A stretch of 56,708 nucleotides of DNA from an uncultured Bdellovibrionales bacterium (GTDB lineage: Bacteria; Patescibacteriota; Minisyncoccia; Moranbacterales; GWC2-37-73): the NCBI GenBank assembly GCA_964484505.1, contig CAZAFB010000008.1, positions 1-56,708 of the forward strand. Reading direction: 5' to 3'. Positions 1 to 56,708 of this stretch are shown one piece after another. Positions within the stretch are counted from its first letter, which is position 1; the number at the start of each line of letters is the position of its first letter. Below the pieces are notes generated by a model. It was not told where the DNA came from. It searched no databases and worked only from the letters and a program-made list of their open reading frames with translations. The position numbers and the translations under genes are program-made.

Positions 1-374
1 GAATTGAAGTAGACACCCCCGAAACAATGACTGTTGGAATCGGTGTAGATATTAACAGTACTGCAGTTTTTGAAATCAGTGCATCCGTAATAATACAAAA
101 GCGCGGGAGAAGCAACACCCCAACCATAATAGATATTATCCGGCAAACCATAGTTGGACCCATAAGCGTAGGAAAAAGAATAGGGAGGAGAACCGGACGA
201 ATTGTAATACATGATACTGCCACCATTGTCAGCTATGTAATCGGTAAATGTGTATCCGGCATATGCAAAAGGCAGTGATGTCGGTGCGTCATATGCCATT
301 ATCTTCGGGCAGATTCCGAACGAAAAACAAAAAAAGATAAACGATGCCATCAAATACAAACATATTCTTCTCAT
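1..374 (-). CDS. Secreted Tyr/Gly-rich hypothetical protein, 3'-truncated by the window edge
   Basis: Manual translation from ATG at 374 (SD AGGAG 7 nt upstream): MRRICLYLMASFIFFCFSFGICPKIMAYDAPTSLPFAYAGYTFTDY..., open to base 1. Signal-peptide-like N-terminus. Missing from the ORF track because no stop lies in the window. Confidence 0.75.
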   Translation of the reverse strand, partial: MRRICLYLMASFIFFCFSFGICPKIMAYDAPTSLPFAYAGYTFTDYIADNGGSIMYYNSSGSPPYSFSYAYGSNYGLPDNIYYGWGVASPALLYYYGCTDFKNCSTVNIYTDSNSHCFGGVYFN

Positions 375-544
375 CTCGTAGCTCCTTTTGGATCTCGATA
401 TTTGTATGCGCAAAGTGCTGACCAATAAAGATTCACACAATTTCCATTTTCACCACCTCCTTTCGAATTTTTAAACAACAAGATCTCAGGGTACAACAAG
501 AAAAAACGGTTGTAAAGGGTACTATCGGGTAATTGTTAACAACC

Positions 545-553
545 TGTGGATAA
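545..553 (-). promoter_or_regulatory. Perfect DnaA box
   Basis: TGTGGATAA is the reverse complement of TTATCCACA, 27 nt upstream of the putative rpoB -35. Confidence 0.5.
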
Positions 554-579
554 CTCCGGTGGTTATTTTGGGTTTGCCC

Positions 580-608
580 TTGACAGCGCCCGGAAAAGCT
601 GCTAAATT
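580..608 (+). promoter_or_regulatory. Sigma70-type promoter for rpoBC
   Basis: TTGACA (580-585), 17-nt spacer, TGc-TAAATT extended -10 (603-608). Confidence 0.6.
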
Positions 609-812
609 GTCTGTACATTCACGACTTAGGACTGAAATACTTCACTTTTGCAATTCTTATATAAACACTCTTTCCAGGGTGAAAATGTGTCAAGGGGAAT
701 GGCGAATCCACAATTCAATAAATAAATAAGCGCTAATAACTAAGCTCATTGCGATGCTTTCCTGCTTCCAAGAAATTTTCGAAGCATGGGAATTCCAATG
801 AGAGGTGTTTTT

Positions 813-3800
813 ATGTCTCAAGAAAAAAAGACCCTCAAAGTGAAGGAGTCCTATTCTCCTTCGTCGTCGCTATCGCGTCGAAAGTTTTTCAAGAAACAGC
901 TTATGGTCTCGCTGCCGAATCTCATCGAGGCGCAGATCGACTCGTACAAATGGGTGCTCGACAAGGGCATCAAGGAACTTCTGGACGAGGTTAATCCGAT
1001 CGGTGATTTCACTGGCAAGGACTTGGAACTCTCCATCGTTGATTACTATCTCGACGAACCCAAGTATGACGAATCTACAGCAAGGAATAAGAACATCTCA
1101 TATGAAGCGCCGCTTCGCGCCAAAGCAAAACTGACAATCAAGAAAACCGGCGAAGTGAAAGAGCAGGAAATATATCTCGGTGACTTCCCGGTGATGACCG
1201 AACGCGGAACATTCGTGATCAACGGTGTGGAACGCGTGGTAGTAAGTCAGCTGATTCGCAGTTCTGGAGTTTTCTTCAACATGGAATACCAGCGCGGCAA
1301 GAAGCTGTTCGGAGCGAAAATTATTCCGAACCGCGGCGCATGGTTGGAAATCGATACTGCACTTGATGGTGTGGTTTCCGTGCGTATCGACAGAAAACGC
1401 AAAGTGCCTATAACGGCTCTCTTGCGTGCTTTTGGTATGCAAAAAGATGAAGAAATTTTGGCTGCTTTCTCCGATATTGATAATGGCGAGGTTAAATTCA
1501 TTGAGACAACCCTTTCCAAAGATATCACCAAAAACCAAGGTGAAGGATATAAGGAAATATATAAGCGTATTCGCCCAGGAGATTTGGCAACTGAAGAAAA
1601 TGCCAAACAATTGGTGGAGTCCATGTTCTTCAATTTTGAAAAATATGATTTCGGAAGCGTGGGGCGATATCGCTTGAACCAACGCTTGGATGTGGATCGT
1701 GCAGACACCGAAGAGAACCGTGTTTTGCGCATGGATGATTTGATTCTGATCATCAAAGAAATTATCCGCCTCAACAATGATCCGACCTCGATTGCTGACG
1801 ATATTGATCACTTGGGCAATCGTCGTGTGCGTGGAGTTGGTGAGCTCATTCAGAACAAGCTGCGCATCGGTATGGCTCGCATGGCTCGTAATATCAAAGA
1901 TCGTATGAGTACTTGCGATGTAGCGACTGTGGTTCCAGGACAATTGATCAACTCACGTCCAGTAGCTGCTGCAATCAAAGAATTTTTCTCAAGTTCTCAG
2001 TTATCTCAGTTCATGGACCAAGTTAATCCTTTGGCTGAATTGGAACATAAGCGCCGTCTGTCTGCAATGGGTCCAGGGGGTCTTACGCGTGAACGCGCAG
2101 GCTTTGAAGTGCGTGATGTTCACCATTCACATTATGGTCGCATTTGTCCAGTGGAAACCCCGGAAGGTCCGAACATAGGTTTGGTGGGACACATGTCCAC
2201 ATATGCTCGTGTCAATGAATTCGGCTTTTTGGAAACTCCATATATCAAAGTGTTGACTTTCATGCCGTGTGATAGCAAGGATTTGGAAAACCGTATTTTG
2301 GCGGAAGATATTTCTGGCGTGGGCAAAGCAGGTGAAAAAATCACCGCTGATATAGCCAAAAAACTTGCTAAGTCTGGTAACAAAGATGTTCGCATCAAAC
2401 CATATGTGACTCGCGAAGTGGAATACATCAATGCGACCGTGGAAGATCGCAACATCATTGGTCATGCTTGCATCGACATGGACGAGCACTACAACATCAC
2501 GGAAGATTTCGTGGAAGCTCGCGTGAAAGGACATCCGGAAATGATCGAAGCGCAAAACCTTACTTTCCTAGACGTTAGTGCCAAGCAATGTATCTCGGTA
2601 GCAACCTCGCTGATTCCATTTTTGGAACACGACGATGCCAACCGTGCTCTCATGGGTTCGAACATGCAACGTCAGGCAGTGCCTTGTATCGTGCCGCAAT
2701 CGCCGATTGTGGGAACTGGTATTGAAGACAAAGCTGCCGGAGATTCCGGTCAAGTTGTGCTTGCCGCCAACGACGGAGAAGTGATTGAAGTGGACGCAGC
2801 ACACATCGTGGTTAAAGAGCAAGCGCCTGCCGGAGTGAAAAAAGACCATATTAAGCGCGAATATGTTCTGCAAAGCTTTCAAAAATCCAACGCTTTCACC
2901 AGCATGAGCCAGGCGCCGCGTGTGACCAAAGGACAAATTGTCAAGAAAGGTGACCTGCTTGCCGACGGTGCAGCTACGGACAATGGAGAACTTGCGCTGG
3001 GGCAAAACATGGTTGTGGCTTTCATTCCTTGGGATGGATATAACTTCGAAGACGCGATTATCCTTTCGGAAAAATTGCTTCATGAAGATCGTTATAGCTC
3101 GATTCATATTGAAGATTTCTCGATCGACGTACGCGACACCAAATTGGGAAGCGAAGTTGTGACTCGTGATATTCCGAACATCGGCGAAGAAAGACTCAAA
3201 AACCTTGATGAAACCGGAATTATCCGCATCGGTGCGGAAGTTTCATCGGGCGATATTTTGGTAGGTAAAATTACCCCGAAAGGCGAAGGAGATCTGACAC
3301 CGGAAGAAAGATTGCTTCGCGCGATCTTTGGTGAGAAATCAAAGGATGTCAAAGACTCTTCGCTCTATCTGCCGCATGGCGAACACGGAAAAATCGTGGA
3401 CATCAAAATTCTTTCCCGCGAGCAAGGTGACAAATTACCGACAGGCGTGATCAAGCAAATCCAAGTTTCAATGGCGCAGCTTCGCAAAGTGTCAGTGGGT
3501 GACAAACTTGCCGGACGTCACGGAAACAAAGGTGTGATCTCACGCATCGCGCCAGTTGAGGATATGCCATATCTGCCGGACGGAACTCCAGTTGATGTGA
3601 TTCTCAATCCATTGGGCGTGGCTAGCCGTATGAATATCGGTCAGATTTTGGAAACTCATCTCGGTTGGGCGGGATTGAAACTCGGATACAAAGCAGCAAC
3701 GCCGGTACTCGATGGCGTTACGGAAGACCAGATCAAAGAAGAATTGCGCGCAGCAGGACTTCCTGAAAGCGGCAAGGTTCGTTTGATCGATGGAAAGACT

Positions 3801-4247
3801 GGTGAATATTTCGATAACGAGACGACGGTCGGTGTGATGTATGTGATGAAGCTGAACCACTTAGTGGAAGACAAGATCCACATGCGTTCAATCGGACCAT
3901 ACTCATTGATTACGCAGCAGCCGCTCGGTGGCAAGGCGCAGTTCGGAGGACAGCGCTTTGGAGAAATGGAAGTGTGGGCGCTGGAAGGTTATGGCGCCGC
4001 TTACACCTTGCAGGAAATGTTGACGATCAAATCTGACGACGTGCTTGGACGCTCAAAAGCATATGAATCAATAATCAAGGGCGAAAAAATCAAGAGTCCG
4101 AACATTCCAGCTTCTTTCCATGTGCTGGTGAATGAACTCAAAGGACTTTGCTTGGATGTGGAATTGGTCGGCTCCAAGCTCGCGGAATCTTCTGATGATG
4201 AGGAAGATGAAGAGAAAAAGCCCGAAGAGGATATTGATCAGATTTAA
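813..4247 (+). CDS. rpoB: DNA-directed RNA polymerase beta subunit
   Basis: Motifs GTFVINGVERVVVSQL, RDVHHSHYGRICPVETPEGPNIGL, GDKLAGRHGNKGV, GGQRFGEMEVWALE. Start moved to ATG 813, which has SD GAGGTG; ORF track starts at 786. Confidence 0.99.
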   Translation: MSQEKKTLKVKESYSPSSSLSRRKFFKKQLMVSLPNLIEAQIDSYKWVLDKGIKELLDEVNPIGDFTGKDLELSIVDYYLDEPKYDESTARNKNISYEAPLRAKAKLTIKKTGEVKEQEIYLGDFPVMTERGTFVINGVERVVVSQLIRSSGVFFNMEYQRGKKLFGAKIIPNRGAWLEIDTALDGVVSVRIDRKRKVPITALLRAFGMQKDEEILAAFSDIDNGEVKFIETTLSKDITKNQGEGYKEIYKRIRPGDLATEENAKQLVESMFFNFEKYDFGSVGRYRLNQRLDVDRADTEENRVLRMDDLILIIKEIIRLNNDPTSIADDIDHLGNRRVRGVGELIQNKLRIGMARMARNIKDRMSTCDVATVVPGQLINSRPVAAAIKEFFSSSQLSQFMDQVNPLAELEHKRRLSAMGPGGLTRERAGFEVRDVHHSHYGRICPVETPEGPNIGLVGHMSTYARVNEFGFLETPYIKVLTFMPCDSKDLENRILAEDISGVGKAGEKITADIAKKLAKSGNKDVRIKPYVTREVEYINATVEDRNIIGHACIDMDEHYNITEDFVEARVKGHPEMIEAQNLTFLDVSAKQCISVATSLIPFLEHDDANRALMGSNMQRQAVPCIVPQSPIVGTGIEDKAAGDSGQVVLAANDGEVIEVDAAHIVVKEQAPAGVKKDHIKREYVLQSFQKSNAFTSMSQAPRVTKGQIVKKGDLLADGAATDNGELALGQNMVVAFIPWDGYNFEDAIILSEKLLHEDRYSSIHIEDFSIDVRDTKLGSEVVTRDIPNIGEERLKNLDETGIIRIGAEVSSGDILVGKITPKGEGDLTPEERLLRAIFGEKSKDVKDSSLYLPHGEHGKIVDIKILSREQGDKLPTGVIKQIQVSMAQLRKVSVGDKLAGRHGNKGVISRIAPVEDMPYLPDGTPVDVILNPLGVASRMNIGQILETHLGWAGLKLGYKAATPVLDGVTEDQIKEELRAAGLPESGKVRLIDGKTGEYFDNETTVGVMYVMKLNHLVEDKIHMRSIGPYSLITQQPLGGKAQFGGQRFGEMEVWALEGYGAAYTLQEMLTIKSDDVLGRSKAYESIIKGEKIKSPNIPASFHVLVNELKGLCLDVELVGSKLAESSDDEEDEEKKPEEDIDQI

Positions 4248-4288
4248 ATAATAATTAATCTGACAAATATCATTCAATAAACAAACTT

Positions 4289-7200
4289 ATGGAAAATATT
4301 ACAAAGGTCAGTGATTTCAACAGTGTACGCCTCAAGCTGGCAAGTCCTGAAGACATCACCAATTGGTCGCATGGCGAGGTAACCAAGCCGGAGACCATCA
4401 ACTATCGTACCCAACGCTATGAAAAGGACGGACTTTTCTGCGAGAAAATTTTCGGACCTTCCAAGGACTGGGAATGTTATTGCGGAAAATATAAGCGTAT
4501 CCGTTATAAAGGTATCGTTTGTGACAAGTGTGGTGTGGAAGTAACCCGGTCAATTGTGCGTCGCGAGCGCATGGGGCACATCAGTTTGGCCGTGCCGGTT
4601 TCGCACATTTGGTTTTTACGTGGTGTTCCTTCCAAGATCGGTTTGGCTCTAGGCGTTTCTTTGCAGAGCTTGGAGAAAGTTGTATATTTCTCTTCCTATA
4701 TTGTCAAAAATGTTGATGAAAAAATTCGCGAGAGTGTACTTAACCAATTGGAACAGGAATACAAAACGAAGCAGAAGGAAGTAAAAGGAGGAAATGTTGA
4801 TCGTGCCGGCAGCGCTGACGAAGCATTGGAGGAACTCAAAGAACAGTATCGTGGTATCAAGGAAGAACTCAAAAACTTGAAGCCTCTGCAAATTCTTTCT
4901 GAACTCGAATACTTCAATCTTTCTACTCGTTTCGGACAGGTATTTTCGGCTGGTATCGGTTCGGAAGCAGTTCGTGAAATTTTGGAGAAGATGGATGTGG
5001 AAAAAGCTATCAAGCAAATCAAGACCGAATTGGACAATGATGAAGTCACTGATCGCAAGAAGGCGTTCAAGCGTTTGAAACTGTTGCAAGGATTCCAAAA
5101 AGCTGGTCTTAAACTGGAATGGATGCTGCTTAAGGCGATTCCTGTTATTCCACCAGATCTTCGTCCGATGGTTGCATTGGATGGAGGACGCTTTGCAACT
5201 TCCGATTTGAATGATCTTTATCGCCGTATTATCAACCGTAACAACCGCCTCAAGAAATTGATGGACTTGGGAGCGCCTGAAGTGATTACCCGCAACGAAA
5301 AACGCATGCTTCAGGAGGCTGTAGACGCACTTTTTGACAATAGTGCTCGCAAAGGTCAAGCCAGCGTTGCTGCTTCAACCGGACAAAGAAGGGCGCTCCG
5401 CTCCCTGGCTGATGCTCTCAAGGGAAAGCAAGGACGTTTTCGTCAGAACTTACTCGGAAAACGTGTGGATTATTCCGGTCGTAGCGTGATCGTGGTTGGT
5501 CCGCAACTCAAACTGCATCAGTGTGGTTTGCCGAAGAAGATGGCATTGGAATTATTCAAGCCGTTTATCATCAACAAACTTATTGAAAAAGAATTTGCGC
5601 ATAATGTTCGCACTGCCGGTCGTATGGTTGATGCGGAAGCGGAAGAGGCATATGAAATTCTCGATGAAATCATCGAACATCACTATGTTCTTTTGAACCG
5701 CGCCCCAACCCTTCACCGCTTGTCGATTCAGGCATTCCAGCCTGTGCTTATAGAAGGAAAAGCTATTCAGGTTCATCCGATGGTGTGTGCCGCTTTTAAT
5801 GCTGACTTCGATGGTGACCAGATGGCTGTGCATGTGCCGCTAACCGATCAAGCACGTGAAGAAAGCCGCAACGTGATGCTTTCGGCTAAAAACTTGCTCA
5901 AACCTGCTTCGGGAGATCCGATTGCAGTGCCGTCGCAGGATATCGTGCTTGGTGCATATTATATGACCCACATGAAGGATGGTCTGAGGGGTGAAGGCAA
6001 GGCGTTCTCTTCGATGGAAGAAGTTATTTTGGCATATCAATCAGGCGTGATCGCAATTAACGCGAAAATAAAGATGCTTTGGGATGGCCAGATGATTGAG
6101 ACTTCCGCAGGACGCGTTTTGCTCAATGACATCGTGCCGGAAGAATTGCGCTTTGTGAATGAGGAAATGACCAAGAAGGATCTGAAAGTTTTGGTAGCGA
6201 AGGTCTTGAGTATGTATGGTCAGGAAAAGACTGCGCAATTTATCGATCGTATCAAACATTTGGGATTCCGCATGGCCGGACGCTCAGGTATCAGTTGGGG
6301 AATGGATGACCTCAAGGTACCGGAAGAAAAATATGACATCATGAAGAAAGCGGAAACAGATGTGGAAGCGATCAATCAGCAATATAATATGGGACTTCTC
6401 ACCGAAGAGGAACGCAAGAGTCGCGCTGTGGAAGTGTGGAATCGCGCTAAGAATCAAATCGCGGATGTGGTCAGCGCTTCGCTCGACAAGGAAGGACCCG
6501 TGTATTCGATGGTTCACTCCAAAGCTCGTGGATCTGAATCAGTGGTGGTGCAGATGATGGGTATGAAGGGCTTGGTGGCAGGACCGACCGGAGAAACGAT
6601 CGAACTGCCGGTGAAAAGTTCCTTCAAAGAAGGTTTCAACGTTCTGGAATATTTCATTTCGACTCACGGTGCACGTAAAGGTATGGCAGATACTGCACTT
6701 CGTACAGCTACTGCTGGTTACCTCACGCGTCGTTTGGTTGACGTGGCACAGGATATTATCGTACGCGAAGAAGATTGCGGCGACAAAGAAGGCGCTTATC
6801 TTTACAAAGCAGACTCCGACAAGATTGGACAAAGTTTTGCTGCTCGCGTGGAAGGACGCTTTGCTGTCGAGGATGTGAAAGATACCAAGGGCGAAGTGCT
6901 TGCCAAGAAAGGTAAGTGCGTGACCAAGGAAGAAGCGAAGGCGATCGAAAAGGCGAATGTGGAAAAGGTGAAGATTCGCAGCGTGGCGACTTGCAAAACT
7001 CGTCGTGGCGTTTGTCAGAAATGTTATGGTGTGGACCTCGGACGCAGCGATATTGTGGCTATAGGACAGGCTGTGGGAACTGTGGCTGCACAAGCTATCG
7101 GTGAACCGGGAACACAGCTAACGATGCGTACGTTCCATATCGGAGGTGTCGCGGGATCGGACATCACGCAAGGTCTTCCTCGTGTGGAAGAAATCTTTGA

Positions 7201-7867
7201 ATGTCGTCCACCGAAAGGTGAAGCGGTAATTTCCGAAGTTGACGGCATCGTTACTGATATCATCAATGAAAACAAGAAGACCGTGACTGTGCGTATTCAA
7301 ACTCAAGGCAAGAAGCAGGAAGACGTGGATTACCTTGTGCCAGCCGGTTCTACAATTCTTGTGGAGAAAGGACAGCTCGTGGGCAAGGGAACACAGATCA
7401 ATGAAGGGCACATTGACCTCAAGAAACTATATCAGACTATGGGACAGGAAGAAGTCCATCGCTATATTATCCGCGAAATCCAGGAGATTTATGCTTCACA
7501 GGGTGAAGGAATTAACGACAAACACATCGAAGTGGTGATCCGCCAGATGTTCAGCCGTGTCAAGATTTTGAATCCTGGTGACACCGATCTTTTGCCTGGT
7601 GACATCGTGGAACGCGACCAGTTCGAAGAAGCGAACGAGGAAGCGGTGAATAATGGAGGTGAGAAAGCGGAGGGAGAAATAATGATCATGGGTATCACGA
7701 AAGTAGCGCTTTCGACCGAATCATTCCTCTCAGCTGCATCCTTCCAGGAAACCGCTCGTGTGCTTATCAATGCCGCAGTTACCGGCAAAGACGACAAGCT
7801 CCGCGGTCTCAAGGAAAACGTGATCATCGGCCGCCTGATTCCAGCGGGAACGGGATACCGAAAGTAG
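4289..7867 (+). CDS. rpoC: DNA-directed RNA polymerase beta-prime subunit
   Basis: Zn finger CYCGKYK...CDKCG, catalytic NADFDGDQMAVH, TQLTMRTFH, GLKENVIIGRLIPAGTG. Confidence 0.99.
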   Translation: MENITKVSDFNSVRLKLASPEDITNWSHGEVTKPETINYRTQRYEKDGLFCEKIFGPSKDWECYCGKYKRIRYKGIVCDKCGVEVTRSIVRRERMGHISLAVPVSHIWFLRGVPSKIGLALGVSLQSLEKVVYFSSYIVKNVDEKIRESVLNQLEQEYKTKQKEVKGGNVDRAGSADEALEELKEQYRGIKEELKNLKPLQILSELEYFNLSTRFGQVFSAGIGSEAVREILEKMDVEKAIKQIKTELDNDEVTDRKKAFKRLKLLQGFQKAGLKLEWMLLKAIPVIPPDLRPMVALDGGRFATSDLNDLYRRIINRNNRLKKLMDLGAPEVITRNEKRMLQEAVDALFDNSARKGQASVAASTGQRRALRSLADALKGKQGRFRQNLLGKRVDYSGRSVIVVGPQLKLHQCGLPKKMALELFKPFIINKLIEKEFAHNVRTAGRMVDAEAEEAYEILDEIIEHHYVLLNRAPTLHRLSIQAFQPVLIEGKAIQVHPMVCAAFNADFDGDQMAVHVPLTDQAREESRNVMLSAKNLLKPASGDPIAVPSQDIVLGAYYMTHMKDGLRGEGKAFSSMEEVILAYQSGVIAINAKIKMLWDGQMIETSAGRVLLNDIVPEELRFVNEEMTKKDLKVLVAKVLSMYGQEKTAQFIDRIKHLGFRMAGRSGISWGMDDLKVPEEKYDIMKKAETDVEAINQQYNMGLLTEEERKSRAVEVWNRAKNQIADVVSASLDKEGPVYSMVHSKARGSESVVVQMMGMKGLVAGPTGETIELPVKSSFKEGFNVLEYFISTHGARKGMADTALRTATAGYLTRRLVDVAQDIIVREEDCGDKEGAYLYKADSDKIGQSFAARVEGRFAVEDVKDTKGEVLAKKGKCVTKEEAKAIEKANVEKVKIRSVATCKTRRGVCQKCYGVDLGRSDIVAIGQAVGTVAAQAIGEPGTQLTMRTFHIGGVAGSDITQGLPRVEEIFECRPPKGEAVISEVDGIVTDIINENKKTVTVRIQTQGKKQEDVDYLVPAGSTILVEKGQLVGKGTQINEGHIDLKKLYQTMGQEEVHRYIIREIQEIYASQGEGINDKHIEVVIRQMFSRVKILNPGDTDLLPGDIVERDQFEEANEEAVNNGGEKAEGEIMIMGITKVALSTESFLSAASFQETARVLINAAVTGKDDKLRGLKENVIIGRLIPAGTGYRK

Positions 7868-7902
7868 CTTTTAGCTTATAGGCTAGTGAAAACTTCAGAT
7901 AG

Positions 7903-7938
7903 AAAAAAGAGAACCCTTGTGGTTCTCTTTTTCTTTTT
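7903..7938 (+). terminator. Intrinsic terminator after rpoC (bidirectional form)
   Basis: A-tract, AGAGAACC/GGTTCTCT stem with 5-nt loop, then T-tract. Confidence 0.85.
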
Positions 7939-8106
7939 TGAATAGAAAATAAGATATTTCATGTACCTAAGCAGTTCTATCAGGTTAGATTATGATGAAA
8001 ACTAAAATGTACAACATTCTCACATTCTGCAGAATACCAGAATGTTGTTTTTCTGTGATGCAAAAGACAGAACATATAATTCTTGTGGTGTTAGCGTAAT
8101 AATAAC

Positions 8107-8144
8107 AAGGCGCGTGACCCGAGTGTGGGGAGCGCGCTTTTTTT
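8107..8144 (+). terminator. Terminator-like hairpin upstream of the micro-ORF cluster
   Basis: AAGGCGCGT...AGCGCGC followed by T7. Confidence 0.5.
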
Positions 8145-8167
8145 GTGCTTGAATAAAGGAGGAAAAG

Positions 8168-8245
8168 GTGATAGTGTTTAGATATGGGGGAGTTGTTGAT
8201 TTTACAACAAGGGGAGGGTTTACACATGAAATTCAGTTGGCATAA
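8168..8245 (+). CDS. Possible 25-aa micro-ORF
   Basis: AGGAGG 5 nt before GTG; MIVFRYGGVVDFTTRGGFTHEIQLA; overlaps the next ORF; no recognised homolog. Confidence 0.25.
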   Translation: MIVFRYGGVVDFTTRGGFTHEIQLA

Positions 8246-8411
8246 AGCGGCGATTACGGATCGGCGGAGAAATGAAATGATAATCGGGCGGAAAGTAAGG
8301 CCGCAAAAAGAAGCGGATTGTGTCGAAAACATCTTGAAGATTATCAAAAGAAGGGACCCGCACGGCGAAAAGGCGATGACACGGCTAAGAAAGGTGTATT
8401 CTCAATTCTGA
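8226..8411 (+). CDS. Small basic hypothetical protein (61 aa)
   Basis: SD GGAGGG before ATG 8226; MKFSWHKAAITDRRRNEMIIGRK... Confidence 0.5.
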   Translation: MKFSWHKAAITDRRRNEMIIGRKVRPQKEADCVENILKIIKRRDPHGEKAMTRLRKVYSQF

Positions 8412-8432
8412 AATCAAGAAGGAGGTATGCAT

Positions 8433-8579
8433 ATGTGTGAAATGGGACACAAATCACTCGGCGGCTATCGTGAAATCATGGTGTCTGATAAAAAAGAGCA
8501 AGTAGGCATAGTACACGAAAAGCTGAATGATGCAAATAACGAACTTGCATTGCAGAAAAAGGAAAAGAAAAGTGAGTAA
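8433..8579 (+). CDS. Small hypothetical protein (48 aa), below the ORF-track cutoff
   Basis: SD GGAGGT 6 nt before ATG; MCEMGHKSLGGYREIMVSDKKEQVGIVHEKLNDANNELALQKKEKKSE; followed by a terminator. Confidence 0.6.
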   Translation: MCEMGHKSLGGYREIMVSDKKEQVGIVHEKLNDANNELALQKKEKKSE

Positions 8580-8605
8580 TGAACAAAAGATAGAAAATAG
8601 GTAAT

Positions 8606-8630
8606 AAGGCTGGGAATTTCCCGGCCTTTT
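8606..8630 (+). terminator. Intrinsic terminator
   Basis: AAGGCTGGGA/TCCCGGCCTT stem, T-rich tail. Confidence 0.7.
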
Positions 8631-8658
8631 CTTATTTTTAAAAATATACTAACTGTTA

Positions 8659-8687
8659 TTGACAAAATTGAATTTATGATATATAAA
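8659..8687 (+). promoter_or_regulatory. Near-consensus sigma70 promoter of the lipoprotein gene
   Basis: TTGACA-17-TATAAA. Confidence 0.8.
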
Positions 8688-8828
8688 GTAATGTCACACA
8701 GATAAAATGAAAAATCTGCTGGACGAAGAACCTTTACATATATGCTAACCGGTTGATTTTTTGGCTCCATAACGCCCTTTTGGGCATAGACGGATCGCAA
8801 GATCCAAAACAGCAAAAAGGAGGAAGTC

Positions 8829-9647
8829 ATGAAGAAAGTCAGAGATTTTTTCTATTGGTCACTTTTTCTGTTTGTCATCGTAGCTTTTGCCGGCTGTGGA
8901 AGCGGCGGAAGCGGAACAGAGGCGAAATCGGATGGCGGCAGCAGCATGCCGCAGGAAGTGGTGGTTGACACCACCCCCATCCCCTCTTCCGGGGACCGTG
9001 TTCTTGCAGTCGAGAGCATGGGCGGAGGAAAATGGCGCCTGACCCTCGATGGGACAGGCATAGAAGATCCCTTTTTCCGGGGGCAGTCTTCCCTGGAAGA
9101 GGGAGCCTGCTGGAAGGCTTATCCAGTAACGAAAGACCCGAATTTCCCGGGTAAGCTGTTTGTCGAAGTTTCATGGACAAACGGCTTTACTTTTGAGTTT
9201 GTTTTCGGGACCATCGGGCAGTGGGGACAGGAAAGAAATGTCGTCCCCGCGGGCAGCAAATACGCCTACCCGCTCGACAACCCTGATCGTTTCCGGGTGG
9301 CGCTGACGGGAAACGGAGCCGCGGCCGACACCGTCCTCGGGATTGAGGACAAGGGATCCGGGGAATACTGGATTACCCTGGACTTCACCCCGAACGATGA
9401 TCTCATGGCATCGGCGTATGTCACAGGACTGCTTGGTCCCAACAGTGACATATGGACAACTTACTTTGTCGAAGACCTTGGAAATAAACAAGGTCGGATA
9501 AAAGTATATTGGAGTGCCCCCGGATTGTTCAAATGCAAGCTGGGGAAGATGATTCCCGGACCGGAAAATCGCGTTAAATTATTTACCCCGGTCGGGAAGT
9601 ACGCAGTTGGTGACGAAATCGTCATTCAGCTGCCACTGACGAACTGA
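8829..9647 (+). CDS. Putative lipoprotein with two repeated beta-rich domains
   Basis: SD AGGAGG; signal peptide ending in lipobox FAG-C; Gly/Ser linker; internal duplication; visibly higher GC than neighbours. Confidence 0.85.
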   Translation: MKKVRDFFYWSLFLFVIVAFAGCGSGGSGTEAKSDGGSSMPQEVVVDTTPIPSSGDRVLAVESMGGGKWRLTLDGTGIEDPFFRGQSSLEEGACWKAYPVTKDPNFPGKLFVEVSWTNGFTFEFVFGTIGQWGQERNVVPAGSKYAYPLDNPDRFRVALTGNGAAADTVLGIEDKGSGEYWITLDFTPNDDLMASAYVTGLLGPNSDIWTTYFVEDLGNKQGRIKVYWSAPGLFKCKLGKMIPGPENRVKLFTPVGKYAVGDEIVIQLPLTN

Positions 9648-9666
9648 TCGGATCTGGAGAGAATAT

Positions 9667-9718
9667 GCGCCGAAGACAATGCAATGTAATATTATTGCAA
9701 AGTCTTCGGCGCTTTTTT
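9667..9718 (+). terminator. Long-stem intrinsic terminator
   Basis: GCGCCGAAGAC/GTCTTCGGCGC 11-bp stem plus inner TGCAAT/ATTGCA, then T6. Confidence 0.8.
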
Positions 9719-9856
9719 AATTTTACAAATTTGCACCAAAAGAAGGAAAAAACAAAAAGTTTTTTTGGGTATTTTATGATAAGTATGCTTGGCAAAACGG
9801 TAGGGGAAATCCTTGCCGTTATTTTTGTTTATAAATGGCTAAAAAGGAAAAATAAG

Positions 9857-9865
9857 TTATCCACA
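9857..9865 (+). promoter_or_regulatory. Perfect DnaA box
   Basis: TTATCCACA, followed 4 nt later by TATACT. Confidence 0.5.
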
Positions 9866-9925
9866 GGGGTATACTATTGCAGTGATAATGCACTAGTGAT
9901 AGAATAACAGCAGTTGAGTTTGTAA

Positions 9926-9947
9926 CGTTAAAAAGTTTATAACGTTT
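9926..9947 (+). repeat. Left 22-bp direct repeat flanking the ORF6N gene (TAACGTT family)
   Basis: CGTTAAAAAGTTTATAACGTTT, identical to 10546-10567. Confidence 0.9.
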
Positions 9948-9971
9948 ATAACGAAAGTGCAGGGTAAAAAT

Positions 9972-10562
9972 ATGAAAAATAAAAAAGAAAAAAAATTAAT
10001 TCCGCAAGTAATTATCGAACAGAAGATATTTTTGATTAGGGGGAAGAAGGTTATGTTGGATAATGATCTCGCGGTTTTATATGGAGTGGAAACTAAGGCT
10101 TTGAAAAGAGCGGTTAAGAGGAACATGGATAGATTCCCAGAAGACTTTATGTTTCAGTTGAGCAAAGAGGAGGGAGATGCTTTTTCAAGGTACCAATTTG
10201 GCACCTTGAAAAGAGGACAAAATATAAAATATATGCCTTATGTTTTTACTGAGCAAGGAGTCGCTATGTTATCGGGTATTCTTAATAGTAAAAGGGCGAT
10301 TGAGGTTAATATTCAGATAATAAGGACATTTGTGAGATTAAGGGAAATGATAATCAGCAATAAAGAACTTAGGATTAGATTGGATAAGATAGAAGAAAAG
10401 TATGATAAAAGGTTCAAAGTTATATTTGATACTCTGAGGATGCTCCTGGAAGATGATAAAAAGAACAAAAAAGAAATAACAAATACGAGAAAAATAGGGT
10501 TTAAATGCAAGGGAAAAAGGTCCGAAAAGTCCATAAGGTCTAGAGCGTTAAAAAGTTTATAA
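9972..10562 (+). CDS. ORF6N (KilA-N-like) DNA-binding domain protein
   Basis: IRGKKVMLDNDLAVLYGVETKALKRAVKRNMDRFPEDFMFQL...PYVFTEQGVAMLSGILNSKRAIEVNIQIIRTFVRLR; AT-rich. Confidence 0.9.
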   Translation: MKNKKEKKLIPQVIIEQKIFLIRGKKVMLDNDLAVLYGVETKALKRAVKRNMDRFPEDFMFQLSKEEGDAFSRYQFGTLKRGQNIKYMPYVFTEQGVAMLSGILNSKRAIEVNIQIIRTFVRLREMIISNKELRIRLDKIEEKYDKRFKVIFDTLRMLLEDDKKNKKEITNTRKIGFKCKGKRSEKSIRSRALKSL

Positions 10563-10592
10563 CGTTTGTAATGTTCATAACGTTTTTAACGA
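10546..10592 (+). repeat. Right direct repeat plus further TAACGTT units
   Basis: 22-bp exact copy at 10546-10567, overlapping the stop codon, then degenerate 9-nt units. Confidence 0.9.
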
Positions 10593-10664
10593 GAATGCAT
10601 AAAAGAAAGATATAATTCTAAAGTTTGAAATATAATTTATTTTTTTAATTAAGTATTGCGATTT

Positions 10665-10686
10665 TGTACATTCGTATATTTGTACA
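10665..10686. promoter_or_regulatory. Candidate LexA operator
   Basis: TGTACA-N10-TGTACA dyad upstream of lexA. Confidence 0.4.
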
Positions 10687-10807
10687 GATTCGTCCGCCTG
10701 CTTCGAAATTTGGTTATGCATTTCTAATTTACTAAATTAATAATTATTTTTAATTACCTCTCGTTTAATAAATGCTTACGCATTTCGGGCAGGTAATTAG
10801 TAGGACT

Positions 10808-11467
10808 ATGAAGCTGACATCTAAACAAAAAATGATTATCGATGCGGTTAGGGAATTGAGTAGCAGCACCAAAAAGCAACCAACCAGTTATCGGGTTCAT
10901 AAATATTTGGAATCGAAAGGAATTCCGGATAGTATGAAATCCGTGATGCAGGTGATCGAGGCGCTGGAGAAAAAAGATTTGCTTACGCGCGACGAGCAGC
11001 GCAAGCTATACTTAGTGGAAAATGAAAATTATGGTAATGCGCAAAATGTATTTGCAATTCCACTCTATGGTTTGGCTTCTTGCGGCGAGGCATTGGCATA
11101 TGCCGATGAGGGTGCGGATGATTTCTTGCAGATTTCCAAGAATCTCTTCTACCGCACCAAGCCGGAACAACTGTTTGCGGTCAAGGCTCTGGGGGATTCG
11201 ATGAATAAAGAAAATATCAATGACGGTGACTATGCGATATTTGAAAAAGCGCAACCCGATCAGGAGTTTGAGGGTAAAATTGTGGTGGCGGTGATCAATG
11301 GCATGGCGACGATCAAGCGCTATAAAAAAGCAGGTGACGGAGTGATCGGGCTTTTTCCGCACTCAACCAATGAATCGCATCACCCGATATTCCTCTCAGA
11401 AACTGACAGCGTTTTTATTGCAGGTGTTTTCAAGCGTGTCTTGCCGGTATCATTCGTGAGTATATAA
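10808..11467 (+). CDS. lexA: LexA-family repressor (winged HTH plus S24 peptidase)
   Basis: N-terminal PT...ALEKK winged-HTH pattern, cleavage loop IPLYGLASCG, catalytic GDSM (Ser) and TIKR (Lys). Confidence 0.85.
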   Translation: MKLTSKQKMIIDAVRELSSSTKKQPTSYRVHKYLESKGIPDSMKSVMQVIEALEKKDLLTRDEQRKLYLVENENYGNAQNVFAIPLYGLASCGEALAYADEGADDFLQISKNLFYRTKPEQLFAVKALGDSMNKENINDGDYAIFEKAQPDQEFEGKIVVAVINGMATIKRYKKAGDGVIGLFPHSTNESHHPIFLSETDSVFIAGVFKRVLPVSFVSI

Positions 11468-11481
11468 AAATTATAAACAAA

Positions 11482-11793
11482 ATGTTTTTGGAAATAATTA
11501 TCACCATAATAATTCTGGCGCTTTTGGCTTATTTGTTGAGTGCAGTTTCACTTGTGCTTTTTTATGAAGCAAAATTGCGTAGGATGTTTGCCATAAAGCA
11601 ACTCATTGAGGCTCAAATCAGGGCATTGTCTTGTTCTGCAGCAGTGAAAAATGCCAAAGTGTTCAAGTTGGAACAAGATTATCTGGTGTTATCGAAAAGG
11701 ATAGAAAAAAAGCGCTATTTTGTCGTTTCAAGAATGCTTAATATACGGCAAAAGGAGAATTTCAAAAAGCTGGATTGGCAGGGGAATATGTGA
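11482..11793 (+). CDS. Small protein with N-terminal transmembrane helix
   Basis: 103-aa ORF filling the lexA-ftsK gap; hydrophobic residues 2-27. Confidence 0.7.
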   Translation: MFLEIIITIIILALLAYLLSAVSLVLFYEAKLRRMFAIKQLIEAQIRALSCSAAVKNAKVFKLEQDYLVLSKRIEKKRYFVVSRMLNIRQKENFKKLDWQGNM

Positions 11794-11808
11794 TATAATC
11801 GAAACAGT

Positions 11809-14136
11809 ATGGGACGCAAAAAAAAGCAACAAACTAGCGATCAAGGCTCAACTCTTTCAATACTTTCAGGCGATGTTAAACGTAGCGTCGTGGCGATTGC
11901 TCTTTTCACTTTGGCAATTCTTTTTGTCTTGGGATTTTTTGGAAATTCCGGTGTGTTGGGCAAGCTTTTTAACGAAGTGATCGGGATGCTTTTGGGTTGG
12001 GGTAAGTGGTTTACGCCGATTGTCCTCATTTGTGCCGGAGTGATTCTGCTTTTTCGTAAGGAGACCCTCTTCTATGTGTCAAAATTGATCGGTCTTTCGG
12101 TTGCCTTTGTGGGCTTGCTTGGTTTTCTGCATATTTTTTTTGAAAAAGCCGACATGATTGCCAAAGCAAAAGCCGGAGTCGGAGGTGGCTATGTGGGCTA
12201 CATTTTCGATGTTGCTTTGATAAAACTATTTGGGACGATCGGGGCTGGTGTTATTTTATTTGCTCTTATAGCAATGGGTATTTTCGTGGCCTTCAATTTT
12301 TCGATAATCACTCTTTTGCGAAAATTATATCGAGAAAAAATTTCAGAAGGGGATTCTTGTGACGAGGAACAAGCGGAAGAAGATGAAGAAAAGATTGAAA
12401 AAGAAGAAATCCCGGAAAAAAAGATTGAATATGTTGGCGATTCCGATCAGGAGGATGAAGACGAATCTGAAAATAGAAAGAAGCAGAAAAGAGAGAGCGT
12501 GCTTCAAAAAGTATCCGATTGGATGCCTAAAAAGAGCAAGAAAGATGAGAGTAACGAAGAGGAGGAAGAAAGAGATGAATATGGACATGAATGGGAATTG
12601 CCACCAATCAGTCTTTTGGAAAAAACTTCCGGCAGGGCTGAAAGTGGCGATACGCAAAAAAATCAGAAAAAAATTCAGGACACTTTTCATCATTTCGGGA
12701 TCGAGGTTGAAAATGATGAAATCAAAGTTGGCCCTACTGTGACCCAATACAGTTTTAAACCGGCTGTAGGAGTGAAATTAAGCAGGATTACGTCGCTCAA
12801 TGATGACTTGGCTTTGGCGCTTGCTTCTCATCCGATCAGGATAGAAGCTCCGATTCCGGGGAAATCACTTATCGGTATTGAAGTTAAAAACAAATCAGTG
12901 GCGCAAGTTCGCTTGCCGGAACTGCTTAATAGTAGCGAATTTATCGATAATCAATCTAATCTCACGATAGCGCTCGGAAAAGATGTAAGCGGTAACTATA
13001 TCGTGGGCGATCTCAAGAAGATGCCGCATCTGATGATCGCCGGTATGACAGGTAGCGGAAAAAGTGTTTGTGCAAACACCATCTTACTTTCCTTGTTGTA
13101 TCAAAATTCGCCAGATGATTTGAAGCTTATTCTGGTAGATCCTAAACGAGTGGAGCTTTCCTTGTATAATGGTATTCCTCATCTTCTTGCGGATGTAATC
13201 GTAGAAAACGGCAAAGTTGTCAGTGCACTGAAGTGGGCTATCGGAGAGATGGAAAGAAGATACAAGTTGTTGCAATCCACTGGATCAAGAGATATTACTT
13301 CCTATAATCAAAAAGCACAAGCTGGAGAAACGCGTACTGTTGTTGATCAAGATACTGGTGAAGTTAACGAGGAAGAAATAGAAAAGATTCCATATATAGT
13401 TATAATGATCGATGAATTGGCAGATCTTATGGCTACGCATGGCAAGGAAGTGGAGGGTGCCATCATCCGTTTGGCTCAAATGGCGCGTGCTGTGGGAATT
13501 CACTTGATTGTTTCCACACAGCGCCCAAGCGTGGAGGTGATTACTGGTTTAATCAAGGCGAATATTGCAACGCGCATAGCTTTTAAGGTAGCGACACAGA
13601 TAGATTCCAGAACAATTCTTGATGCTTCGGGAGCGGAAAAATTATTAGGTAATGGTGATATGCTCTATTCCTCCACGGCTGTAGGGGGAATGCGCAGATT
13701 GCAAGGCGTATATGTCAATGAATCGGAAGTTAAACGTGTTGTTGATTTCATTATTAAGCAGAAGAACAAAATACCCCAAGGGCTTGATGATCAAATAGTG
13801 GAAAGATCAAAAGGAAGTGATAGTTTGGAAAGGAATAATTTCGGTCATCTTAATTTAGATTCCAATGAAAGCGAGGAAGAAGACGATGATCCGCTATATG
13901 AAGAAGCAAAGAGGACCGTTTTGGAGACAAGGAAAGCTTCCACTTCGTTCTTGCAGAGAAAGTTCCGTATAGGTTATTCAAGAGCTGCCAGACTCATAGA
14001 TTTGCTTGAAGAAAGGGGGATTGTTGGTCCGCAGGATGGCTCCAGACCGCGAGAAGTATATGCTAATGGTGAAGACGATCCTGATTATGAAGACGGAATT
14101 GAAGATCAACAGAAAAGAGATAAATGGCAAATGTAG
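11809..14136 (+). CDS. ftsK: FtsK/SpoIIIE DNA translocase
   Basis: N-terminal TM helices, HLMIAGMTGSGKS, LILVDPKRVEL, MIDELADLM, gamma domain STSFLQRKFRIGYSRAARLID. Confidence 0.97.
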   Translation: MGRKKKQQTSDQGSTLSILSGDVKRSVVAIALFTLAILFVLGFFGNSGVLGKLFNEVIGMLLGWGKWFTPIVLICAGVILLFRKETLFYVSKLIGLSVAFVGLLGFLHIFFEKADMIAKAKAGVGGGYVGYIFDVALIKLFGTIGAGVILFALIAMGIFVAFNFSIITLLRKLYREKISEGDSCDEEQAEEDEEKIEKEEIPEKKIEYVGDSDQEDEDESENRKKQKRESVLQKVSDWMPKKSKKDESNEEEEERDEYGHEWELPPISLLEKTSGRAESGDTQKNQKKIQDTFHHFGIEVENDEIKVGPTVTQYSFKPAVGVKLSRITSLNDDLALALASHPIRIEAPIPGKSLIGIEVKNKSVAQVRLPELLNSSEFIDNQSNLTIALGKDVSGNYIVGDLKKMPHLMIAGMTGSGKSVCANTILLSLLYQNSPDDLKLILVDPKRVELSLYNGIPHLLADVIVENGKVVSALKWAIGEMERRYKLLQSTGSRDITSYNQKAQAGETRTVVDQDTGEVNEEEIEKIPYIVIMIDELADLMATHGKEVEGAIIRLAQMARAVGIHLIVSTQRPSVEVITGLIKANIATRIAFKVATQIDSRTILDASGAEKLLGNGDMLYSSTAVGGMRRLQGVYVNESEVKRVVDFIIKQKNKIPQGLDDQIVERSKGSDSLERNNFGHLNLDSNESEEEDDDPLYEEAKRTVLETRKASTSFLQRKFRIGYSRAARLIDLLEERGIVGPQDGSRPREVYANGEDDPDYEDGIEDQQKRDKWQM

Positions 14137-14141
14137 TAAGT

Positions 14142-14238
14142 GCGACTCGAATGATACGAATATGCACCCGAATGACTCGAATGAAATTTGGTGTCGATAT
14201 TCGTAACATTAGAGTGATTATTGGTAAATTAGAGTCGC
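14142..14238. repeat. Periodic quasi-palindromic intergenic element (CGAAT/ATTCG family)
   Basis: Terminal IR GCGACTC/GAGTCGC; left arm has four CGAAT units, right arm ATTCG/ATTAG/ATTGG. Confidence 0.8.
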
Positions 14239-14242
14239 TAAT

Positions 14243-15250
14243 ATGATGGTACGATTTACGACTAAAAAAATTGAATCACTTACTTTGGGCGAGCGTTTGA
14301 AAAAAATGCGCAACGATCGCCGTTTGGGGACCAATGATGTCGCCAAAATGATAAAGGTGCAAGTGAAATATCTGCAATATCTGGAAGAAGGTGAGTATGC
14401 CAAATTGCCGGCAGATGTATATGTGAAAGGTTTTTTGAGAAGCATTGCTATCTTTTTTGGGGTTTCGGAAAAAGCACTGATTAAGCAATATGAAAGAGAG
14501 AAGGGTATTCAGCTAAGTACAGGGAAGGTTTCATTAAAAGATGAATCTCCCAGGATTGTTAAATATTCTGGTTTTGCCATAACACCTAAAATATTAATCG
14601 CATCGCTTGTTGCGGTGGCAGTAATTTCCGGATTTTGTTATTTGTATTTGGAAGTGAATAGTTTTGTATCTGTGCCGCGCTTAGTTATTCTGAAGCCCAG
14701 TGACGGAACTACTGTGGATGGCAATGTCGCTCATGTAATTGGAGTTGCGGAAAAGGATGCAGTTGTTTCCTTAAATGGTCAATTTGTTTTGGTAAATGAG
14801 AATGGCGAGTTTAGCGAGGATGTGACTTTGCAAAATGGACTAAATACAATAACCGTTGTTGCTAAAAATAAGTTTGACAAGGAGTCGACGCAGTCGATAA
14901 ATATAAATGCAAACATCGCTCAGCCTGAAATGCTGCAATCAGAAAACAGCGATAATAGAAGCGAAGAAGTTGATCAGCAACCGGAAGAACAGCAAGAGCA
15001 GTTTTCAGTAAGAGTGAATGTTGCTTCTAAAGGTATAAGTGTGAGAATTGAAGATGAAAAAGGAGTTTTGTTCGATGGTGGCATAGACCCGAAATTGCCG
15101 ATATCTTTGGATGTCAGAGGCGATATAAAAATATCTTCGACAAAAGGAAGTAAAACAGATGTGAGAATAAATGGAAAAGATTTGGGAGTGCTCAGTACAA
15201 ATACAGGAAAGGTCTCAGGAGTAATGTTCAATAAGGATGGCAGAAAATAG
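14243..15250 (+). CDS. rodZ: RodZ-like protein (XRE HTH, TM, Ig-like, C-terminal beta domain)
   Basis: TLGERLKKMR...YLQYLEEGEYAKLPADVYVKGFLRS, TM ILIASLVAVAVISGFCYLY, Ig-like LQNGLNTITVVAKNK. Confidence 0.8.
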   Translation: MMVRFTTKKIESLTLGERLKKMRNDRRLGTNDVAKMIKVQVKYLQYLEEGEYAKLPADVYVKGFLRSIAIFFGVSEKALIKQYEREKGIQLSTGKVSLKDESPRIVKYSGFAITPKILIASLVAVAVISGFCYLYLEVNSFVSVPRLVILKPSDGTTVDGNVAHVIGVAEKDAVVSLNGQFVLVNENGEFSEDVTLQNGLNTITVVAKNKFDKESTQSININANIAQPEMLQSENSDNRSEEVDQQPEEQQEQFSVRVNVASKGISVRIEDEKGVLFDGGIDPKLPISLDVRGDIKISSTKGSKTDVRINGKDLGVLSTNTGKVSGVMFNKDGRK

Positions 15251-15325
15251 GGGGCATAAAAGGGAAATAATTTTCGAGATAACGGATCGCGCATAATTTT
15301 CGCGACGTAAATCTTGCATAAAAAA

Positions 15326-16333
15326 ATGGCAAAAAAAACAGAAACAGCTGCGCCGGAGGGGAAGCACAGTTTGGATCAGGTTGTTGAAGAAATCAAAGAG
15401 AAATTTGGTGACGGCATGATCATGAAATTAGGCGATGTGCGCAAAGTTGATGTGGAGGCGATACCAACAGGCTCAATATCACTTGATATAGCGTTGGGAA
15501 TCGGTGGAGTGCCACGAGGACGCATTATTGAAGTGTATGGACCTGAATCGTCCGGAAAAACAACATTGGCTTTGCATATTGTGGCTAATGCACAAAAAGC
15601 AGGAGGCACCGCAGCCTTTGTAGATGCTGAGCATGCGCTTGATCCCGAATATGCCAAGAAAATTGGCGTGAAAATAAATGAGATGCTTATTTCTCAACCT
15701 GACACGGGAGAGCAGGCGTTGGATATCGTAGAAACGCTGGTTCGTAGCGGTGCGGTTGATGTGATTGTTGTAGACTCTGTTGCAGCCCTGGTGCCGAAAG
15801 CGGAAATTGAAGGTGAGATGGGGGATCAACACGTTGGACGCCAGGCGCGTCTTATGAGTCAAGCATTGCGAAAATTGACTGCAATTGTTTCACGCTCAAA
15901 TACGATTGTTATTTTTATCAATCAGATACGCATGAAGATCGGGGTGATGTTTGGCAATCCGGAAACTACTTCCGGAGGTCAGGCCTTGAAATTTTATTCT
16001 TCGGTGCGTGTTGAAGTGAGGCGGATAGCTCAAATAAAGAAAGGGGAGGATATTGTAGGTAATCGTACTAAAGTTAAGATAGTAAAGAACAAGGTTGCGC
16101 CACCTTTCAAGACTGCGGAATTCGATATTATGTATAACGAAGGAATTTCACTCGCAGGTGATCTTGTGGATATGGGTGTTAAATATGAGGTGGTTAAGAA
16201 ATCGGGCAATTCGTATTCTTTTGAAGAAACAAAATTGGGAACCGGACGTGAAAATGCAAAAAACTTTCTAAAAGAAAATCCGAAGGTTGGTGACAAGATA
16301 GCTAAGGCAATTTCAGCGAAAGTTAAGGAGTAG
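15326..16333 (+). CDS. recA: Recombinase A
   Basis: [62 protein letters not shown]. Confidence 0.99.
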
Positions 16334-16340
16334 CATTTGC

Positions 16341-16369
16341 TTGACTTTGGGATAAAAATGCTGTATAAT
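16341..16369 (+). promoter_or_regulatory. Sigma70 promoter
   Basis: TTGACT-17-TATAAT. Confidence 0.85.
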
Positions 16370-16386
16370 GGTAATATAGCAATGGG

Positions 16387-16411
16387 AAACGGGTGATTTC
16401 ACCCGTTTTTT
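16387..16411 (+). terminator. Leader hairpin with U-tract (recA terminator or attenuator)
   Basis: AAACGGGTGA/TCACCCGTTT then TTT, about 12 nt after the predicted start site. Confidence 0.6.
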
Positions 16412-16474
16412 CGTTGGTAAACAGTAAAAATCCGCAAATGCGTCAAAAAGACGCAAGGCGCGGCAAAAACAAAA

Positions 16475-16615
16475 ATGGAAGAAGTAACTAAATGTCCTCA
16501 TTGTGAGGCGAGAAAAGCAAAAGAAGCTGAAAATGAAGAATTCAGCTTTGCCCTTCTGGTCTCCTTGATTCCTCTCCTGGTCTTCACCTTGTTTGGCCAG
16601 ATTGGTTTGTTCTAA
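16475..16615 (+). CDS. 46-aa CxxC plus C-terminal TM small protein
   Basis: MEEVTKCPHCEARKAKEAENEEFSFALLVSLIPLLVFTLFGQIGLF; has its own promoter and terminator; not in the ORF track. Confidence 0.7.
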   Translation: MEEVTKCPHCEARKAKEAENEEFSFALLVSLIPLLVFTLFGQIGLF

Positions 16616-16638
16616 AAAACTGAATATTGAATAAAAAC

Positions 16639-16663
16639 AAAAAACCACCCGAAGGTGGTTTTT
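16639..16663. terminator. Bidirectional terminator (small ORF and efp)
   Basis: AAAACCACC-CGAA-GGTGGTTTT. Confidence 0.85.
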
Positions 16664-16714
16664 ATGTTGGTTCACTCTGAATGAAGTAATAAATGTATAA
16701 TTTAAAATACTTTT

Positions 16715-17272
16715 CTAAGCTCTGGAAACGTATTCTCCTTTTTCAGTATTGACGATTATTTTGTCACCTTGGTTCACGAAAAGGGGAGCAGATACTTTTA
16801 GGTCAGTTTCGAGTACGACAACTTTGCCGCCGGTTCCTGCGGTATCACCCTTGATTCCCGGTGGCGCCTCTACTACTTCGAGAGTTACTTTTATAGGTAG
16901 TTCAATATTAACCGGAGTTTCGTTGAAGTTAAGTACGGTAACTTCTGTTCCTTCCAAAAGATAGAATTTTCCATCCCCGATAACTTCTTCATCCAAGGAA
17001 AATTGTTCATAGGAGGTATTATCCATGAAATTGAAAGTTTCTCCTTCACGATAGAGAAATTGTGCTTTTGATTTGGACATATCCGCTTCGTCGACTTTGT
17101 CCGCACCTTGGAATGTTTTATCCAACACACTTCCGTTTAATAGGTTCTTTAATTTAGTTCGTAAAACTGCGCCAGCTCGACCAGTCTTGGAATGTTCATG
17201 AGTGAGAACAATATAGGGCTGTCCTTCCCAAAGGATATTTTTTCCTGATTTGATATCGCTTATTCCTAGCAT
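16715..17272 (-). CDS. efp: Translation elongation factor P
   Basis: HSKTGRAGAVLRTKLKNL, FLYREGETFNFMD, PPGIKGDTAG, VSAPLFVNQGDKIIVNT. Confidence 0.98.
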   Translation of the reverse strand: MLGISDIKSGKNILWEGQPYIVLTHEHSKTGRAGAVLRTKLKNLLNGSVLDKTFQGADKVDEADMSKSKAQFLYREGETFNFMDNTSYEQFSLDEEVIGDGKFYLLEGTEVTVLNFNETPVNIELPIKVTLEVVEAPPGIKGDTAGTGGKVVVLETDLKVSAPLFVNQGDKIIVNTEKGEYVSRA

Positions 17273-17276
17273 GATT

Positions 17277-17363
17277 CGTTATAACGTTATAACGTTTTTA
17301 ACGTTTATAACGTTTTCTATTCGAGTTCTTTTAACGTTATAAACTTTATAAACGTTATGAACG
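17277..17363. repeat. TAACGTT-family periodic element (gene-free site)
   Basis: About eight 8-9-nt TAACGTT units; 17333-17347 is the reverse complement of the AAAGTTTATAACGTT core of the ORF6N flanks. Confidence 0.85.
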
Positions 17364-17369
17364 ATTGGA

Positions 17370-17576
17370 TTATTTAACTACAAAAGGCACTAGGGCCATG
17401 ACGCGGGCACGCTTGATTGCCTGGGAAAGCATTCTTTGGTGGTGGGTACAGGTTCCGTGGCGCTTTGGCGGATAGATTTTTCCTTGTGAGTTGGTGAAAC
17501 GGCGGATCAGATAAGCGTCTTTATAGTCTATCTTTTCCATCTTCTGCTGGCAGAAGAAACATGATTTTTTTTCCAT
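17370..17576 (-). CDS. rpsR: 30S ribosomal protein S18
   Basis: CFFC, IDYKD, GKIYPPKRHGTCTHHQRMLSQAIKRARVMALVPF. Confidence 0.97.
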   Translation of the reverse strand: MEKKSCFFCQQKMEKIDYKDAYLIRRFTNSQGKIYPPKRHGTCTHHQRMLSQAIKRARVMALVPFVVK

Positions 17577-17585
17577 GTGGAAATA

Positions 17586-17676
17586 AATCGCGAATCAATC
17601 TCTAATTTATCTCGAATTGTCTCGAATTAAGGCATTAGTGATTATTAGTGATAAGATTCGTGTCGATTAGTGATTT
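17586..17676. repeat. CGAAT/ATTAG periodic element
   Basis: Begins AATCGCGAAT and ends ATTAGTGATTT, the same termini as 18865-18956. Confidence 0.8.
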
Positions 17677-17682
17677 ATGTCA

Positions 17683-18162
17683 TTAAAATGGTACATCCTC
17701 GATTCTTACTTCATCCTGTTCTTCATCAAGGTTGATGGTTGGGATTTCTGGCTCAGCTGGAGCAGTTGTTTTGTTCGGGGTACTTGCTTGAGGTGCAGCT
17801 GTTGCCATTGCTGGACGCGGAGCCCCAGCCCCTCCTGGTTTACTGCCGAACTGAAAACTTTCAGCAACGACTTCCGTAATGCGTTTTTCAACACCATCTT
17901 TGCCCGTGTATGATCTGTTTTCTAAACGTCCTTCAAAGTATGCTTCTTGACCTTTAATCAAATATTGTCCGGCGATTTCAGCGCTGCGACCCCAGAGGAT
18001 GATGTTATGAAAATCAGTTTTTTCTTGCTTTTGTCCGCTTTTATCAGTCCAGAAACGGTTGGTTGCCAGACCTATAGTAGCAACTGTTTGACCTGTCTGA
18101 GTGGTGCGAAGTTCGACATCGCGCGTCAGGCGCCCAACGAGGATCACTTTGTTCACGTTCAT
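17683..18162 (-). CDS. ssb: Single-stranded DNA-binding protein
   Basis: NKVILVGRLTRDVELRTT, EGRLENRSY, acidic tail ending EDVPF. Confidence 0.98.
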   Translation of the reverse strand: MNVNKVILVGRLTRDVELRTTQTGQTVATIGLATNRFWTDKSGQKQEKTDFHNIILWGRSAEIAGQYLIKGQEAYFEGRLENRSYTGKDGVEKRITEVVAESFQFGSKPGGAGAPRPAMATAAPQASTPNKTTAPAEPEIPTINLDEEQDEVRIEDVPF

Positions 18163-18174
18163 GAGGATTTTTGT

Positions 18175-18257
18175 CCCGAATCTTCGCGAATTATTTCTCG
18201 AATAATCACGAATGATTAGGGAATATTAGCGAATTTATTAGTGATGATTCGCGATTT
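18175..18257. repeat. CGAAT/ATTAG periodic element
   Basis: Four CGAAT units, then ATTAG/ATTCG units. Confidence 0.8.
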
Positions 18258-18263
18258 ATATCC

Positions 18264-18857
18264 TTAAATATTTAAGATCTCTTCGAGCTGTTTGTCGATG
18301 TCTTTCTCTTGTTCTTTTTCCTTCTTTTCAACTTCCTTCTGTGCTACTGCTGGTTCTTGAACAACTTCCTCTTTTACTTCTTTGATAACCACTTCTTCTT
18401 TTGCTGGCGCAGCTTCTTTCTTTTCGAAACGAGGTTTCTGAGGACCTCTTTTGTCGCGGCGATCGTCTCTGCGAGGCTCCTGTTTTCTTTGTTGTTGTTG
18501 GAGTTGCTGAGCTTCAATCAAGGATTCAATGGAAGGCAATTCGTCAGCTTTTGTGAAGATAAAACGAAGAATATCGTTGTTAAGGGTAAGTTTGCGGGAA
18601 AGAGTGGAAATCGGATCAGTTTGATCAGCTCCTTCTTCTTGCCCCCAGATGTCACGCTCGGGAAGTTCGAAACGGCGGGCTACATATGTTCCGCGCTTTT
18701 GGTGCTTGATTTCGTAGGCAAGCTTTCTTTTGGAAACATACTCCGGGTCAGCCAAAGTTGCGCCTGCTTCAGTGAGCATGGCTTCCACGTCGCTTTTGAT
18801 TTTGTCGAGATTTGCTTCTTGGCGCTCTCCGACGAGGTAGAACAGTTCGTACTGCAT
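18264..18857 (-). CDS. rpsF: 30S ribosomal protein S6 with long charged C-terminal tail
   Basis: MQYELFYLV...KRKLAYEIKHQKRGTY...LNNDILRFIF; position in rpsF-ssb-rpsR operon. Confidence 0.95.
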   Translation of the reverse strand: MQYELFYLVGERQEANLDKIKSDVEAMLTEAGATLADPEYVSKRKLAYEIKHQKRGTYVARRFELPERDIWGQEEGADQTDPISTLSRKLTLNNDILRFIFTKADELPSIESLIEAQQLQQQQRKQEPRRDDRRDKRGPQKPRFEKKEAAPAKEEVVIKEVKEEVVQEPAVAQKEVEKKEKEQEKDIDKQLEEILNI

Positions 18858-18864
18858 TTGGTAT

Positions 18865-18956
18865 AATCGCGAATTTGCACGAATTGTTCACGAATGATCG
18901 CTAATAGATCCTTGATTCGTGAATATTAGTGCTATATTCGTGAATATTAGTGATTT
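18865..18956. repeat. CGAAT/ATTAG periodic element in the rpsF leader
   Basis: CACGAAT units and a duplicated ATTCGTGAATATTAGTG. Confidence 0.8.
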
Positions 18957-18958
18957 AT

Positions 18959-19072
18959 AAAAAATACCACCAAACAAGAAGGCCCATCTTTGGTGGAGAT
19001 TTCCGACCTATCCTTTATTTAAGCCATAAATCGGCTATAAAAGGCGGATCGAACAGGGTCTTTCTTGATTGT
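18959..19072 (-). ncRNA. Candidate S6:S18 ribosomal leader with terminator
   Basis: Nested stems GACC/GGTC, CCTTTTAT/ATAAAGG and AGCC/GGCT with CCG in an internal loop, then CCACCAAA/TTTGGTGG hairpin and U-tract. Confidence 0.4.
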
Positions 19073-19078
19073 TTAATT

Positions 19079-19106
19079 AGTATAGCAGGTTTTTGTAATT
19101 TGGCAA
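19079..19106 (-). promoter_or_regulatory. Promoter of rpsF-ssb-rpsR
   Basis: TTGCCA-16-TATACT with TG extension, on the minus strand. Confidence 0.55.
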
Positions 19107-19170
19107 GGGTCGTAGGATGGACATTTTGGGGTTAAGATTGTAATATGTTTTGATGAGAAAGATTTGTCTA

Positions 19171-19238
19171 TGTCATGCTGAACTTGTTTCAGCATCTCGC
19201 TGGGCATCTCGAGATCCCGAAACAAGTTCGGGATGACA
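19171..19238. repeat. REP-like double palindrome (TGTCAT...ATGACA)
   Basis: TGTCATGCTGAACTTGTTTCAGCATCTC-N12-GAGATCCCGAAACAAGTTCGGGATGACA. Confidence 0.85.
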
Positions 19239-19249
19239 AGTAAGAGTTT

Positions 19250-21207
<1,958 letters not shown>

Positions 21208-21208
<1 letters not shown>

Positions 21209-21251
21209 AAAGGTGTCAAAATCTCGCATATGCCTAAAATTGACACCTTTT
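21208..21251 (+). terminator. Terminator after uvrB
   Basis: AAAAGGTGTCAA/TTGACACCTTTT inverted repeat. Confidence 0.65.
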
Positions 21252-21342
21252 GTGTTAATTTTTGTGGGGTGTATAATTAAAGTAGTTCATACCACATCGT
21301 CAATATTCAGATATTTATGCCAAAATAAGAAAGGGGAAGCAC

Positions 21343-21759
21343 ATGGAAAGCGTGGATGTTGTCAGGAATTTTCATTCGGTCATCAATAGGCATAGAGTTG
21401 TGATTGCGGCTTTTTGCGCGGAAGACTTTGGAGTCTGCAGGAGTCTTGTTGAATCAGCGCTTCCTGTCCTTCAAAGAGAATATCCCGAGGAAAAAGGCTA
21501 TTTTTTTACGAAGATCATAACGGAAGAGAAACACGGAAGGAAGATAAATGTTTCTCTGAGCAACGCCTATGAAATTGAGGACCACCTGGAGGTCGTTGTG
21601 TTCGTGAATGGCCAGAAAATGAGGAAGGAAAATCGCTGTTGGGGCGATGCACAAGACCAAATTAGGACAATTAGAAAACTAATTTCCGAGGCAATCGCAG
21701 AGGCTGGCATTTCTGCGGAGGGTGAGATTTCTCATCAAATGTCCCTTTTGGCAGTATGA
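21343..21759 (+). CDS. Hypothetical protein (138 aa)
   Basis: ORF with SD-like AAGGGG and a downstream terminator; no recognised motif. Confidence 0.7.
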   Translation: MESVDVVRNFHSVINRHRVVIAAFCAEDFGVCRSLVESALPVLQREYPEEKGYFFTKIITEEKHGRKINVSLSNAYEIEDHLEVVVFVNGQKMRKENRCWGDAQDQIRTIRKLISEAIAEAGISAEGEISHQMSLLAV

Positions 21760-21788
21760 AAAATATATCTGAATTCTGAAGAATTAAA

Positions 21789-21823
21789 CAAAATCCTCGA
21801 CGATACGCCGAGGATTTGTTTTT
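21789..21823 (+). terminator. Intrinsic terminator
   Basis: AAATCCTCG/CGAGGATTT then T-tract. Confidence 0.7.
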
Positions 21824-21958
21824 GTTGATTTATTGGCTGTTTTGGTATATGATGCTCGGAAGCCGTGAGAAAGACAAACTATGGCTGCAGGGTATAATAT
21901 TTTAGAGATATTACATATAAAGTACCTCAAAAGGGGAAGTCTTTTGCGTTTAAATATA

Positions 21959-22021
21959 TCACGAATCAGTACTAATTTTTCGCGAATATTCGCGAAAAGA
22001 TTTGAGAATGATTAGTGATTT
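21959..22021. repeat. CGAAT/ATTAG periodic element before uvrA
   Basis: TATCACGAAT...TTTTCGCGAATATTCGCGAAAA...ATTAGTGATT. Confidence 0.7.
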
Positions 22022-22029
22022 ATATAATC

Positions 22030-25005
22030 ATGGAGGAGAAAATTATTGTGCGTGGCGCGCGTGAGCATAACTTAAAGAACATAGACATCGAGCTTCCGCG
22101 CAACAAATTCATCGTTTTTACGGGGATTAGCGGCTCAGGCAAGAGTACGCTGGCTTTTGATACTATTTTTGCCGAAGGGCAGCGCCGATATCTGGAAAGT
22201 TTGTCGTCATATGCCAGGCAGTTTCTGGGGCAGATGGATAAGCCTGATGTTGATTATATCGAAGGACTTTCACCGGCAATTTCCATCGATCAAAAATCAA
22301 CTTCGCACAACCCGCGTTCAACTGTGGGCACAGTAACGGAAATCCATGATTATCTGCGTCTTTTGTATGCCAAAATTGGTGTGCCGCATTGTCCGGTTTG
22401 TGGCAGGGAAATAACTAAATTGTCTACGGATGAAATTGTGGACAGGATATTGGAATTGGGCAATAAATCCGGTTCGCAAAAAATTGAGTTGTTGTCTCCA
22501 ATAGTACGAGAAAGAAAAGGTGAATATTTGGCGCTTTTGGATGACATGTGGAAGCGAGGATTTTCGGAAGCGATTGTTGATGGAAAAACATATAAACTTG
22601 AAAACCATAATGAAATCAAACTTGAAAGATATAAAAAACACAGTATTGATCTTGTGGTTGATCGCTTGGAAATATCGGATGAAAATATTTCCCGCATATT
22701 TGAAGGAGTTGAAAAAACACTGAGAATGTCGCAAGGATTGGTTAAGATTCGCTGCAGCGAATCTAAATTACAAACTACAAAATCCAAATCCCAAATTTCA
22801 AATGACTCAAAAGCTAATAAGCCAGTGAAGCTAAAAGCCAGTGAAGCTTGTATTGAGCAGGTTTTTAATCAGAAATTGTCTTGTCCGGAGCATGATATTG
22901 AGTTTCCGGAGCTGGAGCCACGTTTGTTCTCGTTCAATTCGCCATTCGGGGCATGTGAGGCTTGTGAAGGTTTGGGACTGAAGAAGGAAATTGACCCGCA
23001 ATTAGTTGCGCCGGACATGAACAAGACGATTGCAGAAGGCGGTTTGGCGCCGTGGAATTTCAAAAAGAATAATTATTACGGCGGTGTTATTTTGTCGGCG
23101 GCCAGATATTTCCATGTGCCGGACAATGTACGCCTCAGGGATCTCCCAGAAAAGAAATTGAATCTGATGTTATATGGAACAGATGAAGCCGGAATAATTG
23201 CCAGCGAAAAAGATGCGGAAGAAATTCCGATTTCCGTGAGGGCAAAAACAGGATCAAGCTGGAAATTCTATATGACTTGGCGCGGCGTTGTCGGTTTTAT
23301 GCAAGAGAGATATTTCAAGACGGAATCTGATGCGGTTCGTGAAGGTATTGAAAAATACATGTCACAAAAACCCTGTTCAGTATGTAAGGGTGCAAGATAC
23401 AAAAAAGAAGTGCTGTTGGTTACAGTGGGCGGGAAGAATATCCACGAAGCTTCCGTGCTTAGCATTGCTGATTGTTTGACGTTTTTTGATAAACTTAAGC
23501 TTTCCAAGCGCGAAGAAATGATCGCAGGCAGGATTTTGAAAGAAATTAAAAGTCGTTTGGAATTTTTGAATAATGTGGGTTTGGATTATCTTACTCTACA
23601 TCGCAGCGCGTACACTCTTTCTGGCGGGGAATCGCAGCGCATTCGCTTAGCTTCGCAAGTTGGGTCTCAATTGGTCGGTGTTTTATATATTCTTGACGAA
23701 CCGTCGATCGGCTTGCATGCGCGTGACAACACTAAATTGATCGAAACGCTAAGGCATTTGCAGGAAATCGGTAACACTTTGATCGTGATTGAGCATGATG
23801 AAGAGATGATGCGCTCTGCGGATTGGCTTGTGGATATCGGTCCTGGAGCAGGGAAACACGGTGGAGAAGTAGTCGCTGCAGGAACGCCGCAGCAAGTGAT
23901 CGAGAACAAGAAATCTTTGACGGGCAAGTATTTGCGCGGAGAATTGGAAATAGAAACTCTCGTTTCGAGGCGTCCGATCAACAGAAAAAAGCATATTGTT
24001 CTGCGCAATGCTTCGCAGCACAATCTCAAAAATGTAACGGTGGAATTTCCGCTGAAAGTTTTTACGTGTGTGACTGGCGTGTCCGGCAGCGGCAAATCGA
24101 CGTTGGTTGAAGATACTTTGTATAAAGCACTGGCACATAAATTGCACCGCGCCTTGGAGGTTCCGGGAAGACACCAAGAAATTTTGGGAATCGAGAACAT
24201 CAATAAGGTGATCATGATAGACCAATCACCGATTGGCCGCACGCCGCGAAGCAATCCTGCGACATATACCGGTCTTTTCACGCATATCAGGGATTTATTC
24301 GCCCAAACTAAAGACGCAAAAATGCGTGGCTATGGTCCGGGGCGTTTCTCATTCAATGTTTCTGGCGGTCGCTGCGATCATTGTCAGGGAGAAGGATTTT
24401 TGAAAATCGAAATGCAGTTTATGCCGGACGTGTATTTGCCGTGCGATGTTTGCCATGGGAAAAGATATAACAGCGAGACGCTGCAAGTTAAATACAAAGA
24501 AAAAAGCATTGCTGATGTGTTGGCGATGACCGTTTCAGAAGCGCGGGAATTTTTTGCGAGCTACCCGAAAATACATGATATTCTGGCGGTAATTGAAGAT
24601 GTCGGGCTGGGATATATCGAACTGGGACAAAGTGCAACGACTCTTTCCGGAGGTGAAGCGCAGCGCATCAAATTGGCATCCGAGCTTGCGCGAAAAGCTA
24701 CTGGGGACACTTTGTATATTTTAGACGAGCCGACGACCGGACTTCATTTTGATGATATTAAAAAACTTTTGAATGTTTTAAATCGTTTGGTTGATGCGGG
24801 CAACACGGTGGTTGTAATCGAGCACAATATGGATGTGATCAAAACCGCTGACTGGATCATCGACATGGGACCTGAAGGCGGAGACGGTGGTGGCAGCGTG
24901 GTTGTAACCGGCACGCCGGAAGAGGTGGTGAAGTATCATAAAGAAAGTTATACGGCGAAATATTTAAAAGAGGTTCTTAACGTTCGTAACGCGAAACGTT
25001 CGTAA
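22030..25005 (+). CDS. uvrA: Excinuclease ABC subunit A (copy 1)
   Basis: [49 protein letters not shown], Zn fingers. Confidence 0.99.
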   Translation: MEEKIIVRGAREHNLKNIDIELPRNKFIVFTGISGSGKSTLAFDTIFAEGQRRYLESLSSYARQFLGQMDKPDVDYIEGLSPAISIDQKSTSHNPRSTVGTVTEIHDYLRLLYAKIGVPHCPVCGREITKLSTDEIVDRILELGNKSGSQKIELLSPIVRERKGEYLALLDDMWKRGFSEAIVDGKTYKLENHNEIKLERYKKHSIDLVVDRLEISDENISRIFEGVEKTLRMSQGLVKIRCSESKLQTTKSKSQISNDSKANKPVKLKASEACIEQVFNQKLSCPEHDIEFPELEPRLFSFNSPFGACEACEGLGLKKEIDPQLVAPDMNKTIAEGGLAPWNFKKNNYYGGVILSAARYFHVPDNVRLRDLPEKKLNLMLYGTDEAGIIASEKDAEEIPISVRAKTGSSWKFYMTWRGVVGFMQERYFKTESDAVREGIEKYMSQKPCSVCKGARYKKEVLLVTVGGKNIHEASVLSIADCLTFFDKLKLSKREEMIAGRILKEIKSRLEFLNNVGLDYLTLHRSAYTLSGGESQRIRLASQVGSQLVGVLYILDEPSIGLHARDNTKLIETLRHLQEIGNTLIVIEHDEEMMRSADWLVDIGPGAGKHGGEVVAAGTPQQVIENKKSLTGKYLRGELEIETLVSRRPINRKKHIVLRNASQHNLKNVTVEFPLKVFTCVTGVSGSGKSTLVEDTLYKALAHKLHRALEVPGRHQEILGIENINKVIMIDQSPIGRTPRSNPATYTGLFTHIRDLFAQTKDAKMRGYGPGRFSFNVSGGRCDHCQGEGFLKIEMQFMPDVYLPCDVCHGKRYNSETLQVKYKEKSIADVLAMTVSEAREFFASYPKIHDILAVIEDVGLGYIELGQSATTLSGGEAQRIKLASELARKATGDTLYILDEPTTGLHFDDIKKLLNVLNRLVDAGNTVVVIEHNMDVIKTADWIIDMGPEGGDGGGSVVVTGTPEEVVKYHKESYTAKYLKEVLNVRNAKRS
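22759..22848 (+). repeat. In-frame repeat-derived insert in uvrA
   Basis: CAAAT/CAAAA units plus a duplicated AAGCCAGTGAAGCT; encodes ESKLQTTKSKSQISNDSKANKPVKLKASEA. Confidence 0.8.
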
Positions 25006-25008
25006 CGT
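24977..25008 (+). repeat. AACGTTCGTAACG duplication forming the uvrA C-terminus
   Basis: AACGTTCGTAACG occurs twice and supplies NVRNAKRS-stop. Confidence 0.6.
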
Positions 25009-25062
25009 CGCAATACAAAATATGAATATTTTGAACTTTTGTAGTGAGCAAATAAAAAAGAT

Positions 25063-26517
25063 ATGAATTTTTTAATAATAAAGGGGAAAATAGCCAAGTT
25101 GCCACAGGCGCCGGGGGTGTACTTTTTCAGAGGTGCCGGCGGGGAGATTTTGTATATAGGGAAGGCGACGAATTTGAGGAGCAGGGTGCAGTCCTACTTT
25201 CGTGATACGAATACGCGAATAAATGCGAATGATGCAAATATGCGAATGGTTGCGAATGGCAATGCGGGGGAGTCGAACTCCCAAATGCAAAAAGGGAGTT
25301 CGACTCCCTTTACTGGCTTTGTGCCGGGGAGGAGTGAGTGGATCGGGAGGATGGTTTCTCTTGTCGGGGATATCGATTTTCAGGAAACAGATAGTGTTTT
25401 GGAAGCTCTTATTTTGGAAAGCAACCTGATCAAGAAGCACCAGCCGAAATATAATACGGATGAAAAGGATGATAAGAGTTTCGCCTACTTTGTTGTGACG
25501 AAGGAAGAATTTCCGAGAGTGATTATTTTACGAAAGACTGATATTGATAAATATGATTCTAATCTACGAATAAATGCTAATCAACGAATTGCGAATAAAT
25601 TCATAAAAGATATTGTAATTGATAAGGTTTATGGGCCTTACGTTTCCAAATACCAGATGCAGATTGCGTTGAAGATCATTCGGCGTATTTTTCCGTTTCA
25701 TGCTTTGAAACAAAAGAGCGAGAAGGGATGTTTGGATTATCAAATCGGCATGTGTCCGGGACCGTATGATGGTGCGATTTCGAAGGAGGATTACAAGAAG
25801 AATATTCGCGGTATCAAGATGATTTTGGAAGGGAAGAAGAAAAGTTTGATAAAGAGACTTGAGATAGAAATGCGAGAAGCTGCGAAAAAACATGAGTTTG
25901 AAAAAGCGGCGGATCTGCGCAACAAGATTTTTGCACTCCAGCACATTCGGGATATCGCGCTAATGACCAAAGAGTTTGAAGGCGATGCTCAAAGCTTAGC
26001 TTTAGGATTTCCTAAAGCTAAGCTTTTGGGCTTTGTGCGCATAGAAGCATATGATATCTCAAATATAAGTGGACAGCATGCGGTGGGGTCGATGGTTGTT
26101 TTTGTTGACGGCAAGCCGGATAAATCGCAGTATCGAAAATTCAAAATCAAAACCATCGAAGGCAGTGATGATGTCGGCATGATGCGGGAAGTTTTGCTTA
26201 GACGCTTTAAAAATGATTGGCCAATGCCCGAGTTGGTTTTATTGGATGGCGGACAAGGACATGTGAATATGGCAGAAAAACTTTTATATGAAGAATTGGG
26301 GTTGGCGGTGCCGATTGTGGGAGTGGCAAAGGGTGTAACCCGAAAAAATCTCAAATTACAAATTGCAAATTCCAAACAATATCCAAATGCTAAAATTAAA
26401 AACGAATCAAAAAGCGTTTTACAGAATAAACTTTTACTAAAGCAAATAATGGATGAGGCGCATCGGTTCGCGATTTCCTTTCATCGCAAGCTTCGTCGCA
26501 AAAGCTATCTTGCCTGA
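25063..26517 (+). CDS. uvrC: Excinuclease ABC subunit C, minimal form (no HhH), with three inserts
   Basis: GIY-YIG GVYFF...LYIGKATNLRSRV, UVR domain, RIEAYDISNISG, LLDGGQGH, DEAHRFA. Confidence 0.95.
   Translation: MNFLIIKGKIAKLPQAPGVYFFRGAGGEILYIGKATNLRSRVQSYFRDTNTRINANDANMRMVANGNAGESNSQMQKGSSTPFTGFVPGRSEWIGRMVSLVGDIDFQETDSVLEALILESNLIKKHQPKYNTDEKDDKSFAYFVVTKEEFPRVIILRKTDIDKYDSNLRINANQRIANKFIKDIVIDKVYGPYVSKYQMQIALKIIRRIFPFHALKQKSEKGCLDYQIGMCPGPYDGAISKEDYKKNIRGIKMILEGKKKSLIKRLEIEMREAAKKHEFEKAADLRNKIFALQHIRDIALMTKEFEGDAQSLALGFPKAKLLGFVRIEAYDISNISGQHAVGSMVVFVDGKPDKSQYRKFKIKTIEGSDDVGMMREVLLRRFKNDWPMPELVLLDGGQGHVNMAEKLLYEELGLAVPIVGVAKGVTRKNLKLQIANSKQYPNAKIKNESKSVLQNKLLLKQIMDEAHRFAISFHRKLRRKSYLA
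25204..25308 (+). repeat. In-frame composite insert in uvrC
   Basis: CGAAT/CAAAT arm followed by GGGAGTCGAACTCCC-N11-GGGAGTTCGACTCCC (exact inverted pair). Confidence 0.85.
25556..25600 (+). repeat. In-frame CGAAT-arm insert in uvrC
   Basis: CTACGAATAAATGCTAATCAACGAATTGCGAAT; encodes NLRINANQRIAN. Confidence 0.7.
26345..26408 (+). repeat. In-frame CAAAT-arm insert in uvrC
   Basis: CTCAAATTACAAATTGCAAATTCCAAACAATATCCAAATGCTAAAATT; encodes LKLQIANSKQYPNAKI. Confidence 0.75.
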
Positions 26518-26714
26518 AAATAATCATAGTTGTGTTTATTAAAAAGACTTATTTTTTGAAGCAGTTAGGCGATTGGGAAATAATGAATATATGCATGGCA
26601 CTACTTCATTGAAGGGAAGGTAATATAAAAGTGCAATAAAATGGTAAGTGTAGTAGTATATATTTGCATGTGCCTGCCGGTGCAGACAGGCATTTTTATT
26701 CTTAATGAAAAAAT

Positions 26715-27566
26715 ATGCAAGACAAAAAAGAGTTGATCAAAAATAATCCATCCATTGCAATGCTAGCCCCTGCTTTTATTCTGGATTTCAAATATCCGGC
26801 AATCATCGGCATGCTCAAAAAACTGGGGTTTGATATGGTGACTGAAGTAACCTATGGTGCGCAACTTGTGAACGCCGCCTATGCGAAATATATAACCGAA
26901 AATCCCGAGCAAGAACTATATATCGCATCGCCTTGTCCTACGGTAGTTTCCTTTATCAATGCGCAATATCCCGATCTTAGTAAATATTTGCTGCCTGTCG
27001 TTTCACCGATGGCGGCAATGTCCAGATTTTTGCGTAGCGCTTTTCCTGAACATAAAATCGTGTTCATTTCGCCATGTCTCGCCAAGCGCATTATCGAAGC
27101 GCCAAAGTATCCTGAATCCATAGATGATGTCGTGACTTTGCAGGAATTAAGAAACATGTTTGAGGAAGAGGGTATCAAAGAAGAAGATTTTGTGGAAAAC
27201 TATCTTTTCGATTCGGTTGTTACCGACGACACACGCATGTTTCCTGTTTCCGGTGGCTTGGCCGACACGGCGCATTTGGAAACTATCTTCAAAAAAGAAG
27301 AAATCCTAATTACAGACGGCGTGGCCAATCTCAAAAAAGCATTTGATGATTTTCGCGCGGGCAGCAGCCAATATCGTTTTATGGATATTCTCAATTGTGA
27401 CGGCGGCTGCATTGGCGGTCCGGCGATTAACAACAAATCTTTGAATCTGGACACTAAGCGCAAAGTAGTGAAAGAATACACGGAAACTGTTGCTGGACAC
27501 GAAAAAGAAAAACATGACACAAGCTTGTCAGATTCCGGTGAGGTGGATATGAAGTGGGGATACTAG
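26715..27566 (+). CDS. Stand-alone [FeFe]-hydrogenase large-subunit C-terminal-domain (Nar1/HydS-like) Fe-S protein
   Basis: IAMLAPA, ASPCPTVV (P1), FISPCLAKRIIE (P2), MDILNCDGGCIGGP (P3). Confidence 0.85.
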   Translation: MQDKKELIKNNPSIAMLAPAFILDFKYPAIIGMLKKLGFDMVTEVTYGAQLVNAAYAKYITENPEQELYIASPCPTVVSFINAQYPDLSKYLLPVVSPMAAMSRFLRSAFPEHKIVFISPCLAKRIIEAPKYPESIDDVVTLQELRNMFEEEGIKEEDFVENYLFDSVVTDDTRMFPVSGGLADTAHLETIFKKEEILITDGVANLKKAFDDFRAGSSQYRFMDILNCDGGCIGGPAINNKSLNLDTKRKVVKEYTETVAGHEKEKHDTSLSDSGEVDMKWGY

Positions 27567-27597
27567 ATCGTAAAAGAATTTTTAAAATTCTTTTACG

Positions 27598-27636
27598 CGC
27601 GGATTCACGCGGACTATACGCAGAAATACGCTGAAA
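27598..27636 (+). repeat. ACGCGGA/ACGCAGA periodic arm
   Basis: CGCGGATTCACGCGGACTATACGCAGAAATACGCTGAAA. Confidence 0.6.
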
Positions 27637-27644
27637 ATGAATAC

Positions 27645-27673
27645 AAAACGCTCCCATAAATGGGGAGTTTTTT
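27645..27673 (+). terminator. Intrinsic terminator
   Basis: CTCCC-ATAAATG-GGGAG with flanking A- and T-tracts. Confidence 0.6.
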
Positions 27674-27690
27674 GTGTATCGAAGCTTCTA

Positions 27691-27719
27691 TTTACATATT
27701 CCATTTTTGCTGCTATCAT
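27691..27719 (+). promoter_or_regulatory. Promoter of the second uvrA
   Basis: TTTACA-17-TATCAT with TG extension. Confidence 0.65.
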
Positions 27720-27753
27720 GTGTACTTAGCAAATACATAATACTTTCATCAAT

Positions 27754-30549
27754 ATGGCTTCCGCAAAAAAAATTGACGATATTGTGATCAAGGGTGCAAG
27801 GGTGAACAATCTCAAGAACATCGATGTGGCAATTCCGCGCAATAAGTTTGTCGTGGTCACCGGTCTTTCTGGTAGCGGCAAATCTTCCTTGGCATTCGAC
27901 ACGATCTATGCCGAAGGCAATCGCCGCTATATGGAAGGACTTTCTTCTTATGCGCGCAATTTCCTGGATCCTTCTGTGAAGCCGGATGTGGACAGGATTG
28001 AAAACTTGAGCCCGCCTATTTCTATTGATCAAAAAAGTGTGGCGCGTTCACCGCGTTCGACCGTGGGGACATTGACAGAAGTATATGACTACATTCGGAT
28101 TCTTTTTGCAAAGGTGGGCACCCTGCATTGTCCTGAGTGTGGCGCTTCCATGCAAAGAAGAAGCAACAGGGAAATTCTGGAAGAAGTATGTGCACTGCCA
28201 CATCACACCCATGTAGCCATTCTGGCTAAACCGCGCGACAAGGATGCTGATGCCCAAGCGGTGCTTTCTATGGTGCAACAGTCCGGATATGCGCGCGTAT
28301 GCGTTGGCGGCAAGATAATTGCGGTTACGGAAGCCCAAGGATATATCAAAGAACATTCAGATGCGGAAGTGGAAGTTGTGATTGATCGCATCATTTTCGA
28401 TCAAAAGAAGCAAGATCATGAAAGACTTCTCGATTCAATTGAGACGGCGATGAAATTGGGCAGTGGTGCGATGAATATTTTGATCGATGGAAATGAGAAA
28501 CGTTCATATAACCAAGATTTTTTTTGTGGTGATTGTGGCGTGAAAATTCGTGAAGTTACACCGAGACATTTTTCTTTCAATAGTCCGGAAGGAGCTTGTG
28601 ATAAATGCAGCGGATTGGGGTATACGTTGAAAGTAAATCCCGAGCTTGTAATTCCAAATAAGAATCTTTCTTTTGCGGAAGGTGCGATCCAACCTTGGAG
28701 CAAATCTGGCGGAAAGATTTCGAACAATAGTGCCAATATTCTGGCACTCAAAGCAATAGCCAAAGAACAAAAATTCTCGCTTGATGTGCCGATAAAAAAG
28801 CTGACCAAGAAGCAATTGGATTCGGTTCTTTTTGGCAATCTCGAAGGCAAAGGTGATTTTGCTGGAGTGGTTGGTGAGTTGGAAAAGAAATATCAAGAAA
28901 CCAAATCTGAATATATGCGGACGGAGATCGAGAAATATATGACTTTTCATGTTTGTTCTTCTTGCGATGGCAAGAGACTAAAGCCGGAATATTTGTCCGT
29001 ACGCATTTGTGGCAAAAATATCGATGATATAGTAAACATGGGCGTTACGGAGCTTAAAGATTTCTTGCTTGGCAATAAGGACTGGAAAGATACTGCCGTT
29101 GATGTTTCCGTAGTAAGCCAGTTGATCAAAGAAATTCAACAGCGGTTGGAAGCTCTGGAAAACGTAGGTTTGGAATATCTCAATTTGGGTAGAAGCGCCC
29201 AGACGATTTCTGGCGGAGAAGCACAGCGCATCCGTTTGGCAGCGCAACTCAATTCGCAGCTCATGGGAATAGTTTATGTTCTGGACGAGCCTTCAGTAGG
29301 ACTACATAGTCGCGATACGGAAAAATTGATTGCTACTTTGCGCAAGCTTCAGGATTTGGGAAATTCCTTGATAGTTGTTGAACATGATGAAAGTATTATT
29401 TCCGCTGCCGATTGGGTGATCGATATGGGACCGGGTGCGGGAAGCGAAGGAGGTATTGTCGTTTTTGAGGGAAATGTGCCGAAATTGCTGAAAGGAAAAA
29501 GTTTGACTGCGCAATATATGACCGGCAAGAAGAAGGTTTCTGAAAAAGCGAAGTATCGCAAAGGAAACGGCAAGCACATCGAAATTATAGGTGCAACTGA
29601 ACATAATCTCAAAAACGTGGATGTGAAAATCCCGCTCAAGAAATTCGTTTCGATCTGTGGCGTTTCCGGTAGCGGTAAATCCACTTTAGTGAACGATATT
29701 TTGGCCAAAGCACTTTCACGCCATTTTTTCAACGCGCGCGAATTGCCAGGAGCACACAAGAAAATTTCGGGACTCCAGCACATTGATAAGGTGATCAGTA
29801 TCGATCAGTCGCCAATCGGGCGCACACCGCGTTCCAATGCGGCAACATATACGGGAGTGTTTTCGCACATTCGCGAACTTTTCGCACAGGAAGAAGAATC
29901 CAAAAACCGCGGCTATACAGCGAGTCGTTTCAGTTTCAATATGAAAGGCGGACGCTGCGAAGTGTGCCAGGGTGAGGGATACAAAAAAATCGAAATGCAT
30001 CTTTTGCCGGACGTTTATGTAAAATGCGAAGCCTGTGATGGCACGCGTTATAGCAAAAAAACTTTGGAAATTGAATATAAGGGATTCAATGTGGCGCAAG
30101 TTCTGGATATGGATGTGCGTTTTGCGCTTAGATTTTTCGCCAAGCATCCTTTGATTGCCGAAAAACTGAAAACTATGGAGGACGTAGGTCTTGGATATCT
30201 TAAATTGGGACAAAGCGCGACCAATCTTTCCGGCGGCGAAGCACAGCGTATCAAGCTGGCGACGGAATTAGCTCGTAAATCTACAGGCAATACCTTATAT
30301 ATTTTGGATGAACCAACGGCAGGGCTTCATTTCGAGGATACTAAAAGACTTTTGGGTGTGCTCAATGCTTTGGTGGATAAGGGTAATACGGTTTTAGTGG
30401 TCGAGCACAATCTTGATGTGATCAATGAAGCAGACTGGGTAATCGAACTCGGTCCGGATGGAGGTAGCAGCGGCGGAGAATTGATATATGAAGGCACGCC
30501 GGATAAATTGAAGAAAAGCAAGAAGAGTTGGACAGCGAAGTACCTTTAA
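27754..30549 (+). CDS. uvrA: Excinuclease ABC subunit A paralog (copy 2)
   Basis: [49 protein letters not shown]; both ABC modules intact. Confidence 0.95.
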
Positions 30550-30550
30550 A

Positions 30551-30674
30551 GAACCACTTATTATCACATGATTACAATGATTTCACTGATTGTGTTTCTT
30601 GATTTATTATCATGTGTAATCAGCCCGCCATCCGCCAACTGGCGGAGGCGGAAATCAGTGCAAATCAGTGGTTC
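30551..30674. mobile_element. MITE-like element, copy 1 (GAACCAC...GTGGTTC)
   Basis: Terminal IR GAACCACT(G/T)ATT / AATCAGTGGTTC; nested CCGCCATCCGCCAACTGGCGGAGGCGG at 30625-30651. Confidence 0.75.
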
Positions 30675-31132
30675 TATAGCAGAAGCAATAAGATTGCGAT
30701 TGAACAGAAGATAATATCATTAACGGCATTGCGCAGGGTCCAATCATAGCGTGAGTCACCTTTCGGATAAGGATGGATCCATGCATGAAAGTCAAAAAGT
30801 TTTTTAAGAAAGTTGAAATGCAGTTTCCAGTAAAGCACGGTGAAAAGATCGGGAAGCATGGAGAAGAACATTCCGATCAGGATATTTCTGGCAATTTCCA
30901 GAGGGGGCATTGCAATGGCTATATAAAATATAACAATGCTGCAGCCTAGCAAGAGATCAATCGCAACTTTCCACCAAGTGCTGCGAACCGTGGAAGCTCG
31001 TCCCAGATATTCTCCGTGACGGAAAGTGTCAAGCGTGTAATGCAAAGCTATTGCAAGGGGAATCAGCAATAAAGGGCTGTGCACATATTTGCCAAGGGCA
31101 GCACCTGTGAGGGCGTGGGTAGTTAAGATCAT
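30674..31132 (-). CDS. Membrane protein, putative metal-dependent hydrolase (YdjM-like His/Asp pattern)
   Basis: MILTTHALTG...LHYTLDTFRH...MLPDL...FHAWIH, several TM helices; start moved to ATG 31132. Confidence 0.7.
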   Translation of the reverse strand: MILTTHALTGAALGKYVHSPLLLIPLAIALHYTLDTFRHGEYLGRASTVRSTWWKVAIDLLLGCSIVIFYIAIAMPPLEIARNILIGMFFSMLPDLFTVLYWKLHFNFLKKLFDFHAWIHPYPKGDSRYDWTLRNAVNDIIFCSIAILLLLL

Positions 31133-31144
31133 AAAAATAAATAT

Positions 31145-31261
31145 GAACCACTGATTATCACATGAAAGCACGTGATTTCACTGATAAGAAATTCAATCAT
31201 GTGTAATCAGTCCGCCATCCGCCAACTGGCGGAGGCGGAAATCAGAGTTAATCAGTGGTTC
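31145..31261. mobile_element. MITE-like element, copy 2
   Basis: GAACCACTGATTATCACATGA...AATCAGTGGTTC with the same nested palindrome at 31212-31238. Confidence 0.75.
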
Positions 31262-31269
31262 TTGCATCT

Positions 31270-31968
31270 ATGAATGGAATTTTATTTATTATCGCAACTC
31301 CCATCGGAAACCTTGAAGATATTACGCTTCGAGCTTTGCGCGTGCTGAAAGAAGCGGATGCGATTGCTTGTGAGGATACCAGGGTTACCAGAAAACTGCT
31401 TAATCATTATAGCATAGACACGCCGTGTGTTTCTTGCCATCAACATAGCGACAACGAAAAATTACAATCGCTAATTGATAAATTACTCACCGGACAAAAT
31501 ATAGCTTTGGTGACAGACGCTGGCACCCCGGGGATTTCGGATCCGGGCAATATTTTGGTACAAAAAGCGATTGAAAATGGAATTAAAGCAATTCCGATTC
31601 CCGGAGTTTCGGCGCTGGGTGCGTTAATAAGTGTGGCGGGAATAGACATGCAGAAATTTGTTTTTTTAGGTTTTCCGCCACACAAAAAAGGACGGGAAAC
31701 TTTCTTCAAAAACGTCGCAGCATACGAAATGCCTGTGATGTATTATGACTCGCCGCATCGGGTGATTAAAAATTTGGAATTGTTGAAAAATCTTTTGGAG
31801 GTTGAACCTCCAAGCGGAGGTTCAACCTCCACTAAGCGGATAATTGTTGGGCGGGAATTGACGAAGATGTTTGAGGAAATCGTGCGTGGCAATATTGAAG
31901 AAATTTTGGAATATTTTGAAAAGAATCCCGGGAAGGTTAAAGGGGAGTTTGTCTTAATAGTATTTTGA
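31270..31968 (+). CDS. rsmI: 16S rRNA (cytidine-1402-2'-O)-methyltransferase
   Basis: ATPIGNLEDITLRALRVLKE, ACEDTR, LVTDAGTPGISDPG, GRELTKMFEE, KGEFVLI. Confidence 0.97.
   Translation: MNGILFIIATPIGNLEDITLRALRVLKEADAIACEDTRVTRKLLNHYSIDTPCVSCHQHSDNEKLQSLIDKLLTGQNIALVTDAGTPGISDPGNILVQKAIENGIKAIPIPGVSALGALISVAGIDMQKFVFLGFPPHKKGRETFFKNVAAYEMPVMYYDSPHRVIKNLELLKNLLEVEPPSGGSTSTKRIIVGRELTKMFEEIVRGNIEEILEYFEKNPGKVKGEFVLIVF
31797..31830 (+). repeat. In-frame palindromic insert in rsmI
   Basis: GGAGGTTGAACCTCC-AAGC-GGAGGTTCAACCTCC; encodes EVEPPSGGSTS. Confidence 0.85.
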
Positions 31969-32036
31969 CTTACGTAGTAAGCCGCAAGAATGGAAAATGT
32001 TTGCGGAAATTTGCCAAGTGTGGGTATAATATGAAT

Positions 32037-33662
32037 ATGAAGAACGAAATTGAAAAATACCTTAAACAAGCCATTTTAGAGGTCGCAAAAAATGAAAATG
32101 CGGTCAGTTTAGATGAGTTCAAAATTGCCATAGACAGGCCTAAAGACGAACAATTTGGGGATTATACGACTAACATCGCTATGGTTTTGGCGAAGCCGCT
32201 CAAGAAGAGTCCGATGGAAATCGCGGAAGTGATCAAGGCTGAGATCCTTCGACTCGCTTCGCTTGCTCAGGATGACATACTAGAAAAGGTTGAAGTTGTT
32301 GCTCCCGGGTATATAAATTTTTATCTTTCGAAAAAATATTTTCAGGATAAAATTATTGAGATAAATGAAAAAGAAAATAAGTTTGGAAATTCTGAAATTG
32401 GCAAAGGTATAAAGGTGAACAATGAATTTATTTCAGCAAACCCTACCGGACCGTTGCATCTCGGCAATGGTCGCGGCGGATTTTTTGGTGATTCTCTTTC
32501 ACGCGTTTTGCGCAAGAGTGGATTTGAAGTCACGAATGAATATTATGTGAATGACGCAGGAGAGCAAACATTGAAATTGGCGCATAGCTTTAAAGGGGAT
32601 TCGGAAGCCGTATATGCAGGTGAATATATAGATGAAATGAGGGAAAAATATCCTGAATTACTTAGCAAGCCTGTTGAAACCTCGGCAGTCCAAGTTTCTG
32701 CGGTAGTTGTTATTGACTATATAAAACCAACTATTAATAAGATGAAAGTAGCTTTTGATAGTTGGACACATGAGAAAGCTCTTTATGATGAAGGCTATGT
32801 GGACAGAGCAATAAAAATACTGCAGGAAAAAAAGCTTACTTTTGAAAAAGATAATGCGCTTTGGCTCAGAACTACTGATTTTGGGGATGACAAGGATCGT
32901 GTGCTAGTGAAATCTGACGCTCAGAAAACATACTTTGCTTCTGATTGCGGTTATATTCTCAACAAAATGGAGCGTGGGTTTGATATAATGATTGAGACAT
33001 GGGGTGCTGACCATCATGGATATATTCAACGTTTCAAAGCTGCAGCCAAAGCACTTGGTTTTGAAGAAGAAAAAATTAGTTTTGAAATTGTACAGCTGGT
33101 GCGTCTTGTGAAAGATGGTAAGGAAGTTCGAATGAGTAAGCGTGCGGGGAATGTAGTATATATTGATGACCTTATTGAGGAAATCGGACACGATGTGACA
33201 CGCTTCTTTTTCTTGATGTATTCTCCTGATACTCACATGAATTTCGATCTGGGATTAGCGAAAGAACGATCGCAGAAAAACCCTGTGTTCTATGTGCAAT
33301 ACGCACATGCGCGTATTTGCAGCATCCTTACTAAGGCGGCCGATTTGGGAGTTCGAATCCCATCGGGGGAGTCGAACTTCCTTGAGGTGCTTGTACATGA
33401 AAAAGAAGTAAGTCTCATAAAAGAGCTGGAGAAATTTCCGGAGTTGGTGGAGGAGATCGCCGAGAGCTATGAAGTGCACAAATTGCCACACTATGCGATC
33501 AGGCTTGCGGATAAGTTCCATTCGTTCTACGATGCTTGTAGAGTGATTGATGAGGAAAACGAGGAACTCACGAAAGCCAGATTATCCCTGGTTCAAGCCA
33601 CAAAAATCGTTTTGGCTGAAACGCTAAGACTGATCGGAGTGGATGCGCCAGAGAAAATGTAA
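32037..33662 (+). CDS. argS: Arginine--tRNA ligase
   Basis: FGDYTTNIAM, SANPTGPLHLGNGRG, GADHHGY, MSKRAG, YVQYAHARICSIL, IGVDAPEKM. Start at ATG 32037 or 32031; the upstream extension overlaps a promoter. Confidence 0.98.
   Translation: MKNEIEKYLKQAILEVAKNENAVSLDEFKIAIDRPKDEQFGDYTTNIAMVLAKPLKKSPMEIAEVIKAEILRLASLAQDDILEKVEVVAPGYINFYLSKKYFQDKIIEINEKENKFGNSEIGKGIKVNNEFISANPTGPLHLGNGRGGFFGDSLSRVLRKSGFEVTNEYYVNDAGEQTLKLAHSFKGDSEAVYAGEYIDEMREKYPELLSKPVETSAVQVSAVVVIDYIKPTINKMKVAFDSWTHEKALYDEGYVDRAIKILQEKKLTFEKDNALWLRTTDFGDDKDRVLVKSDAQKTYFASDCGYILNKMERGFDIMIETWGADHHGYIQRFKAAAKALGFEEEKISFEIVQLVRLVKDGKEVRMSKRAGNVVYIDDLIEEIGHDVTRFFFLMYSPDTHMNFDLGLAKERSQKNPVFYVQYAHARICSILTKAADLGVRIPSGESNFLEVLVHEKEVSLIKELEKFPELVEEIAESYEVHKLPHYAIRLADKFHSFYDACRVIDEENEELTKARLSLVQATKIVLAETLRLIGVDAPEKM
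32241..32277 (+). repeat. In-frame half-REP insert in argS
   Basis: GAGATCCTTCGACTCGCTTCGCTTGCTCAGGATGACA, with the same termini as 19211-19238; encodes EILRLASLAQDD. Confidence 0.85.
33347..33381 (+). repeat. In-frame GGGAG-palindrome pair in argS
   Basis: GGGAGTTCGAATCCC-ATCGG-GGGAGTCGAACTTCC, same family as 25268-25308; encodes GVRIPSGESNF. Confidence 0.75.
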
Positions 33663-33669
33663 CAAATCA

Positions 33670-33778
33670 GAACCACTGATTATCACATGAGCACACATGA
33701 TTTCACTGAAATAAGTATAAAAAATAAATGCACCACAATCACGTGTAATCAGGATAATCACGTGGTAATCAGTGGTTC
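33670..33778. mobile_element. MITE-like element, copy 3 (no nested palindrome)
   Basis: GAACCACTGATTATCACATGA...AATCAGTGGTTC. Confidence 0.75.
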
Positions 33779-33786
33779 TGAAATAT

Positions 33787-34953
33787 ATGAAAATAGGAAT
33801 TGATGCCAGGACAATTTTGAATCCTGAAAAGGGAGACGCGATCGGCGTAGGGCATTATACCTATCAACTGATCCGTCATCTGCTCAAAAACGATACGGAA
33901 AACGAGTACGTCATTTTCTTTGATTTTCGTGTGCGTGAAAAGGATGTGAAAAAATTTACCAAGCCTAATGTGAAAATCAAATTCTATCCTTTTTCCGATT
34001 ACAAAAAATATATGCCGGGAGTATATAATGAAATTCTTGGCGCAGCTACTTTGCAGAAAGAAAAGCTTGATGTGTTGCATACGACGTCTCCGATGAGTCG
34101 CATCCCGCAATCATACACAGGAAAAACAATTGTTACTTTTCATGACATGGGAATGTTTGCGGTGGAAAAATATTATCCGGCACTTCGCCGTACACGCGCG
34201 AAAGTATTGTCGCGCATGATGGCAAAAAAGGCGGATCGCATAATTGCCGTATCGGAAGCTATCAAGAAAGAGATCGAACAATATCTTGAAGGTACGAATG
34301 GGAAAACGGATATTGTGCGCAGTGGAATCGATGCGAGATTTTTTCAAGATCCTGAGGATGGCAAGAAAGCATTGGAAAAATTCGGTATCAAGAAAAAATA
34401 TATTTTGTTTTTGGGAACACTTGAGCATTCCAAAAACATCGGCAGACTTTTGGAAGCTTTCGCCAAATTCAAGCAAAAGGAAACACAAGGCGGCAGCGAT
34501 AATTTCGAGTACCAATTGGTGCTTGCCGGCAAGCGTGGACATGACAGTGAATTTTTCAAGAAGAAAGCACAAGATTTGCAAATATCCAAAGACGTTGTTT
34601 TCACGGGATATGTTGTTGGTGATGAATTGGTGCCGCTGTTCAAAGGTGCAGAATTTTTCGTGATGCCTTCATTGTACGAAGGTTTCGGCATGACCGCCTT
34701 GGAAGCATTTGCAACCAAAACACCTTCGATTTTGGGCAAAATACCGACATTGGAAGAAATTGCGGGAGACGCGGCATATTTTGTTGATCCGAAAAGCACT
34801 GAGGAGATCGCGGAAGCTATCGGAAAATTTGCCCATGATGAAAACCTGAGGGAATCATATAGACAAAAAGGAATCGAAAGAGTCAAAGGATTTGATTGGG
34901 ACAAAACAGCGAAAGAGACACTAGAAATTTATAGGCAAGTTGCAGGAAAATAG
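33787..34953 (+). CDS. Glycosyltransferase family 4 (GT-B)
   Basis: MKIGIDAR, GVGHYT, TFHD, LFLGTLEHSKN, MPSLYEGFGMTALEA, FDWDKTAKET. Confidence 0.93.
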   Translation: MKIGIDARTILNPEKGDAIGVGHYTYQLIRHLLKNDTENEYVIFFDFRVREKDVKKFTKPNVKIKFYPFSDYKKYMPGVYNEILGAATLQKEKLDVLHTTSPMSRIPQSYTGKTIVTFHDMGMFAVEKYYPALRRTRAKVLSRMMAKKADRIIAVSEAIKKEIEQYLEGTNGKTDIVRSGIDARFFQDPEDGKKALEKFGIKKKYILFLGTLEHSKNIGRLLEAFAKFKQKETQGGSDNFEYQLVLAGKRGHDSEFFKKKAQDLQISKDVVFTGYVVGDELVPLFKGAEFFVMPSLYEGFGMTALEAFATKTPSILGKIPTLEEIAGDAAYFVDPKSTEEIAEAIGKFAHDENLRESYRQKGIERVKGFDWDKTAKETLEIYRQVAGK

Positions 34954-34978
34954 AATAAGATATATATTAAAAATGGAA

Positions 34979-35287
34979 AAGCGATGATGGAGATATCACT
35001 CCATCGCCCCGTTGAAATGTTCACTTTGTGAATTTCACGGGGCAAGCTGTGCGAAGAAAAGGCAAGCCGCCTTCGTCAAGACTACGGCGAGCCGCAGTAG
35101 AACGCATCGGGCAAGCCCGTAATAGCTGTAATTAAGTCGTGAAGCTCACAACTTGAATCTTGAAGTGAAAGTTTCAAGCTTTATGTTTCAAGTTTCACGA
35201 GAATTAAGGTGGTACCACGCCCAGATCACAGTCGCTCCCGAGCGATGTGACACGCGTCCTTATGCATTTTTTGCGTAGGGATTTTTT
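34979..35287 (+). ncRNA. T-box riboswitch (Ile, AUC specifier) with ultrashort Stem I and intrinsic terminator
   Basis: GATGGAG-ATATCA-CTCCATC; Stem II with AAGAA/AGTAGAA S-turn; IIA/B CGGGCAAGCCCG; antiterminator TAAGG-TGGTACC-ACGC / GCGT-CCTTA; terminator 35257-35287. Confidence 0.92.
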
Positions 35288-35295
35288 GTTTATCT

Positions 35296-35387
35296 CTACG
35301 AATTACGAATAGGTACGAAAGTACGAATGTGCAAAGATATTTATTATTTGTATATTTGTAAATTTGTAATTGATTTGTAATTTGTAG
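35296..35387. repeat. TACGAAT/ATTTGTA periodic element between the T-box and ileS
   Basis: Four TACGAA units, then five ATTTGTA-like units. Confidence 0.8.
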
Positions 35388-35397
35388 AACTAAAAAT

Positions 35398-38322
35398 ATG
35401 TTTAAGAAAGTAGATCAAAAACAACCATTTCCAAAAATGGAGGAAGAAATTCTGAAGTTTTGGGATGAAAATAGGGTGTTTGAAAAGTCGGTCAGTAATC
35501 GTGAGGGCGCCAAAAAATACAGTTTTTATGACGGTCCTCCGTTTGCAACCGGGTTGCCGCACTATGGCCATTTAGTGGCAAGTACAATGAAAGATGTTGT
35601 GCCACGCTATTGGACGATGCGCGGTTATCAAGTTGAGCGAAAATGGGGCTGGGATTGTCATGGCTTGCCGATCGAAAATATTGCAGAAAAGGCATTGGGA
35701 ATTTCCCATAAAAAAGACATTGAAAAAATGGGAGTGGATAAGTTCAACGAATTTTGTCGCACAACCGTCTTGAAATATGTTGATGAATGGAAAATTGTCA
35801 TCAATCGTCTCGGCCGCTGGGCTGACATGGAAAATAGTTATAAGACGATGGATCTTTCGTATATGGAATCGGTGTGGTGGGTGTTTAAACAACTTTGGGA
35901 CAAAGGATTGATTTACGAAGGGTATCGTTCAATGCATGTATGTACGCGCTGCGAAACTACACTTTCCCAACAAGAAGTAAGTGAAGGATACAAGGATATA
36001 AAGGACTTATCCGCAATTGCCAAATTCGAACTGATAGACGAACCGGGGACGTTTGTTTTGGCATGGACGACAACGCCATGGACATTGATTGGTAATGTGG
36101 CGTTAGCAGTTGGGAAGGATATTGAATATGCAAAAATCAGAACCACTGATTCTCACATGAAAACACATGATTGCACTGAGCATTTTATTATCGCAAAGGA
36201 AAGGTTAGTTGAACTTTTTGCGGATAAAAAATATGAAGTAATTGATAAATTTAAAGGCAGTGATTTAATTGATAAAAACTACAAACCACTCTTTGATTAT
36301 TACCAAAACAAAGGTCTGGAAAATGAGGAAAACGGCTGGAAAATATATGCTGCGGATTTTGTGACTACGGAAGAAGGAACGGGCGTGGTACATATTGCGC
36401 CAGCTTTTGGTGAAGATGACCTGAATCTAAGTTATCAATATAAATTGCCATTCATTCAACACGTTGGCATGGATGGACTTATCAAGAAAGAGGTGGGAGA
36501 ATTTGCGGGACTCAGCGTGAAACCATTGGAAAACCATATGAGCACAGATATTGAAATTATCAAATATTTGGCTCATAGTAATCTGCTGTTTTTTAAGGAA
36601 AAATACGAACACAGCTATCCACATTGCTGGAGATGTGATACGCCTCTAATCAATTACGCGACATCTTCGTGGTTTGTCAAAGTTACTGATATTAAAGAAA
36701 AAGCACTGGAATTGGCCAAGGAAATCAATTGGTCACCGGCACATATGAAAGAAGGACGTTTCGGCAATTGGCTTGAGGGAGCTCGCGATTGGTCAATTTC
36801 GCGCCAACGTTACTGGGCTTCTGTTATGCCGATTTGGAGGTGTGAATGTGGCGAAGTGAAAGTGATGGGGTCGGTGGCGGAGCTCGAAGAATTGAGTGGT
36901 AAAAAAATAACCGATCTGCACAAACATGTTGTCGATGGAATCACGTTGAAGTGCGATAAATGCAGTGGTGAGATGAAAAGAATTCCTGATGTCTTGGATA
37001 CATGGTTTGATAGCGGCTCGATGCCGTATGCACAAGTGCATTATCCCTTCGAGAACAAAGAGAAGTTTGACGCGGGATTCCCGGCGGAGTTTATTGCGGA
37101 AGGAGTGGATCAGACGCGCGCATGGTTCTATTACCTGCATATTATTGCGTCTGCAATCAAGGAGAAGCCGGCTTTTAAGAATGTTATTGTGAATGGAATT
37201 GTGTTGGCTGAGGACGGGAAGAAGATGAGTAAGAGGCTGCAGAATTATCCCGACCCGAGTTTTGTGTTTGAAAAATATGGCGCCGATGCTCTGCGATTTT
37301 ATCTGATGTCGTCGCCGGTTGTTGCAGCTGATAATTTGAATTTCAAGGAAAATGATGTAGCTGATTTGATTCGTGGTATGTTCCGCATGCTTTGGAATTC
37401 ATATTCTTTTTTTGTGATGTATGCAAACATCGATGGCTTTCAGTCGTCAATAGCGACAAGCAACAAGCGACAAGCGACAAGTCTTCTCGACAGATGGATT
37501 TTGTCGGAACTCAACGTTCTTATTAATGATGTGAATCGTCATATGGAGGCGTATGAATTGCATAAGGCCGCAAGGTTATTTCCAAAATTCATTGATAATC
37601 TTTCCAATTGGTATATTCGCAGATCGCGTAAACGTTTTTGGAAATCGGAAAATGATACGGATAAGAACGAGGCTTATGCGACCTTGCATCATGTGCTGGT
37701 GACACTTTCGCAACTCATGGCGCCGTTTACACCGTTTGTGGCAGAAGAAATTTATAGAAATCTTACAGGGGAAGAATCTGTCCATCTCTCTGATTTTCCT
37801 GCGGTTGATGAAAAGATGATTGATGAGAAATTGAACGAACAAATGAACGCGGCGCGGGAAATTGTGAGCGCAGGTCTTCAAAAACGCGCGGAGGCGAAAA
37901 TAAAAGTGCGTCAGCCTTTGGCGAGCGCAACTGTTTTTGTGGAGCTCTCCGAAGAATTGAAGGAGATTGTGAAGGAAGAACTGAATGTAAAAACGATAGT
38001 TTTGGGAGATTTGGAAAATAGGGGGGATTTGGGAAATGTGGTGTTGAACACGGAAATTACTGAAGAGTTGAAGTTGGAGGGGCAGGCGAGGGAGGTGATT
38101 CGCGCAATTCAGGAGATGCGAAAATCAGCCGGCTTTGAGGTTGACAATCGCATAAATATATGCTATAATGGATTGTCAAAAGTTTTTGGAAAGTTCGGCG
38201 ATTTGATTGCCAAAGAAACGCTTTCCCAAGCCCTAAGTGAAGGAAAAATGGCAGAAGCTGATTTGGAAAAGGATTTTACGATTGATAATGAAAGCGTTAT
38301 AATAGGAATAAAGAGAGTTTAA
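35398..38322 (+). CDS. ileS: Isoleucine--tRNA ligase (type 2)
   Basis: DGPPFATGLPHYGH, GWDCHGLP, WTTTPWTL, DWSISRQRYW, GVDQTRAWFY, KMSKR. Confidence 0.99.
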   Translation: MFKKVDQKQPFPKMEEEILKFWDENRVFEKSVSNREGAKKYSFYDGPPFATGLPHYGHLVASTMKDVVPRYWTMRGYQVERKWGWDCHGLPIENIAEKALGISHKKDIEKMGVDKFNEFCRTTVLKYVDEWKIVINRLGRWADMENSYKTMDLSYMESVWWVFKQLWDKGLIYEGYRSMHVCTRCETTLSQQEVSEGYKDIKDLSAIAKFELIDEPGTFVLAWTTTPWTLIGNVALAVGKDIEYAKIRTTDSHMKTHDCTEHFIIAKERLVELFADKKYEVIDKFKGSDLIDKNYKPLFDYYQNKGLENEENGWKIYAADFVTTEEGTGVVHIAPAFGEDDLNLSYQYKLPFIQHVGMDGLIKKEVGEFAGLSVKPLENHMSTDIEIIKYLAHSNLLFFKEKYEHSYPHCWRCDTPLINYATSSWFVKVTDIKEKALELAKEINWSPAHMKEGRFGNWLEGARDWSISRQRYWASVMPIWRCECGEVKVMGSVAELEELSGKKITDLHKHVVDGITLKCDKCSGEMKRIPDVLDTWFDSGSMPYAQVHYPFENKEKFDAGFPAEFIAEGVDQTRAWFYYLHIIASAIKEKPAFKNVIVNGIVLAEDGKKMSKRLQNYPDPSFVFEKYGADALRFYLMSSPVVAADNLNFKENDVADLIRGMFRMLWNSYSFFVMYANIDGFQSSIATSNKRQATSLLDRWILSELNVLINDVNRHMEAYELHKAARLFPKFIDNLSNWYIRRSRKRFWKSENDTDKNEAYATLHHVLVTLSQLMAPFTPFVAEEIYRNLTGEESVHLSDFPAVDEKMIDEKLNEQMNAAREIVSAGLQKRAEAKIKVRQPLASATVFVELSEELKEIVKEELNVKTIVLGDLENRGDLGNVVLNTEITEELKLEGQAREVIRAIQEMRKSAGFEVDNRINICYNGLSKVFGKFGDLIAKETLSQALSEGKMAEADLEKDFTIDNESVIIGIKRV
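36140..36179 (+). repeat. In-frame left arm of the GAACCAC MITE in ileS
   Basis: GAACCACTGATTCTCACATGAAAACACATGATTGCACTGA; encodes RTTDSHMKTHDCT. Confidence 0.85.
37452..37479 (+). repeat. In-frame heptamer array in ileS
   Basis: AGCGACA-AGCAACA-AGCGACA-AGCGACA; encodes ATSNKRQAT. Confidence 0.75.
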
Positions 38323-38354
38323 TTTAAATTTGAATATTAAGGAGGGGGAGCGAA

Positions 38355-38570
38355 ATGATTACAAAAAAAACAGAGTGGATTGTTATTTTGTTTTTTGTAT
38401 CATTTGGTCTTGCTAATTGCGTTTTTGATTGGCAAGATCCCTGGTTCTTTGGTGATTGGCTTGGGCAAATTTTTGCCTGGGTCAAGGACTTGGTATTTTG
38501 GCTTTTCCTGGCTGTTGTTGCATTGGTTGTTATGCACAATTGGCCAGAAAAAAGCAAGGAGGCAACCTAG
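38355..38570 (+). CDS. Small Trp/Phe-rich membrane protein (71 aa)
   Basis: SD AGGAGG; two hydrophobic segments. Confidence 0.65.
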   Translation: MITKKTEWIVILFFVSFGLANCVFDWQDPWFFGDWLGQIFAWVKDLVFWLFLAVVALVVMHNWPEKSKEAT

Positions 38571-38583
38571 AAAGGGGGGCGCC

Positions 38584-38787
38584 ATGAACACCAATTTGTA
38601 TTTTAAAGGAGATTTTTTTGATCTCCAGAAAGTTGTCGATAATCTGAAGGCCTCCGGTCTTCAGCAAAAAATTGACAAACAGATTGCTGAGGGTGATGAC
38701 TATTGCCCTCAGCCGGGAATTATCTGGGTGATCTGGGATGACATAATCGTCCCGATCGCCAAGGGGATTGGCAAAGCACTGCTTTAG
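38584..38787 (+). CDS. Small peptide (67 aa) with an amphipathic C-terminus
   Basis: SD AAGGGGGG; MNTNLYFKGDFFDLQK...CPQPGIIWVIWDDIIVPIAKGIGKALL. Confidence 0.65.
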   Translation: MNTNLYFKGDFFDLQKVVDNLKASGLQQKIDKQIAEGDDYCPQPGIIWVIWDDIIVPIAKGIGKALL

Positions 38788-38814
38788 TCGCTGAGCTGAT
38801 TCTCAAAAATTGAG

Positions 38815-38849
38815 GAGCTGCGTTATCATAATGCGGCTTCTTTTCTTTT
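38815..38849 (+). terminator. Terminator of the two-peptide operon
   Basis: GAGCTGCGTT/AATGCGGCTT then T-rich tail. Confidence 0.65.
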
Positions 38850-38927
38850 GTCTTAAAAAGTTTTTATCTATGTGCGCGTGGAGGTTCAACCTCTAAAAAT
38901 ATGCTAAAATTAGATAGAACATGGATC

Positions 38928-39044
38928 CGGCAGTAGAAATCCAAATTGGAATCCCAAACTGTCGTGAGTTCAGCCACCAAAAGTAAACTACTAATATGTG
39001 GGTTTACTGAAATATTTTTTAATAAGTTTGGATTTTCACTGCCG
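38928..39044 (+). ncRNA. Unidentified structured RNA candidate upstream of recO
   Basis: 20-bp closing stem 38928-38947 / 39025-39044, inner hairpin AGTAAAC/GTTTACT, extended -10 TGcTAAAAT at 38902-38910. Confidence 0.5.
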
Positions 39045-39045
39045 A

Positions 39046-39777
39046 ATGGAACAGACATATACCTCAATCATTTTGAAAAAGCGCGATGTCGGGGAGATGG
39101 ATCGGCTTTATTGGCTATATACAAAAGAGCGCGGCAAAATGCAGGTGTTGGCAAAAAGCGTACGCAAGCAAGGAGCCAAACTCGCAGGTCTTTTGGAGAA
39201 TTTCACTTTGGCGGATGTGACGATTGCGCGCAGTCGCGGTACGGGGAAAATAACCGGTTCGATCGTGGAAAATAATTTTTCCTATCTTAAGCGTGACGGC
39301 GAAGCGCTTGATTCGGTGTTTTCAGCTATTAACATGATCAATCGTTTTATTGATTTAGAAAACATCGACGAGAGGTTGTTCGGTATATTACATGATTATC
39401 TGGAAACGATCGACAATATTTCTGAAAATGTTAAGGAGTACTCCAAAAAAGATATGGCGCTGCGCTTGGTGAGTGCGGGCTTTTTGCTGCACATGACAAA
39501 TGTTTTGGGGTATACGATTGAAAGTTCGCGCTGCGCTTATTGCGGTAGTCAAATATCGGAAAGTGATGCTAATTTTTCAGCGCGGAGCGGCGGAATTGTC
39601 TGTAATGGTTGCGTCAGAAAATCGATCGGCTCAATGCATATTTCCAAAAATGCAACCAAAGCGCTTCGCATATGCGCCAAAAATTCCTTGAAGTCATTGG
39701 TGAAATTGCAAATGCAACAGCGAGACCTCAGATCCCTGGAGGCAGTAATCAATGATTTTTATCGTTGGCTTGCTTAA
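39046..39777 (+). CDS. recO: DNA repair protein RecO
   Basis: ILKKRDVGEMDRLYWLYTKERGKMQVLAKSVRK, Zn finger CAYCG...GGIVCNGC. Confidence 0.93.
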   Translation: MEQTYTSIILKKRDVGEMDRLYWLYTKERGKMQVLAKSVRKQGAKLAGLLENFTLADVTIARSRGTGKITGSIVENNFSYLKRDGEALDSVFSAINMINRFIDLENIDERLFGILHDYLETIDNISENVKEYSKKDMALRLVSAGFLLHMTNVLGYTIESSRCAYCGSQISESDANFSARSGGIVCNGCVRKSIGSMHISKNATKALRICAKNSLKSLVKLQMQQRDLRSLEAVINDFYRWLA

Positions 39778-39793
39778 GATGCTTAGGTGAAAA

Positions 39794-39845
39794 ATAGGAC
39801 AAGGGTAATAGGACTGATGGGACGGATAGGACGCATATGACTAAT
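39794..39845 (+). repeat. AGGAC/GGGAC periodic arm
   Basis: ATAGGAC...ATAGGACTGATGGGACGGATAGGACGCATATGACTAAT. Confidence 0.6.
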
Positions 39846-39889
39846 GTGGTATAATTATTGCAAGGGAATTAAACTAAAATACAAATAAA

Positions 39890-41803
39890 ATGTCACTTGA
39901 TGAACTCAATAAACATCTGCAAAGCAGGGATGATAGTGAAGATATCCATCGCCAGCACGATGTTGACGAATATAATCCCTTCGGGCAAGCGAATACCGAA
40001 GGAGAAAATCCTTTCTTGAAAGAACGTGAATGGAAAGAGCCTCAAAAAGGTTTGACTTCGAAACAGAAGAAAATTTTGAAGATAATCGGCATCATTGTCT
40101 CGGTTTTGATCGTGGTCGGACTTGGATGGTGGGGGTGGGAAAAGTGGAAAAAAGATTCTTTTCATGAAGATCGGGTAGTTGTTTCCATTGATGGCCCAAA
40201 AGATGCGGATAGCACGCAGACAGTGGAATATTTCATCAAATATGAAAATAACAATCGGATCACTTTGCGTGACGTGGAAGTGGTGCTGACATATGCGGAA
40301 AATTTTCAACCCATAGATAATGTCAATCTCAAATATCTCAGCAAATCTAGCAGCAAAGTATACGTGGGCGATATAAAGCCGGGAGCAAAAGCGGAAGTTC
40401 CGTTTAAGGGAATATTTTATGCACCTAAAGATTATCAAGTATATCTACGTGCGTCGATGGATTATTCGGTTTCCGGAAGGTCGGAGAAATTGCATTCCTC
40501 GGGACAACTGGGTGTAAATATTGATAATTCGCCTTTGCTTCTGGATGTGGTTGCACCAAGAGAGGCTGCAGATGGCGATAGTGTGGAATATGTCATTGAT
40601 TATAAGAATTTGGATGTGCGCTCTCTTGAAGATGTGCAATTGCGCGCCGAGTTTCCCCAAGGATTTCAACTGGTTTCTTCGAATCCAAATACTTCCGAAG
40701 GGGATAATGTCTGGTATATGGGCACATTGGAGGCTAATCAGGGAGGCAAAGTAAGAATACAGGGGAAATTGTCAGGAAGCCCTGATGATGGGAAAACCTT
40801 CAAATTATCTCTGGGAAAAATGGGAGATGATGGTAATTTTGTGGTATATAATCAACGAGTCGTTAACACAAGGATGGTAGTTGCAGCTCTTTCAATAAAA
40901 CAGTCGTTGGTTAACGGGGCAGAAAATGGCATAACCAAAGCAGGAGCAAATCTTTCCTACCGTATCAATTATGAGAATAATTCCAACATAGGAATGAGAA
41001 ATGCCATAGTAACCGTGGAGATAGACAGCAAAATTGTTGACTATTCGAAGTTATCTATAGACAGGGGTTCTTTTGATGAATCCAAAAAAACAATTTCTTG
41101 GAAAGCTTCAGATGTGCCGGAGTTGATTAATATACAGCCAAAAGGAAAAGGGGAATTGAAGTTTACCGTACCGGTATTGGAGATAATTCCAGTAACCGGT
41201 GTGCAAGATAAAAATTTTACCGTTCGCACAGTTGCGAAAATAGACAGTCCCGACATACCTTCAGTGGCAAGTGAAAATAAAATAATTGGCAGTAGCGCAA
41301 TGGAGCTTAAGCTTGGATCAAAAGTTATTATCGAGACGCTTGGGTATTATGAAGATGCCAATGTGGAAAATTCGGGACCTATGCCCTTGGAAGTTGGCAA
41401 AGAAACCACCTATACTATGCATTGGACCATATTTAATGTATCCAATGAGCTGCAAGATGCTGTTTTGACAGCCTCTATTCCTTCAGGATATCGTTGGACA
41501 GGCAAGACTTATCCGGAAAATGAACATGTGGAGTTTGATAGCAGGACAAACATAATTTCTTGGAGGGTGGGGGGTGTTAACCCTGGAGTAGGATTGCTTG
41601 AGCCGAAAAGAGAAGTTAGTTTTCAAATAGGCATAACTCCACAATCCAATCAGTCTGGGAGATCACTGACATTGTTGAATCCGGGAACATTCAAAGCAAA
41701 AGATGGTTTTACTAAGGAGGAGATAAACTTACAGATTCCCATGAAAGATATGCAATTACATGAAGATGTGAGTATTCCTCCCGATGGATATAAAGTTAAA
41801 TAA
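39890..41803 (+). CDS. Single-pass membrane protein with tandem Ig-like (DUF11-like) domains
   Basis: TM IIGIIVSVLIVVGLGWWGW, repeated Y.I.Y.N...L.DV...P.F modules; TGgTATAAT promoter at 39847-39855. Confidence 0.85.
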   Translation: MSLDELNKHLQSRDDSEDIHRQHDVDEYNPFGQANTEGENPFLKEREWKEPQKGLTSKQKKILKIIGIIVSVLIVVGLGWWGWEKWKKDSFHEDRVVVSIDGPKDADSTQTVEYFIKYENNNRITLRDVEVVLTYAENFQPIDNVNLKYLSKSSSKVYVGDIKPGAKAEVPFKGIFYAPKDYQVYLRASMDYSVSGRSEKLHSSGQLGVNIDNSPLLLDVVAPREAADGDSVEYVIDYKNLDVRSLEDVQLRAEFPQGFQLVSSNPNTSEGDNVWYMGTLEANQGGKVRIQGKLSGSPDDGKTFKLSLGKMGDDGNFVVYNQRVVNTRMVVAALSIKQSLVNGAENGITKAGANLSYRINYENNSNIGMRNAIVTVEIDSKIVDYSKLSIDRGSFDESKKTISWKASDVPELINIQPKGKGELKFTVPVLEIIPVTGVQDKNFTVRTVAKIDSPDIPSVASENKIIGSSAMELKLGSKVIIETLGYYEDANVENSGPMPLEVGKETTYTMHWTIFNVSNELQDAVLTASIPSGYRWTGKTYPENEHVEFDSRTNIISWRVGGVNPGVGLLEPKREVSFQIGITPQSNQSGRSLTLLNPGTFKAKDGFTKEEINLQIPMKDMQLHEDVSIPPDGYKVK

Positions 41804-41821
41804 ACAATGTGCTGCAATTGG

Positions 41822-43012
<1,191 letters not shown>

Positions 43013-43199
43013 TTCTTTGTCTTTTTTTTGACGAGTGGTATAATGAATTAGTGGATCTTTTGTTTACTTTTTCTGCAAAATAAAAACAAGGTTATCGTGG
43101 AAGCTAATCTTATAAAGTTCAAATATATTTAGTATAGTTGTGGCCCTGGCTTACTTGGCAGGATTGGTTTTTTGCGACCATTTTTCTTAAAAAACGAAA

Positions 43200-43592
43200 A
43201 TGAATAACTTTTTTGAAAAAATAAAAAAGATTAAATTTATTCACCGTGAAGCAATGCAAAAGATTGGCGAGTGGAACGGTTTTTCGCGAACGCGCGAATT
43301 GCCTGGCTTGTTGCATAGTAAAATGCAAGCTTTTTTCGATGGCAAGGGACCGCTGGTAGTTGCAGTTTTTATCGCAGTTGCATCAATAGCGGCATATTTG
43401 ATAATCAAAAAAAACAATATTGAAGCCGCCGGGTATGCTTGGCAACAAACCGATTGGTCCGGTGGCACTGACGAGAGCAATTTTCCAAACCATCAAAACA
43501 ATCAGACCGGCTGGACGAAATATTATTCTGCGGGAACGGGTTCTATTGATGTATCAAATAATGAGTTGAAACTCAATAGATATTCGAATTAA
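43200..43592 (+). CDS. Membrane-anchored small surface protein (130 aa)
   Basis: TM LVVAVFIAVASIAAYLII, then AAGYAWQQTDWSGG...GWTKYYS. Confidence 0.75.
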   Translation: MNNFFEKIKKIKFIHREAMQKIGEWNGFSRTRELPGLLHSKMQAFFDGKGPLVVAVFIAVASIAAYLIIKKNNIEAAGYAWQQTDWSGGTDESNFPNHQNNQTGWTKYYSAGTGSIDVSNNELKLNRYSN

Positions 43593-43615
43593 AATAGTTT
43601 GAGAATAAAAATAAA

Positions 43616-46600
43616 ATGAAACCAAGGGCGAATCATTTTAAGAGACATTTTTTCCTAGGCGCAAGCTTTTTCGCGATGGTTTTTTTGTTTTTTTCTCATA
43701 ATGCTAACGCGGCAACCATTACTTGGGATGGATCATCCTCAACTGATTGGGCTACTGCAGCAAACTGGGTTGGCGATGCGGTGCCTACCTCCACTGATGA
43801 CGTGGTTATCAATGGCAGTTATACAAATGCTCCCATCCTCAATCTTTCCGCCGGTGCGGTTACGGTAAATTCTCTCTCTGTCGGATCAAGTGCAACATCG
43901 GTGGTGACCGTTTCCAATGGAGATATCGATACCAAAAAACTTATAGTTACGGGAGATGTAACGATCGGAGCAAGCGGAACTTTGACTCACACAGCCAATT
44001 CCAGCGCTGAGACACACAGACTTTCTTTGCAGGTAGGGGGCAACATGACGATAGTTTCAGGTGGCTCAATTAGTATCAACAGCAAAGGTTATACAGGCAC
44101 AAGTGGTAATGGTCGTGGTCCAGGTGCCGGAGGGGGAGGCGATATTAATCAGCGTGGTAGTGGTGGGGGTCATGGCGGCAAGGGCGCTAGCACTACAACG
44201 CATGCAGGCGGTACCACTTATGACTCCATAACACAGCCTGCAATGATAGGTTCTTCGGGCGGAACTTGTTCTCGTGCAGCTTATGGCGGTGCTGGCGGTG
44301 GCGCTGCAAAAATTGTGGTAGGGGGAACATTAACTTTGGAAGGAGCATTGACGGCAGTGGGTGGCAATGGAATTACTGATAAGTGTTCCGGCGGTGGTTC
44401 GGGAGGAGCTATTTGGGTTGTTGCTGGAAATTTAACAGGTGCTGGATCGATTAATGCAAATGGAGGCACTTCATATAACAATGATTTAACTTCTGCCAGC
44501 GGTGGCGGTGGTGGAAGAATAGCAATTGAATATACCACAAGTTCTTTTTCTGGAGCCATTACCGCTTTTGGTAAGACCGGCTATGCCTATGGAGGTGCGG
44601 GAACAATCTATTTGAAGCAGGGAACAAACAATGGCGATCTTATTGTTGATAATAATTCAGTGGCTGGTGCGGATACGCTGCAGCTTGCCGGAACTAACTT
44701 CACTTTTGATAATGTAACAATTACGAAATCGGCAAAATATGTAATCCCGGATACTTCCAGCTTGGCAGCTTCTGTAAGTCTCTCCGCAAATTCAGTTGAC
44801 GCAACGATAACTGTTAACAGCGGTGGCTCAATGACATTACCCGCCAGTCAAAATTCTCTAGCTTATTTTTCCATAGCCAATAGCGGAACAGTCAATGTCT
44901 CGCAATCAAATTTTTCTATTTCCAACGGAACAATTACGAATAACGGAACAATAACGGGCATATCGAACTTAACTTTGTCATCAGTTACTTTCTATCAAAA
45001 CGGAACGCTTACTGGAATAACTGATCTTATTGTCGGCGCGTCATCAACTTTTGAATTTCAAAATCTTACACCCTCAACACCTTTCAATTTAAATAGCTTG
45101 ACTATTCAAAGCAGCGGAGTTTTAACGCATAAAGGAAATTCTTCAACAGAAGCGTATACTCTTAATTTGAATATTTCCGGCAATCTAGATGTGCAATCTG
45201 GCGGTTCGATTAATCTGAACAGCAAAGGTTATACAGGCACAAGTGGTAATGGTCGTGGTCCAGGTGCCGGAGGGGGAGGCGATATTAATCAGCGTGGTAG
45301 TGGTGGGGGTCATGGCGGCAAGGGCGCTAGCACTACAACGCATGCAGGCGGTACCACTTATGACTCCATAACACAGCCTGCAATGATAGGTTCTTCGGGC
45401 GGAACTTGTTCTCGTGCAGCTTATGGCGGTGCTGGCGGTGGCGCTGCAAAAATTGTGGTAGGGGGAACATTAACTTTGGAAGGAGCATTGACGGCAGTGG
45501 GTGGCAATGGAATTACTGATAAGTGTTCCGGCGGTGGTTCGGGAGGAGCTATTTGGGTTGTTGCTGGAAATTTAACAGGTGCTGGATCGATTAATGCAAA
45601 TGGAGGCACTTCATATAACAATGATTTAACTTCTGCCAGCGGTGGCGGTGGTGGAAGAATAGCAATTGAATATACCACAAGTTCTTTTTCTGGAGCCATT
45701 ACCGCTTTTGGTAAGACCGGCTATGCCTATGGAGGTGCGGGAACAATCTATTTGAAGCAGGGAACAAACAATGGCGATCTTATTGTTGATAATAATTCAG
45801 TGGCTGGTGCGGATACGCTGCAGCTTGCCGGAACTAACTTCACTTTTGATAATGTAACAATTACGAAATCGGCAAAATATGTAATCCCGGATACTTCCAG
45901 CTTGGCAGCTTCTGTAAGTCTCTCCGCAAATTCAGTTGACGCAACGATAACTGTTAACAGCGGTGGCTCAATGACATTACCCGCCAGTCAAAATTCTCTA
46001 GCTTATTTTTCCATAGCCAATAGCGGAACAGTCAATGTCTCGCAATCAAATTTTTCTATTTCCAACGGAACAATTACGAATAACGGAACAATAACGGGCA
46101 TATCGAACTTAACTTTGTCATCAGTTACTTTCTATCAAAACGGAACGCTTACTGGAATAACTGATCTTATTGTCGGCGCGTCATCAACTTTTGAATTTCA
46201 AAATCTTAACGCTTCTACGCCTTTTAATCTTAGCAATCTCACGGTCCTAAGTGGAGGAACAATAACTCACAAAGCAAATTCCTCAACAGAAACGTATACC
46301 TTGAACTTGAATATTTCAGGTGATTTTGATTTGCAATCCGGAGGAGCGATAAGTCTTAATGGTAGGGGTTATGTCGGGAAAAGTGGTACGGGATATGGTC
46401 CGGGTGCTGGTGCAGGCGGTGATTTAAATGCTTATGGCGCCGGTGGTGGATATGGAGGTAAGGGAGGAAACGGAAGAGCGGGCTTAGTTGGGGGGTCGCC
46501 GTATGGATCAATTGTACAACCTGTAAATATTGGTTCATCAGGTGGAGCAGCAACAGCAACATCAGGATCTGGCGGTGGTGCTGTAAAGATAATTGTCGGA

Positions 46601-49600
46601 GGACTTTTTAATATTAACGGAACGATTTCCGCTAATGGCACCAACGGGCTGACAAATGATAGATCCGGTGGCGGTTCCGGGGGAGGAATTTGGATTAACG
46701 CGAATACCATAGGGGGAGGGGGTTCAATTTCAGCCAATGGGGGAAACGCTTATAATACGTATGGAGCTGGAGGCGGAGGTGGTGGTCGTATTGCGGTTGA
46801 ATATCTAAGCAGTACTTTTAGCGGCACTTATTCATCTTCCGGAGGCACGGGATATAATGCCGGAAATGCCGGTACTATTCGCACAGGCTCTCTTTCTGCG
46901 GAAGTATTATCCTCCCCCTATGATTCCGGAAGTGGACAAAATGTTATTGCTAAGCTTCAATGGACGGAAACACTGCCTGCGGGTACGGATGCGAAATTTC
47001 AAATCAGAACAGCCCCTGATAATGGCGGAGCACCAGGAACCTGGACTTCTTGGATGGGTCCCAATGGTACTTCCGGAACATATTTTACCGATCCATCAGG
47101 AGGGGAGGATATTCCTGCCGCTTTGGAAGATGGCGCAAACGATCAATGGATGCAGTACAGGGTTTTGTTGAGCAGTCCCGACCTTTCAGTCAATCCGGTT
47201 GTTGGCGATGTATCATTGTTTTATGTGGTAAATCAGCCGCCTAGTTTTGATGCCACTTTTGGTACCGATGGAATCAATCTTTCACAAGTATCAAGCTCTG
47301 TCGATCCGCAATGGGGCAAGATGAAAATAGAATATGCGGTGCGCGATGTCGATACTACTTCCGGAACGGTAACTCAAAATTACGCAACCCCTTCTTTCGA
47401 ATATTCTTTCGATGGTTCCAATTGGACAGCGGTCAATTCGGCGTATGTGACATATTCCGCGCCGGCGCAAGGCGATGTCGCTGACGTTAACGGCGATGGC
47501 AAGATGGATAACAAAATGTTGGAAGGAAGCTATCTGACATATGCAGCGTATTGGAACGCTAAGTCTCAAATTCCGGAAACATATTCCGAATCCATTCGCG
47601 TAAGGATTACCCTTACTGACAATGAAATAGCCAACAGTACTGTGCAAGCTATTGGAAATATAATTAGCGTAGACACGAAAAACCCGACATTGGCCAGTGT
47701 GCCGATGCATGTGCATGCCAATTCTGTGCCTGCTTCAGTTTCATCTGATGTAACAGATGATAATTCCTTGCAGATGAGAATCGGCTTGGCAACGGATATT
47801 TCCGATGCTTCTTGGGAAAGCTATGCCGCCAGCAAACAGCTTGCGCTGGCAACCAATCCCGATATTGTCTATGCTCAATATCGCGATGCTTTTGGTAATT
47901 CCAGTGTTATTTTATCAGCTCAAACGCCTGAGCAGCCGGCGACAGTAATGATTCAGGATACTTCGAACATGCACAATGACCTTAATGAATATAGGCTTTT
48001 TGTGGCATGGAAAACGATCGCTACGCCAGAAGTGGGATTTGGTTCATATTATGTGTACCGTTCGGAAAATCAGACAGACTGGACTCATGTAGGAACCGTG
48101 AATGAAAGGCTGACCAACTATTATGGTGACAATTCCGTGCAGGGAAATGTGAATTATTATTATCGTGTAGCATCCGTAGATAGTAGCGGTGATATATCAT
48201 ATGTTTCAGCAATCGTTAACGGAGTGGCTAACGGTAATGTCGATGCGGGAGAGGGAGGCGGAGGAACGGGCGAACAACCCCCGGTAATTTCCAATGTAAC
48301 CGTGGACAATATTACGCCTACTAGCGCGCAGATAAACTGGACAACTGACGTTATAGCAACTTCCACAGTGGGATTTTCCACTCAACCTTCACATTTCGAA
48401 AATGAAGTAGGATCAGGATCCATGGTTACATCGCATAGCGTTACTTTGAGCAGTCTTACTCCCAACACTCAATATTATTTCCAAACAAAGTCGGCAAATG
48501 CTTCGAATGCTTTAGCTGTCGACACCAATGGAGGAAATGGCTATACATTTTCTACTTCAGCTGGCGACAGTACTGCTCCAATAATTTCCAATATCACAGT
48601 TGCGAATACGACTGCTTCGACCGCAACAATAACCTGGGATACCAATGAAGCTGCTACTTCCTTTGTGGAATATTCAAAAACGAATGGATTTTCCACGGGA
48701 GCGCAATTTGGAGATGTTGCGATGACCACAAGCCATAGTGTAACTGTGCCGTCTTTGGAACAAGGAACAACTTATTATTTCAAGGTCCGCTCCAAAGATG
48801 CGGCGAATAATGAAGGAATATCGGCACAAAGCAGTTTTGATACGTTAGTCAGCGGGGATGTGACATCTCCGCAAATAAGCGGTTTGTCTTCCACACCATC
48901 TTTCAATAGCGCTACCGTAACTTGGACTACCGACGAGGATGCGACATCCTATGTTGAATATGGCTCGAACACATCCTATGGTCGTATTTATGGGGACAAT
49001 AATCCGGTAAAATCACATACGGTTCAGCTTCCCTATGATCTTTCTTCCGAACAGTCATATCATTTCAGAGTCAGATCATTTGACGGTTCGTATAACGAAG
49101 CAATTTCTTCCGATAATACTTTTACGACAACTGTAAATCCGGCAGATTCCACAGCGCCGTTGATTGCTAATATCAACATCGGCACACCAGACAGGGACAG
49201 CGTGACTGTAACTTGGAATACGGATGAATCATCAACGTCATATGTCGGTTATTCCAGCGATGGGGGTGATACTTTTTCCGAGCAAGGCTACTCCACTTTA
49301 ACAACATTCCATAGCGTAACTCTGGCCGGTCTTACTCCCGGTACGACATATCTGTTGAAGATTTCCTCGGCAGATGCTTCCGGCAATAAAGCTACTGATG
49401 ACAATGCTGGTTCTTATTATCAAAGAGCAACAGCTCCCGGTCCAGTACCGCCAGTATTCAGCTCCGTATCTTCATCGAATCTGGACGAACATCGCACGAC
49501 TGTTACCTGGAGCACGGATCTCTCTTCAACTTCGCTTGTTGAATATGGTTTGGATACTAACTATGGTTCCGTAGCTGGCAAGCTCGATGATAAGACAAGC

Positions 49601-51838
49601 CATTCGGTTACTCTGGAAGGATTATTGCCAAGCACTACTTATCATTTTCGTGTGCGTTCAACGGATGAGGTAGAGGGTGTCTCCGGTGATTATACTTTCA
49701 CTACCACAGCCGCACCGGACACTCAGGGTCCGGCAATAAGCGCGATATCATCAACGAACATCAGCAAGGACGGCGCAAGGATAACATGGACAACTGATGA
49801 AAATTCCAATTCACTTGTTTCCTATGGTCAATCATCGGCATACTCTATGGTTGCTGGTGACCGCAGCACCATGGTTACTTCGCATGCTGTCGATCTGGAT
49901 CGCTTGTCTCCGAGCACAACATATCATTACCAAATTACATCCACGGATTCAGTCGGAAACACGGCAAATTCTTCAGATCAAACACTCACTACAATTGCCG
50001 ATACTTCCGATCCGGTAATTTCCGATCTGGAAGTGCGTAGCGTGTCAGAAACCGGAGCAGTCCTTTCCTGGAAGACTGATAAGCGAGCTTCCACAAAAAT
50101 AAATTATGGCGTCGATCATGATTTGGCAAGCAATTATGATGCTCAAATAATTTCAGATGTGCATATTATTTCGCTTACCGGGCTTGCTGGTGGTCAGAAA
50201 TATTATTTCAAGGCAGTTTCGGTTGATGAATATGGTAATAGTGTGGAATCAACAGAACAAACATTCACAACTCTGACTGATCCCGAGTTAAGTCATGATC
50301 CGCTGGAGAGCATAAGCGATATTCCAGATTCACCTGCTGTGCTTACTGATACGAAAGCTGTGATTGACTTTTCTACCGATCAGCGTGCGCAATGCTTTAT
50401 TGAATATGGTACTCAAGCAGGACAATATACGGAAGTTCCAATAGGGGAATCAACATATGATTCCAAACACTCCCTACATTTGGCTGGCCTTATATATCAA
50501 ACCAAATATTATTATCGAGTAACTTGTTCGGATAATTTGGATACGATCATCATGTCTGATGAACTCAGCTTTACGACTCTGGAAAAGCAAGTAGGGGAAA
50601 GCGAGACTGGAGAAGAAGAGATTGCTGATCGCATAGCGCCGTCAATCAGTAATGTTTCGGTAAAAACAGTGGCAAGTGAAAGCACGGTAATTTCTTGGGA
50701 TACGGATGAAAACGCCAACAGCATGATACGTTTTGGCACCAGTTCAACTTATGGCAAGATGACTGGTGATGATAGCGTCAATAAAGATTCAGCCAACTAT
50801 GTTCAAAAACACGAAGTGACCGTGGACAGGTTGGTTCCCGGAACAAAATATTATTTCGAAGCAATGTCCTTGGATACAAATGGGAATATCGGAAAATCTT
50901 CTCAGGGAACGTTTACCACAGAAGGAACATCGACCATATCATCGATAGTTTCAGAATCCAAAGAATTGGGCAAGGCGACAGTAATGTGGCTAACACAAGT
51001 TCCTGCCGATACTTACCTTGAATACGGCGTTTCCACTAAATATGGTTCTGAAATAAAACAAAGTTCGCTTACCAAGGAACATCAAGTGGAGCTTTCTGGT
51101 CTTAAAGGCGGTTCGATATATCATTTTCGAATTAAAGGAACTGATGCTGAGGGAAATATTTATACTTCGGCTGATTCCACTTTTGCGCCAAAATCTCCGC
51201 CAAAGGTTCGTGATTTGCAAGCAGTGCATGTTTCTGAACATTCAGCAACAATCACTTTTACAGCAGATGTTCCAGTGACAGCAACCGTAAACTATCAGGA
51301 CACACGCAAGGAGAAAGAGGCGCAAAGCAAAGGTAATCCGAATTTGGGAACCAAGCAGGAGATAATCTTGAATGATTTGGAATCAGGGCTTACTTACTCG
51401 TATGCCGTAACAGTGCGCGACGAGAATGGTCTGGAGACAATATCTGAAGCGAAAACTTTTGTTACCGGCAAGGACACTACGGCGCCGCTTATCGATCAGG
51501 TAAAAACCGAATCTGCTCTGACTCAAAACGACAAAGTGCAATCAATTATCAGCTGGAAAACTGATGAGCTGGCGACAGGAGCTCTTGTGTATCGGGAAGG
51601 TAAAAATGGCGAGGAAAAAGAAATTAAAGTTTCGGACGTTTTGTCACAACAGCATGTGGCGGTGGTTACTTCATTCAATCAGGGTTCAGTTTATTATTTT
51701 AGGGTAAAAGCTGTCGATGCTTCCGATAATGAGGCGGTTTCTTCAGATTATGCATTATTAACACCTAAAACAAAGGAGAATATAGTGCAGGTAATAATTT
51801 CTAATTTCTATGATATATTCAGATGGACAAGGAGATGA
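43616..51838 (+). CDS. Giant secreted surface protein/adhesin (2740 aa): Gly-rich beta repeats plus about 12-13 FN3-like domains
   Basis: Signal peptide ending ANA-A; GGGHGGKG / GSGGAIW / GGGGRIA repeats; DVNGDGKMD Ca-binding-like loop; repeated P.IS.V...A.I.W.TD...S.V.YG...H.V.L..L.P.T.Y.F. Confidence 0.93.
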   Translation: MKPRANHFKRHFFLGASFFAMVFLFFSHNANAATITWDGSSSTDWATAANWVGDAVPTSTDDVVINGSYTNAPILNLSAGAVTVNSLSVGSSATSVVTVSNGDIDTKKLIVTGDVTIGASGTLTHTANSSAETHRLSLQVGGNMTIVSGGSISINSKGYTGTSGNGRGPGAGGGGDINQRGSGGGHGGKGASTTTHAGGTTYDSITQPAMIGSSGGTCSRAAYGGAGGGAAKIVVGGTLTLEGALTAVGGNGITDKCSGGGSGGAIWVVAGNLTGAGSINANGGTSYNNDLTSASGGGGGRIAIEYTTSSFSGAITAFGKTGYAYGGAGTIYLKQGTNNGDLIVDNNSVAGADTLQLAGTNFTFDNVTITKSAKYVIPDTSSLAASVSLSANSVDATITVNSGGSMTLPASQNSLAYFSIANSGTVNVSQSNFSISNGTITNNGTITGISNLTLSSVTFYQNGTLTGITDLIVGASSTFEFQNLTPSTPFNLNSLTIQSSGVLTHKGNSSTEAYTLNLNISGNLDVQSGGSINLNSKGYTGTSGNGRGPGAGGGGDINQRGSGGGHGGKGASTTTHAGGTTYDSITQPAMIGSSGGTCSRAAYGGAGGGAAKIVVGGTLTLEGALTAVGGNGITDKCSGGGSGGAIWVVAGNLTGAGSINANGGTSYNNDLTSASGGGGGRIAIEYTTSSFSGAITAFGKTGYAYGGAGTIYLKQGTNNGDLIVDNNSVAGADTLQLAGTNFTFDNVTITKSAKYVIPDTSSLAASVSLSANSVDATITVNSGGSMTLPASQNSLAYFSIANSGTVNVSQSNFSISNGTITNNGTITGISNLTLSSVTFYQNGTLTGITDLIVGASSTFEFQNLNASTPFNLSNLTVLSGGTITHKANSSTETYTLNLNISGDFDLQSGGAISLNGRGYVGKSGTGYGPGAGAGGDLNAYGAGGGYGGKGGNGRAGLVGGSPYGSIVQPVNIGSSGGAATATSGSGGGAVKIIVGGLFNINGTISANGTNGLTNDRSGGGSGGGIWINANTIGGGGSISANGGNAYNTYGAGGGGGGRIAVEYLSSTFSGTYSSSGGTGYNAGNAGTIRTGSLSAEVLSSPYDSGSGQNVIAKLQWTETLPAGTDAKFQIRTAPDNGGAPGTWTSWMGPNGTSGTYFTDPSGGEDIPAALEDGANDQWMQYRVLLSSPDLSVNPVVGDVSLFYVVNQPPSFDATFGTDGINLSQVSSSVDPQWGKMKIEYAVRDVDTTSGTVTQNYATPSFEYSFDGSNWTAVNSAYVTYSAPAQGDVADVNGDGKMDNKMLEGSYLTYAAYWNAKSQIPETYSESIRVRITLTDNEIANSTVQAIGNIISVDTKNPTLASVPMHVHANSVPASVSSDVTDDNSLQMRIGLATDISDASWESYAASKQLALATNPDIVYAQYRDAFGNSSVILSAQTPEQPATVMIQDTSNMHNDLNEYRLFVAWKTIATPEVGFGSYYVYRSENQTDWTHVGTVNERLTNYYGDNSVQGNVNYYYRVASVDSSGDISYVSAIVNGVANGNVDAGEGGGGTGEQPPVISNVTVDNITPTSAQINWTTDVIATSTVGFSTQPSHFENEVGSGSMVTSHSVTLSSLTPNTQYYFQTKSANASNALAVDTNGGNGYTFSTSAGDSTAPIISNITVANTTASTATITWDTNEAATSFVEYSKTNGFSTGAQFGDVAMTTSHSVTVPSLEQGTTYYFKVRSKDAANNEGISAQSSFDTLVSGDVTSPQISGLSSTPSFNSATVTWTTDEDATSYVEYGSNTSYGRIYGDNNPVKSHTVQLPYDLSSEQSYHFRVRSFDGSYNEAISSDNTFTTTVNPADSTAPLIANINIGTPDRDSVTVTWNTDESSTSYVGYSSDGGDTFSEQGYSTLTTFHSVTLAGLTPGTTYLLKISSADASGNKATDDNAGSYYQRATAPGPVPPVFSSVSSSNLDEHRTTVTWSTDLSSTSLVEYGLDTNYGSVAGKLDDKTSHSVTLEGLLPSTTYHFRVRSTDEVEGVSGDYTFTTTAAPDTQGPAISAISSTNISKDGARITWTTDENSNSLVSYGQSSAYSMVAGDRSTMVTSHAVDLDRLSPSTTYHYQITSTDSVGNTANSSDQTLTTIADTSDPVISDLEVRSVSETGAVLSWKTDKRASTKINYGVDHDLASNYDAQIISDVHIISLTGLAGGQKYYFKAVSVDEYGNSVESTEQTFTTLTDPELSHDPLESISDIPDSPAVLTDTKAVIDFSTDQRAQCFIEYGTQAGQYTEVPIGESTYDSKHSLHLAGLIYQTKYYYRVTCSDNLDTIIMSDELSFTTLEKQVGESETGEEEIADRIAPSISNVSVKTVASESTVISWDTDENANSMIRFGTSSTYGKMTGDDSVNKDSANYVQKHEVTVDRLVPGTKYYFEAMSLDTNGNIGKSSQGTFTTEGTSTISSIVSESKELGKATVMWLTQVPADTYLEYGVSTKYGSEIKQSSLTKEHQVELSGLKGGSIYHFRIKGTDAEGNIYTSADSTFAPKSPPKVRDLQAVHVSEHSATITFTADVPVTATVNYQDTRKEKEAQSKGNPNLGTKQEIILNDLESGLTYSYAVTVRDENGLETISEAKTFVTGKDTTAPLIDQVKTESALTQNDKVQSIISWKTDELATGALVYREGKNGEEKEIKVSDVLSQQHVAVVTSFNQGSVYYFRVKAVDASDNEAVSSDYALLTPKTKENIVQVIISNFYDIFRWTRR
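44078..46208 (+). repeat. Tandem duplication, period 1140 bp, with a 991-bp identical block
   Basis: 44078-45068 matches 45218-46208 on line-by-line reading; antisense ORFs 44281-44559 and 45421-45699 are identical. Confidence 0.95.
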
Positions 51839-51886
51839 TTGTTCATGATTGATGTGTTATAATAAAAAAGAAGTTGAAAAAAACAA

Positions 51887-53197
51887 ATGGCTGACCCAAA
51901 CATAATCGTAGATCAATTACGTGTCATATATAATCAGGGAAAATCAAACGAGGTCCGTTCTCTTGACGGTGTGAGCGTGAAGATTTTTCCCGAGGAATAT
52001 GTGATCATTTTCGGACCTTCCGGTTGCGGTAAGTCCACTTTGCTCTATGGAATTTCCGGATTACAAGCGCCTACATATGGCGATGTTGTGGTGAATGGTA
52101 AAAATTTGGCGAAGATTACAAAAAAAGAAGCAGTGGAATTTCACCAGTCAGGAATTGGCATGATTTTCCAGGCTTTTTATCTCATACCAACGCTTACGGT
52201 TTGGGATAATGTGTGTTTGCCGAAAGTTTTTCGCGGAGAGGAGCTCAAACAGCGCAAAGTTGAAGCCATGAAACTGCTCCATCGTTTCGGTATCGCCGAA
52301 CAGGCCGATAAGTTTCCAAGCCAACTTTCCGGTGGACAGAAACAGCGTGTGGCCATAGCAAGATCTTTGGTTAATAATCCACAGATAATTTTGGCAGATG
52401 AGCCAGTGGGAAACTTGGATAGTGAATCTGCTCAGAATGTGTTGGAAATATTGCAGGAACTCAATACGGTCGACAAAAAAACGGTGATCATGGTTACGCA
52501 CAATCCAGAGCATCTTTTTTATGCAGACCGTATTATTCACATGAAAGACGGCAAAGTGGTTACGGAAGAAATAAATAGGGAAAAACGTCCGGTTAGTGAG
52601 ATTAAGAAAGAGGTAATGATGACTCCGGAAGATATTTCCAACGAGCTCAGAATTTTGTCGAGAACTTTCAAAAATCTTTCTTTGCAGCAAGTAGGCGTTT
52701 TGCTCATTCCTTTTAAGGCAAAACAACTACTTTCTCACATATTGTCGGAACTCATGGAAGAGCAGGTTTCAGTGGCGGAAGCCTTGTTGAAGGAATTGCT
52801 GTTCAAAAATATTGATCTAACCCGTTTTGAACAGAAACTGGACGATGATTATGAAGAAGGTGGTGCCGGATTTAACAAAAAAAGGGCAGTTTCTTTTGCT
52901 GATCGAGTAGAAAAAATACTTCTACAAGCTGAAAATATCAGAGAAAACACAGCTGAATCATCCAAGGCACTTGTCGAATATTTGAAAGAATTATTTAAAT
53001 TAAGACTTGATGAAGAACAGATGGAAAGATTGCGCTCATTTATTCAAATGCGCATTGACAATAGGATTGATCGCTTCGGTTTGACGCAGCGCCTGGATGC
53101 AAGCAAGTCGCTTGGCGGAGTCGGTTTGTATAAAGGTACTGCCGAGCGCGTGGTCAGGGAGGTGGAAATGGTGATGTTATTAAAATACTCAGCATAG
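51887..53197 (+). CDS. LolD/MacB-type ABC ATP-binding protein with a roughly 200-aa C-terminal extension
   Basis: GPSGCGKST, GMIFQAFYL, LSGGQKQRVAIAR, ILADEPVGNLD, MVTHN. Confidence 0.95.
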   Translation: MADPNIIVDQLRVIYNQGKSNEVRSLDGVSVKIFPEEYVIIFGPSGCGKSTLLYGISGLQAPTYGDVVVNGKNLAKITKKEAVEFHQSGIGMIFQAFYLIPTLTVWDNVCLPKVFRGEELKQRKVEAMKLLHRFGIAEQADKFPSQLSGGQKQRVAIARSLVNNPQIILADEPVGNLDSESAQNVLEILQELNTVDKKTVIMVTHNPEHLFYADRIIHMKDGKVVTEEINREKRPVSEIKKEVMMTPEDISNELRILSRTFKNLSLQQVGVLLIPFKAKQLLSHILSELMEEQVSVAEALLKELLFKNIDLTRFEQKLDDDYEEGGAGFNKKRAVSFADRVEKILLQAENIRENTAESSKALVEYLKELFKLRLDEEQMERLRSFIQMRIDNRIDRFGLTQRLDASKSLGGVGLYKGTAERVVREVEMVMLLKYSA

Positions 53198-53198
53198 T

Positions 53199-54413
53199 AT
53201 GAAGTTTATAGATTTATTCAAACTTTCAACCAGAATGTTTAAGGCGCGCACCTCGCGTACGCTTTTGACTATTCTTGGTATGAGTATCGGTATCGGAGCA
53301 ATTCTCTTTTTGGTTTCCCTGGGATACGGTTTGCAAAAAACTTTGCTAGAAAGAATTACGACTTCCGATTCGTTACTTACGCTTGATGTCACTGAAGCCA
53401 AATCCGGAGTCATAATGCTTGATGGTGAAAGAATAGGTAAATTAAAGCAGATGAGCGGCGTTACGGAAGTAAGTCCCGCATTTCAATTAACTGCACAAGG
53501 CCACTTGGAAGATTTATCAGCCGATCTTGTTTCTTTTGTATCTACACCTTCTTATTTAAAGCTTGGTGGATTTAAGGCAACGCAAGGAGTACTTCTTTCA
53601 GACGATGTTCCAAACGGAATAGTCATCAGTAGTGCAGTGGCTCAAGTTTTTGGCAAAAGTGCGGAAGAAATGATTGGCAAAGAAATGACTTTTTCCTTTT
53701 TCATACCAAAGGAGAATAAATCTTCCGAAGGGGATGCTGATTCACAAATAGAATATGATCGTACCGAAGGCAAAAATACCTATAAGATAATAGGTATGGT
53801 TGGAAATGAAGAAAATGTGGTTTATATAAATTCAGAGTCTCTTAAAGATTTGAATATTCAAAGATATTCGCAAGTTAAGGTCAAATGCGCTTCCAATCAA
53901 GAAATGTCGTTTATTCGCGACGCTATAATCAATGATGGGTTGTTGGTGTCTTCACTTTCAGATACTGTTGATCAAGCAAACAAAATTTTTAGCATAGTGC
54001 AGTTGATCCTGATGCTTTTTGGAGTAATTGCACTGGTTGTTTCAGCAATTGGTATGTTCAATACGATGACCATAGCACTTTTGGAGCGTACAGAGGAAAT
54101 AGGTATCATGAAATCAATTGGGGCATCAGATATGAGTATATCGATTATGTTTTTTATGGAATCAGCAATCATGGGCTTTTTGGGTGGACTTGCCGGTGTT
54201 ATGATAGGTTTTCTAGGGGGGATATCTTTCAACTGGTTGATTAATTTTATTGCCATTCGTTTCGGAGGGGAGAAGGTGACTCTTTTTTACAGTCCGCTTT
54301 GGTTTGTGCTTGCCATTATCGCCTTTTCTGCAGTGGTTGGTCTTTTTACTGGCCTTGTGCCGGCAAGGAGAGCGAGCAAGATTGATCCATTGGACGCACT
54401 TAGATACAAATAA
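53199..54413 (+). CDS. MacB/FtsX-family ABC permease
   Basis: RTLLTILGMSIGIGAIL, large extracellular domain, IGMFNTMTIALLERTEEIGIMKSIGA, PARRASKIDPLDALRY. Confidence 0.95.
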   Translation: MKFIDLFKLSTRMFKARTSRTLLTILGMSIGIGAILFLVSLGYGLQKTLLERITTSDSLLTLDVTEAKSGVIMLDGERIGKLKQMSGVTEVSPAFQLTAQGHLEDLSADLVSFVSTPSYLKLGGFKATQGVLLSDDVPNGIVISSAVAQVFGKSAEEMIGKEMTFSFFIPKENKSSEGDADSQIEYDRTEGKNTYKIIGMVGNEENVVYINSESLKDLNIQRYSQVKVKCASNQEMSFIRDAIINDGLLVSSLSDTVDQANKIFSIVQLILMLFGVIALVVSAIGMFNTMTIALLERTEEIGIMKSIGASDMSISIMFFMESAIMGFLGGLAGVMIGFLGGISFNWLINFIAIRFGGEKVTLFYSPLWFVLAIIAFSAVVGLFTGLVPARRASKIDPLDALRYK

Positions 54414-54491
54414 TGAATTATGAAGTAAAAATTAGGAATTAAGATAAAAGGAATTGCATCTTTCATAATTCATAAATCATAATTCATAATT
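54412..54491. repeat. ATGAATT/AATTCAT heptamer quasi-palindromic element
   Basis: Left arm ATGAATTATGAA...AGGAATT, right arm TTCATAATTCATAAATCATAATTCATAATT. Confidence 0.75.
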
Positions 54492-54552
54492 TCCGGGCTA
54501 ATGTTGCCCCTTTTTTTATTTACGGTTATAGTATAGGAGAATCTGTGGGCTA

Positions 54553-54608
54553 ATTTTGTTCGTAGATTCGTCCGCCAGCTGGCGGAGTAATTCGTAGTTT
54601 CGTATCGG
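54553..54608. repeat. ATTCGTA arm with nested TCCGCCAGCTGGCGGA palindrome
   Basis: Palindrome at 54571-54586 is the same family as the insert in MITE copies 1 and 2. Confidence 0.7.
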
Positions 54609-54612
54609 TTTT

Positions 54613-55434
54613 ATGAAGTTACTAGACGGAAAAGGATTATCTGAGAAAATTCTTGATGATATATGTTCAAAAGTGCGCAAAGGAGGGGAGCATCCTCATT
54701 TGGCGGTTTTTCTCGTGGGGGACGATCCAGCATCTCATCTCTATGTGTCTCTCAAAGAAAAGGCTGCCAAGAGTGTGGGTATTGACGTTTCGCTATACAA
54801 ATTTTCTGCTAAGGATAAACAAGAATCTGTTTTAGAATGCGTGAAAATTATGAGTAATGATGACGAGGTTGATGGTATTTTGGTGCAATTACCTCTCCCT
54901 GAGGGTTTTGATACCGAATCTATCATAGGCGCTATTGCACCAAGAAAAGATGTGGATGGATTTTCCTCGGATAGCGGTTTGGTGCCGGTTTTTCCCAGGG
55001 CGATTCTGATGCTTATTCAAAGCAGCGGGGTGAAATTGGAGGGCAAAAAAGCCTTGGTTATTGCAAATTCCGATGAATTTGGCAGGGCAATGAGCGAGAT
55101 GCTCAAAGGTGAAAAAATGGTCGTGGAATACATTTTGGCTGCTGATTTGCCTTCAAATCTTGGGAAAATCAAGGCTGCTGATGTCGTGGTGAGCGCTGTG
55201 GGCTCGCCAGGGCTGCTTCGGGGTGAAATGTTCAAAGATGGCGCTATTGTTATTGATGGTGGGATTGAAAAAGTGGATGGAGTTACAGTGGGAGATGTGG
55301 ATTTTGCCTCAACAGAGGAAAAAGAATGTTTTCTTTCCCCGGTTCCTGGCGGTGTCGGCCCAGTCACAATCGCCTGTCTTTTGAAAAATGTCTATCTGGC
55401 ATTTAAGGCTCAACAAAAGGAAAAGAGTAATTGA
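54613..55434 (+). CDS. folD: Bifunctional methylenetetrahydrofolate dehydrogenase/cyclohydrolase
   Basis: LLDGK, VGDDPASHLYVSLKEK, DGILVQLPLP, KDVDG, SPVPGGVGPVT. Confidence 0.96.
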   Translation: MKLLDGKGLSEKILDDICSKVRKGGEHPHLAVFLVGDDPASHLYVSLKEKAAKSVGIDVSLYKFSAKDKQESVLECVKIMSNDDEVDGILVQLPLPEGFDTESIIGAIAPRKDVDGFSSDSGLVPVFPRAILMLIQSSGVKLEGKKALVIANSDEFGRAMSEMLKGEKMVVEYILAADLPSNLGKIKAADVVVSAVGSPGLLRGEMFKDGAIVIDGGIEKVDGVTVGDVDFASTEEKECFLSPVPGGVGPVTIACLLKNVYLAFKAQQKEKSN

Positions 55435-55525
55435 TTTATTATATATAGTGATGTATCATGAAGGCAGTTTCATTTAGGTAAGCTGTCTTTTTATTTGGAA
55501 CTTATGCGCTTGTCTATTATGTTTT

Positions 55526-55600
55526 AATGCAAAAATAATTTTTTGCTTGCCTTGCATTCGCTATCGCTCATACGGAAGCCGCAAAAAATAATTTTGCATT
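55526..55600. repeat. REP-like inverted repeat upstream of leuS
   Basis: AATGCAAAAATAATTTTTTGC...GCAAAAAATAATTTTGCATT around a TCGCTATCGCTCA core. Confidence 0.65.
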
Positions 55601-55635
55601 AAATTATTACAAACGCACAAATTCTTATATTTTTT

Positions 55636-56708
55636 ATGTCATACGATCCAAAAACAATAGAGCCAAAATGGCAAAAATATTGGGAAGAGCATCCTGAAAT
55701 TTGTAAGGCTGATGAAAAATCGCAAAAAGAGAAGCGATATATTTTGGATATGTTTCCATATCCTTCCGGTGCCGGTTTGCATATCGGTCATGTGGAGAGC
55801 TATACGGCAACCGATATCGTTTCGCGTTATCTGCGTATGAGGGGATTTAATGTCTTGCACCCGCAGGGCTGGGACGCTTTCGGGCTTCCGGCGGAAAACT
55901 ATGCGATCAAGACCGGGACTCATCCGAACATTACGACTCATGAAAATATCAAGAATTTCACCAAACAGATAAAAAGCTTGGGGATGTCCTATGATTGGTC
56001 GCGCGAGATTGACACTTCCAGTCCTGAATACTACAAATGGACCCAGTGGTTTTTCTTGATGCTATACAAAAACGGTTTGGCATATAAAAAGATGGGAAAG
56101 GTGAATTGGTGCCCGTCTTGCCAAACTGTACTTGCCAATGAGCAGGTTGTTGATGGTGCATGCGAACGCTGCGGCAGCGTGGTTGTGCAAAAAGATTTGG
56201 AACAATGGTATTTCAAGATAACCGATTTTATTGAGAAAAATAAGGAAACAACAGGATTGATTGAGGGCTTGGAAAAAGTAGACTGGCCGGAGTCGACCAA
56301 ATCAGCGCAAATGAATTGGATTGGAAGATCTGAAGGTGTCGAAGTGGATTTTAAAATTGCGGACTGCGATGAAAAAATAACCGTGTACACAACCAGAGTG
56401 GATACGATTTTTGGATGCACATACTGCACGATTGCGCCGGAACACGAAATTATTGAAAAACTCAAAGACAAGATAGGGAACTATGACGAAGTGGAGAAAT
56501 ATATCGAAGAAACAAAAAAAAGTACCGATCTTGAGCGCATGGAATCGAAAGAAAAGACAGGTGTTAAGCTTAGAGGCGTTAAAGTTGTTAATCCGTTCAA
56601 TGGCGAGCAGGTGCCGTTGTTTTCCGCGGATTATGTCTTGAAACAATATGGAACGGGCGCGGTCATGGCCGTGCCAGCTCACGACGAGCGAGATTTTGAA
56701 TTTGCGAA
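55636..56708 (+). CDS. leuS: Leucine--tRNA ligase, 3'-truncated by the window edge
   Basis: Manual translation: [16 protein letters not shown]...[17 protein letters not shown]...[15 protein letters not shown]...TVLANEQV...[11 protein letters not shown]...[15 protein letters not shown]. Confidence 0.98.

Follow-up and report, generated by a model that had tools for sequence, protein, structure and literature searches.

A real, conserved class of hairpin-forming repeat elements occupies gene gaps of this Candidatus Moranbacteria (Patescibacteria/CPR) genome. The elements are 70-125 bp long, occupy about 14 spacers of the window (the whole 56,708-nucleotide stretch analysed here), and share one plan, in which 2-5 tandem copies of a family-specific unit of 6-14 nt are followed by a short loop and then by the complementary units. 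Solitary arms are also found besides the full palindromes. CPR/Patescibacteria have tiny streamlined genomes, and to our knowledge almost nothing is known about how their gene expression is organised. A literature search returned no description of these elements in CPR/Patescibacteria, and a scan of the whole window against Rfam gave no match reaching the gathering score. The class, which resembles the REP, ERIC and MITE repeats of other bacteria, seems to be undescribed in this group.

Architecture and frequency of the elements

A previous sequence-only reading of this DNA had proposed a single class built on several kinds of unit, and this was borne out. Every position it listed carries what it had described (Table 1). 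The window holds more elements than were listed then, and 9921-9956, 10563-10593, 10655-10710, 30550-30673, 31172-31254 and 33663-33771 were added.

RNA folding of the sense strand gave z scores from -3.1 to -8.7 for 10 of the 11 palindromes in the window, with 0-2 of 200 shuffles reaching equal values. The exception was 17577-17682 (sense-strand z -1.7), of which the + strand folds better (-23.1 versus -15.6 kcal/mol), and solitary arms scored about 0. We surveyed 570 spacers of 60-200 nt from the window and 80 related Moranbacteria genomes, covering 56.7 kb of the window genome and at most 20 kb per relative, together with 570 length-matched coding controls. A zMFE<-2 combined with an excess of tandem or inverted 5-mers was found in 158 of the spacers (28%) and in three of the controls (0.5%), and arrays holding one 6-mer three or more times within 50 nt numbered 434 in real spacers versus 21 in dinucleotide shuffles, roughly a 20-fold difference. 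Comparable palindromes are thus not produced by shuffled AT-rich spacers, and given the excess over both shuffles and coding controls the original observation stands.

Table 1 Repeat elements and related features of the window
Position	Strand	Element	Context	Folding z
9921..9956	.	TAACGTT-type unit array, one arm	5' leader of ORF6N gene (ORF6N assigned by Pfam)	
10563..10593	.	Partner TAACG-type array	Directly 3' of ORF6N stop codon; with 9921-9956 brackets the gene	
10655..10710	.	TTTGTACA/ATTCGT unit array with TCCGCC remnant	Upstream of LexA-like gene	
14142..14242	.	CGAAT-family palindrome (CGAAT/ATTAG); weak match to model R1	Fills ftsK to HTH_25-gene spacer, ends at ATG	-4.15
17273..17369	.	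TAACGTT palindrome	Fills rpsR-efp spacer	-4.17
17577..17682	.	CGAAT-family palindrome, 4+4 units, 10-12 nt spacing	Fills ssb-rpsR spacer	-1.7 (sense)
18163..18263	.	CGAAT-family palindrome, 4+4 units	Fills rpsF-ssb spacer	-4.29
18858..18960	.	CGAAT-family palindrome, 4+4 units	rpsF 5' leader, adjoining ATG	-5.17
21955..22028	.	CGAAT-family palindrome	uvrA leader, between TATAAT box (~21893) and GGAGG/start region	-3.79
27598..27640	+	Solitary arm, ACGC[G/A]GA-type direct repeats	3' UTR, between perfect hairpin and intrinsic terminator	-0.86
30550..30673	.	AATCAG/ATCACATG-family palindrome, nested GC hairpin (CCGCCATCCGCCAACTGGCGGAGGCGG)	Convergent spacer	-6.63
31172..31254	.	Second AATCAG + GC-hairpin copy	With 30550-30673 brackets 165-aa membrane-protein gene	-5.35
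33663..33771	.	AATCAG/ATCACATG-family palindrome	Fills argS to glycosyltransferase spacer	-4.19
35125..35215	+	TTGAA/TTCAAG hairpin	Within putative T-box leader	
35290..35390	+	TACGAAT/ATTTGTA palindrome	Between T-box terminator and ileS start codon	-8.70
39790..39835	+	ATAGGAC direct repeats	Upstream of TGgTATAAT box	0.06
54414..54493	.	ATGAATT/AATTCAT palindrome	3' UTR, between stop codon and intrinsic terminator	-3.10
54553..54608	+	Start-proximal arm of widespread TTCGTAG...TTCGTATCGG family, GC hairpin (TCCGCCAGCTGGCGGA) inserted	Ends 4 nt 5' of folD ATG	

All four gaps of the rpsF-ssb-rpsR-efp run, the rpsF leader included, are occupied, as had been claimed, and the four elements are enclosed by a predicted promoter (19106..19079, minus strand), which lies upstream of 18858-18960, and a terminator (16663..16640). 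The CGAAT/ATTCG family has five palindromes in the 57 kb. Its 7-mer CNC[G/T]AAT shows no over-representation across the window (71 matches versus 65 +/- 8.5 expected), and 37 of the 71 matches are concentrated in the five spacers of the family; three operon spacers each carry four '+' copies and then four '-' copies, spaced by 10-12 nt. A palindrome is also present at 35296, which had been filed under CGAAT, but its unit is a related ATTCG-type one (TACGAAT/ATTTGTA), and it folds at -37.3 kcal/mol in the sense versus -11.7 kcal/mol in the antisense strand, with G-U pairing in the sense strand only.

The view that the elements are not CRISPR holds, their units of 6-14 nt lying 0-5 nt apart and being followed by complements, as against identical repeats of 25-40 nt with unique spacers.

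Optional insertions at the edges of genes

The elements sit in DNA predicted to be transcribed, namely 5' leaders, intercistronic gaps and 3' UTRs before terminators, and they were present in 16% of co-directional spacers versus 3% of divergent ones. The distance from their outer ends to a stop or start codon is 0-13 nt, full copies beginning 2-12 nt past the stop and finishing 2-12 nt ahead of the start. Of the one-arm modules, 38 of 57 had their ATCGG end at most 15 nt from a start or stop codon; for the inner end the figure was 7 of 62. Among the 38, 15 adjoin stop codons before terminators. Element orientation is not fixed, and both orientations occur. The reported adjacency to start codons and lack of U-tracts were both confirmed. 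Intrinsic terminators were considered and rejected as an identity for the elements, which have no T-run and are internal to the predicted rpsF-efp unit, ordinary terminators being found elsewhere (for example at 16640-16663).

Spacer lengths are bimodal, and the elements are discrete, optional insertions. Among 65 ssb-rpsR spacers, 29 measure 40 nt or less and 35 measure 64-170 nt, about 45% are without any element, and orthologous spacers in the filled and in the empty state could both be read directly.

This placement bears on the idea that the elements are translation-initiation or coupling devices replacing Shine-Dalgarno (SD) pairing, in which the start-proximal arm would recruit the ribosome or the hairpin would pass terminating ribosomes to the next start. 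Elements end 2-13 nt 5' of start codons, the base of the hairpin draws the stop codon close to the start codon, regularity is slightly higher in the start-proximal arm (40 versus 26, p=0.01), and only 3% of the genes behind elements have an SD motif. The near-absence of SD motifs there agrees with what had been reported, but across these genomes no more than about 10-15% of all genes have an SD-like motif in front of them, so the absence of such motifs is not specific to the elements. Moreover, many orthologous spacers work without an element (the 45% of ssb-rpsR spacers already mentioned), the same modules adjoin stop codons before terminators and lie in 3' UTRs (54414, 27598), and either orientation is found. 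The suggested role in SD-independent initiation is therefore not supported, and we regard translation devices as an improbable explanation.

Recombination sites for gene cassettes, similar to integron attC, are an explanation close to refuted. The elements do resemble attC sites in length, being imperfect palindromes whose mismatches are conserved, and repeats bracket both the ORF6N gene and the gene for the 165-aa membrane protein. However, the flanking genes rpsF, ssb, rpsR, efp, uvrA and ileS form a syntenic core across 80 genomes, which contradicts the cassette role proposed earlier, the ORF6N gene stays beside lexA in four genomes, and an integrase was not found in the window. On these grounds membership of the attC class was rejected.

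Conservation and relatedness of the families

At orthologous sites an element is either kept nearly unchanged or replaced outright. Retained elements are 0.83-0.97 identical, while the fourfold sites there are 0.29-0.67 identical (saturated); 18163-18263 has recognisable orthologues in genomes L022 and L032. Nine assemblies of the strain showed zero differences in all four operon elements, in agreement with the earlier statement that these are not hypervariable microsatellites. An identity as VNTRs was likewise discarded, since the number of units is constant among the nine assemblies and a one-unit difference was seen only between species (L007 versus L032).

A few families are common to several species, with several copies per genome; arrays of TTCGTA occur in 15 genomes, of ACTTTA in 11 and of AAGCTA in nine. 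The TTCGTAG family, whose 14-mer recurs every 20-21 nt, has 76% column identity across eight species, and a GC hairpin is found in its copies in L030, L101 and other genomes at the site equivalent to that of 54553-54608. Four genomes (L067, L038, L020 and L008) hold three near-identical copies each, a T.C mismatch has been conserved and passed on in either orientation, and contigs from other loci in the same metagenomes match single arms of the window elements. The families are thus related genome-wide and between species, where a lack of relationship would have spoken against a common class. The shared inherited mismatches and the similarity of whole elements within and between genomes indicate that the elements were copied or inherited as units, making a purely local generative mechanism insufficient.

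The same data weigh on a neutral mutational by-product with neither function nor mobility, in which slippage would make the tandem units and hairpin template switching would copy them to the other arm. The range of unit periods (7 to 14 nt), the one-unit difference between L007 and L032, a GC skew matching the mismatch asymmetry, and the many orthologous sites that dispense with an element would all fit such a process. Against it, retained orthologues are far above fourfold sites in conservation, identical families, even with identical mismatches, appear in many species and loci, strains show no length variation, and the outer ends obey an orientation rule relative to genes. We consider this origin to have little probability.

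Strand bias and covariation

The sense strand was the better folder in 21 cases and the antisense strand in 40, whereas the G-rich strand was the better folder in 41 versus 20, so the mismatch pattern tracks replication skew and not RNA selection. Some families keep A.C mismatches in the sense strand (L020, L036). Across 41 copies of the TTCGTAG family, the commonest pair was present in at least 36 copies for 13 of the 15 pairs of the consensus fold, and in 33 and 29 copies for the other two, so that conservation of the sequence itself leaves almost no covariation. In L030 and L038, both arms carry double changes that compensate each other.

Several of these observations count against a hairpin acting as RNA: the lack of a folding advantage of the sense strand, its A.C mismatches and the near-absent covariation, to which can be added one-arm modules that are incapable of hairpin action. 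The four-plus-four units of the window family, with their 10-12 nt spacing, also look more like a protein-binding array.

Comparison with known repeats

By analogy, the behaviour of these Moranbacteria-lineage families is nearest to that of ERIC, REPIN and MITE repeats. ERIC sequences are present or absent at orthologous sites and are conserved between species above neighbouring neutral sites, and we know of no transposase for them. Also called IRU, these imperfect palindromes measure about 100-130 bp and are found only in transcribed intergenic DNA, in either orientation (Hulton 1991, Wilson & Sharp 2006). The Moranbacteria elements share their size, transcribed spacers, both orientations, optional presence at orthologous sites, conservation above neutral and the lack of a detected transposase. 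ERIC, however, is a single Enterobacteria/Vibrio family whose arms are not tandem arrays of short units, whereas in the present case a lineage carries several families that are unrelated to each other, some modules consist of one arm, and the outer ends are set against stop or start codons.

Correia/NEMIS elements of Neisseria and bacterial MITEs insert as palindromes of roughly 100-150 bp, are transcribed together with their neighbours and occur as dispersed near-identical copies; Correia/NEMIS are cleaved by RNase III or change mRNA stability. A MITE is bounded by defined terminal inverted repeats, duplicates its target site (TA for Correia) and has a related autonomous IS. Palindromic insertion, dispersed near-identical copies and predicted co-transcription are common to both groups. 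The whole Moranbacteria element is one inverted repeat, defined terminal ones were not seen, and no target-site duplication was visible between filled and empty orthologous spacers; short-unit arms and rapid family replacement are not known from MITEs. MIRUs (Supply 1997) are reportedly tandem units of 40-100 bp that sit between the cistrons of operons and touch the adjoining stop and start codons. Their placement and ends are therefore alike, but the repeats of a MIRU are direct and tandem, include small coupled ORFs and differ in copy number from strain to strain, whereas the Moranbacteria elements are palindromic, non-coding and strain-invariant. Yeast mitochondria contain GC clusters, which the nested GC hairpins of our elements recall.

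REP/BIME sequences and REPINs are extragenic hairpin repeats, a REPIN being two inverted halves in one long hairpin (PMC3116915, PMC3337134, PMC3333891, PMC3733652). The Moranbacteria elements likewise pair two inverted halves into a single long hairpin, similar in size, with several families per genome, long persistence and conserved stem mismatches. REP halves are small GC-rich palindromes of 20-40 bp with a terminal GTAG or CGTC tag. Identity with REP halves was rejected, each Moranbacteria arm being a direct-repeat array that is not self-complementary, and the CGAAT, TAACGTT and AATCAG families of the window having no terminal tag; the TTCGTAG family shares GTAG/CTAC motifs with REP, but its GTAG lies inside the paired arm. 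REP/REPIN systems have tens to hundreds of copies scattered through a genome, together with a cognate RAYT gene that the repeats flank. Organelle genomes offer further parallels: palindromic repeats in Volvox (PMC2670323) and the (A)n-TATA-(T)n 'palindromic microsatellites' of Fusarium mitochondria, which are mononucleotide runs of strain-variable length (PMC7218506). These too are compact AT-rich genomes with spacers filled by optional palindromes thought to be mobile. In contrast to Fusarium, the Moranbacteria units are 6-14 nt long, sequence-specific and conserved between species.

Origin and possible function

We tentatively favour, at slightly less than even confidence, ERIC/REPIN-like dispersed palindromic repeats that spread by copying from spacer to spacer and persist as hairpins in the transcripts. 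Copying would take place at the DNA level via a putative sequence-specific partner, and the arms may grow by unit duplication. A settled element would be transcribed in the operon mRNA as an imperfect hairpin of 35-45 bp which, once folded away, would leave only about 5-20 single-stranded nt between the stop codon before it and the start codon after it, and insertion may be tolerated since this distance stays short. Later retention would come from selection, most plausibly for an mRNA processing or stability hairpin. Counting against this reading, no transposase or RAYT (Y1 transposase) gene of the kind associated with REP/REPIN was among the 30 window proteins scanned against Pfam.

A possible but distinctly less likely explanation is that the arms are operator-like arrays for oligomerising sequence-specific proteins, candidates being of the ORF6N or HTH type, bound to DNA or to single-stranded RNA, the palindrome being two arrays that face the neighbouring gene ends. 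The cores of the units are conserved and the linkers variable, the 7-mers of the window family are spaced by about one helical turn and the TTCGTAG-family 14-mer has its 20-21 nt period, sequence and not pairing alone is conserved, and solitary arms exist and are oriented to the gene boundary. On the other hand, a genome of about 1 Mb would have to encode many binders to serve so many families, the 7-9 nt periods of other families are not helically phased, compensatory changes in both arms are unexpected for independent sites, and the elements lie inside transcription units and not at promoters, with depletion in divergent spacers. The link to ORF6N genes suggested earlier, which would favour this view, holds only as an anecdote: arms flank the syntenic ORF6N gene on both sides in the window and in L013, where the site of 9921-9956 has an arm of a different family, but on one side only in L052 and on neither in L047, and most elements have no ORF6N neighbour.

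More speculatively, and in our opinion rather unlikely, the arrays may serve in cis as the sites of an undescribed CPR gene-boundary system, in which sequence-specific proteins or a ribonucleoprotein would assemble on phased short units right where coding regions begin and end. The palindromes would arise where the arrays of two neighbouring genes pair, cistron processing, coupling or insulation would be controlled, and the families would turn over by co-evolution with their binders. If true, this system would serve organisms largely without Shine-Dalgarno signals.

With a quarter or so of the lineage's 60-200 nt spacers holding conserved palindromic arrays pressed on stop or start codons, the elements imply either selfish elements surviving genome streamlining, a layer of operon mRNA processing or stability, or protein-binding sites. 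In practice they cause cross-locus matches in metagenome assemblies and mislead start-codon calling, and they could act as lineage markers.

Other elements of the window

Genome L032 has a TTTGTA array upstream of lexA, at the place equivalent to 10655-10710. The unstructured arm at 27598-27640 and the repeats at 39790-39835 have no complementary arm in the window; the latter, listed as a single arm at 39794, are indeed a repeat array, but one of direct repeats 5' of an extended -10 box and not a UTR arm. The hairpin reported at 35139 is present, but its position is inside a putative T-box leader. RF00230 (T-box) matches 34975-35264 with 24.9 bits (E=0.0014), below the gathering score of 93, and the GGTGGTACCACG motif, the terminator and the downstream ileS were read directly; the hairpin at 35125-35215 thus probably belongs to a T-box riboswitch rather than being a free element.

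Spacer palindromes as a class of repeats

A protein search with the window SSB placed its best relatives among Candidatus Moranbacteria/Moraniibacteriota (Parcubacteria, CPR) MAGs, at 87% identity for the closest and 59-73% for the remaining ones. From this search we took a comparison set of 80 loci, each of at most 20 kb with ssb at the centre, and called ORFs in these and in the window (1.34 Mb, with 919 spacers that reach 40 nt or more). The genes identified with Pfam are listed in the table, while Rfam at the gathering score and a tRNA scan gave no match in the whole window.

A sequence-only reading had proposed that many spacers between 14142 and 54608 hold periodic quasi-palindromes, and when read directly each of the places it named contains what it described. 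Most of its examples hold as members of the class, with two that differ. The one at 35139 sits within a probable T-box leader upstream of ileS, in the middle of which lies a periodic TTGAA/TTCAAG hairpin, and at 39794 direct repeats form an array ahead of a TGgTATAAT box, a complementary arm being absent from the window. Further elements that had gone unlisted are given in the table.

The case is plainest for the CGAAT family. Its 7-mer CNC[G/T]AAT is not enriched in the window as a whole (71 matches vs 65 +/- 8.5 expected), yet 37 of these 71 matches fall within five spacers that jointly make up less than 1% of it. In the three operon spacers the family is laid out as four + copies followed by four - copies at 10-12 nt spacing. 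Sense-strand RNA folding gave z scores of -3.1 to -8.7 in 10 of the 11 window palindromes, and at most 2 of 200 shuffles folded as well as those ten; by the same comparison the single arms of the window are unstructured.

We then surveyed 570 spacers of 60-200 nt against 570 coding segments of matched length. A zMFE below -2 was found in 42% of spacers vs 5% of coding controls, and short-range recurrence of 5-mers at z above 2 in 25% vs 5%. Both together, our stricter rule, were present in 13.7% of spacers vs 0.4% of controls, and a looser rule (structure plus a tandem or inverted excess) selected 158 spacers vs 3 controls. Likewise, arrays with three or more copies of one 6-mer in a stretch of 50 nt numbered 434 in real spacers vs 21 in dinucleotide-shuffled ones. 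Elements selected by the stricter rule are present in 39 of the 80 relatives. Since the elements exceed both shuffles and coding controls, and since their families are related across genomes, the objection that shuffled AT-rich spacers would look the same, or that the families would prove unrelated, does not apply, and the elements form a genuine class of dispersed palindromic repeats that spans the lineage.

Coordinates of genes, elements and related features in the window
Feature	Position	Details
ORF6N	9957-10562	Pfam
LexA-like S24 peptidase	10772	Pfam
HTH_25 protein	14243-15250	Pfam
EF-P, S18, SSB, S6		Pfam; minus strand
FtsK; RecA		Pfam
UvrB, UvrA, UvrC, second UvrA		Pfam
RsmI-like methylase, ArgRS, GT4 glycosyltransferase, IleRS, RecO, TGT, FolD		Pfam
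Probable T-box leader	34975-35290	GGTGGTACCACG motif; terminator ~35254-35290; RF00230, E=0.0014, below gathering score
Element	35290-35390	between T-box terminator and ileS start
Element	21955-22028	between TATAAT box and uvrA start
Element	54414-54493	stop codon on one side, intrinsic terminator on the other
Single arm	27598-27640	stop codon on one side, intrinsic terminator on the other
TTCGTAG start-proximal arm	54553-54608	one arm in the window; interrupted by a GC hairpin
Further elements	9921-9956, 10563-10593, 10655-10710, 30550-30673, 31172-31254, 33663-33771
Nested GC-rich hairpins	30626-30652, 31209-31239, 54570-54586, 10690-10700	small, in AT-rich arms; also L030:10550-10572 in a relative

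The elements are optional and lie against coding regions

The lengths of co-directional spacers show a second mode at 100-110 nt, and the ssb-rpsR spacer is bimodal (n=65), with 29 cases of at most 40 nt, none at 41-51 nt and 35 at 64-170 nt. Empty orthologous spacers are A-rich and 12-38 nt long, while filled ones hold an element from stop to start; the existence of the empty ones implies that the operon works without elements. In metagenome run X10 one contig joins 18859 to 18987, omitting exactly the rpsF-leader element; with just 37 nt on its shorter side, this junction may be an element-free variant or a cross-match. X10 is one of three runs (with X4 and X7), from sludge or groundwater samples, in which the DNA of this organism has a depth of ~15-20x.

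Because a TG-extended promoter-like site (19106..19079, minus strand) and a terminator (16663..16640) enclose the rpsF-ssb-rpsR-efp operon, its four elements lie within one predicted transcript. The elements at 35290, 21955, 54414 and 27598 likewise fall within transcription units, with the neighbouring signals given in the table. Across genomes the stricter rule selected 16% of co-directional, 10% of convergent and 3% of divergent spacers, and elements were commoner within 1.3 kb of ssb (40/187 spacers vs 38/383 farther away), without being limited to that region. Among 66 one-arm modules, the end carrying ATCGG lay within 15 nt of a start (23) or a stop (15) in 38 of the 57 that could be scored, compared with just 7 of 62 for the inner end. 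In mRNA sense the UUCG-type arm stands ahead of starts and its CGAA-type complement behind stops; at an adjoining stop and start the two arms together form the palindrome. The idea that each gene lies between complementary modules at its 5' and 3' sides was rejected, as no association was found (p=0.43).

SD-like motifs precede 10-15% of all genes and 3% of genes behind elements. The absence of such motifs, first put forward as a trait of the elements, is thus a property of these genomes, and we regard a function of the elements as a translation-initiation or coupling device as improbable.

Just upstream of the rpsF-leader element, a conserved hairpin (ACCACCAAACAAGAAGGCCCATCTTTGGTGG, 18966-19000) is present in the window and in one relative (L032), and could be a separate S6-operon leader motif.

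Families, copies and inserts

The unit vocabulary is small and common to many genomes, with arrays of TTCGTA/TACGAA in 15, ACTTTA in 11 and AAGCTA in 9, as well as several CGAAT variants. The TTCGTAG family, which stands out for its conservation, has the consensus CCGATtCGAAaCTACGAA-N5-TTCGAATCTACGAAC-loop-TTCGTAGATTCGyA-N5-TTCGTAGwTTCGyATCGG, followed 2-13 nt on by the ATG, with 76% mean column identity over 11 copies from eight species. As folded, this consensus makes a hairpin of two segments and 25 pairs, with compensatory change at two pairs only. Further copies were recovered with a covariance model and an HMM, and the 18-nt end of the family matched more than 120 contigs in a metagenome scan. 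When 15 pairs of the fold were scored in 41 non-redundant copies, the commonest pair was present in at least 36 copies for 13 of them, and in 33 and 29 copies for the other two; the stem sequence itself is conserved, so covariation is not assessable. Scans of viral contigs gave no match to the 18-mer and 70 single matches to a 15-mer, which by a rough estimate is not above chance.

The CGAAT, ATTAGTG and ATTTGTA units of the window look like diverged kin of the ATTCG-type TTCGTAG family, with a weak match to the model R1 at 14134-14251. The rpsF-ssb and rpsF-leader elements have recognisable orthologues in two relatives (L022 and L032). Genomes usually hold 2-4 similar copies within 20 kb (three each in L067, L038, L020 and L008), while contigs of other loci from the same metagenomes matched single arms of the window elements only.

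The small GC-rich hairpins nested in some AT-rich arms read TCCGCC...GGCGGA, or CCTGCCTGCAGGCAGGCAGG in relatives, and look like a second, smaller sort of inserted palindrome. They often occupy the same internal-loop position of TTCGTAG, and hairpins like the one in the window arm are found there in the TTCGTAG copies of other species. In addition, two TTCGTAG copies of one relative (L007:10818-11048 and L007:12803-13056) carry a conserved, structured insert of ~130 nt in the loop, indicating that the elements are able to carry cargo.

Retained copies are conserved while families replace each other

For species pairs we set the identity of orthologous spacers against that found in the operon genes at fourfold-degenerate positions. 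Retained elements were 0.83-0.97 identical even where fourfold sites were at 0.29-0.67 (0.91 vs 0.37 for L007/L077, 0.83-0.87 vs 0.29 for L067/L038 and 0.97 vs 0.67 for L020/L027). Other orthologous spacers stood at the alignment noise floor of 0.55-0.65, implying replacement of the element by one of another family, and the window has at most one of three in common with its closest relative (L001). Among nine assemblies of the same strain (same S6 protein) from different samples, the four operon elements showed zero differences. Together with the identity of retained copies, this indicates that the elements are not hypermutable and that retained copies are constrained or homogenised. A neutral origin, in which the elements are a by-product of slippage and template switching, appears to us to have little chance of being correct. 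In two relatives (L030 and L038) both arms had changed together, from TTCGTA/TACGAA to TCCGTA/TACGGA, which would fit selection on pairing or else conversion between the arms.

Conservation at the sequence level, like the phased four-plus-four layout of the CGAAT family in the window, favours the elements being protein-binding arrays, an explanation that we consider unlikely though deserving of weight. Given the many SOS-type genes of the window, the LexA operator was considered as a general explanation, and was rejected because other genomes hold different families in the same spacers.

RNA or DNA level

For the 69 elements that lie in co-directional spacers, folding was better on the sense strand in 21 cases and on the antisense strand in 40, and better on the locally G-rich strand in 41 vs 20. 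A folding bias towards the sense strand was therefore rejected: the preference tracks the G-rich strand, so that the pattern of wobbles and mismatches follows replication skew and not selection on the mRNA. In the window too, the + (G-rich) strand folds equally well or better at most elements regardless of gene direction, the element at 35290 being a strong exception (sense -37.3 vs antisense -11.7 kcal/mol). The RNA-labelled runs that contain the locus consist of sparse contigs with doubtful 'GENOMIC RNA-Seq' labels, which span the intercistronic elements and are uninformative on transcript ends.

The TTCGTAG family has an intrinsic polarity, given by a conserved T.C mismatch (G.A on the opposite strand). 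Of the 13 copies from the genome set, 12 follow gene direction, most of them being orthologues or paralogues of one operon, whereas metagenome copies take both orientations, relative to genes and to skew. A polarity tied to gene direction was rejected for this reason, the 12:1 ratio reflecting phylogenetic non-independence. That the elements are attC-like sites is very improbable in our judgement. In spacers the units reach 12-70x their density in coding DNA, which speaks against a drive of the DUS/USS uptake-sequence kind, and this candidate was rejected.

Relation to known repeats

In behaviour the nearest known repeats are those of the ERIC, REPIN and Correia types: like these, the elements are limited to transcribed extragenic DNA, optional, multi-copy in either orientation, and conserved past neutral expectation. 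Unlike these, they have arms built as tandem arrays of short units specific to each family, several families take each other's place, and the outer ends are pressed against coding regions. The Fusarium 'palindromic microsatellites' consist of mononucleotide runs and were rejected as not comparable, and the literature that we searched has no account of elements of this kind from CPR bacteria. The reading we favour, tentatively and with slightly less than even confidence, is that the elements would be copied from spacer to spacer through a putative DNA-level mechanism and retained as transcribed hairpins, which would hold stop and start close and probably have a part in mRNA processing or stability.

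Other features of the window

The window is unusually rich in SOS and repair genes (lexA-like, recA, ssb, two uvrA, uvrB, uvrC, recO and ftsK). Upstream of uvrB (19170-19235), GAACTTGTTTC/GAAACAAGTTC is present as two inverted copies that resemble the Gram-positive-type LexA (Cheo) box. GC skew of the + strand is positive over the entire window, and rpsF-ssb-rpsR-efp (16313-18857), on the - strand, is apparently lagging, which is unusual for ribosomal protein genes. A single ORF of 2740 aa occupies 43616-51838, with one of 130 aa ahead of it. At 30674-31171 lies a hydrophobic protein of 165 aa that has no Pfam match and that may resemble the LexA-regulated membrane hydrolases (DUF457/YdjM); direct copies of AATCAG with a GC hairpin stand on both sides of it.

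The position of the ORF6N-lexA pair is kept in four genomes. Its upstream region (9860-9920 in the window; also in L013, L052 and L047) has a conserved TTATCCACA resembling a DnaA box, and after it a promoter-like site that is conserved as well, TTGCAG-17-TGnTAGAAT. The variant ORF6N-lexA spacer of metagenome run X4 was not retrieved when the LexA-like protein was used for a look-up. In the strain of that run, 10541-10807 is swapped for 198 other bases, with near-identity from 10808 on and much greater divergence over 9500-10540, and a contig joint omitting 10710-10779 occurs in all four runs.

Follow-up and report, generated by a model that had tools for sequence, protein, structure and literature searches.

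Gene-less palindromic repeats in a Patescibacteria contig share their arms with small elements that frame a GxxExxY/PDDEXK_3 gene

The short repeats in the window (the whole stretch of DNA analysed, 56,708 nucleotides) belong, as copies without a gene, to a family of small palindromic insertion elements that is widespread in Patescibacteria. Full-length members of the family, 485-545 bp long, carry both arms tightly around one 128-aa GxxExxY/PDDEXK_3 gene. We moderately favour the reading that the window copies, together with a lone arm in ileS, are ORF-less members of a group of tiny palindromic elements mobilised by the arm-framed GxxExxY nuclease. The data show the family membership of the window copies, the occurrence of the arm-gene unit in at least ten contexts, an arm design common to distant GxxExxY subfamilies and the strain polymorphism of a palindrome nested in the arms. 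At the genome level, the evidence is drawn entirely from MAG or metagenome contigs.

Repeat copies in the window and in other genomes

Reading of the sequence confirmed the three full copies of 124, 117 and 109 bp described in the original prediction (Table 1). By direct reading, all three start with GAACCACT(G/T)ATT and end with AATCAGTGGTTC. Inverted ends are present as predicted, but their length is not 12 bp: nhmmer gave arms of ~45 nt, which in copy 3 reach outward to TCWGA. The 21-mer GAACCACTGATTATCACATGA, with up to three mismatches, occurs five times in the window versus 0 times in 100 shuffles, and a repeat search of the window also retrieved the family (repeats D6, D8, D10 and I12).

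Copy 1 is situated in the spacer between the convergent uvrA-like gene and a 152-aa gene. At its left end the uvrA stop context stands in place of the outer TCW, and its final base is shared with the stop codon of the 152-aa gene. Copy 2 occupies the spacer between the divergent 152-aa gene and rsmI, whose ATG starts 8 nt past the GTGGTTC of the copy. Copy 3 fills the argS-GT4 spacer, and the ATG of GT4 likewise lies 8 nt past GTGGTTC. Rfam at gathering score and a tRNA scan gave no match in the window. A promoter/terminator consensus scan returned 17 promoter-like sites versus 14.5 expected, with no overall enrichment; copies 2 and 3 have an outward match to GTGAAA-16-TGtGATAAT in the left-type arm.

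Table 1. Coordinates of the repeat copies and associated features in the window
Feature	Position	Strand	Sequence or basis
Copy 1, ORF-less element	30551..30674 (124 nt)	+	direct reading, repeat search, nhmmer
Nested GC-rich palindrome, copy 1 right arm	30624..30652	.	CCCGCCATCCGCCAACTGGCGGAGGCGGA
152-aa conserved hypothetical gene	30674..31132	-	resident, syntenic; homologue and synteny comparison
Copy 2, ORF-less element	31145..31261 (117 nt)	+	direct reading, nhmmer
Nested GC-rich palindrome, copy 2 right arm	31211..31239	.	direct reading
Copy 3, canonical ORF-less element	33670-33778 (109 nt); 33667..33781 with outer bases	+	TCAGAACCAC...GTGGTTCTGA
Left arm alone in ileS	36136..36180 (36140-36179 in narrower reading)	+	nhmmer, translation
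Related small GC palindrome CCGCCAGCTGGCGG	54572..54585	.	inside a different TTCGTA sub-repeat array

The copies are not confined to the window. An exact 21-mer scan found 44 loci in ~28 species-representative MAGs, mostly of Moranbacteria, Parcubacteria and Paceibacterota, and nearly all of these loci showed paired arms; the arm was not found in viral contigs. In the window's own genome, contigs at the same depth hold one ORF-bearing unit and ~7 ORF-less loci, the window's copies included. On one such contig (3640 nt, depth 91.6, the window having ~90) a left and a right arm lie 485 nt apart, and translation of the arm-flanking reads gives MKKYVD... and ...EVKRYVK*. Contigs with depths of 78-99 carry at least 2-3 additional ORF-less copies. 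The prediction of a MITE-like dispersed family thus held, at a copy number that is low in this genome (~7-8 loci) and that we count against mobilisation by GxxExxY.

The arm, ~45 bp long, is composed of the terminus (G)TCWGAAC and four CAC(N)TGA(TT) sub-repeats. Successive TGA cores are spaced by 9-12 bp (mean ~10.3), approximately one helical turn, which would place the sub-repeat sites on one face of the double helix.

The arm-framed GxxExxY gene

A search for an autonomous IS with matching ends had been proposed as a check. It revealed no transposase; the partner with matching ends that it did reveal encodes a GxxExxY protein of PD-(D/E)XK fold. Loci L020 and L039 contain elements of 485-489 bp with a GxxExxY ORF (TIGR04256, 5e-39; PF13366, 3e-37). 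Genes whose products share 77% identity or more with the L020 protein had both arms at 10/10 distinct loci, in ten different gene neighbourhoods (L020, L039, L047, L048, L049, L107, L132, L133, L139 and L141). More distant GxxExxY genes (59-73% identity) had inverted-repeat flanks, defined by a score that exceeds the highest among 20 shuffles by 6 or more, at 31/61 loci. The arms of the distant loci have the same design, a TGTCTGAA terminus followed by ~four NNNNGATT sub-repeats. An upstream GTCWGAA combined with a downstream TTCWGAC was present at 30/57 distant loci, as opposed to 4/57 in the control orientation, and the GTCWGAA terminus is retained across GxxExxY subfamilies despite otherwise changed sub-repeats.

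The partner protein has the E, D and ExK residues and the core fold that define the PD-(D/E)XK superfamily, and conserved QEVIY, RRxDF and ExKA motifs. Residues of catalytic type are at least 90% conserved over 79 homologues. The AF2 model (pLDDT 84) matched PD-(D/E)XK nucleases alone, weakly (best E 2e-3, TM <=0.53), and a PDB sequence search with GxxExxY gave no meaningful match. PDDEXK_3 proteins are not known to have transposition activity, a point that we count against the favoured explanation. The GxxExxY family is large (at least ~8,000 cluster representatives), and the function of PDDEXK_3 has been given as 'Unknown' (PMC3424549).

Two further observations are counted against this explanation. 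Protein P0312, seen on 71 contigs, has a single gene context, which indicates a widespread organism and not a multi-copy gene. Also, a four-helix-bundle gene (23S_rRNA_IVP, PF05635) is framed by inverted sub-repeat arrays of different sequence (L139, L147), and L147 and L148 form a filled/empty pair for this gene; small ORFs in such frames could therefore be passengers.

In the mechanism that we propose from the sequence comparisons, the GxxExxY protein would bind the sub-repeats of both arms and cut at the conserved termini, and the unit would thereby be moved or copied. The ORF-less copies would be internal-deletion derivatives acted on in trans, by analogy with MITEs and their IS, or REPINs and RAYTs. 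New copies would insert into the gap of a few bases that separates a stop codon from the following start codon, with no regular target-site duplication. Tentatively, the proposal can be extended to the whole family: GxxExxY/PDDEXK_3 proteins may be the nucleases that mobilise a hitherto unrecognised class of ultra-compact (~0.5 kb) elements, whose ends consist of ~four helically phased NNNNGATT-type sites with a GTCWGAA cap, and whose shed ORF-less palindromes fill stop-to-start spacers in streamlined genomes and occasionally become coding.

A target-site duplication, which the original prediction had named as a check, gave no consistent signal among 45 elements: over all offsets and lengths none was regular, the best being 5/45 (4 nt) and 8/45 (2 nt). 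This counts against the favoured explanation, and also against an origin of the repeats as classical MITEs. In that case they would derive by deletion from an IS located elsewhere in the genomes, which would have the same terminal inverted repeats and a DDE (or other known) transposase, and GxxExxY would be cargo. Terminal inverted repeats, small size, AT-rich centres and intergenic sites agree with such an origin, and so do the several subterminal repeats, reminiscent of transposase-binding sites, and the TG..CA-type outer bases in many subfamilies (TGTCTGAA...TTCAGACA). We nevertheless regard it as improbable: besides the lack of a regular duplication, none of the ~50 paired-arm elements is longer than ~550 bp or contains an ORF other than GxxExxY, and the arm-GxxExxY unit travels together in 10 contexts.

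Gene spacing, folding and layered insertions

The distance from the elements to genes is quantised at part of the ends. An ATG starts exactly 8 nt past GTGGTTC at 15/31 ends, and a TAA directly abuts TCWGAAC at 11/30 ends. The polarity of left-type versus right-type arms at gene starts and stops (16/12 versus 9/14) was not significant. The elements fold into long imperfect hairpins (DNA fold z -4.7 to -7.7; copy 1, z -6.7). All 24 listed sequencing runs holding the sequence are marked DNA. A clean empty site for the family was not seen, which we count against mobilisation; in relatives, other sub-repeat palindromes occupy these spacers.

Quantised gene spacing, hairpin folding and the constant presence of some palindromic sub-repeat array in the orthologous spacers speak for another reading, in which the palindromes would primarily be host-tolerated or host-used transcript hairpins of the REP/ERIC/IVS kind, acting in processing, stability or termination. 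The small ORFs (GxxExxY here, genes for four-helix-bundle proteins at other loci) would then be passengers, or homing-type selfish genes invading the loop via arm homology. The IVP genes in analogous frames with their filled/empty pair, the synonymous-site constraint on the ileS arm (below) and the 23S rRNA IVS, stem-plus-ORF units cut by RNase III (PMC4990558), fit this too. However, among 22 elements 0/27 predicted pairs were compensatory, all 27 being invariant or changed on one side. Since nearly all pairs are invariant, covariation is uninformative on the stem; the one variable stem position (W), paired in just 7/21 elements, argues weakly against it. The sub-repeat registers of the left and right arms differ, so that the middle of the stem is poorly paired. 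Moreover, the GTCWGAA terminus outlasts sub-repeat change and thus resembles a protein recognition or cleavage site more than a stem, and 40 GxxExxY loci scanned with Rfam gave no rRNA match. What is conserved is the primary sequence, and we think a primary role as transcript hairpins unlikely.

The 152-aa gene between copies 1 and 2 had been described as a membrane hydrolase and as the content of a possible repeat-flanked cassette. The label is unsupported, because no Pfam or NCBIfam profile matched the ORF above threshold; the single weak similarity, to DUF2062, is below the cut-off (E 0.0066). That copies 1 and 2 form a composite mobile cassette carrying the gene is hardly credible. It is true that the two copies are in direct orientation around an opposite-strand gene, that their right halves are 94% identical, nested palindrome included (D10), and that L040 has a similar arrangement of element, small gene and element. 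But the gene belongs to a Moranbacteria-wide family (163 matches), and the order uvrA, 152-aa gene (opposite strand), rsmI is kept in four relatives (L127, L129, L130 and L131; 71-85% identity), which have no arm of the window family and whose orthologous spacers hold other palindromic sub-repeat arrays. The nested palindrome, in addition, distinguishes copies 1 and 2 in a sister strain. Comparison of the uvrA-rsmI region, intended to reveal relatives lacking the gene, thus found the gene present and the repeats absent, the outcome that the original prediction itself had set against a cassette. Because of this synteny the cassette idea is rejected: the gene is an ordinary resident that merely lies between two occupied spacers, and not mobile cargo.

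The element-into-element insertion suggested for the nested palindrome was borne out. The 27-nt CCGCCATCCGCCAACTGGCGGAGGCGG is the same in copies 1 and 2 (at 30625 and 31212) and absent from copy 3, and a relative of it is found elsewhere in the window (Table 1), as predicted. In a strain of 97.3% identity, represented by L046 and by contigs from runs X8 and X20, copy 1 has the palindrome and copy 2 lacks it, reading ...TGTAATCAG/GATAATCAG... at this site. The palindrome is therefore a second small insertion, independent of the first and strain-polymorphic. GC palindromes of other sequence were found within arms elsewhere (L027, L139).

The predicted translation of a left arm inside ileS was also confirmed. 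The arm is in frame in the ileS ORF (35398-38322) and yields RTTDSHMKTHDCTE; the only open frame across it reads IRTTDSHMKTHDCTE, and the site is a hypervariable loop of ileS. The coding half-copy is common to four ileS lineages, and its carriers showed no monophyly in a neighbour-joining tree. Synonymous sites of the arm are conserved across species, which also fits a function at the host or RNA level.

Comparison with known systems

Taken by themselves the repeats are ordinary, since small palindromic repeats occur widely. The unusual part is the framing of PF13366/TIGR04256 genes by phased arrays, the closest members sharing their arms with the window repeats; we found no paper on PF13366/TIGR04256 regularly framed by inverted phased sub-repeat arrays. 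If GxxExxY acts on the arms, the unit would be a mobile element of minimal size that relies on a restriction-enzyme-like fold, and PF13366/TIGR04256 would gain a function. It would also help to explain the build-up and turnover of intergenic spacers in the ultra-small genomes of Patescibacteria, and the conversion of repeat DNA into protein sequence in an essential enzyme (ileS).

Bacterial MITEs (Correia/NEMIS, ERIC, Nezha) and the comparable Rickettsia palindromic elements (RPEs) resemble the window elements in their size (here 90-125 bp, below the ~600 bp usual for MITEs), inverted ends, AT-rich centre, tight intergenic sites and lack of coding capacity. As with RPEs, a piece of one copy is read in frame within a housekeeping gene, although ileS holds a single arm and not a whole element. 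Unlike MITEs, which have target-site duplications of fixed length, the family showed no regular duplication in the 45 elements. Classical MITEs also have a same-end partner with a recognised transposase; here no DDE-transposase parent was found, and the partner with the same ends encodes a 128-aa nuclease-fold GxxExxY/PDDEXK_3 protein, not known to act as a transposase.

In REPIN-RAYT systems, a Y1 transposase-like gene that is itself flanked by REPs, and as a rule present once, disperses REP doublets. The present family is similar in having intergenic palindromes and one inverted-repeat-framed gene in the same genome, with the ORF-less units outnumbering the gene-bearing one. It differs in that the framed gene matches PF13366/TIGR04256 alone, and is thus a PD-(D/E)XK-fold GxxExxY and not a RAYT of the Y1_Tnp/IS200/IS605 type, in that the arms have four phased sub-repeats with a TCWGAAC terminus instead of a GTAG-headed REP hairpin, and in having a handful of copies per genome as opposed to hundreds.

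The ends of Tn7 (TnsA/TnsB) and Mu contain multiple phased protein-binding sites, and a PD-(D/E)XK nuclease aids end cleavage in Tn7. Several repeated sites per end and conserved outermost bases are shared features, but here there is no DDE partner, ATPase or target selector, and the unit is ~0.5 kb with a single small gene.

Integron attC sites or gene cassettes, which have R''/R' core sites (RYYYAAC...GTTRRRY), a cassette array and a nearby integrase, were considered and rejected: the elements end in TCWGAAC...GTTCWGA and lie among housekeeping genes, and synteny in relatives extends to the flanked gene. TIGR-Tas arrays were rejected as well. These are described as tandem units that adjoin a Tas (Nop-domain) gene and give 36-nt RNAs, with box C/D-like motifs and dual spacers (PMC12045711); the present family has two inverted sets of 9-12-nt sub-repeats, and no Pfam Nop-domain match was obtained in the eight window genes scanned (25063-38322).

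The 23S rRNA IVS are ~0.1-0.75 kb long, have inverted-repeat borders able to form a stem and sometimes contain a small ORF; the suspicion that they are remnants of mobile DNA is an old one (PMC4990558). A location in a 23S rRNA helix was rejected for the present elements, as Rfam gave no gathering-score match in the window and the 40 GxxExxY loci scanned had no match to rRNA. Their ORF is GxxExxY and not S23p; the IVS-type PF05635 gene does occur in an analogous inverted sub-repeat frame (L139, L147). If GxxExxY mobilises its arms, the family would offer a testable model for the origin and mechanism of IVS-type 'stem plus ORF' units, whose nature has been in question since the 1990s (PMC4990558).

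Intergenic copies and the resident 152-aa gene

Direct reading and repeat finding bore out the three full copies of the original prediction (table below). The 21-mer GAACCACTGATTATCACATGA, with up to three mismatches, occurs five times in the window and not at all in shuffled sequences. The copies occupy their spacers nearly end to end: copy 1 starts one base past the uvrA stop codon and at its other end runs into the stop codon of the 152-aa ORF, copy 2 is located between this ORF and the divergent rsmI, and copy 3 has the argS stop codon 7 nt before its start and the GT4 start codon 8 nt past its end. Judged by its IleRS homologues, the window organism falls within Candidatus Moranbacteria; the closest homologue, on a Logan contig, is 98% identical, the second closest 76%.

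Repeat copies of the window and the genes around them
Feature	Position	Strand	Length	Basis
UvrA-like gene	27754-30549	+		
Copy 1, full element	30551-30674		124 nt	sequence reading, repeat finding
ORF, no family assignment	30674-31132	-	152 aa	
Copy 2, full element	31145-31261		117 nt	sequence reading, repeat finding
rsmI	31270-31968			
argS	32031-33662			
Copy 3, full element	33670-33778		109 nt	sequence reading, repeat finding
GT4 glycosyltransferase	33787-34953			
ileS	35398-38322			
Solitary left arm, within ileS	36140-36179			sequence reading

Close packing against genes is common in the family, 59 of 81 element ends adjoining a gene within 12 nt. An outward-facing gene starts exactly 8 nt past GTGGTTC at 15 of 31 ends, and the stop codon of an incoming gene, typically TAA, touches TCWGAAC at 11 of 30. 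Neither arm type was significantly preferred at the ends facing a start codon. Two origins of this spacing are conceivable: the elements may choose as targets the few bases that separate a stop from a start, or expression of the following gene may constrain their position. Among the long ORFs of the window a Shine-Dalgarno-like motif was found at 2 of 32 gene starts, and TATAAT lies 0-12 nt before the ATG at many starts (e.g. argS, gtgggtataatATG); together these features suggest leaderless or very-short-leader mRNAs. In the left-type arms of copies 2 and 3 the outward reading gives a promoter-like match (GTGAAA-16-TGtGATAAT); such matches are not enriched across the region overall.

It had also been proposed that copies 1 and 2 delimit a mobile cassette around the 152-aa gene. 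Across Moranbacteria, 163 proteins of about 152 aa are homologous to this ORF, and the order uvrA, ORF (opposite strand), rsmI, argS, GT4 is retained in the related contigs L129 (85% identity), L127 (73%) and L130/L131 (71%), none of which has an arm of the window family at nhmmer E ≤ 1. The conserved synteny contradicts the cassette, to which we now give hardly any credence, and implies that the 152-aa gene is a resident and that the repeats entered the spacers on both sides or replaced their contents. In the relatives the same spacers are each occupied by a different palindrome of short tandem sub-repeats, including GAATT/AATTC, GGATTT, AAATCAAAA and TACAT; that of L130 resembles a worn GxxExxY arm of the TTGGATT subfamily (see below).

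The predicted layering of element into element found support in a 97.3%-identical strain, represented by L046 and contigs of the metagenome runs X8 and X20. Copy 1 of this strain retains the nested 27-nt palindrome, whereas copy 2 reads uninterrupted through TGTAATCAG/GATAATCAG, as in the family consensus, which points to a recent, separate event in copy 2 of the window. Either copy 1, at a distance of 594 bp, donated the palindrome through a short conversion tract, or a fresh insertion occurred at the identical point. The right arms of two other loci, L027 and L139, are broken by GC-rich palindromes of other sequence, which likewise favours the layered reading. L046 also lacks a 21-nt stretch at 38633-38653 and shows a 5-nt difference at 38559.

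Arm structure, distribution and the half-copy in ileS

An arm HMM was built on public copies, and 22 short elements were aligned. The left half of their consensus reads AATCAGAACCACTGATT-ATCACATGA-nnn-CACnTGATT-TCACTGAA and, after an AT-rich loop, the right half reads TTCAnGTG-CAATCAGGA-TAATCAGTG-CTAATCAGTGGTTCAGA. Each arm, about 45 nt long, consists of a TCWGAAC terminus followed by four CAC(N)TGA(TT) sub-repeats, whose TGA cores are spaced on direct reading by 9-12 nt (mean about 10.3, roughly one helical turn). The sub-repeat is the same in both arms and its register differs, so that pairing is confined to the outer 14-16 bp plus a few blocks further in. Folded as single strands the elements form long imperfect hairpins (z -4.7 to -7.7). 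None of the 27 consensus pairs showed compensatory changes, nearly all being invariant, and the W of TCWGAAC, the sole variable position of the basal stem, is complementary in just 7 of 21 elements. These observations argue that conservation acts on the primary sequence; pairing is not demonstrable. No regular target-site duplication was found among the elements.

That the copies belong to a dispersed family was upheld by an exact-match scan of one genome per species, which returned 44 loci in about 28 MAGs, chiefly of Moranbacteria, Parcubacteria/Paceibacterota and Falkowbacteria, with a few bins under other labels; almost all hits are paired with a second arm at a distance of 77-490 nt. Beyond the window, its own genome, followed through contig depth in runs X1, X2 and X7, contains two or three more ORF-less copies and a single ORF-bearing one, which brings the total to about 7-8 loci. 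In metagenomes of biofilm, wastewater and digester sites the depth of the organism rises to about 90x. Viral contigs contained no copy. At L040:1806-2403 two ORF-less copies, 98% identical and in direct orientation, lie around a small gene of about 410 bp, arranged just as copies 1 and 2 are here.

The left arm translated within ileS, also noted originally, proved to be recurrent. It replaces the loop K(V/I)K-TGDEL-LILAK of most IleRS homologues by KIR-TTDSHMKTHDCTE-HFIIAK, in the only one of its three forward frames that is free of stops. The arm has identical boundaries and frame in four lineages (window/P0001, P0002/P0049, P0018/P0021 and P0030), which are not mutual nearest relatives in a distance tree; P0050, the closest relative of P0030 (83%), lacks it. 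Between the window and L045, third-codon identity is 93% in the arm, the maximum of all 15-codon windows of ileS, versus 49% gene-wide, and the differences among the three sequenced carriers coincide with the variable positions of intergenic arms. Recurrence, synonymous-site identity and the pattern of differences suggest that the ileS arm is either maintained at the nucleic-acid level or subject to repeated conversion. Other repeat-derived peptides occupy the loop in P0100, P0107 and P0109.

Further repeats were seen in coding sequence. A GC-rich palindrome at 31796-31831 (GGAGGTTGAACCTCC..GGAGGTTCAACCTCC) forms part of the rsmI reading frame, where it encodes LEVEPPSGGS; L129 has it, rsmI of L127 and L130 does not, and a related arm lies at 38875-38898. 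Two GC-rich palindromic stretches of argS (32245-32282 and 33340-33375) fall in variable loops (ILRLASLAQDD, GVRIPSGESNF), and argS of relatives differs in length at both. A 300-nt direct repeat (44057-44356 and 45197-45496, 98% identity, 1140 nt apart) is apparently a recent tandem duplication inside a repetitive coding region.

Tandem or inverted sub-repeat arrays also occupy spacers at 9920-9953, 10540-10591, 17279-17362, 25203-25257, 35290-35390 and 54408-54492 (units TTTATAACG, ATGCGAAT, TACGAAT / TTTGTAA, TTCATAA), and orthologous spacers of relatives hold different arrays; palindromic arrays appear to be a general trait of spacers in this lineage. A 29-nt inverted repeat (19171-19238, 86% complementary, TGTCATGCTGAACTTGTTTCAGCATCTCG / CGAGATCCCGAAACAAGTTCGGGATGACA) stops about 10 nt short of a gene start. 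Upstream of ileS, 34975-35264 matches the T-box leader model over its full length, though very weakly (24.9 bits against a gathering score of 93, E 0.0013); this region contains GGTGGTACCACG, and a terminator-like hairpin lies at 35256-35282.

A GxxExxY-encoding element with the same ends

The check proposed at the outset, a search for an autonomous IS with matching ends, led to a partner that encodes a GxxExxY protein and not a transposase. In L020 and L039, elements of 485-489 bp carry the arms of the window copies around a single 128-aa ORF filling the loop (GxxExxY TIGR04256, 5e-39; PDDEXK_3 PF13366, 3e-37). This protein was queried against metagenome contigs and a protein database, and the encoding contigs were retrieved. 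Both arms were present at all 10 distinct loci with a protein at least 77% identical, in a different neighbourhood each time (e.g. parB/relA, ORF6N/639-aa gene, DUF2304/GT2, T2SS-ATPase/ruvB). The window's genome holds such a copy, as indicated by a 3640-nt contig of X1 at matching depth (91.6; window about 90), where left and right arms lie 485 nt apart, MKKYVD... follows the left arm and ...EVKRYVK* precedes the right. That a conventional transposase, unseen here, moves the elements we consider quite improbable.

Of 79 homologues, 90% or more have the glutamate of QEVIY, the aspartate of RRxDF and the ExK motif. The AlphaFold model (pLDDT 84) matches PD-(D/E)XK nucleases exclusively, albeit weakly (among them Cas4, lambda-exonuclease-like enzymes, the R2 endonuclease domain, restriction enzymes, resolvases). 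A superfamily survey gives the function of PF13366 as 'Unknown' (PMC3424549), and our literature search found no paper tying GxxExxY to inverted repeats.

GxxExxY genes 59-73% identical to the query lack the window-type arms, and inverted repeats (scoring 6 or more over the top value from 20 shuffles) flank 31 of 61 testable loci. Their common design starts with an outer (T)GTCTGAA(C/T). Inside it about four units of 9-11 nt follow in tandem, which finish with GATT or a close variant and whose variable part depends on the subfamily (CACTGATT, TTGGATT, CAGGATT, GTTGATT, TATGATT, AGAATT, CACAGAT). GTCWGAA upstream with TTCWGAC downstream was found at 30 of 57 loci, versus 4 of 57 in the reversed-orientation control.

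Genes of another kind occur in analogous frames of different sequence. In L147 (2525-3000) a 23S_rRNA_IVP (four-helix-bundle) gene lies amid inverted GTAATT/AATTAC arrays between GT4 and ileS; in L148 (2995-3010), from a species with an 83% identical ileS protein, the site is empty, the stop codon of GT4 and the start of ileS overlapping. In L139 (1100-1625) an IVP gene within 8-nt AGAGAGTT / AACTCTCT arrays lies about 460 nt upstream of a GxxExxY element, both in a glycosyltransferase cluster. Like the ORFs of rRNA intervening sequences, for which this has been proposed (PMC4990558), the small ORFs could thus be passengers carried by a hairpin; we hold this hairpin-carrier or homing reading to be possible, though doubtful. 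The reading with the most support, somewhat more probable than not, makes the window copies ORF-less derivatives of the GxxExxY-encoding mini-element, putatively mobilised: the nuclease-fold protein would recognise the phased sub-repeats of the arms and cut at their conserved terminus. The arrangement of ORF-less units and a gene-bearing partner resembles that of REPINs with their RAYT or of MITEs with their IS.

Follow-up and report, generated by a model that had tools for sequence, protein, structure and literature searches.

The 56.7-kb stretch of DNA analysed here, called the window below, contains a complete ileS T-box leader at positions 34976-35287 of the + strand. This leader is probably a tRNA-Ile-sensing T-box that controls ileS by transcription attenuation and whose decoding half belongs to Class III, as the ultrashort-Stem-I class has been defined (PMC10482949). 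The initial annotation had described a 7-bp Stem I presenting AUC in the 6-nt loop AUAUCA, a Stem II with an S-turn, a Stem IIA/B, a UGGU bulge, an antiterminator whose 3' strand overlaps a terminator stem with a U6 tract, and, downstream, the start codon of ileS at a distance of 110 nt. Every element that it listed was confirmed at its position: the Stem I hairpin is read at 34986-35005, Stem II and the covariation-supported pseudoknot follow it, UGGUACC is flanked by helices A1 and A2, the terminator stem that shares the antiterminator 3' strand has 11 pairs, and the ATG stands at 35398. The analysis added four features to that list: a 38-nt hairpin in Stem I, the lack of G.A pairs of a K-turn, an A2 loop enlarged by 33 nt and a long stable hairpin in the spacer before the gene. 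The structural elements, their conservation and covariation, the sequence homology of the sensor, the mutually exclusive helices and the CPR-wide occurrence of a helix with a U-tract were all established computationally. The features are as follows.

34928..34956 (+): promoter-like site TTTATA-17-TAGAAT (consensus scan only, 9 of 12 matches)
34980..35048 (+): Stem I domain (direct reading, hairpin scan, alignment to covariance model R1, covariation)
34980-82 with 35046-48 (+): basal stem of Stem I, AGC with GCU (R1 alignment)
34983-85 (+): 3-nt bulge GAU of Stem I
34986-34992/34999-35005 (+): apical helix of Stem I, GAUGGAG/CUCCAUC, 7 bp (sequence reading)
34993-34998 (+): specifier loop AUAUCA, 6 nt, with AUC at 34995-97 and A34998 as the next purine
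35006..35043 (+): lineage-specific inserted 38-nt hairpin GCCCCGU...ACGGGGC in the 3' strand of Stem I (MFE fold)
35050..35106 (+): Stem II (R1 alignment, high posterior probability; covariation), with CGCCUUCGUCAAGACUACGGCG in its upper helix
35050-53 with 35103-06 (+): basal helix of Stem II, UGCG with CGCA (97% paired, double changes in 4 of 4 pairs)
35054-60 and 35096-102 (+): S-turn strands of Stem II, AAGAAA(A) and AGUAGAA (UAGA invariant)
35108..35127 (+): Stem IIA/B pseudoknot (covariation)
35108-10 with 35117-19 (+): IIA, CGG with CCG (invariant or covarying)
35114-16 with 35125-27 (+): IIB, AGC with GCU (fixed-column pairing count)
35117-22 (+): F-box equivalent CCGUAA
35138..35199 (+): Stem III, 62-nt hairpin CGUGAA.../...UUCACG (MFE fold)
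35205..35262 (+): antiterminator (Rfam alignment with high posterior probability; -16.8 kcal/mol)
35205-09/35258-62 (+): helix A1, UAAGG/CCUUA (covaries across 19 leaders)
35210-35216 (+): T-box bulge UGGUACC between A1 and A2 (invariant in 19 leaders)
35217-20/35254-57 (+): helix A2, ACGC/GCGU (covaries across 19 leaders)
35221-35253 (+): 33-nt insertion in the A2 loop, with a 10-bp hairpin of its own
35256..35287 (+): intrinsic terminator (terminator scan; stem -14.4 kcal/mol)
35256-35282 (+): 11-bp terminator stem GUCCUUAUGCA/UGCGUAGGGAU with loop UUUUU
35282-87 (+): U6 tract directly after the terminator stem
35289..35394 (+): 5'-UTR hairpin between terminator and start codon, core 35295-35388 (fold)
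35398..38322 (+): ileS, the regulated gene, encoding a type 2 isoleucyl-tRNA synthetase (TIGR00392, 959.6 bits)

Structure and conservation of the leader

The leader folds at -118.6 kcal/mol (MFE), with z = -6.5 relative to shuffles. A covariance model, R1, was trained on 15 related leaders with the window left out, and it gave a single match on the two strands of the 56.7-kb window, at 34976-35137 (49.5 bits, E ~1e-10). R1 finds 19 CPR leaders, and about 60 other ileS loci gave no credible match. The leaders were aligned via the covariance model after one loop base had been trimmed from the training sequences; plain MAFFT mis-registered the 3' arm of Stem I at the inserted hairpins and at 6- versus 7-nt loops. 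Across the 19 leaders, 96.4% of the helix cells are paired, versus 21-46% when the partners are slid. Double changes occur in 11 of 14 helix pairs, and none of 500 shuffles was equally good. AUC, UAGA, the CG..CG of IIA and G-UGGUACC are invariant in all 19 homologous leaders, AUC and UGGUACC remaining constant while the adjoining helices change.

The curated Rfam T-box model, RF00230, gave a sub-threshold match to the leader (24.9 bits, the gathering cut-off being 93; E 0.0015 when 551 nt were searched) and no match at E<=0.1 in the whole window. The parts aligned with high posterior probability are the K-turn-side motif AGCGAUGA, AGUAG, the IIA hairpin and AAGGUGGUACCACG. The score is low because the elbow-binding platform of canonical T-boxes is missing. 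The canonical Firmicutes ileS leaders L060 and L066, used as positive controls, likewise remain below the cut-off. The 93-bit threshold is therefore strict, and failing it is no specific sign of CPR divergence.

Stem I has no distal double T-loop platform, and its specifier lies in an apical loop of 5-7 nt. The hairpin at 34986-35005 was also reported by an independent hairpin scan. Its helix is 100% paired among the 19 leaders, with double changes in 4 of 4 pairs. AUC followed by a purine thus stands in a Stem I upstream of the matching synthetase gene, ileS. The loop AUAUCA holds the overlapping triplets AUA, UAU and AUC, and the effector might be other than tRNA-Ile(GAU) if the loop presented AUA (tRNA-Ile2) or UAU (Tyr). 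We consider this extremely improbable, as only AUC and the next position are conserved in the 19 CPR leaders and the actinobacterial references, whereas the two bases before it in the loop differ among leaders (AU, CU, CG, UG, UU, UA, CC, CA). Moreover, ileS is the regulated gene in every case, and in the structures from N. farcinica and M. tuberculosis experiments have identified AUC, at the same place in the loop, as the specifier. The window and about 48 loci yielded no tRNA-Ile gene; that the host tRNA has a GAU anticodon and A73 is assumed.

The base of Stem I departs from the K-turn that has been called essential for short Stem I/Stem II constructs. The sequence there is GGC-NNN-GA...GA-GCC in most of the 15 insertion-free leaders and in both actinobacterial references, and AGC-GAU-GA...UC-(38-nt hairpin)-AA-GCU in the window, where GA stands opposite UC in Watson-Crick pairs. 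The region of the inserted hairpin is treated by the R1 alignment as a 55-nt insertion. Hairpins of unrelated sequence occupy the same Stem I position in three other leaders (L024, L025 and L003). All four leaders with an inserted hairpin, that of the window included, lack the GA of the K-turn 3' strand, which most of the other 15 have. In the lineage of the window, a three-way junction presumably replaces the K-turn.

Both the R1 alignment and covariation place a Stem II S-turn and a Stem IIA/B with an F-box after Stem I. At the base of Stem II, the window carries a compensatory change from G-C to C-G. The core pairs of IIB form in 16-19 of the 19 sequences and show 3-7 double changes; the pseudoknot is 89% paired versus 27-44% with the partners slid; this support for IIB is a fixed-column count in which gaps were placed by hand, so that it leans towards the structure. 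The F-box is CCGUCA in N. farcinica and CCGUCA or CCGUAA in the CPR relatives.

Stem III differs in length and sequence among lineages and is flanked in the window by AAG (35134-36) and AGAA (35200-03). A..AAG and GAA are conserved in the 19 leaders. The conserved AAG and AGAA are candidates for the purines of the pattern RRRxG-Stem III-AA. The bulge UGGUACC of the antiterminator is a 7-nt UGGN bulge. A G.U pair at the base of A2 has been reported as the steric sensor of the aminoacyl group. The window has a Watson-Crick pair there, A35217-U35257, in which the U is kept, and the other CPR leaders have A-U, G-C or G.U.

Expression platform and flanking sequences

The stem-loop at 35256-35287 and its U-tract form a predicted intrinsic terminator. 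Its stem is rich in AU and GU pairs, with G-C in 4 of 11. The 5' strand of this terminator is the 3' strand of the antiterminator, and the two helices are mutually exclusive. For 35205-35282, the terminator state is computed at -31.1 kcal/mol versus -19.9 for the antiterminator state, a gap of 11 kcal/mol. Terminators composed of a hairpin and a U-tract also occur at gene ends of the window (7904-7932, 9796-9820, 16640-16663, 27650-27668), rpoC being among the genes followed by such signals. U-runs are commoner in a genome of 41% GC.

A helix abutting a U-tract (U>=4-8) is found in 18 of the 19 CPR leaders. In L019, the stem before U8 is weak, with only 5 bp. Any SD in these leaders is located past the U-tract and is not part of the switch helix. 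By the same criterion, 67 of 69 metagenome leaders of the GC-rich, Mtb-like kind have no U-run longer than 4, and near their start codon, at the switch helix, the 3' strand of A1 faces a complementary SD. The window has no SD in its switch helix, and U6 follows the helix directly. As the AUG is 110 nt away, masking of an SD by the switch helix is geometrically impossible. The lower energy of the terminator state, the recurrence of helix and U-tract and the difference from the GC-rich leaders together support by computation the attenuation proposed in the initial annotation. We infer that the leader of the window binds tRNA, terminates and attenuates transcription.

The proposed mechanism is the following. 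AUC in the apical loop of the platform-less short Stem I would pair with the GAU anticodon, and the Stem II S-turn, placed by the IIA/B pseudoknot, would clamp the codon-anticodon helix. In the discriminator half, made up of Stem III and the antiterminator, the UGGU bulge would pair with the free ACCA-3' of uncharged tRNA-Ile. This pairing would keep A1 and A2 together and allow RNA polymerase to continue into ileS. With tRNA-Ile charged or absent, the A1/A2 3' strand GUCCUUA would be taken by the stabler 11-bp terminator, and transcription would by default end at U6. Several observations count against this scheme: the elbow platform, the K-turn and the A2-base G.U are missing, the terminator stem is poor in G-C, in a genome whose composition favours U-runs, and the Rfam score is sub-threshold. 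With these weighed, attenuation by a T-box is still likely to be the best explanation.

Alternatively, the T-box might act post-transcriptionally, the switch helix or the 5'-UTR hairpin governing translation initiation or mRNA stability and the U6 hairpin being incidental, given the AT-rich genome. Every characterised member of this sensor class is translational, the elbow contact to which the speed of transcriptional T-boxes is ascribed is absent, and the scarcity of G-C pairs in the terminator stem points the same way. Furthermore, the 5'-UTR hairpin, at -37.8 kcal/mol and ending 3-9 nt before the AUG, could influence initiation. We nevertheless regard post-transcriptional action as improbable. 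A distance of 110 nt separates the switch helix from the AUG, no SD lies in or near the helix, and the SDs of the CPR relatives are outside theirs. Helix and U-tract recur in 18 of 19 CPR leaders, even in Saccharibacteria-type leaders of 56-61% GC, and in a metagenome contig of 60% GC, while long U-runs are missing from nearly all the GC-rich leaders of translational type. The 5'-UTR hairpin is itself not kept in relatives.

That hairpin arises by pairing of TACGAA repeats with UUUGUA repeats via G.U wobbles. It is specific to the + strand (z -7.85), the - strand folding at -12.8 kcal/mol (z -2.3). No counterpart was found in the spacers of L008 and L019. Similar hairpins precede unrelated genes in the same genome, and the hairpin is therefore not part of the tRNA switch. 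It could provide a second layer of control. We also considered the 110-nt spacer, which separates the U-tract from the start codon by 110-111 nt, as a relic of a mobile element, and rejected this: it is no DNA inverted repeat, the rest of the window lacks its repeat motif and, relying on G.U pairs, it folds on the + strand only.

Upstream of the leader, the promoter-like site overlaps the stop codon of a glycosyltransferase gene. In relatives, a TACAAT or CACAAT box precedes Stem I by an equal distance. The site is a weak, putative candidate for the start of the leader transcript, as judged from its sequence.

Occurrence in Patescibacteria and beyond

Among PDB entries, the best matches of the IleRS are type 2 and eukaryote-like enzymes (~820 bits versus 318 bits for type 1). 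Its nearest relatives are from MAGs of Paceibacteria (71%) and Moranbacteria (68%), which bears out the probable CPR genome of the initial annotation. The same design recurs before ileS at 18 other Patescibacteria loci, of Moran-/Paceibacteria-like lineages, Saccharibacteria, WS6 and Woesebacteria.

The T-box is present in only ~18 of ~40 CPR ileS loci, and the loci of the closest IleRS relatives (L001, L002) keep the synteny of the glycosyltransferase gene and ileS without a leader. The leader might thus be a decaying or non-functional relic, with ileS merely co-transcribed with the upstream glycosyltransferase gene; the loss of the K-turn G.A pairs and the three insertions of the window copy fit such decay. 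This is very unlikely, since the functional nucleotides of the class (AUC and purine, S-turn, CCGUAA, UGGUACC) and the complementarity of A1, A2 and terminator are all intact. The insertions are either at the Stem III and A2 loops, which are variable in functional T-boxes, or matched at the same site by independent ones in three other lineages. In addition, the helices of the window are fully paired, including the compensated base of Stem II, and the fold is much stabler than those of shuffles.

The same hybrid design is found on the 60% GC metagenome contig, L086, whose IleRS is nearest to that of a Chloroflexia MAG. The initial annotation had placed the hybrid in a phylum different from Actinobacteria: the CPR origin stands, and the single phylum may in fact be several, given this Chloroflexia-like contig. 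An archaeal T-box was considered for L091, whose IleRS is equally near two archaeal-labelled MAGs and Woesebacteria, and was rejected because L091 encodes RuvA and other bacterial genes. In two loci labelled as archaeal (L038, L039), R1 detected no T-box.

That elbow-independent Class III T-boxes work co-transcriptionally, wired to terminators across Patescibacteria and possibly in a Chloroflexi-like lineage, is a generalization whose chances we see as evenly balanced. On this co-transcriptional reading, Saccharibacteria show a variant of the wiring, in which the 5' strand of the terminator is the 3' strand of Stem III. A terminator built in this way encloses the antiterminator, whose 3' strand is not competed for. 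On the same reading, both variants, the three-way junction in place of the K-turn and the enclosing terminator, would be previously undescribed.

According to a 2024 perspective, regulation in Patescibacteria is virtually unknown (PMC11665869). In this group, the leader offers a regulator of an essential gene that is conserved and can be interpreted mechanistically and, if our reading is true, the first native riboswitch-class regulator described for Patescibacteria; we found no literature on T-boxes in Patescibacteria, the candidate phyla radiation or Saccharibacteria. Saccharibacteria, which carry the homologous leader, can now be cultured and are accessible to genetics. In TBDB, the short-Stem-I model has reportedly been applied to Actinobacteria only. 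As the leader is also invisible to Rfam at curated thresholds, CPR T-boxes are probably missing systematically from catalogues.

Comparison with known T-boxes

In Class I T-boxes with a Stem II, such as B. subtilis tyrS (RF00230), an antiterminator competes, as in the window, with a terminator followed by a U-tract. Both also have an S-turn in Stem II, a IIA/B pseudoknot, a Stem III and a 7-nt bulge of the form UGGN. The window lacks the elbow-binding platform, which transcriptional T-boxes are generally said to require for fast tRNA capture (PMC7583486). The same review explains by kinetics the split between transcriptional T-boxes with a long Stem I and translational ones with a short Stem I: the elbow contact loads the tRNA before the terminator is made. 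Field reviews treat the pairing of a short-Stem-I sensor with a terminator as unexpected. A conserved family in which a short Stem I goes together with a terminator would be a natural counter-example to the kinetic account, testable by antitermination assays, and co-transcriptional Class III T-boxes, if true, would contradict the need of an elbow platform for speed. Tight tRNA binding by this type of sensor is established, since the N. farcinica module reaches ~24 nM without elbow contact (PMC10482949).

The ileS T-boxes of Firmicutes (Anaerovoracaceae and other Clostridia, L054-L076) resemble the window in their type 2 ileS, AUC, UGGUACC and terminator with U-tract. Unlike that of the window, their Stem I is long and carries an AGAGA bulge and a distal loop, and both Stem II and IIA/B are missing. 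R1 gave no match on these loci. For Dehalococcoides, an ileS T-box was described as early as 2008.

The closest known systems are the Class III actinobacterial ileS T-boxes of N. farcinica (PDB 6UFM), M. tuberculosis (PDB 6UFG) and M. smegmatis. A profile HMM built from CPR leaders only matches the decoding modules of M. tuberculosis (MtbT87; 40.0 bits, E 9e-12) and N. farcinica (T99; 32.9 bits, E 1.5e-9), the best of 2000 shuffles reaching 1.3 bits. Of 80 metagenome leaders, most of them GC-rich and Mtb-like, R1 similarly matches 79 with 31.8-82 bits, 78 of them at >=47. By sequence, the CPR sensor is homologous to the actinobacterial class, in line with the actinobacterial-type sensor of the initial annotation. 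Its statement that the characterised members of the class act at translation initiation agrees with the literature covered, which did not extend to Sherwood 2015, Vitreschak 2008 or the TBDB entries and in which we found no prior report of attenuation by this class.

As in Class III, Stem I is short, lacks the elbow-binding double T-loop and has an NNAUCA apical loop. The S-turn strands AAGAA/AGUAGAA of Stem II, the CGG...CCG IIA hairpin, the IIB pseudoknot and the CCGUCA/CCGUAA F-box are shared, as are the UGGUACC bulge, the insertions at Stem III and the A2 loop and the regulation of a type 2 ileS. The window differs by the absence of the K-turn G.A pairs, with a three-way junction presumably in their place, and, where helix A2 begins at its base, by an A-U pair in place of G.U. 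If the readings above are true, the association of this sensor with type 2 ileS could be an old feature common to Actinobacteria, CPR and their relatives. The output also differs. In Actinobacteria, a sequestrator helix masks the SD beside the start codon and there is no U-tract, whereas the window and its CPR relatives have a hairpin and U-tract terminator far from the SD or upstream of it. The same sensor on type 2 ileS with different outputs in the two groups suggests that the expression platform is easily rewired: the strand opposing A1 acts as an SD in Actinobacteria, and in CPR it forms the 3' half of a terminator.

The ileS leader and its recurrence in Patescibacteria

The leader lies within the 444 nt that separate a GT4 glycosyltransferase gene (33772-34953) from ileS (35398-38322; TIGR00392, 959.6 bits). 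The ileS product is a type 2 IleRS, since its best PDB matches score about 820 bits and the type 1 enzyme of S. aureus only 318 bits.

Elements of the leader, by sequence reading except where a scan is indicated
34928-34956, + strand: promoter-like site (scan)
34980-34982/35046-35048, + strand: basal stem of Stem I, AGC/GCU, with a 3-nt bulge GAU after AGC
34986-34992/34999-35005, + strand: 7-bp apical helix of Stem I; AUC at 34995-34997 and A at 34998 of the loop
35006-35043, + strand: inserted 38-nt hairpin
35050-35106, + strand: Stem II, AAGAAA facing AGUAGAA
35108-35127, + strand: IIA hairpin and IIB pairing
35138-35199, + strand: long Stem III
35205-35262, + strand: antiterminator UAAGG, UGGUACC, ACGC, 33-nt insertion, GCGU, CCUUA
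35256-35282, + strand: 11-bp terminator hairpin, then U6 (terminator scan)

The initial annotation had described a 7-bp Stem I with AUC in the 6-nt loop AUAUCA, a Stem II with an S-turn followed by IIA/B, a UGGU bulge within the antiterminator, and an antiterminator 3' strand overlapping a terminator stem with U6. All were recovered, UGGUACC being read between A1 and A2, the helices flanking the T-box bulge, and the terminator hairpin sharing GUCCUUA. The proposed setting in the candidate phyla radiation (CPR) also held: with each GTDB species represented by one genome in the set of ileS loci, the closest relatives of the IleRS are Patescibacteria, with Paceibacteria (71%) and Moranbacteria (68%) followed by Falkowbacteria, Kaiserbacteria, Saccharibacteria, WS6, and Woesebacteria. 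A like leader precedes ileS in 18 of these relatives' loci.

In the alignment of these 19 leaders, AUC, UAGA, the CG..CG of IIA, A..AG, and G-UGGUACC are invariant, and the Stem I arms, of at least 12 distinct sequences, are complementary every time. For the decoding half, a covariance model named R1 (101 positions, 14 base pairs) was trained on 15 leaders, leaving out that of the window and three others with an inserted hairpin (L024, L025, and L003). On both strands of the window it gave a single match, at 34976-35137 (49.5 bits, E about 1e-10). Over 80 ileS loci and the window, it found the 15 training and four held-out leaders at E ≤ 1e-8 and nothing credible in about 60 loci of Firmicutes, Proteobacteria, Spirochaetes, Chloroflexia, and others. 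In the alignment made with this model, paired cells amount to 96.4%, compared with 21-46% when partners are slid. Both-sided changes occur in 11 of 14 pairs, amounting to 60 cells versus 15.7 ± 3.4 after shuffling (0 of 500 shuffles as good). The IIB pseudoknot is 89% paired against 27-44% when slid, by a fixed-column count with a hand-placed loop gap.

The Rfam T-box model scored the leader at 24.9 bits (gathering score 93; E 0.0015 in a 551-nt search), and over the whole window it returned no match at the gathering score or at E ≤ 0.1. Neither a tRNA gene nor any Rfam family at gathering score was found in the 56.7 kb. Two Firmicutes ileS loci, L060 and L066, whose T-boxes have a canonical long Stem I and lack Stem II, also fail the 93-bit score of Rfam 15; annotation at this threshold probably misses many T-boxes, not CPR ones alone. 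Presence of the T-box is patchy in CPR (about 18 of some 40 ileS loci fetched). The window's closest IleRS relatives, L001 (71%) and L002 (68%), keep the glycosyltransferase-ileS order but lack a leader, the two genes being separated by a mere 10 nt or so (L001:2100-2180 and L002:2420-2505, locus-internal positions here and below).

The output half: probable termination, in contrast to Shine-Dalgarno sequestration

When 35205-35282 is folded, the terminator state (-31.1 kcal/mol) is more stable than the state in which A1 and A2 are formed and the bulge is free (-19.9 kcal/mol), so that the default would be OFF, as in characterized T-boxes. GUCCUUA, the 5' strand of the terminator, doubles as the 3' side of helices A2 and A1, which makes the two structures mutually exclusive. 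Across the CPR leaders the terminator 3' strand changes together with A1 and A2, and in 18 of the 19 the terminal helix directly adjoins a run of four to eight U, the exception, L019, having a weak 5-bp stem ahead of U8.

The actinobacterial ileS T-boxes were originally described with hairpins sequestering the Shine-Dalgarno (SD) sequence "instead of terminators" (PMC1262725). GC-rich leaders resembling that of Mycobacterium tuberculosis (Mtb) agree with this description: a stretch that resembles an SD and is complementary to the A1 3' strand (CGAGG, CGGGG) lies a few nucleotides upstream of the ileS start, and by the script applied to the CPR leaders, U-runs within 80 nt of the antiterminator do not exceed 4 in 67 of 69, among the matches listed. 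In the SD-using lineages L042, L043, L050, L058, and L071, the SD lies 3' of the U-tract, outside the switch helix; in the window, as initially annotated, the ileS AUG (35398) is 110 nt past the U-tract. Judged by composition, the U-tract is more than a by-product of AT-rich DNA, since it is present in the Saccharibacteria-type leaders L043 and L147 (56-61% GC) and in contig L086 (60% GC). Hairpins with a U-tract also follow genes in the window, at 7904-7932 (after rpoC), 9796-9820, 16640-16663, and 27650-27668. Together, the fold energies, the conservation of helix and U-tract, the placement of the SD, and these gene-end terminators point, by inference and with fairly high confidence, to transcription attenuation as the best reading.

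The likely working of such an attenuator follows the established T-box mechanism and the Class III (ultrashort-Stem-I ileS T-box) structures (PMC7583486). The nascent Stem I loop would offer AUC to the GAU anticodon, the S-turn purines of Stem II would dock in the codon-anticodon minor groove, and the IIA/B pseudoknot would position Stem II. Once Stem III and the T-box sequence are made, the ACCA end of uncharged tRNA-Ile would pair with UGGU and stabilize A1 and A2, blocking the terminator and allowing ileS to be transcribed; charged tRNA would not be accommodated, and the terminator would form and stop transcription at 35282-35287. Bacterial tRNA-Ile carries A73, as assumed for this organism, and the UGGU that never varies among the 19 leaders agrees with this assumption; neither the window nor about 48 loci contained a tRNA-Ile gene. 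The chief theoretical objection to attenuation is that transcriptional T-boxes have been argued to need elbow contact for rapid tRNA capture (PMC7583486). The Nocardia farcinica module counts against it, binding tRNA at about 24 nM without such contact (PMC10482949).

Saccharibacteria leaders have another terminator topology (L043:2265-2453, L050:2293-2477, L052:1157-1348, and L042:2310-2478). The helix adjoining their U-tract is formed by the Stem III 3' strand and a purine linker (in L042, the linker) paired 3' of the antiterminator. It surrounds an intact antiterminator, whose 3' strand is not taken, so that competition would be between Stem III and terminator. In the Woesebacteria leaders L058 and L071, the bulge ACC and the A2 5' strand are sequestered instead.

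The 5'-UTR hairpin and other loci

Between U-tract and AUG, 35289-35394 (core 35295-35388) forms one long, nearly continuous hairpin on the + strand (-37.8 kcal/mol, z -7.85; opposite strand -12.8 kcal/mol, z -2.3), in which four TACGAA repeats face UUUGUA repeats, G.U wobbles allowing them to pair. Its reading as a DNA palindrome was rejected by a sequence check. Comparable hairpins lie just 5' of an ORF at 14243 (14142-14238, -30.3 kcal/mol, z -2.6, with TACGAA/UUCGUA) and of uvrB at 19250 (19171-19238, -35.5 kcal/mol, z -5.3), and a third long hairpin or inverted repeat, at 17289-17363, precedes a start codon; this genome seems to put large stem-loops in 5' UTRs. As the hairpin was not found in the spacers of the CPR leaders L008 and L019, and comparable ones precede two other window genes, it is probably a genome-specific feature outside the tRNA switch. 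Even so, it could affect how well the readthrough transcript is translated or how long it lasts: it may stabilize the mRNA, control translation, or be a site for RNase III.

Elsewhere in the window, two UvrA paralogues (22015-25005 and 27754-30549), 2.7 kb apart, flank uvrC, and 43616-51838 encodes a protein of 2740 aa containing repeats of the fibronectin type III and purple-acid-phosphatase-N types. In four other loci, genes lie between the Ile T-box and ileS: L003:2194-2472 (presumably a 92-aa membrane protein), L048:1992-2498 (which we take to be a 168-aa coiled-coil protein), L005:832-2399 (presumably a Fic-like-motif protein and a 171-aa protein), and L052:1345-2462 (174 and 198 aa).

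In the metagenome contig L086 (JGI2924J29684_1073262), the ultrashort Stem I reads GGGG[CCAUCA]CCCU, the bulged strand of its K-turn contains an inserted hairpin, and the T-box bulge is the variant UGGUAAC. A 10-bp helix then leads into UUUUGUUUU, the SD AAGGAG, and ileS. The IleRS fragment encoded there has its nearest relative in a Chloroflexia MAG (54.5% over 143 aa), which suggests that the short-stem and terminator design may extend beyond CPR into a GC-rich Chloroflexia-like lineage. Contig L091 (Ga0208904_1000036, 32% GC), bacterial by its RuvA, has a short-stem Ile T-box and terminator upstream of an IleRS that is as close to those of two archaeal-labelled MAGs (L038 and L039, 54%) as to Woesebacteria (53%), a hint either that ileS has passed between CPR and DPANN-labelled genomes or that mis-binning has occurred.

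Relation to known T-boxes

In the Class III T-box, Stem I is short and lacks the double T-loop platform, the specifier is in an apical loop, and Stem II is required (PMC10482949). Reference decoding modules T99 (N. farcinica, PDB 6UFM construct) and MtbT87 (Mtb) were taken from the supplement of PMC10651847. The Mtb layout, GGC-GAC-GA-U-CCGG[CGAUCA]CCGG-G-GA-GCC ... UCGG-AAGAA ... AGUAGAA-CCGA ... CGGG-UUGG-CCCG-UCACA-GCC, is matched by that of the CPR leader L007, GGC-GUU-GA-U-GAGG[CUAUCA]CCUC-G-GA-GCC ... UGGG-AAAAAA ... AGUAGAA-CCCA ... CGGG-GAGG-CCCG-UCAUA-GCC. A profile HMM built from CPR leaders only matched both references over nearly full length (MtbT87, 40.0 bits, E 9e-12; T99, 32.9 bits, E 1.5e-9), the best of 2000 dinucleotide shuffles reaching 1.3 bits. 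Scanning metagenome contigs for the common S-turn/IIA-B core gave at least 80 loci; R1 matched 79 of the 80 listed at 31.8-82 bits, 78 of them at 47 bits or more. Most of those listed are 60-76% GC, with a Stem I identical or nearly so to those of Nocardia and Mycobacterium. By these profile matches, the CPR sensor is a homologue of the Class III T-box, as the term "actinobacterial-type" had proposed.

The K-turn 3'-strand GA, present in both references and most other CPR leaders, is absent from four: the window, L024, L025, and L003. In each of these, the 3' strand of the Stem I base is interrupted at one and the same site by a hairpin (34980-35048, L024:2201-2250, L025:2260-2315, and L003:1988-2035); the four hairpins are unrelated in sequence and look independently gained. 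A three-way junction thus looks to have repeatedly replaced the K-turn as the bend. Insertions in the A2 loop (33 nt in the window, 46 nt in L008, and likewise in the GC-rich Mtb-like set) are, when large, common among translational T-boxes (PMC7583486). The A2 base pair of the window is A-U rather than G.U.

The ultrashort class has been termed translational (bioRxiv 10.1101/2023.02.28.530422; PMC7583486), and the initial annotation's statement to this effect matches these sources and PMC1262725. TBDB lists T-boxes in Firmicutes, Actinobacteria, Chloroflexi, and Deinococcus-Thermus; its class II model was seeded and searched in Actinobacteria only, plus sequences that the Rfam model had found. 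In the full-text literature searched, no T-box turned up for Patescibacteria, candidate phyla radiation, or Saccharibacteria, and a perspective of 2024 on Patescibacteria is silent on native riboswitches. Because L086 hints at the hybrid elsewhere and ileS T-boxes of Chloroflexi have appeared in lists since 2008, we regard the ultrashort sensor joined to a terminator, with moderate confidence, as a new variant of these systems rather than as categorically new.

Follow-up and report, generated by a model that had tools for sequence, protein, structure and literature searches.

An ultrashort-Stem-I isoleucine T-box whose K-turn is interrupted and whose Stem III is periodic is predicted upstream of ileS in a Moranbacteria-like member of the Patescibacteria

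The leader sequence investigated in this study (positions 34975-35290) is part of a stretch of DNA of 56,708 nucleotides, which we refer to as the window. It is located between a gene encoding a GT4 glycosyltransferase (33772-34953) and ileS (35398-38322, forward strand), the gene under its presumed control, which codes for an isoleucyl-tRNA synthetase (IleRS) of 974 amino acids with the Pfam domains tRNA-synt_1, Anticodon_1 and DUF5915. Relatives of this enzyme are 64-76% identical, and the closest are found in metagenome-assembled genomes of Candidatus Moranbacteria/Moraniibacteriota, Paceibacteria and other Patescibacteria. A promoter-like site on the forward strand (TTTATA-17-TAGAAT, 34928-34956), a candidate defined by its match in a consensus scan, overlaps with its second hexamer the stop codon of the upstream glycosyltransferase gene, and no tRNA genes are found inside the 56.7-kb window. 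Six studies that cover biofilm, activated sludge, biogas and wastewater together supply at least 14 runs in which the exact leader is present. Two metatranscriptome contigs, one spanning 35071-35221 with zero mismatches and the other 35314-35464, would fit a leader that is transcribed in its expanded form and read through, although both have a depth of about 3 and could originate from contaminating DNA.

The core parts of the leader, all of them on the forward strand, follow the order of a T-box riboswitch. At the 5' end, the strand AGC of the basal (C) helix and the linker GAU, which forms the loop of the K-turn in relatives (34980-34985), are defined by the covariation of the C helix in these relatives and by a three-way-junction fold. 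They are succeeded by an ultrashort Stem I of 7 base pairs (GAUGGAG-AUAUCA-CUCCAUC, 34986-35005), where a covariance model of the family, termed R1 and described below, matches 34981-35007 and aligns AUCA. Its terminal loop contains AUC (34995-34997) as isoleucine specifier, with the purine A34998 right after it, so that AUC-A (34995-34998) presents a codon that matches the downstream ileS. AA followed by GCU (35044-35048), which makes up the 3' strand of both the K-turn-like base and the C helix, was located in the covariance-model alignment and in the fold. It is adjacent to Stem II (35049-35107, including its distal part), whose base helix GUGCG/CGCAU shows 10-13 compensatory changes per pair in relatives and whose S-turn strands GAAGAAAA (35053-35060) and AGUAGAA (35096-35102) are invariant. 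The Stem IIA hairpin and the Stem IIA/B pseudoknot core (CGGGCAAGCCCGUAAUAGC, 35108-35126) are invariant across 128 leaders and were used as anchor.

The 3' part of the leader contains the elements that would convey the regulatory decision. The T-box sequence AAUUAAGGUGGUACCACGC (35202-35220), identified in a local Rfam scan and in the R1 alignment, comprises the 5' strand of the antiterminator helix A1 (35205-35209), the bulge UGGUACC (35210-35216) and the 5' strand of helix A2 (35217-35220); its segment AAUUAAGGUGGUACCACG (35202-35219) thus includes a 7-nt bulge of the form UGGN-ACC, which would be able to pair with the 3' NCCA end of tRNA. The 3' strands of A2 (GCGU) and A1 (CCUUA) at 35254-35262 are common to the 5' arm of an intrinsic terminator (35256-35288, called as 35256-35282 plus U tract), which consists of an 11-bp stem, a 5-nt loop and a U tract and which folds with -15.0 kcal/mol (z -7.2). 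Since the 3' strands of A1 and A2 double as 5' arm of the terminator, both structures are mutually exclusive.

The assignment to a known family is not immediate from standard models. At the gathering threshold, Rfam gave no match in the whole window, and in a local scan by E-value the T-box family RF00230 scored 24.9 bits (E 0.0015) and did not reach its gathering score of 93, the match being strong only at the 5' strand of the K-turn and at the T-box core. Relatives of the ultrashort-Stem-I class obtain 38-64 bits with RF00230 and, because the whole class thus fails the cut-off of 93, the low score reflects a property of the Rfam model and not non-membership of the leader. We collected ileS loci from genomes and scanned metagenomes with a 30-nt pattern of the IIA/B core. 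This provided 128 leaders carrying the core anchor, and 78 leaders were cleanly parsed for interval lengths. A MAFFT alignment of 33 leaders (406 columns) was reduced to a set of 23 relatives, with the window left out, as basis for R1. RNAalifold alone missed Stem I, Stem III and A2, of which Stem I and A2 were added by hand; Stem III, for which no common register was achievable, was kept unpaired. In the resulting family structure, 90.7% of the cells are paired and compensatory changes are found in 22 of 29 pairs, which was equaled in none of 500 shuffles. Among the 23 relatives, all upstream of ileS, the ATC of the specifier is invariant and the following A nearly so.

When applied to the window, R1 scored 59.3 bits (E 5e-16) with default filters and 64.5 bits (E 7e-20) with filters off, compared to 70-115 bits for held-out relatives. 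With default filters, the 3' end of the match is mis-set within the hairpin H3, and with filters off the alignment is broken at the hairpin H1 and Stem I is wrongly placed onto the tip of the latter, which we read as a gauge of the disruption that H1 imposes on the family model. The features found in the leader include a short Stem I that presents the specifier in its terminal loop, the absence of a distal platform, and a Stem II with S-turn together with the IIA/B core, and they coincide with those of the ultrashort-Stem-I class. A translational read-out by sequestration of the ribosome-binding site is not apparent, as at the 3' end of the leader, in the window as in its low-GC relatives, a stem precedes a U tract. 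Judged from its sequence, the region 34980-35288 is predicted to be a genuine isoleucine (AUC) T-box transcription attenuator of the ultrashort-Stem-I class upstream of ileS. Our search of the literature for T-boxes in conjunction with Patescibacteria or the candidate phyla radiation retrieved nothing.

With a total of 290 nt, the leader is the longest of the 78 parsed, and it contains several additional hairpins. Three of them had been recognized in a first-pass annotation of the window, which regarded them as repeats that were inserted at tolerated positions of the RNA. They are indeed present where this annotation had located them, and its structural placement was correct, with H1 separating Stem I from the strand that closes the K-turn base on the 3' side, H2 located in distal Stem II and H3 at the position of Stem III. 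The calculated folding energies amount to -19.3 kcal/mol for H1 (z -5.2) and -22.5 kcal/mol for H3 (z -3.6), with none of 200 shuffles folding as well in either case, and to -13.6 kcal/mol for H2 within 35061-35093 (z -2.4), where 7 of 200 shuffles were as good. The covariance-model alignment also bears out the view that the hairpins are peripheral, as the conserved motifs of the T-box remain contiguous around them. The proposal that all three are insertions, to be examined by alignment with sister leaders, was confirmed in part: H1 is a lineage-specific insert that most relatives lack, and five of them do without the long form of H3, yet H2 is conserved in its clade and native, and H3 expands a native helix that is obligatory.

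H1 (35006-35043, forward strand) was defined by its fold, by the length of the site in relatives and by its single copy. It follows the 3' strand of Stem I, which ends at 35005, and precedes AA-GCU (35044-35048). The interval between Stem I and the S-turn has a median length of 9 nt (GAGCCUCCG-like) and measures 9-10 nt in about 70 relatives, compared to 46 nt in the window, the maximum of the 78 leaders. Arms at the same site were only found in a few low-GC leaders (L025 and L024 with 22 additional nucleotides, L003 with 19, L155 and L132; handles of this type denote individual leaders), all with different sequences, and they are absent in L085, L137, L109, L006, L007, L029 and L008. In the K-turn, the non-bulged strand GA-GC is located right after Stem I in 64 of 70 leaders without insert, compared to none of four leaders in which the insert is genuine. 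In the window, the 5' strand AGC-GAU-GA of the K-turn is present, whereas on the 3' side UC, H1 and AA-GCU take the place of GA-GC, and the 5' GA would be able to pair with this UC, thereby lengthening Stem I. The predicted fold of the region is a three-way junction (z -5.8) made up of AGC/GCU, Stem I and H1. This hairpin is a true insert, specific to its lineage, which interrupts the K-turn and would turn the base of Stem I into a three-way junction.

A K-turn is thought to be required in T-boxes containing Stem II (PMC7583486), and we assume that in the described leader the three-way junction would place Stem II in its correct position. Two other assignments of H1 were considered and rejected. 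In a k-junction, both G-A pairs are kept and the third helix is located opposite the loop, where it separates the C helix from 1n (PMC4005666), whereas the extra helix of the window is found on the NC-helix (Stem I) side of the AA, and the residue at 2n would be A and not G; among the leaders with an arm at this site, L132 may fit the topology of a true k-junction. Nor does H1 represent the distal portion of a long Stem I of the canonical type, as the specifier resides in the terminal loop in all relatives.

The second hairpin, H2, forms the distal module of Stem II and extends over 35061-35093 on the forward strand (35067-35089 in the first-pass annotation). Its sequence CGCCUUCGUCAAGACUACGGCG matches CGCCUUCGCCAAGGCUUCGGCG in L006, CGCCUACGCUAAGGCUUCGGCG in L008 and CGCCUCCGCUAAAGCUUCGGAG in L025, with similar sequences in L029 and L119, and the five leaders define the consensus CGCCUNCGCYAAGGCUUCGGCG. 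This conservation is accompanied by compensatory changes, and on reading by eye an inner pair is U-A in the window compared to C-G in relatives. In X3, X15 and X18 (handles of this type denote data sets), another species is represented by contigs that match only 35045-35136, which corresponds to Stem II with H2 and the core. In the family, the length of Stem II ranges from 11 to 116 nt, and the 44 nt found in the window are unremarkable. Since Stem II is minimal in L085, L109, L007 and L003, the module is specific to a clade. H2 is a native distal module of Stem II, conserved within its clade, and not an insert.

H3 constitutes Stem III, which in the window is a 64-nt hairpin (35137-35200, forward strand) with about four 7-nt units on each arm (CTTGAAN paired with TTTCAAG), defined by its fold and its periodicity (Tandem Repeats Finder period 7, 4.1 copies; lag 7). 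It amounts to an insert of 46 nt relative to R1, while its base UCG/CGA and the purine-rich flanks are common to Stem III of relatives. The distance between core and T-box sequence, which spans 19-96 nt in the family with a median of 39, is 81 nt in the window. Periodicity is common to all long Stem IIIs in the low-GC clade, with a unit that differs by lineage, consisting of GTTTGTG x4 paired with CTACAAAC-like units in L085, of AGCTTYTY paired with CTAAGAAG x4 in L109 and L137, of ATACAT-like units in L024 and of TTCATGAA x2 in L008. An equal periodicity was reached, per 2000 shuffles, by 7 for the window, 0 each for L085, L109 and L137, 5 for L024 and 9 for L008. Short Stem IIIs and the long actinobacterial one (L126) are aperiodic, and Stem III is short, without the long form seen in H3, in L025, L003, L006, L007 and L029. 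The stem and loop of Stem III are known to be variable, and in T-boxes with short Stem I, both Stem III and helix A2 are frequent sites of insertions (PMC7583486). H3 is the native and obligatory Stem III grown longer at its solvent-exposed end and not an insertion at a site without helix, and its periodic arms would most likely have grown by local duplication of units or slippage in an existing hairpin. Many arrays with a period of 7-11 nt are also found in intergenic spacers of the same genome, which suggests a genome-wide tendency to growth by units.

A fourth hairpin, H4 (35221-35253, forward strand), had not been listed in the first-pass annotation. It caps the antiterminator helix A2 with 33 nt, compared to a median of 19.5 nt for this loop, corresponds to an insert of 24 nt relative to R1 and folds with a z of -1.8. 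L085, L008 and L137 share a different insert in the A2 loop, which is homologous among the three.

The comparison of relatives and strains illustrates how readily these parts change. Between L109 and L137, whose IleRS segments are 90% identical in amino acids and 81% in nucleotides, block indels of about 55 nt at the tip of Stem II and of 28 nt in the A2 loop are observed, whereas the Stem III array retains an identity of about 88%, a difference to the coding DNA that could reflect selection rather than neutral turnover. L085 (IleRS 72-79% identical) has neither H1 nor H2, L025, the closest by IleRS (74-76%), has a Stem III of 17 nt and no insert in A2, and in the close relatives L001 and L002 no T-box is found before ileS despite unchanged synteny. 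One contig in X20 carries an unrelated 22-mer in place of H3. A strain variant combines A35023G with T35029C, a compensatory change from an A-U to a G-C pair in H1, with A35003 changed to G, which forms a G-U pair with U34988, and with AA changed to TT at 35015-35016, by which two weak pairs of H1 are broken. The tips of the leader tolerate changes in length, and the low-GC clade of Patescibacteria gains, loses and replaces hairpins quickly.

The idea that the hairpins are repeat copies made a search for further copies of each one pertinent, which was unsuccessful at all levels. Elsewhere in the window, H1-H4 have no 16-mer match within two mismatches and no 20-mer match within three, blastn-short with a word size of 7 returned only chance matches with a maximal length of 12 nt (E at least 0.16), and a general repeat finder detected no dispersed copies. 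The whole metagenome assemblies holding this genome contain no other copy of H1-H4 at a likeness of at least 80%, the level at which Logan contigs of entire assemblies were placed on 34900-35450 and below which more diverged copies, like those dropped in assembly, would escape. The depth over 35006-35279 is flat at genome baseline (16.4 in X1, 7.13 in X5 and 8.33 in X9), and a single contig spans the region. In contrast, the depth of the segments 35293-35329 and 35346-35400, located 3' of the terminator, is 5-10 times the baseline in X1, X5 and X9, and many contigs of genome-like depth match only these arms of 37-45 nt with loose ends on both sides, thus providing a built-in positive control for the copy-number experiment. 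The two multi-copy arms form a 94-nt periodic hairpin (35295-35388, forward strand), in which TACGAA x4 is paired with TTTGTAA x5 through G-U pairs (-37.3 kcal/mol, z -8.0) and which is positioned between the terminator and the start codon of ileS. This post-terminator hairpin is the dispersed palindromic element of the leader, and it lies outside the T-box fold. A second dispersed family, the AGAACCACTGATT... repeat, is represented in the window by three full copies and by a half copy in frame in ileS (36131-36179), which upholds the premise of the first-pass annotation that a dispersed repeat can reside in frame inside a protein. Multiple copies are thus a property of 35293-35329, 35346-35400 and the AGAACCACTGATT family but not of H1-H4, and no target-site duplications are visible on reading the sequence at the borders of the hairpins.

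Collectively, we consider it probable that the leader is a working-type isoleucine T-box attenuator with ultrashort Stem I, whose hairpins are single-copy peripheral elaborations and not copies of a mobile repeat. By analogy to the known T-box mechanism, uncharged tRNA-Ile(GAU) would bind to the AUC specifier and to the UGGU of the T-box bulge, the latter pairing with the NCCA at the tRNA 3' end. The bound tRNA would hold the antiterminator closed, with UAAGG/CCUUA forming A1 and ACGC/GCGU forming A2, and the closed antiterminator would block the terminator at 35256-35288 and permit RNA polymerase to read into ileS. H1-H4 would jut from solvent-exposed tips or junctions and leave this tRNA-dependent switching undisturbed.

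This reading has to be weighed against others that view the hairpins differently. One of them takes the hairpins for copies of a mobile palindromic repeat (MITE-, REP- or RPE-like) that would insert across the genome, proteins included, and persist in the T-box only at fold-neutral sites. It would be in line with a genome that contains dispersed palindromic repeats, including the AGAACCACTGATT family with its in-frame half copy in ileS, with the multi-copy arms of the post-terminator hairpin and with the finding that relatives either lack H1, H3 and H4 or have different ones. However, the four hairpins resemble neither these families nor anything else in the window, they are found at baseline depth in unbroken contigs when true repeats in the immediate neighborhood reach 5-10 times this value, H2 is conserved among relatives and target-site duplications are lacking. 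This model is largely refuted for copies of at least 80% identity, and we regard it as very improbable altogether. Even less credible is a decaying, non-functional T-box relic gathering junk insertions, despite the absence of any T-box before ileS in L001 and L002, the disrupted GA signature of the K-turn and the record length of the leader. In such a relic we would not expect all invariant motifs of the family to be intact (AUCA, GAAGAA, AGUAGAAC, the IIA/B core and GGUGGUACC), every covarying helix to pair, terminator and antiterminator to be precisely mutually exclusive, inserts to be confined to helix tips or junctions, and strain variation to preserve pairing, as it does at 35003, where the A-to-G change gives a G-U pair, and at 35023 with 35029.

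More serious, though still unlikely in our view, is the possibility that the extra hairpins are selected functional additions, which would contact tRNA-Ile, offer a platform of double-stranded RNA units for a protein, or provide transcription time or pausing that would permit a Stem I without elbow contact to catch the tRNA before the terminator is made. Extra tRNA contacts have reportedly been proposed for Stem Sa in staphylococcal glyS T-boxes. Such roles would account for the compensatory change in H1, for the retention of the periodic Stem III between L109 and L137 above the level of coding DNA, for the recurrence of long periodic Stem IIIs in five related lineages and for the identity of the leader across runs and studies, and insertions in Stem III and A2 have been suggested to aid folding or to contact tRNA (PMC7583486). 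Conversely, L025 manages with its short Stem III and without A2 insert and L085 without H1 and the H2 module, a near relative has an unrelated 22-mer instead of H3, and the unit sequences are wholly different between lineages, thus leaving no common motif conserved. A further reading goes beyond the one that we favor: non-coding hairpins of Moranbacteria-like genomes would grow by 7-8-nt units on both arms and generate lineage-specific expansion segments even within a riboswitch, the K-turn, presumed to be essential, would be functionally replaced by a three-way junction in the same leaders, and the periodic Stem III may be maintained as timing element or protein platform instead of being neutral. 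We put this forward tentatively, as a reading that is conceivable but not the one we expect.

Our results have several implications. They indicate that T-boxes of Patescibacteria (CPR) are missed by standard Rfam searches and they add to the ultrashort-Stem-I ileS class a form that terminates transcription and belongs to a very different phylum. The relatives with and without each hairpin constitute a natural mutagenesis series on the tolerance of T-boxes to large insertions, and the natural cases of an interrupted K-turn bear on a question described as open in a review of the field (PMC7583486). The notion of a mobile repeat invading a riboswitch is corrected, as the dispersed element ends at the edge of the fold, and the periodic, lineage-specific Stem IIIs suggest an uncharacterised way in which hairpins grow in these reduced genomes.

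The predicted transcriptional ultrashort-Stem-I ileS T-box of Patescibacteria, with its interrupted K-turn and periodic Stem III, has its closest counterparts in the ultrashort-Stem-I ileS T-boxes of Actinobacteria such as Mycobacterium tuberculosis and Nocardia farcinica (PDB 6UFG and 6UFM; PMC7583486). Both share the AUC specifier in the terminal loop of a Stem I of 5-7 bp, the S-turn GAAGAA / AGUAGAA, the T-box bulge and a nearly identical IIA/B core (CGGG...GCCCGU.A.AGC), to an extent that a single 30-nt core pattern retrieves, and one covariance model fits, both groups, and insertions in Stem III and helix A2 have been described for this class as well (PMC7583486). In contrast, the host of the window is a low-GC, Moranbacteria-like member of the Patescibacteria, the read-out relies on an intrinsic terminator with U tract instead of sequestration of the ribosome-binding site, the K-turn is split in its non-bulged strand by a 38-nt arm, and Stem III is a periodic hairpin of 7-nt units in the longest of the 78 leaders. 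The interrupted K-turn resembles the k-junction of the TPP riboswitch, a k-turn extended to a three-way junction (PMC4005666), with respect to the third helix in the non-bulged strand and the preserved C helix and 3-nt loop GAU, but differs from it in the location of H1, which is flanked by Stem I as NC helix and by the AA preceding the strand of the C helix.

With the canonical T-boxes of Firmicutes (RF00230), the leader has in common the K-turn-type base, which H1 interrupts in the window, a specifier followed by a purine, the S-turn, the F-box/IIA-B region, the 14-nt T-box sequence and the competing antiterminator and terminator helices, whereas it contains neither a long Stem I nor the internal loop harboring the specifier, the AG bulge and the distal T-loop platform. 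Rickettsia palindromic elements are dispersed multi-copy palindromic repeats that occupy protein genes in frame and also occur in RNA genes. They correspond to the idea of the first-pass annotation that such hairpins persist only where the host molecule tolerates them. The AGAACCACTGATT family resembles them as hairpin-forming DNA that occupies a tolerated position in ileS, in contrast to H1-H4, which exist in one copy each and whose sequences are unrelated to the dispersed families of the window. Expansion segments of ribosomal RNA grow in a lineage-specific manner at solvent-exposed helix tips and leave the functional core unchanged. In a similar way, the hairpins described here lengthen the exposed tips of the leader lineage by lineage around an intact core, although they differ from these segments in being bacterial, in residing within a riboswitch and in consisting of short tandem units that are mirrored on both arms.

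The region between the T-box terminator and the start codon of ileS is occupied by a hairpin of 94 nucleotides (positions 35295-35388 of the window), which was characterized by its fold and its assembly depth. Its arms, composed of four copies of TACGAA and five copies of TTTGTAA that pair via G-U, fold with an energy of -37.3 kcal/mol (z -8.0), and in metagenome assemblies each of the two arms is found in multiple copies at genome-like depth. The hairpin ends 9 nucleotides ahead of the ileS AUG, and no obvious Shine-Dalgarno sequence was seen.

The window also contains repeats of other kinds. A dispersed palindromic family (AGAACCACTGATTATCACATGA ... AATCAGTGGTTCT) is located at positions 30550-30680, 31144-31262, 33669-33781 and 36131-36179, and a half copy of this repeat is contained in-frame within ileS, where it encodes residues 245-261 (AKIRTTDSHMKTHDCTE) at the site of a length-variable loop that shows a nine-residue gap in the relatives L001 and L025. 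The coding region of ileS also harbors a tandem array of AGCGACA (4.3 copies, 91% match, 37452-37481). Short tandem arrays with periods of 7-11 nucleotides reside in the intergenic spacers at 9918-9953, 14144-14184, 17279-17363, 18209-18254, 18870-18953, 39808-39841 and 54415-54491. Each of these has its own unit, such as TTATAACGT or TTCATAA, several form paired hairpins and many are placed directly 5' of start codons. On a larger scale, a direct repeat of 300 nucleotides (44057-44356 and 45197-45496, 98% identity, spacing 1140 nucleotides) is found inside an 8.2-kb open reading frame (43616-51838), which looks like that of a giant repeat-domain protein.

Two of the closest relatives, L001 and L002, share the order of the upstream GT4 glycosyltransferase gene and ileS observed in the window, yet no T-box leader is found between both genes (about 2100-2176 and 2900-3001, respectively), which nearly abut, thus illustrating that the T-box was gained or lost among close relatives. 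In the loci L137, L003 and L048, an extra open reading frame separates the T-box terminator from ileS, so that the T-box may act there on a small operon or on a first gene other than ileS.

The leaders of relatives also vary in architecture. L085, L008 and L137 have in common a homologous insert in the antiterminator loop of helix A2, resembling GCCNCGCCGAAUCUGC..GCAGAGAAGGCGGG, which is unrelated to H4, the hairpin capping this helix in the window, and which may constitute a conserved module of a sub-clade. In the L132 leader, 5' of the Stem IIA/B anchor, the GA following Stem I is retained and a small hairpin (GUAAA/UUUAC) is placed between this GA and the strand of the basal C helix, a position that may correspond to the topology of a true k-junction, the elaboration of a k-turn into a three-way junction.
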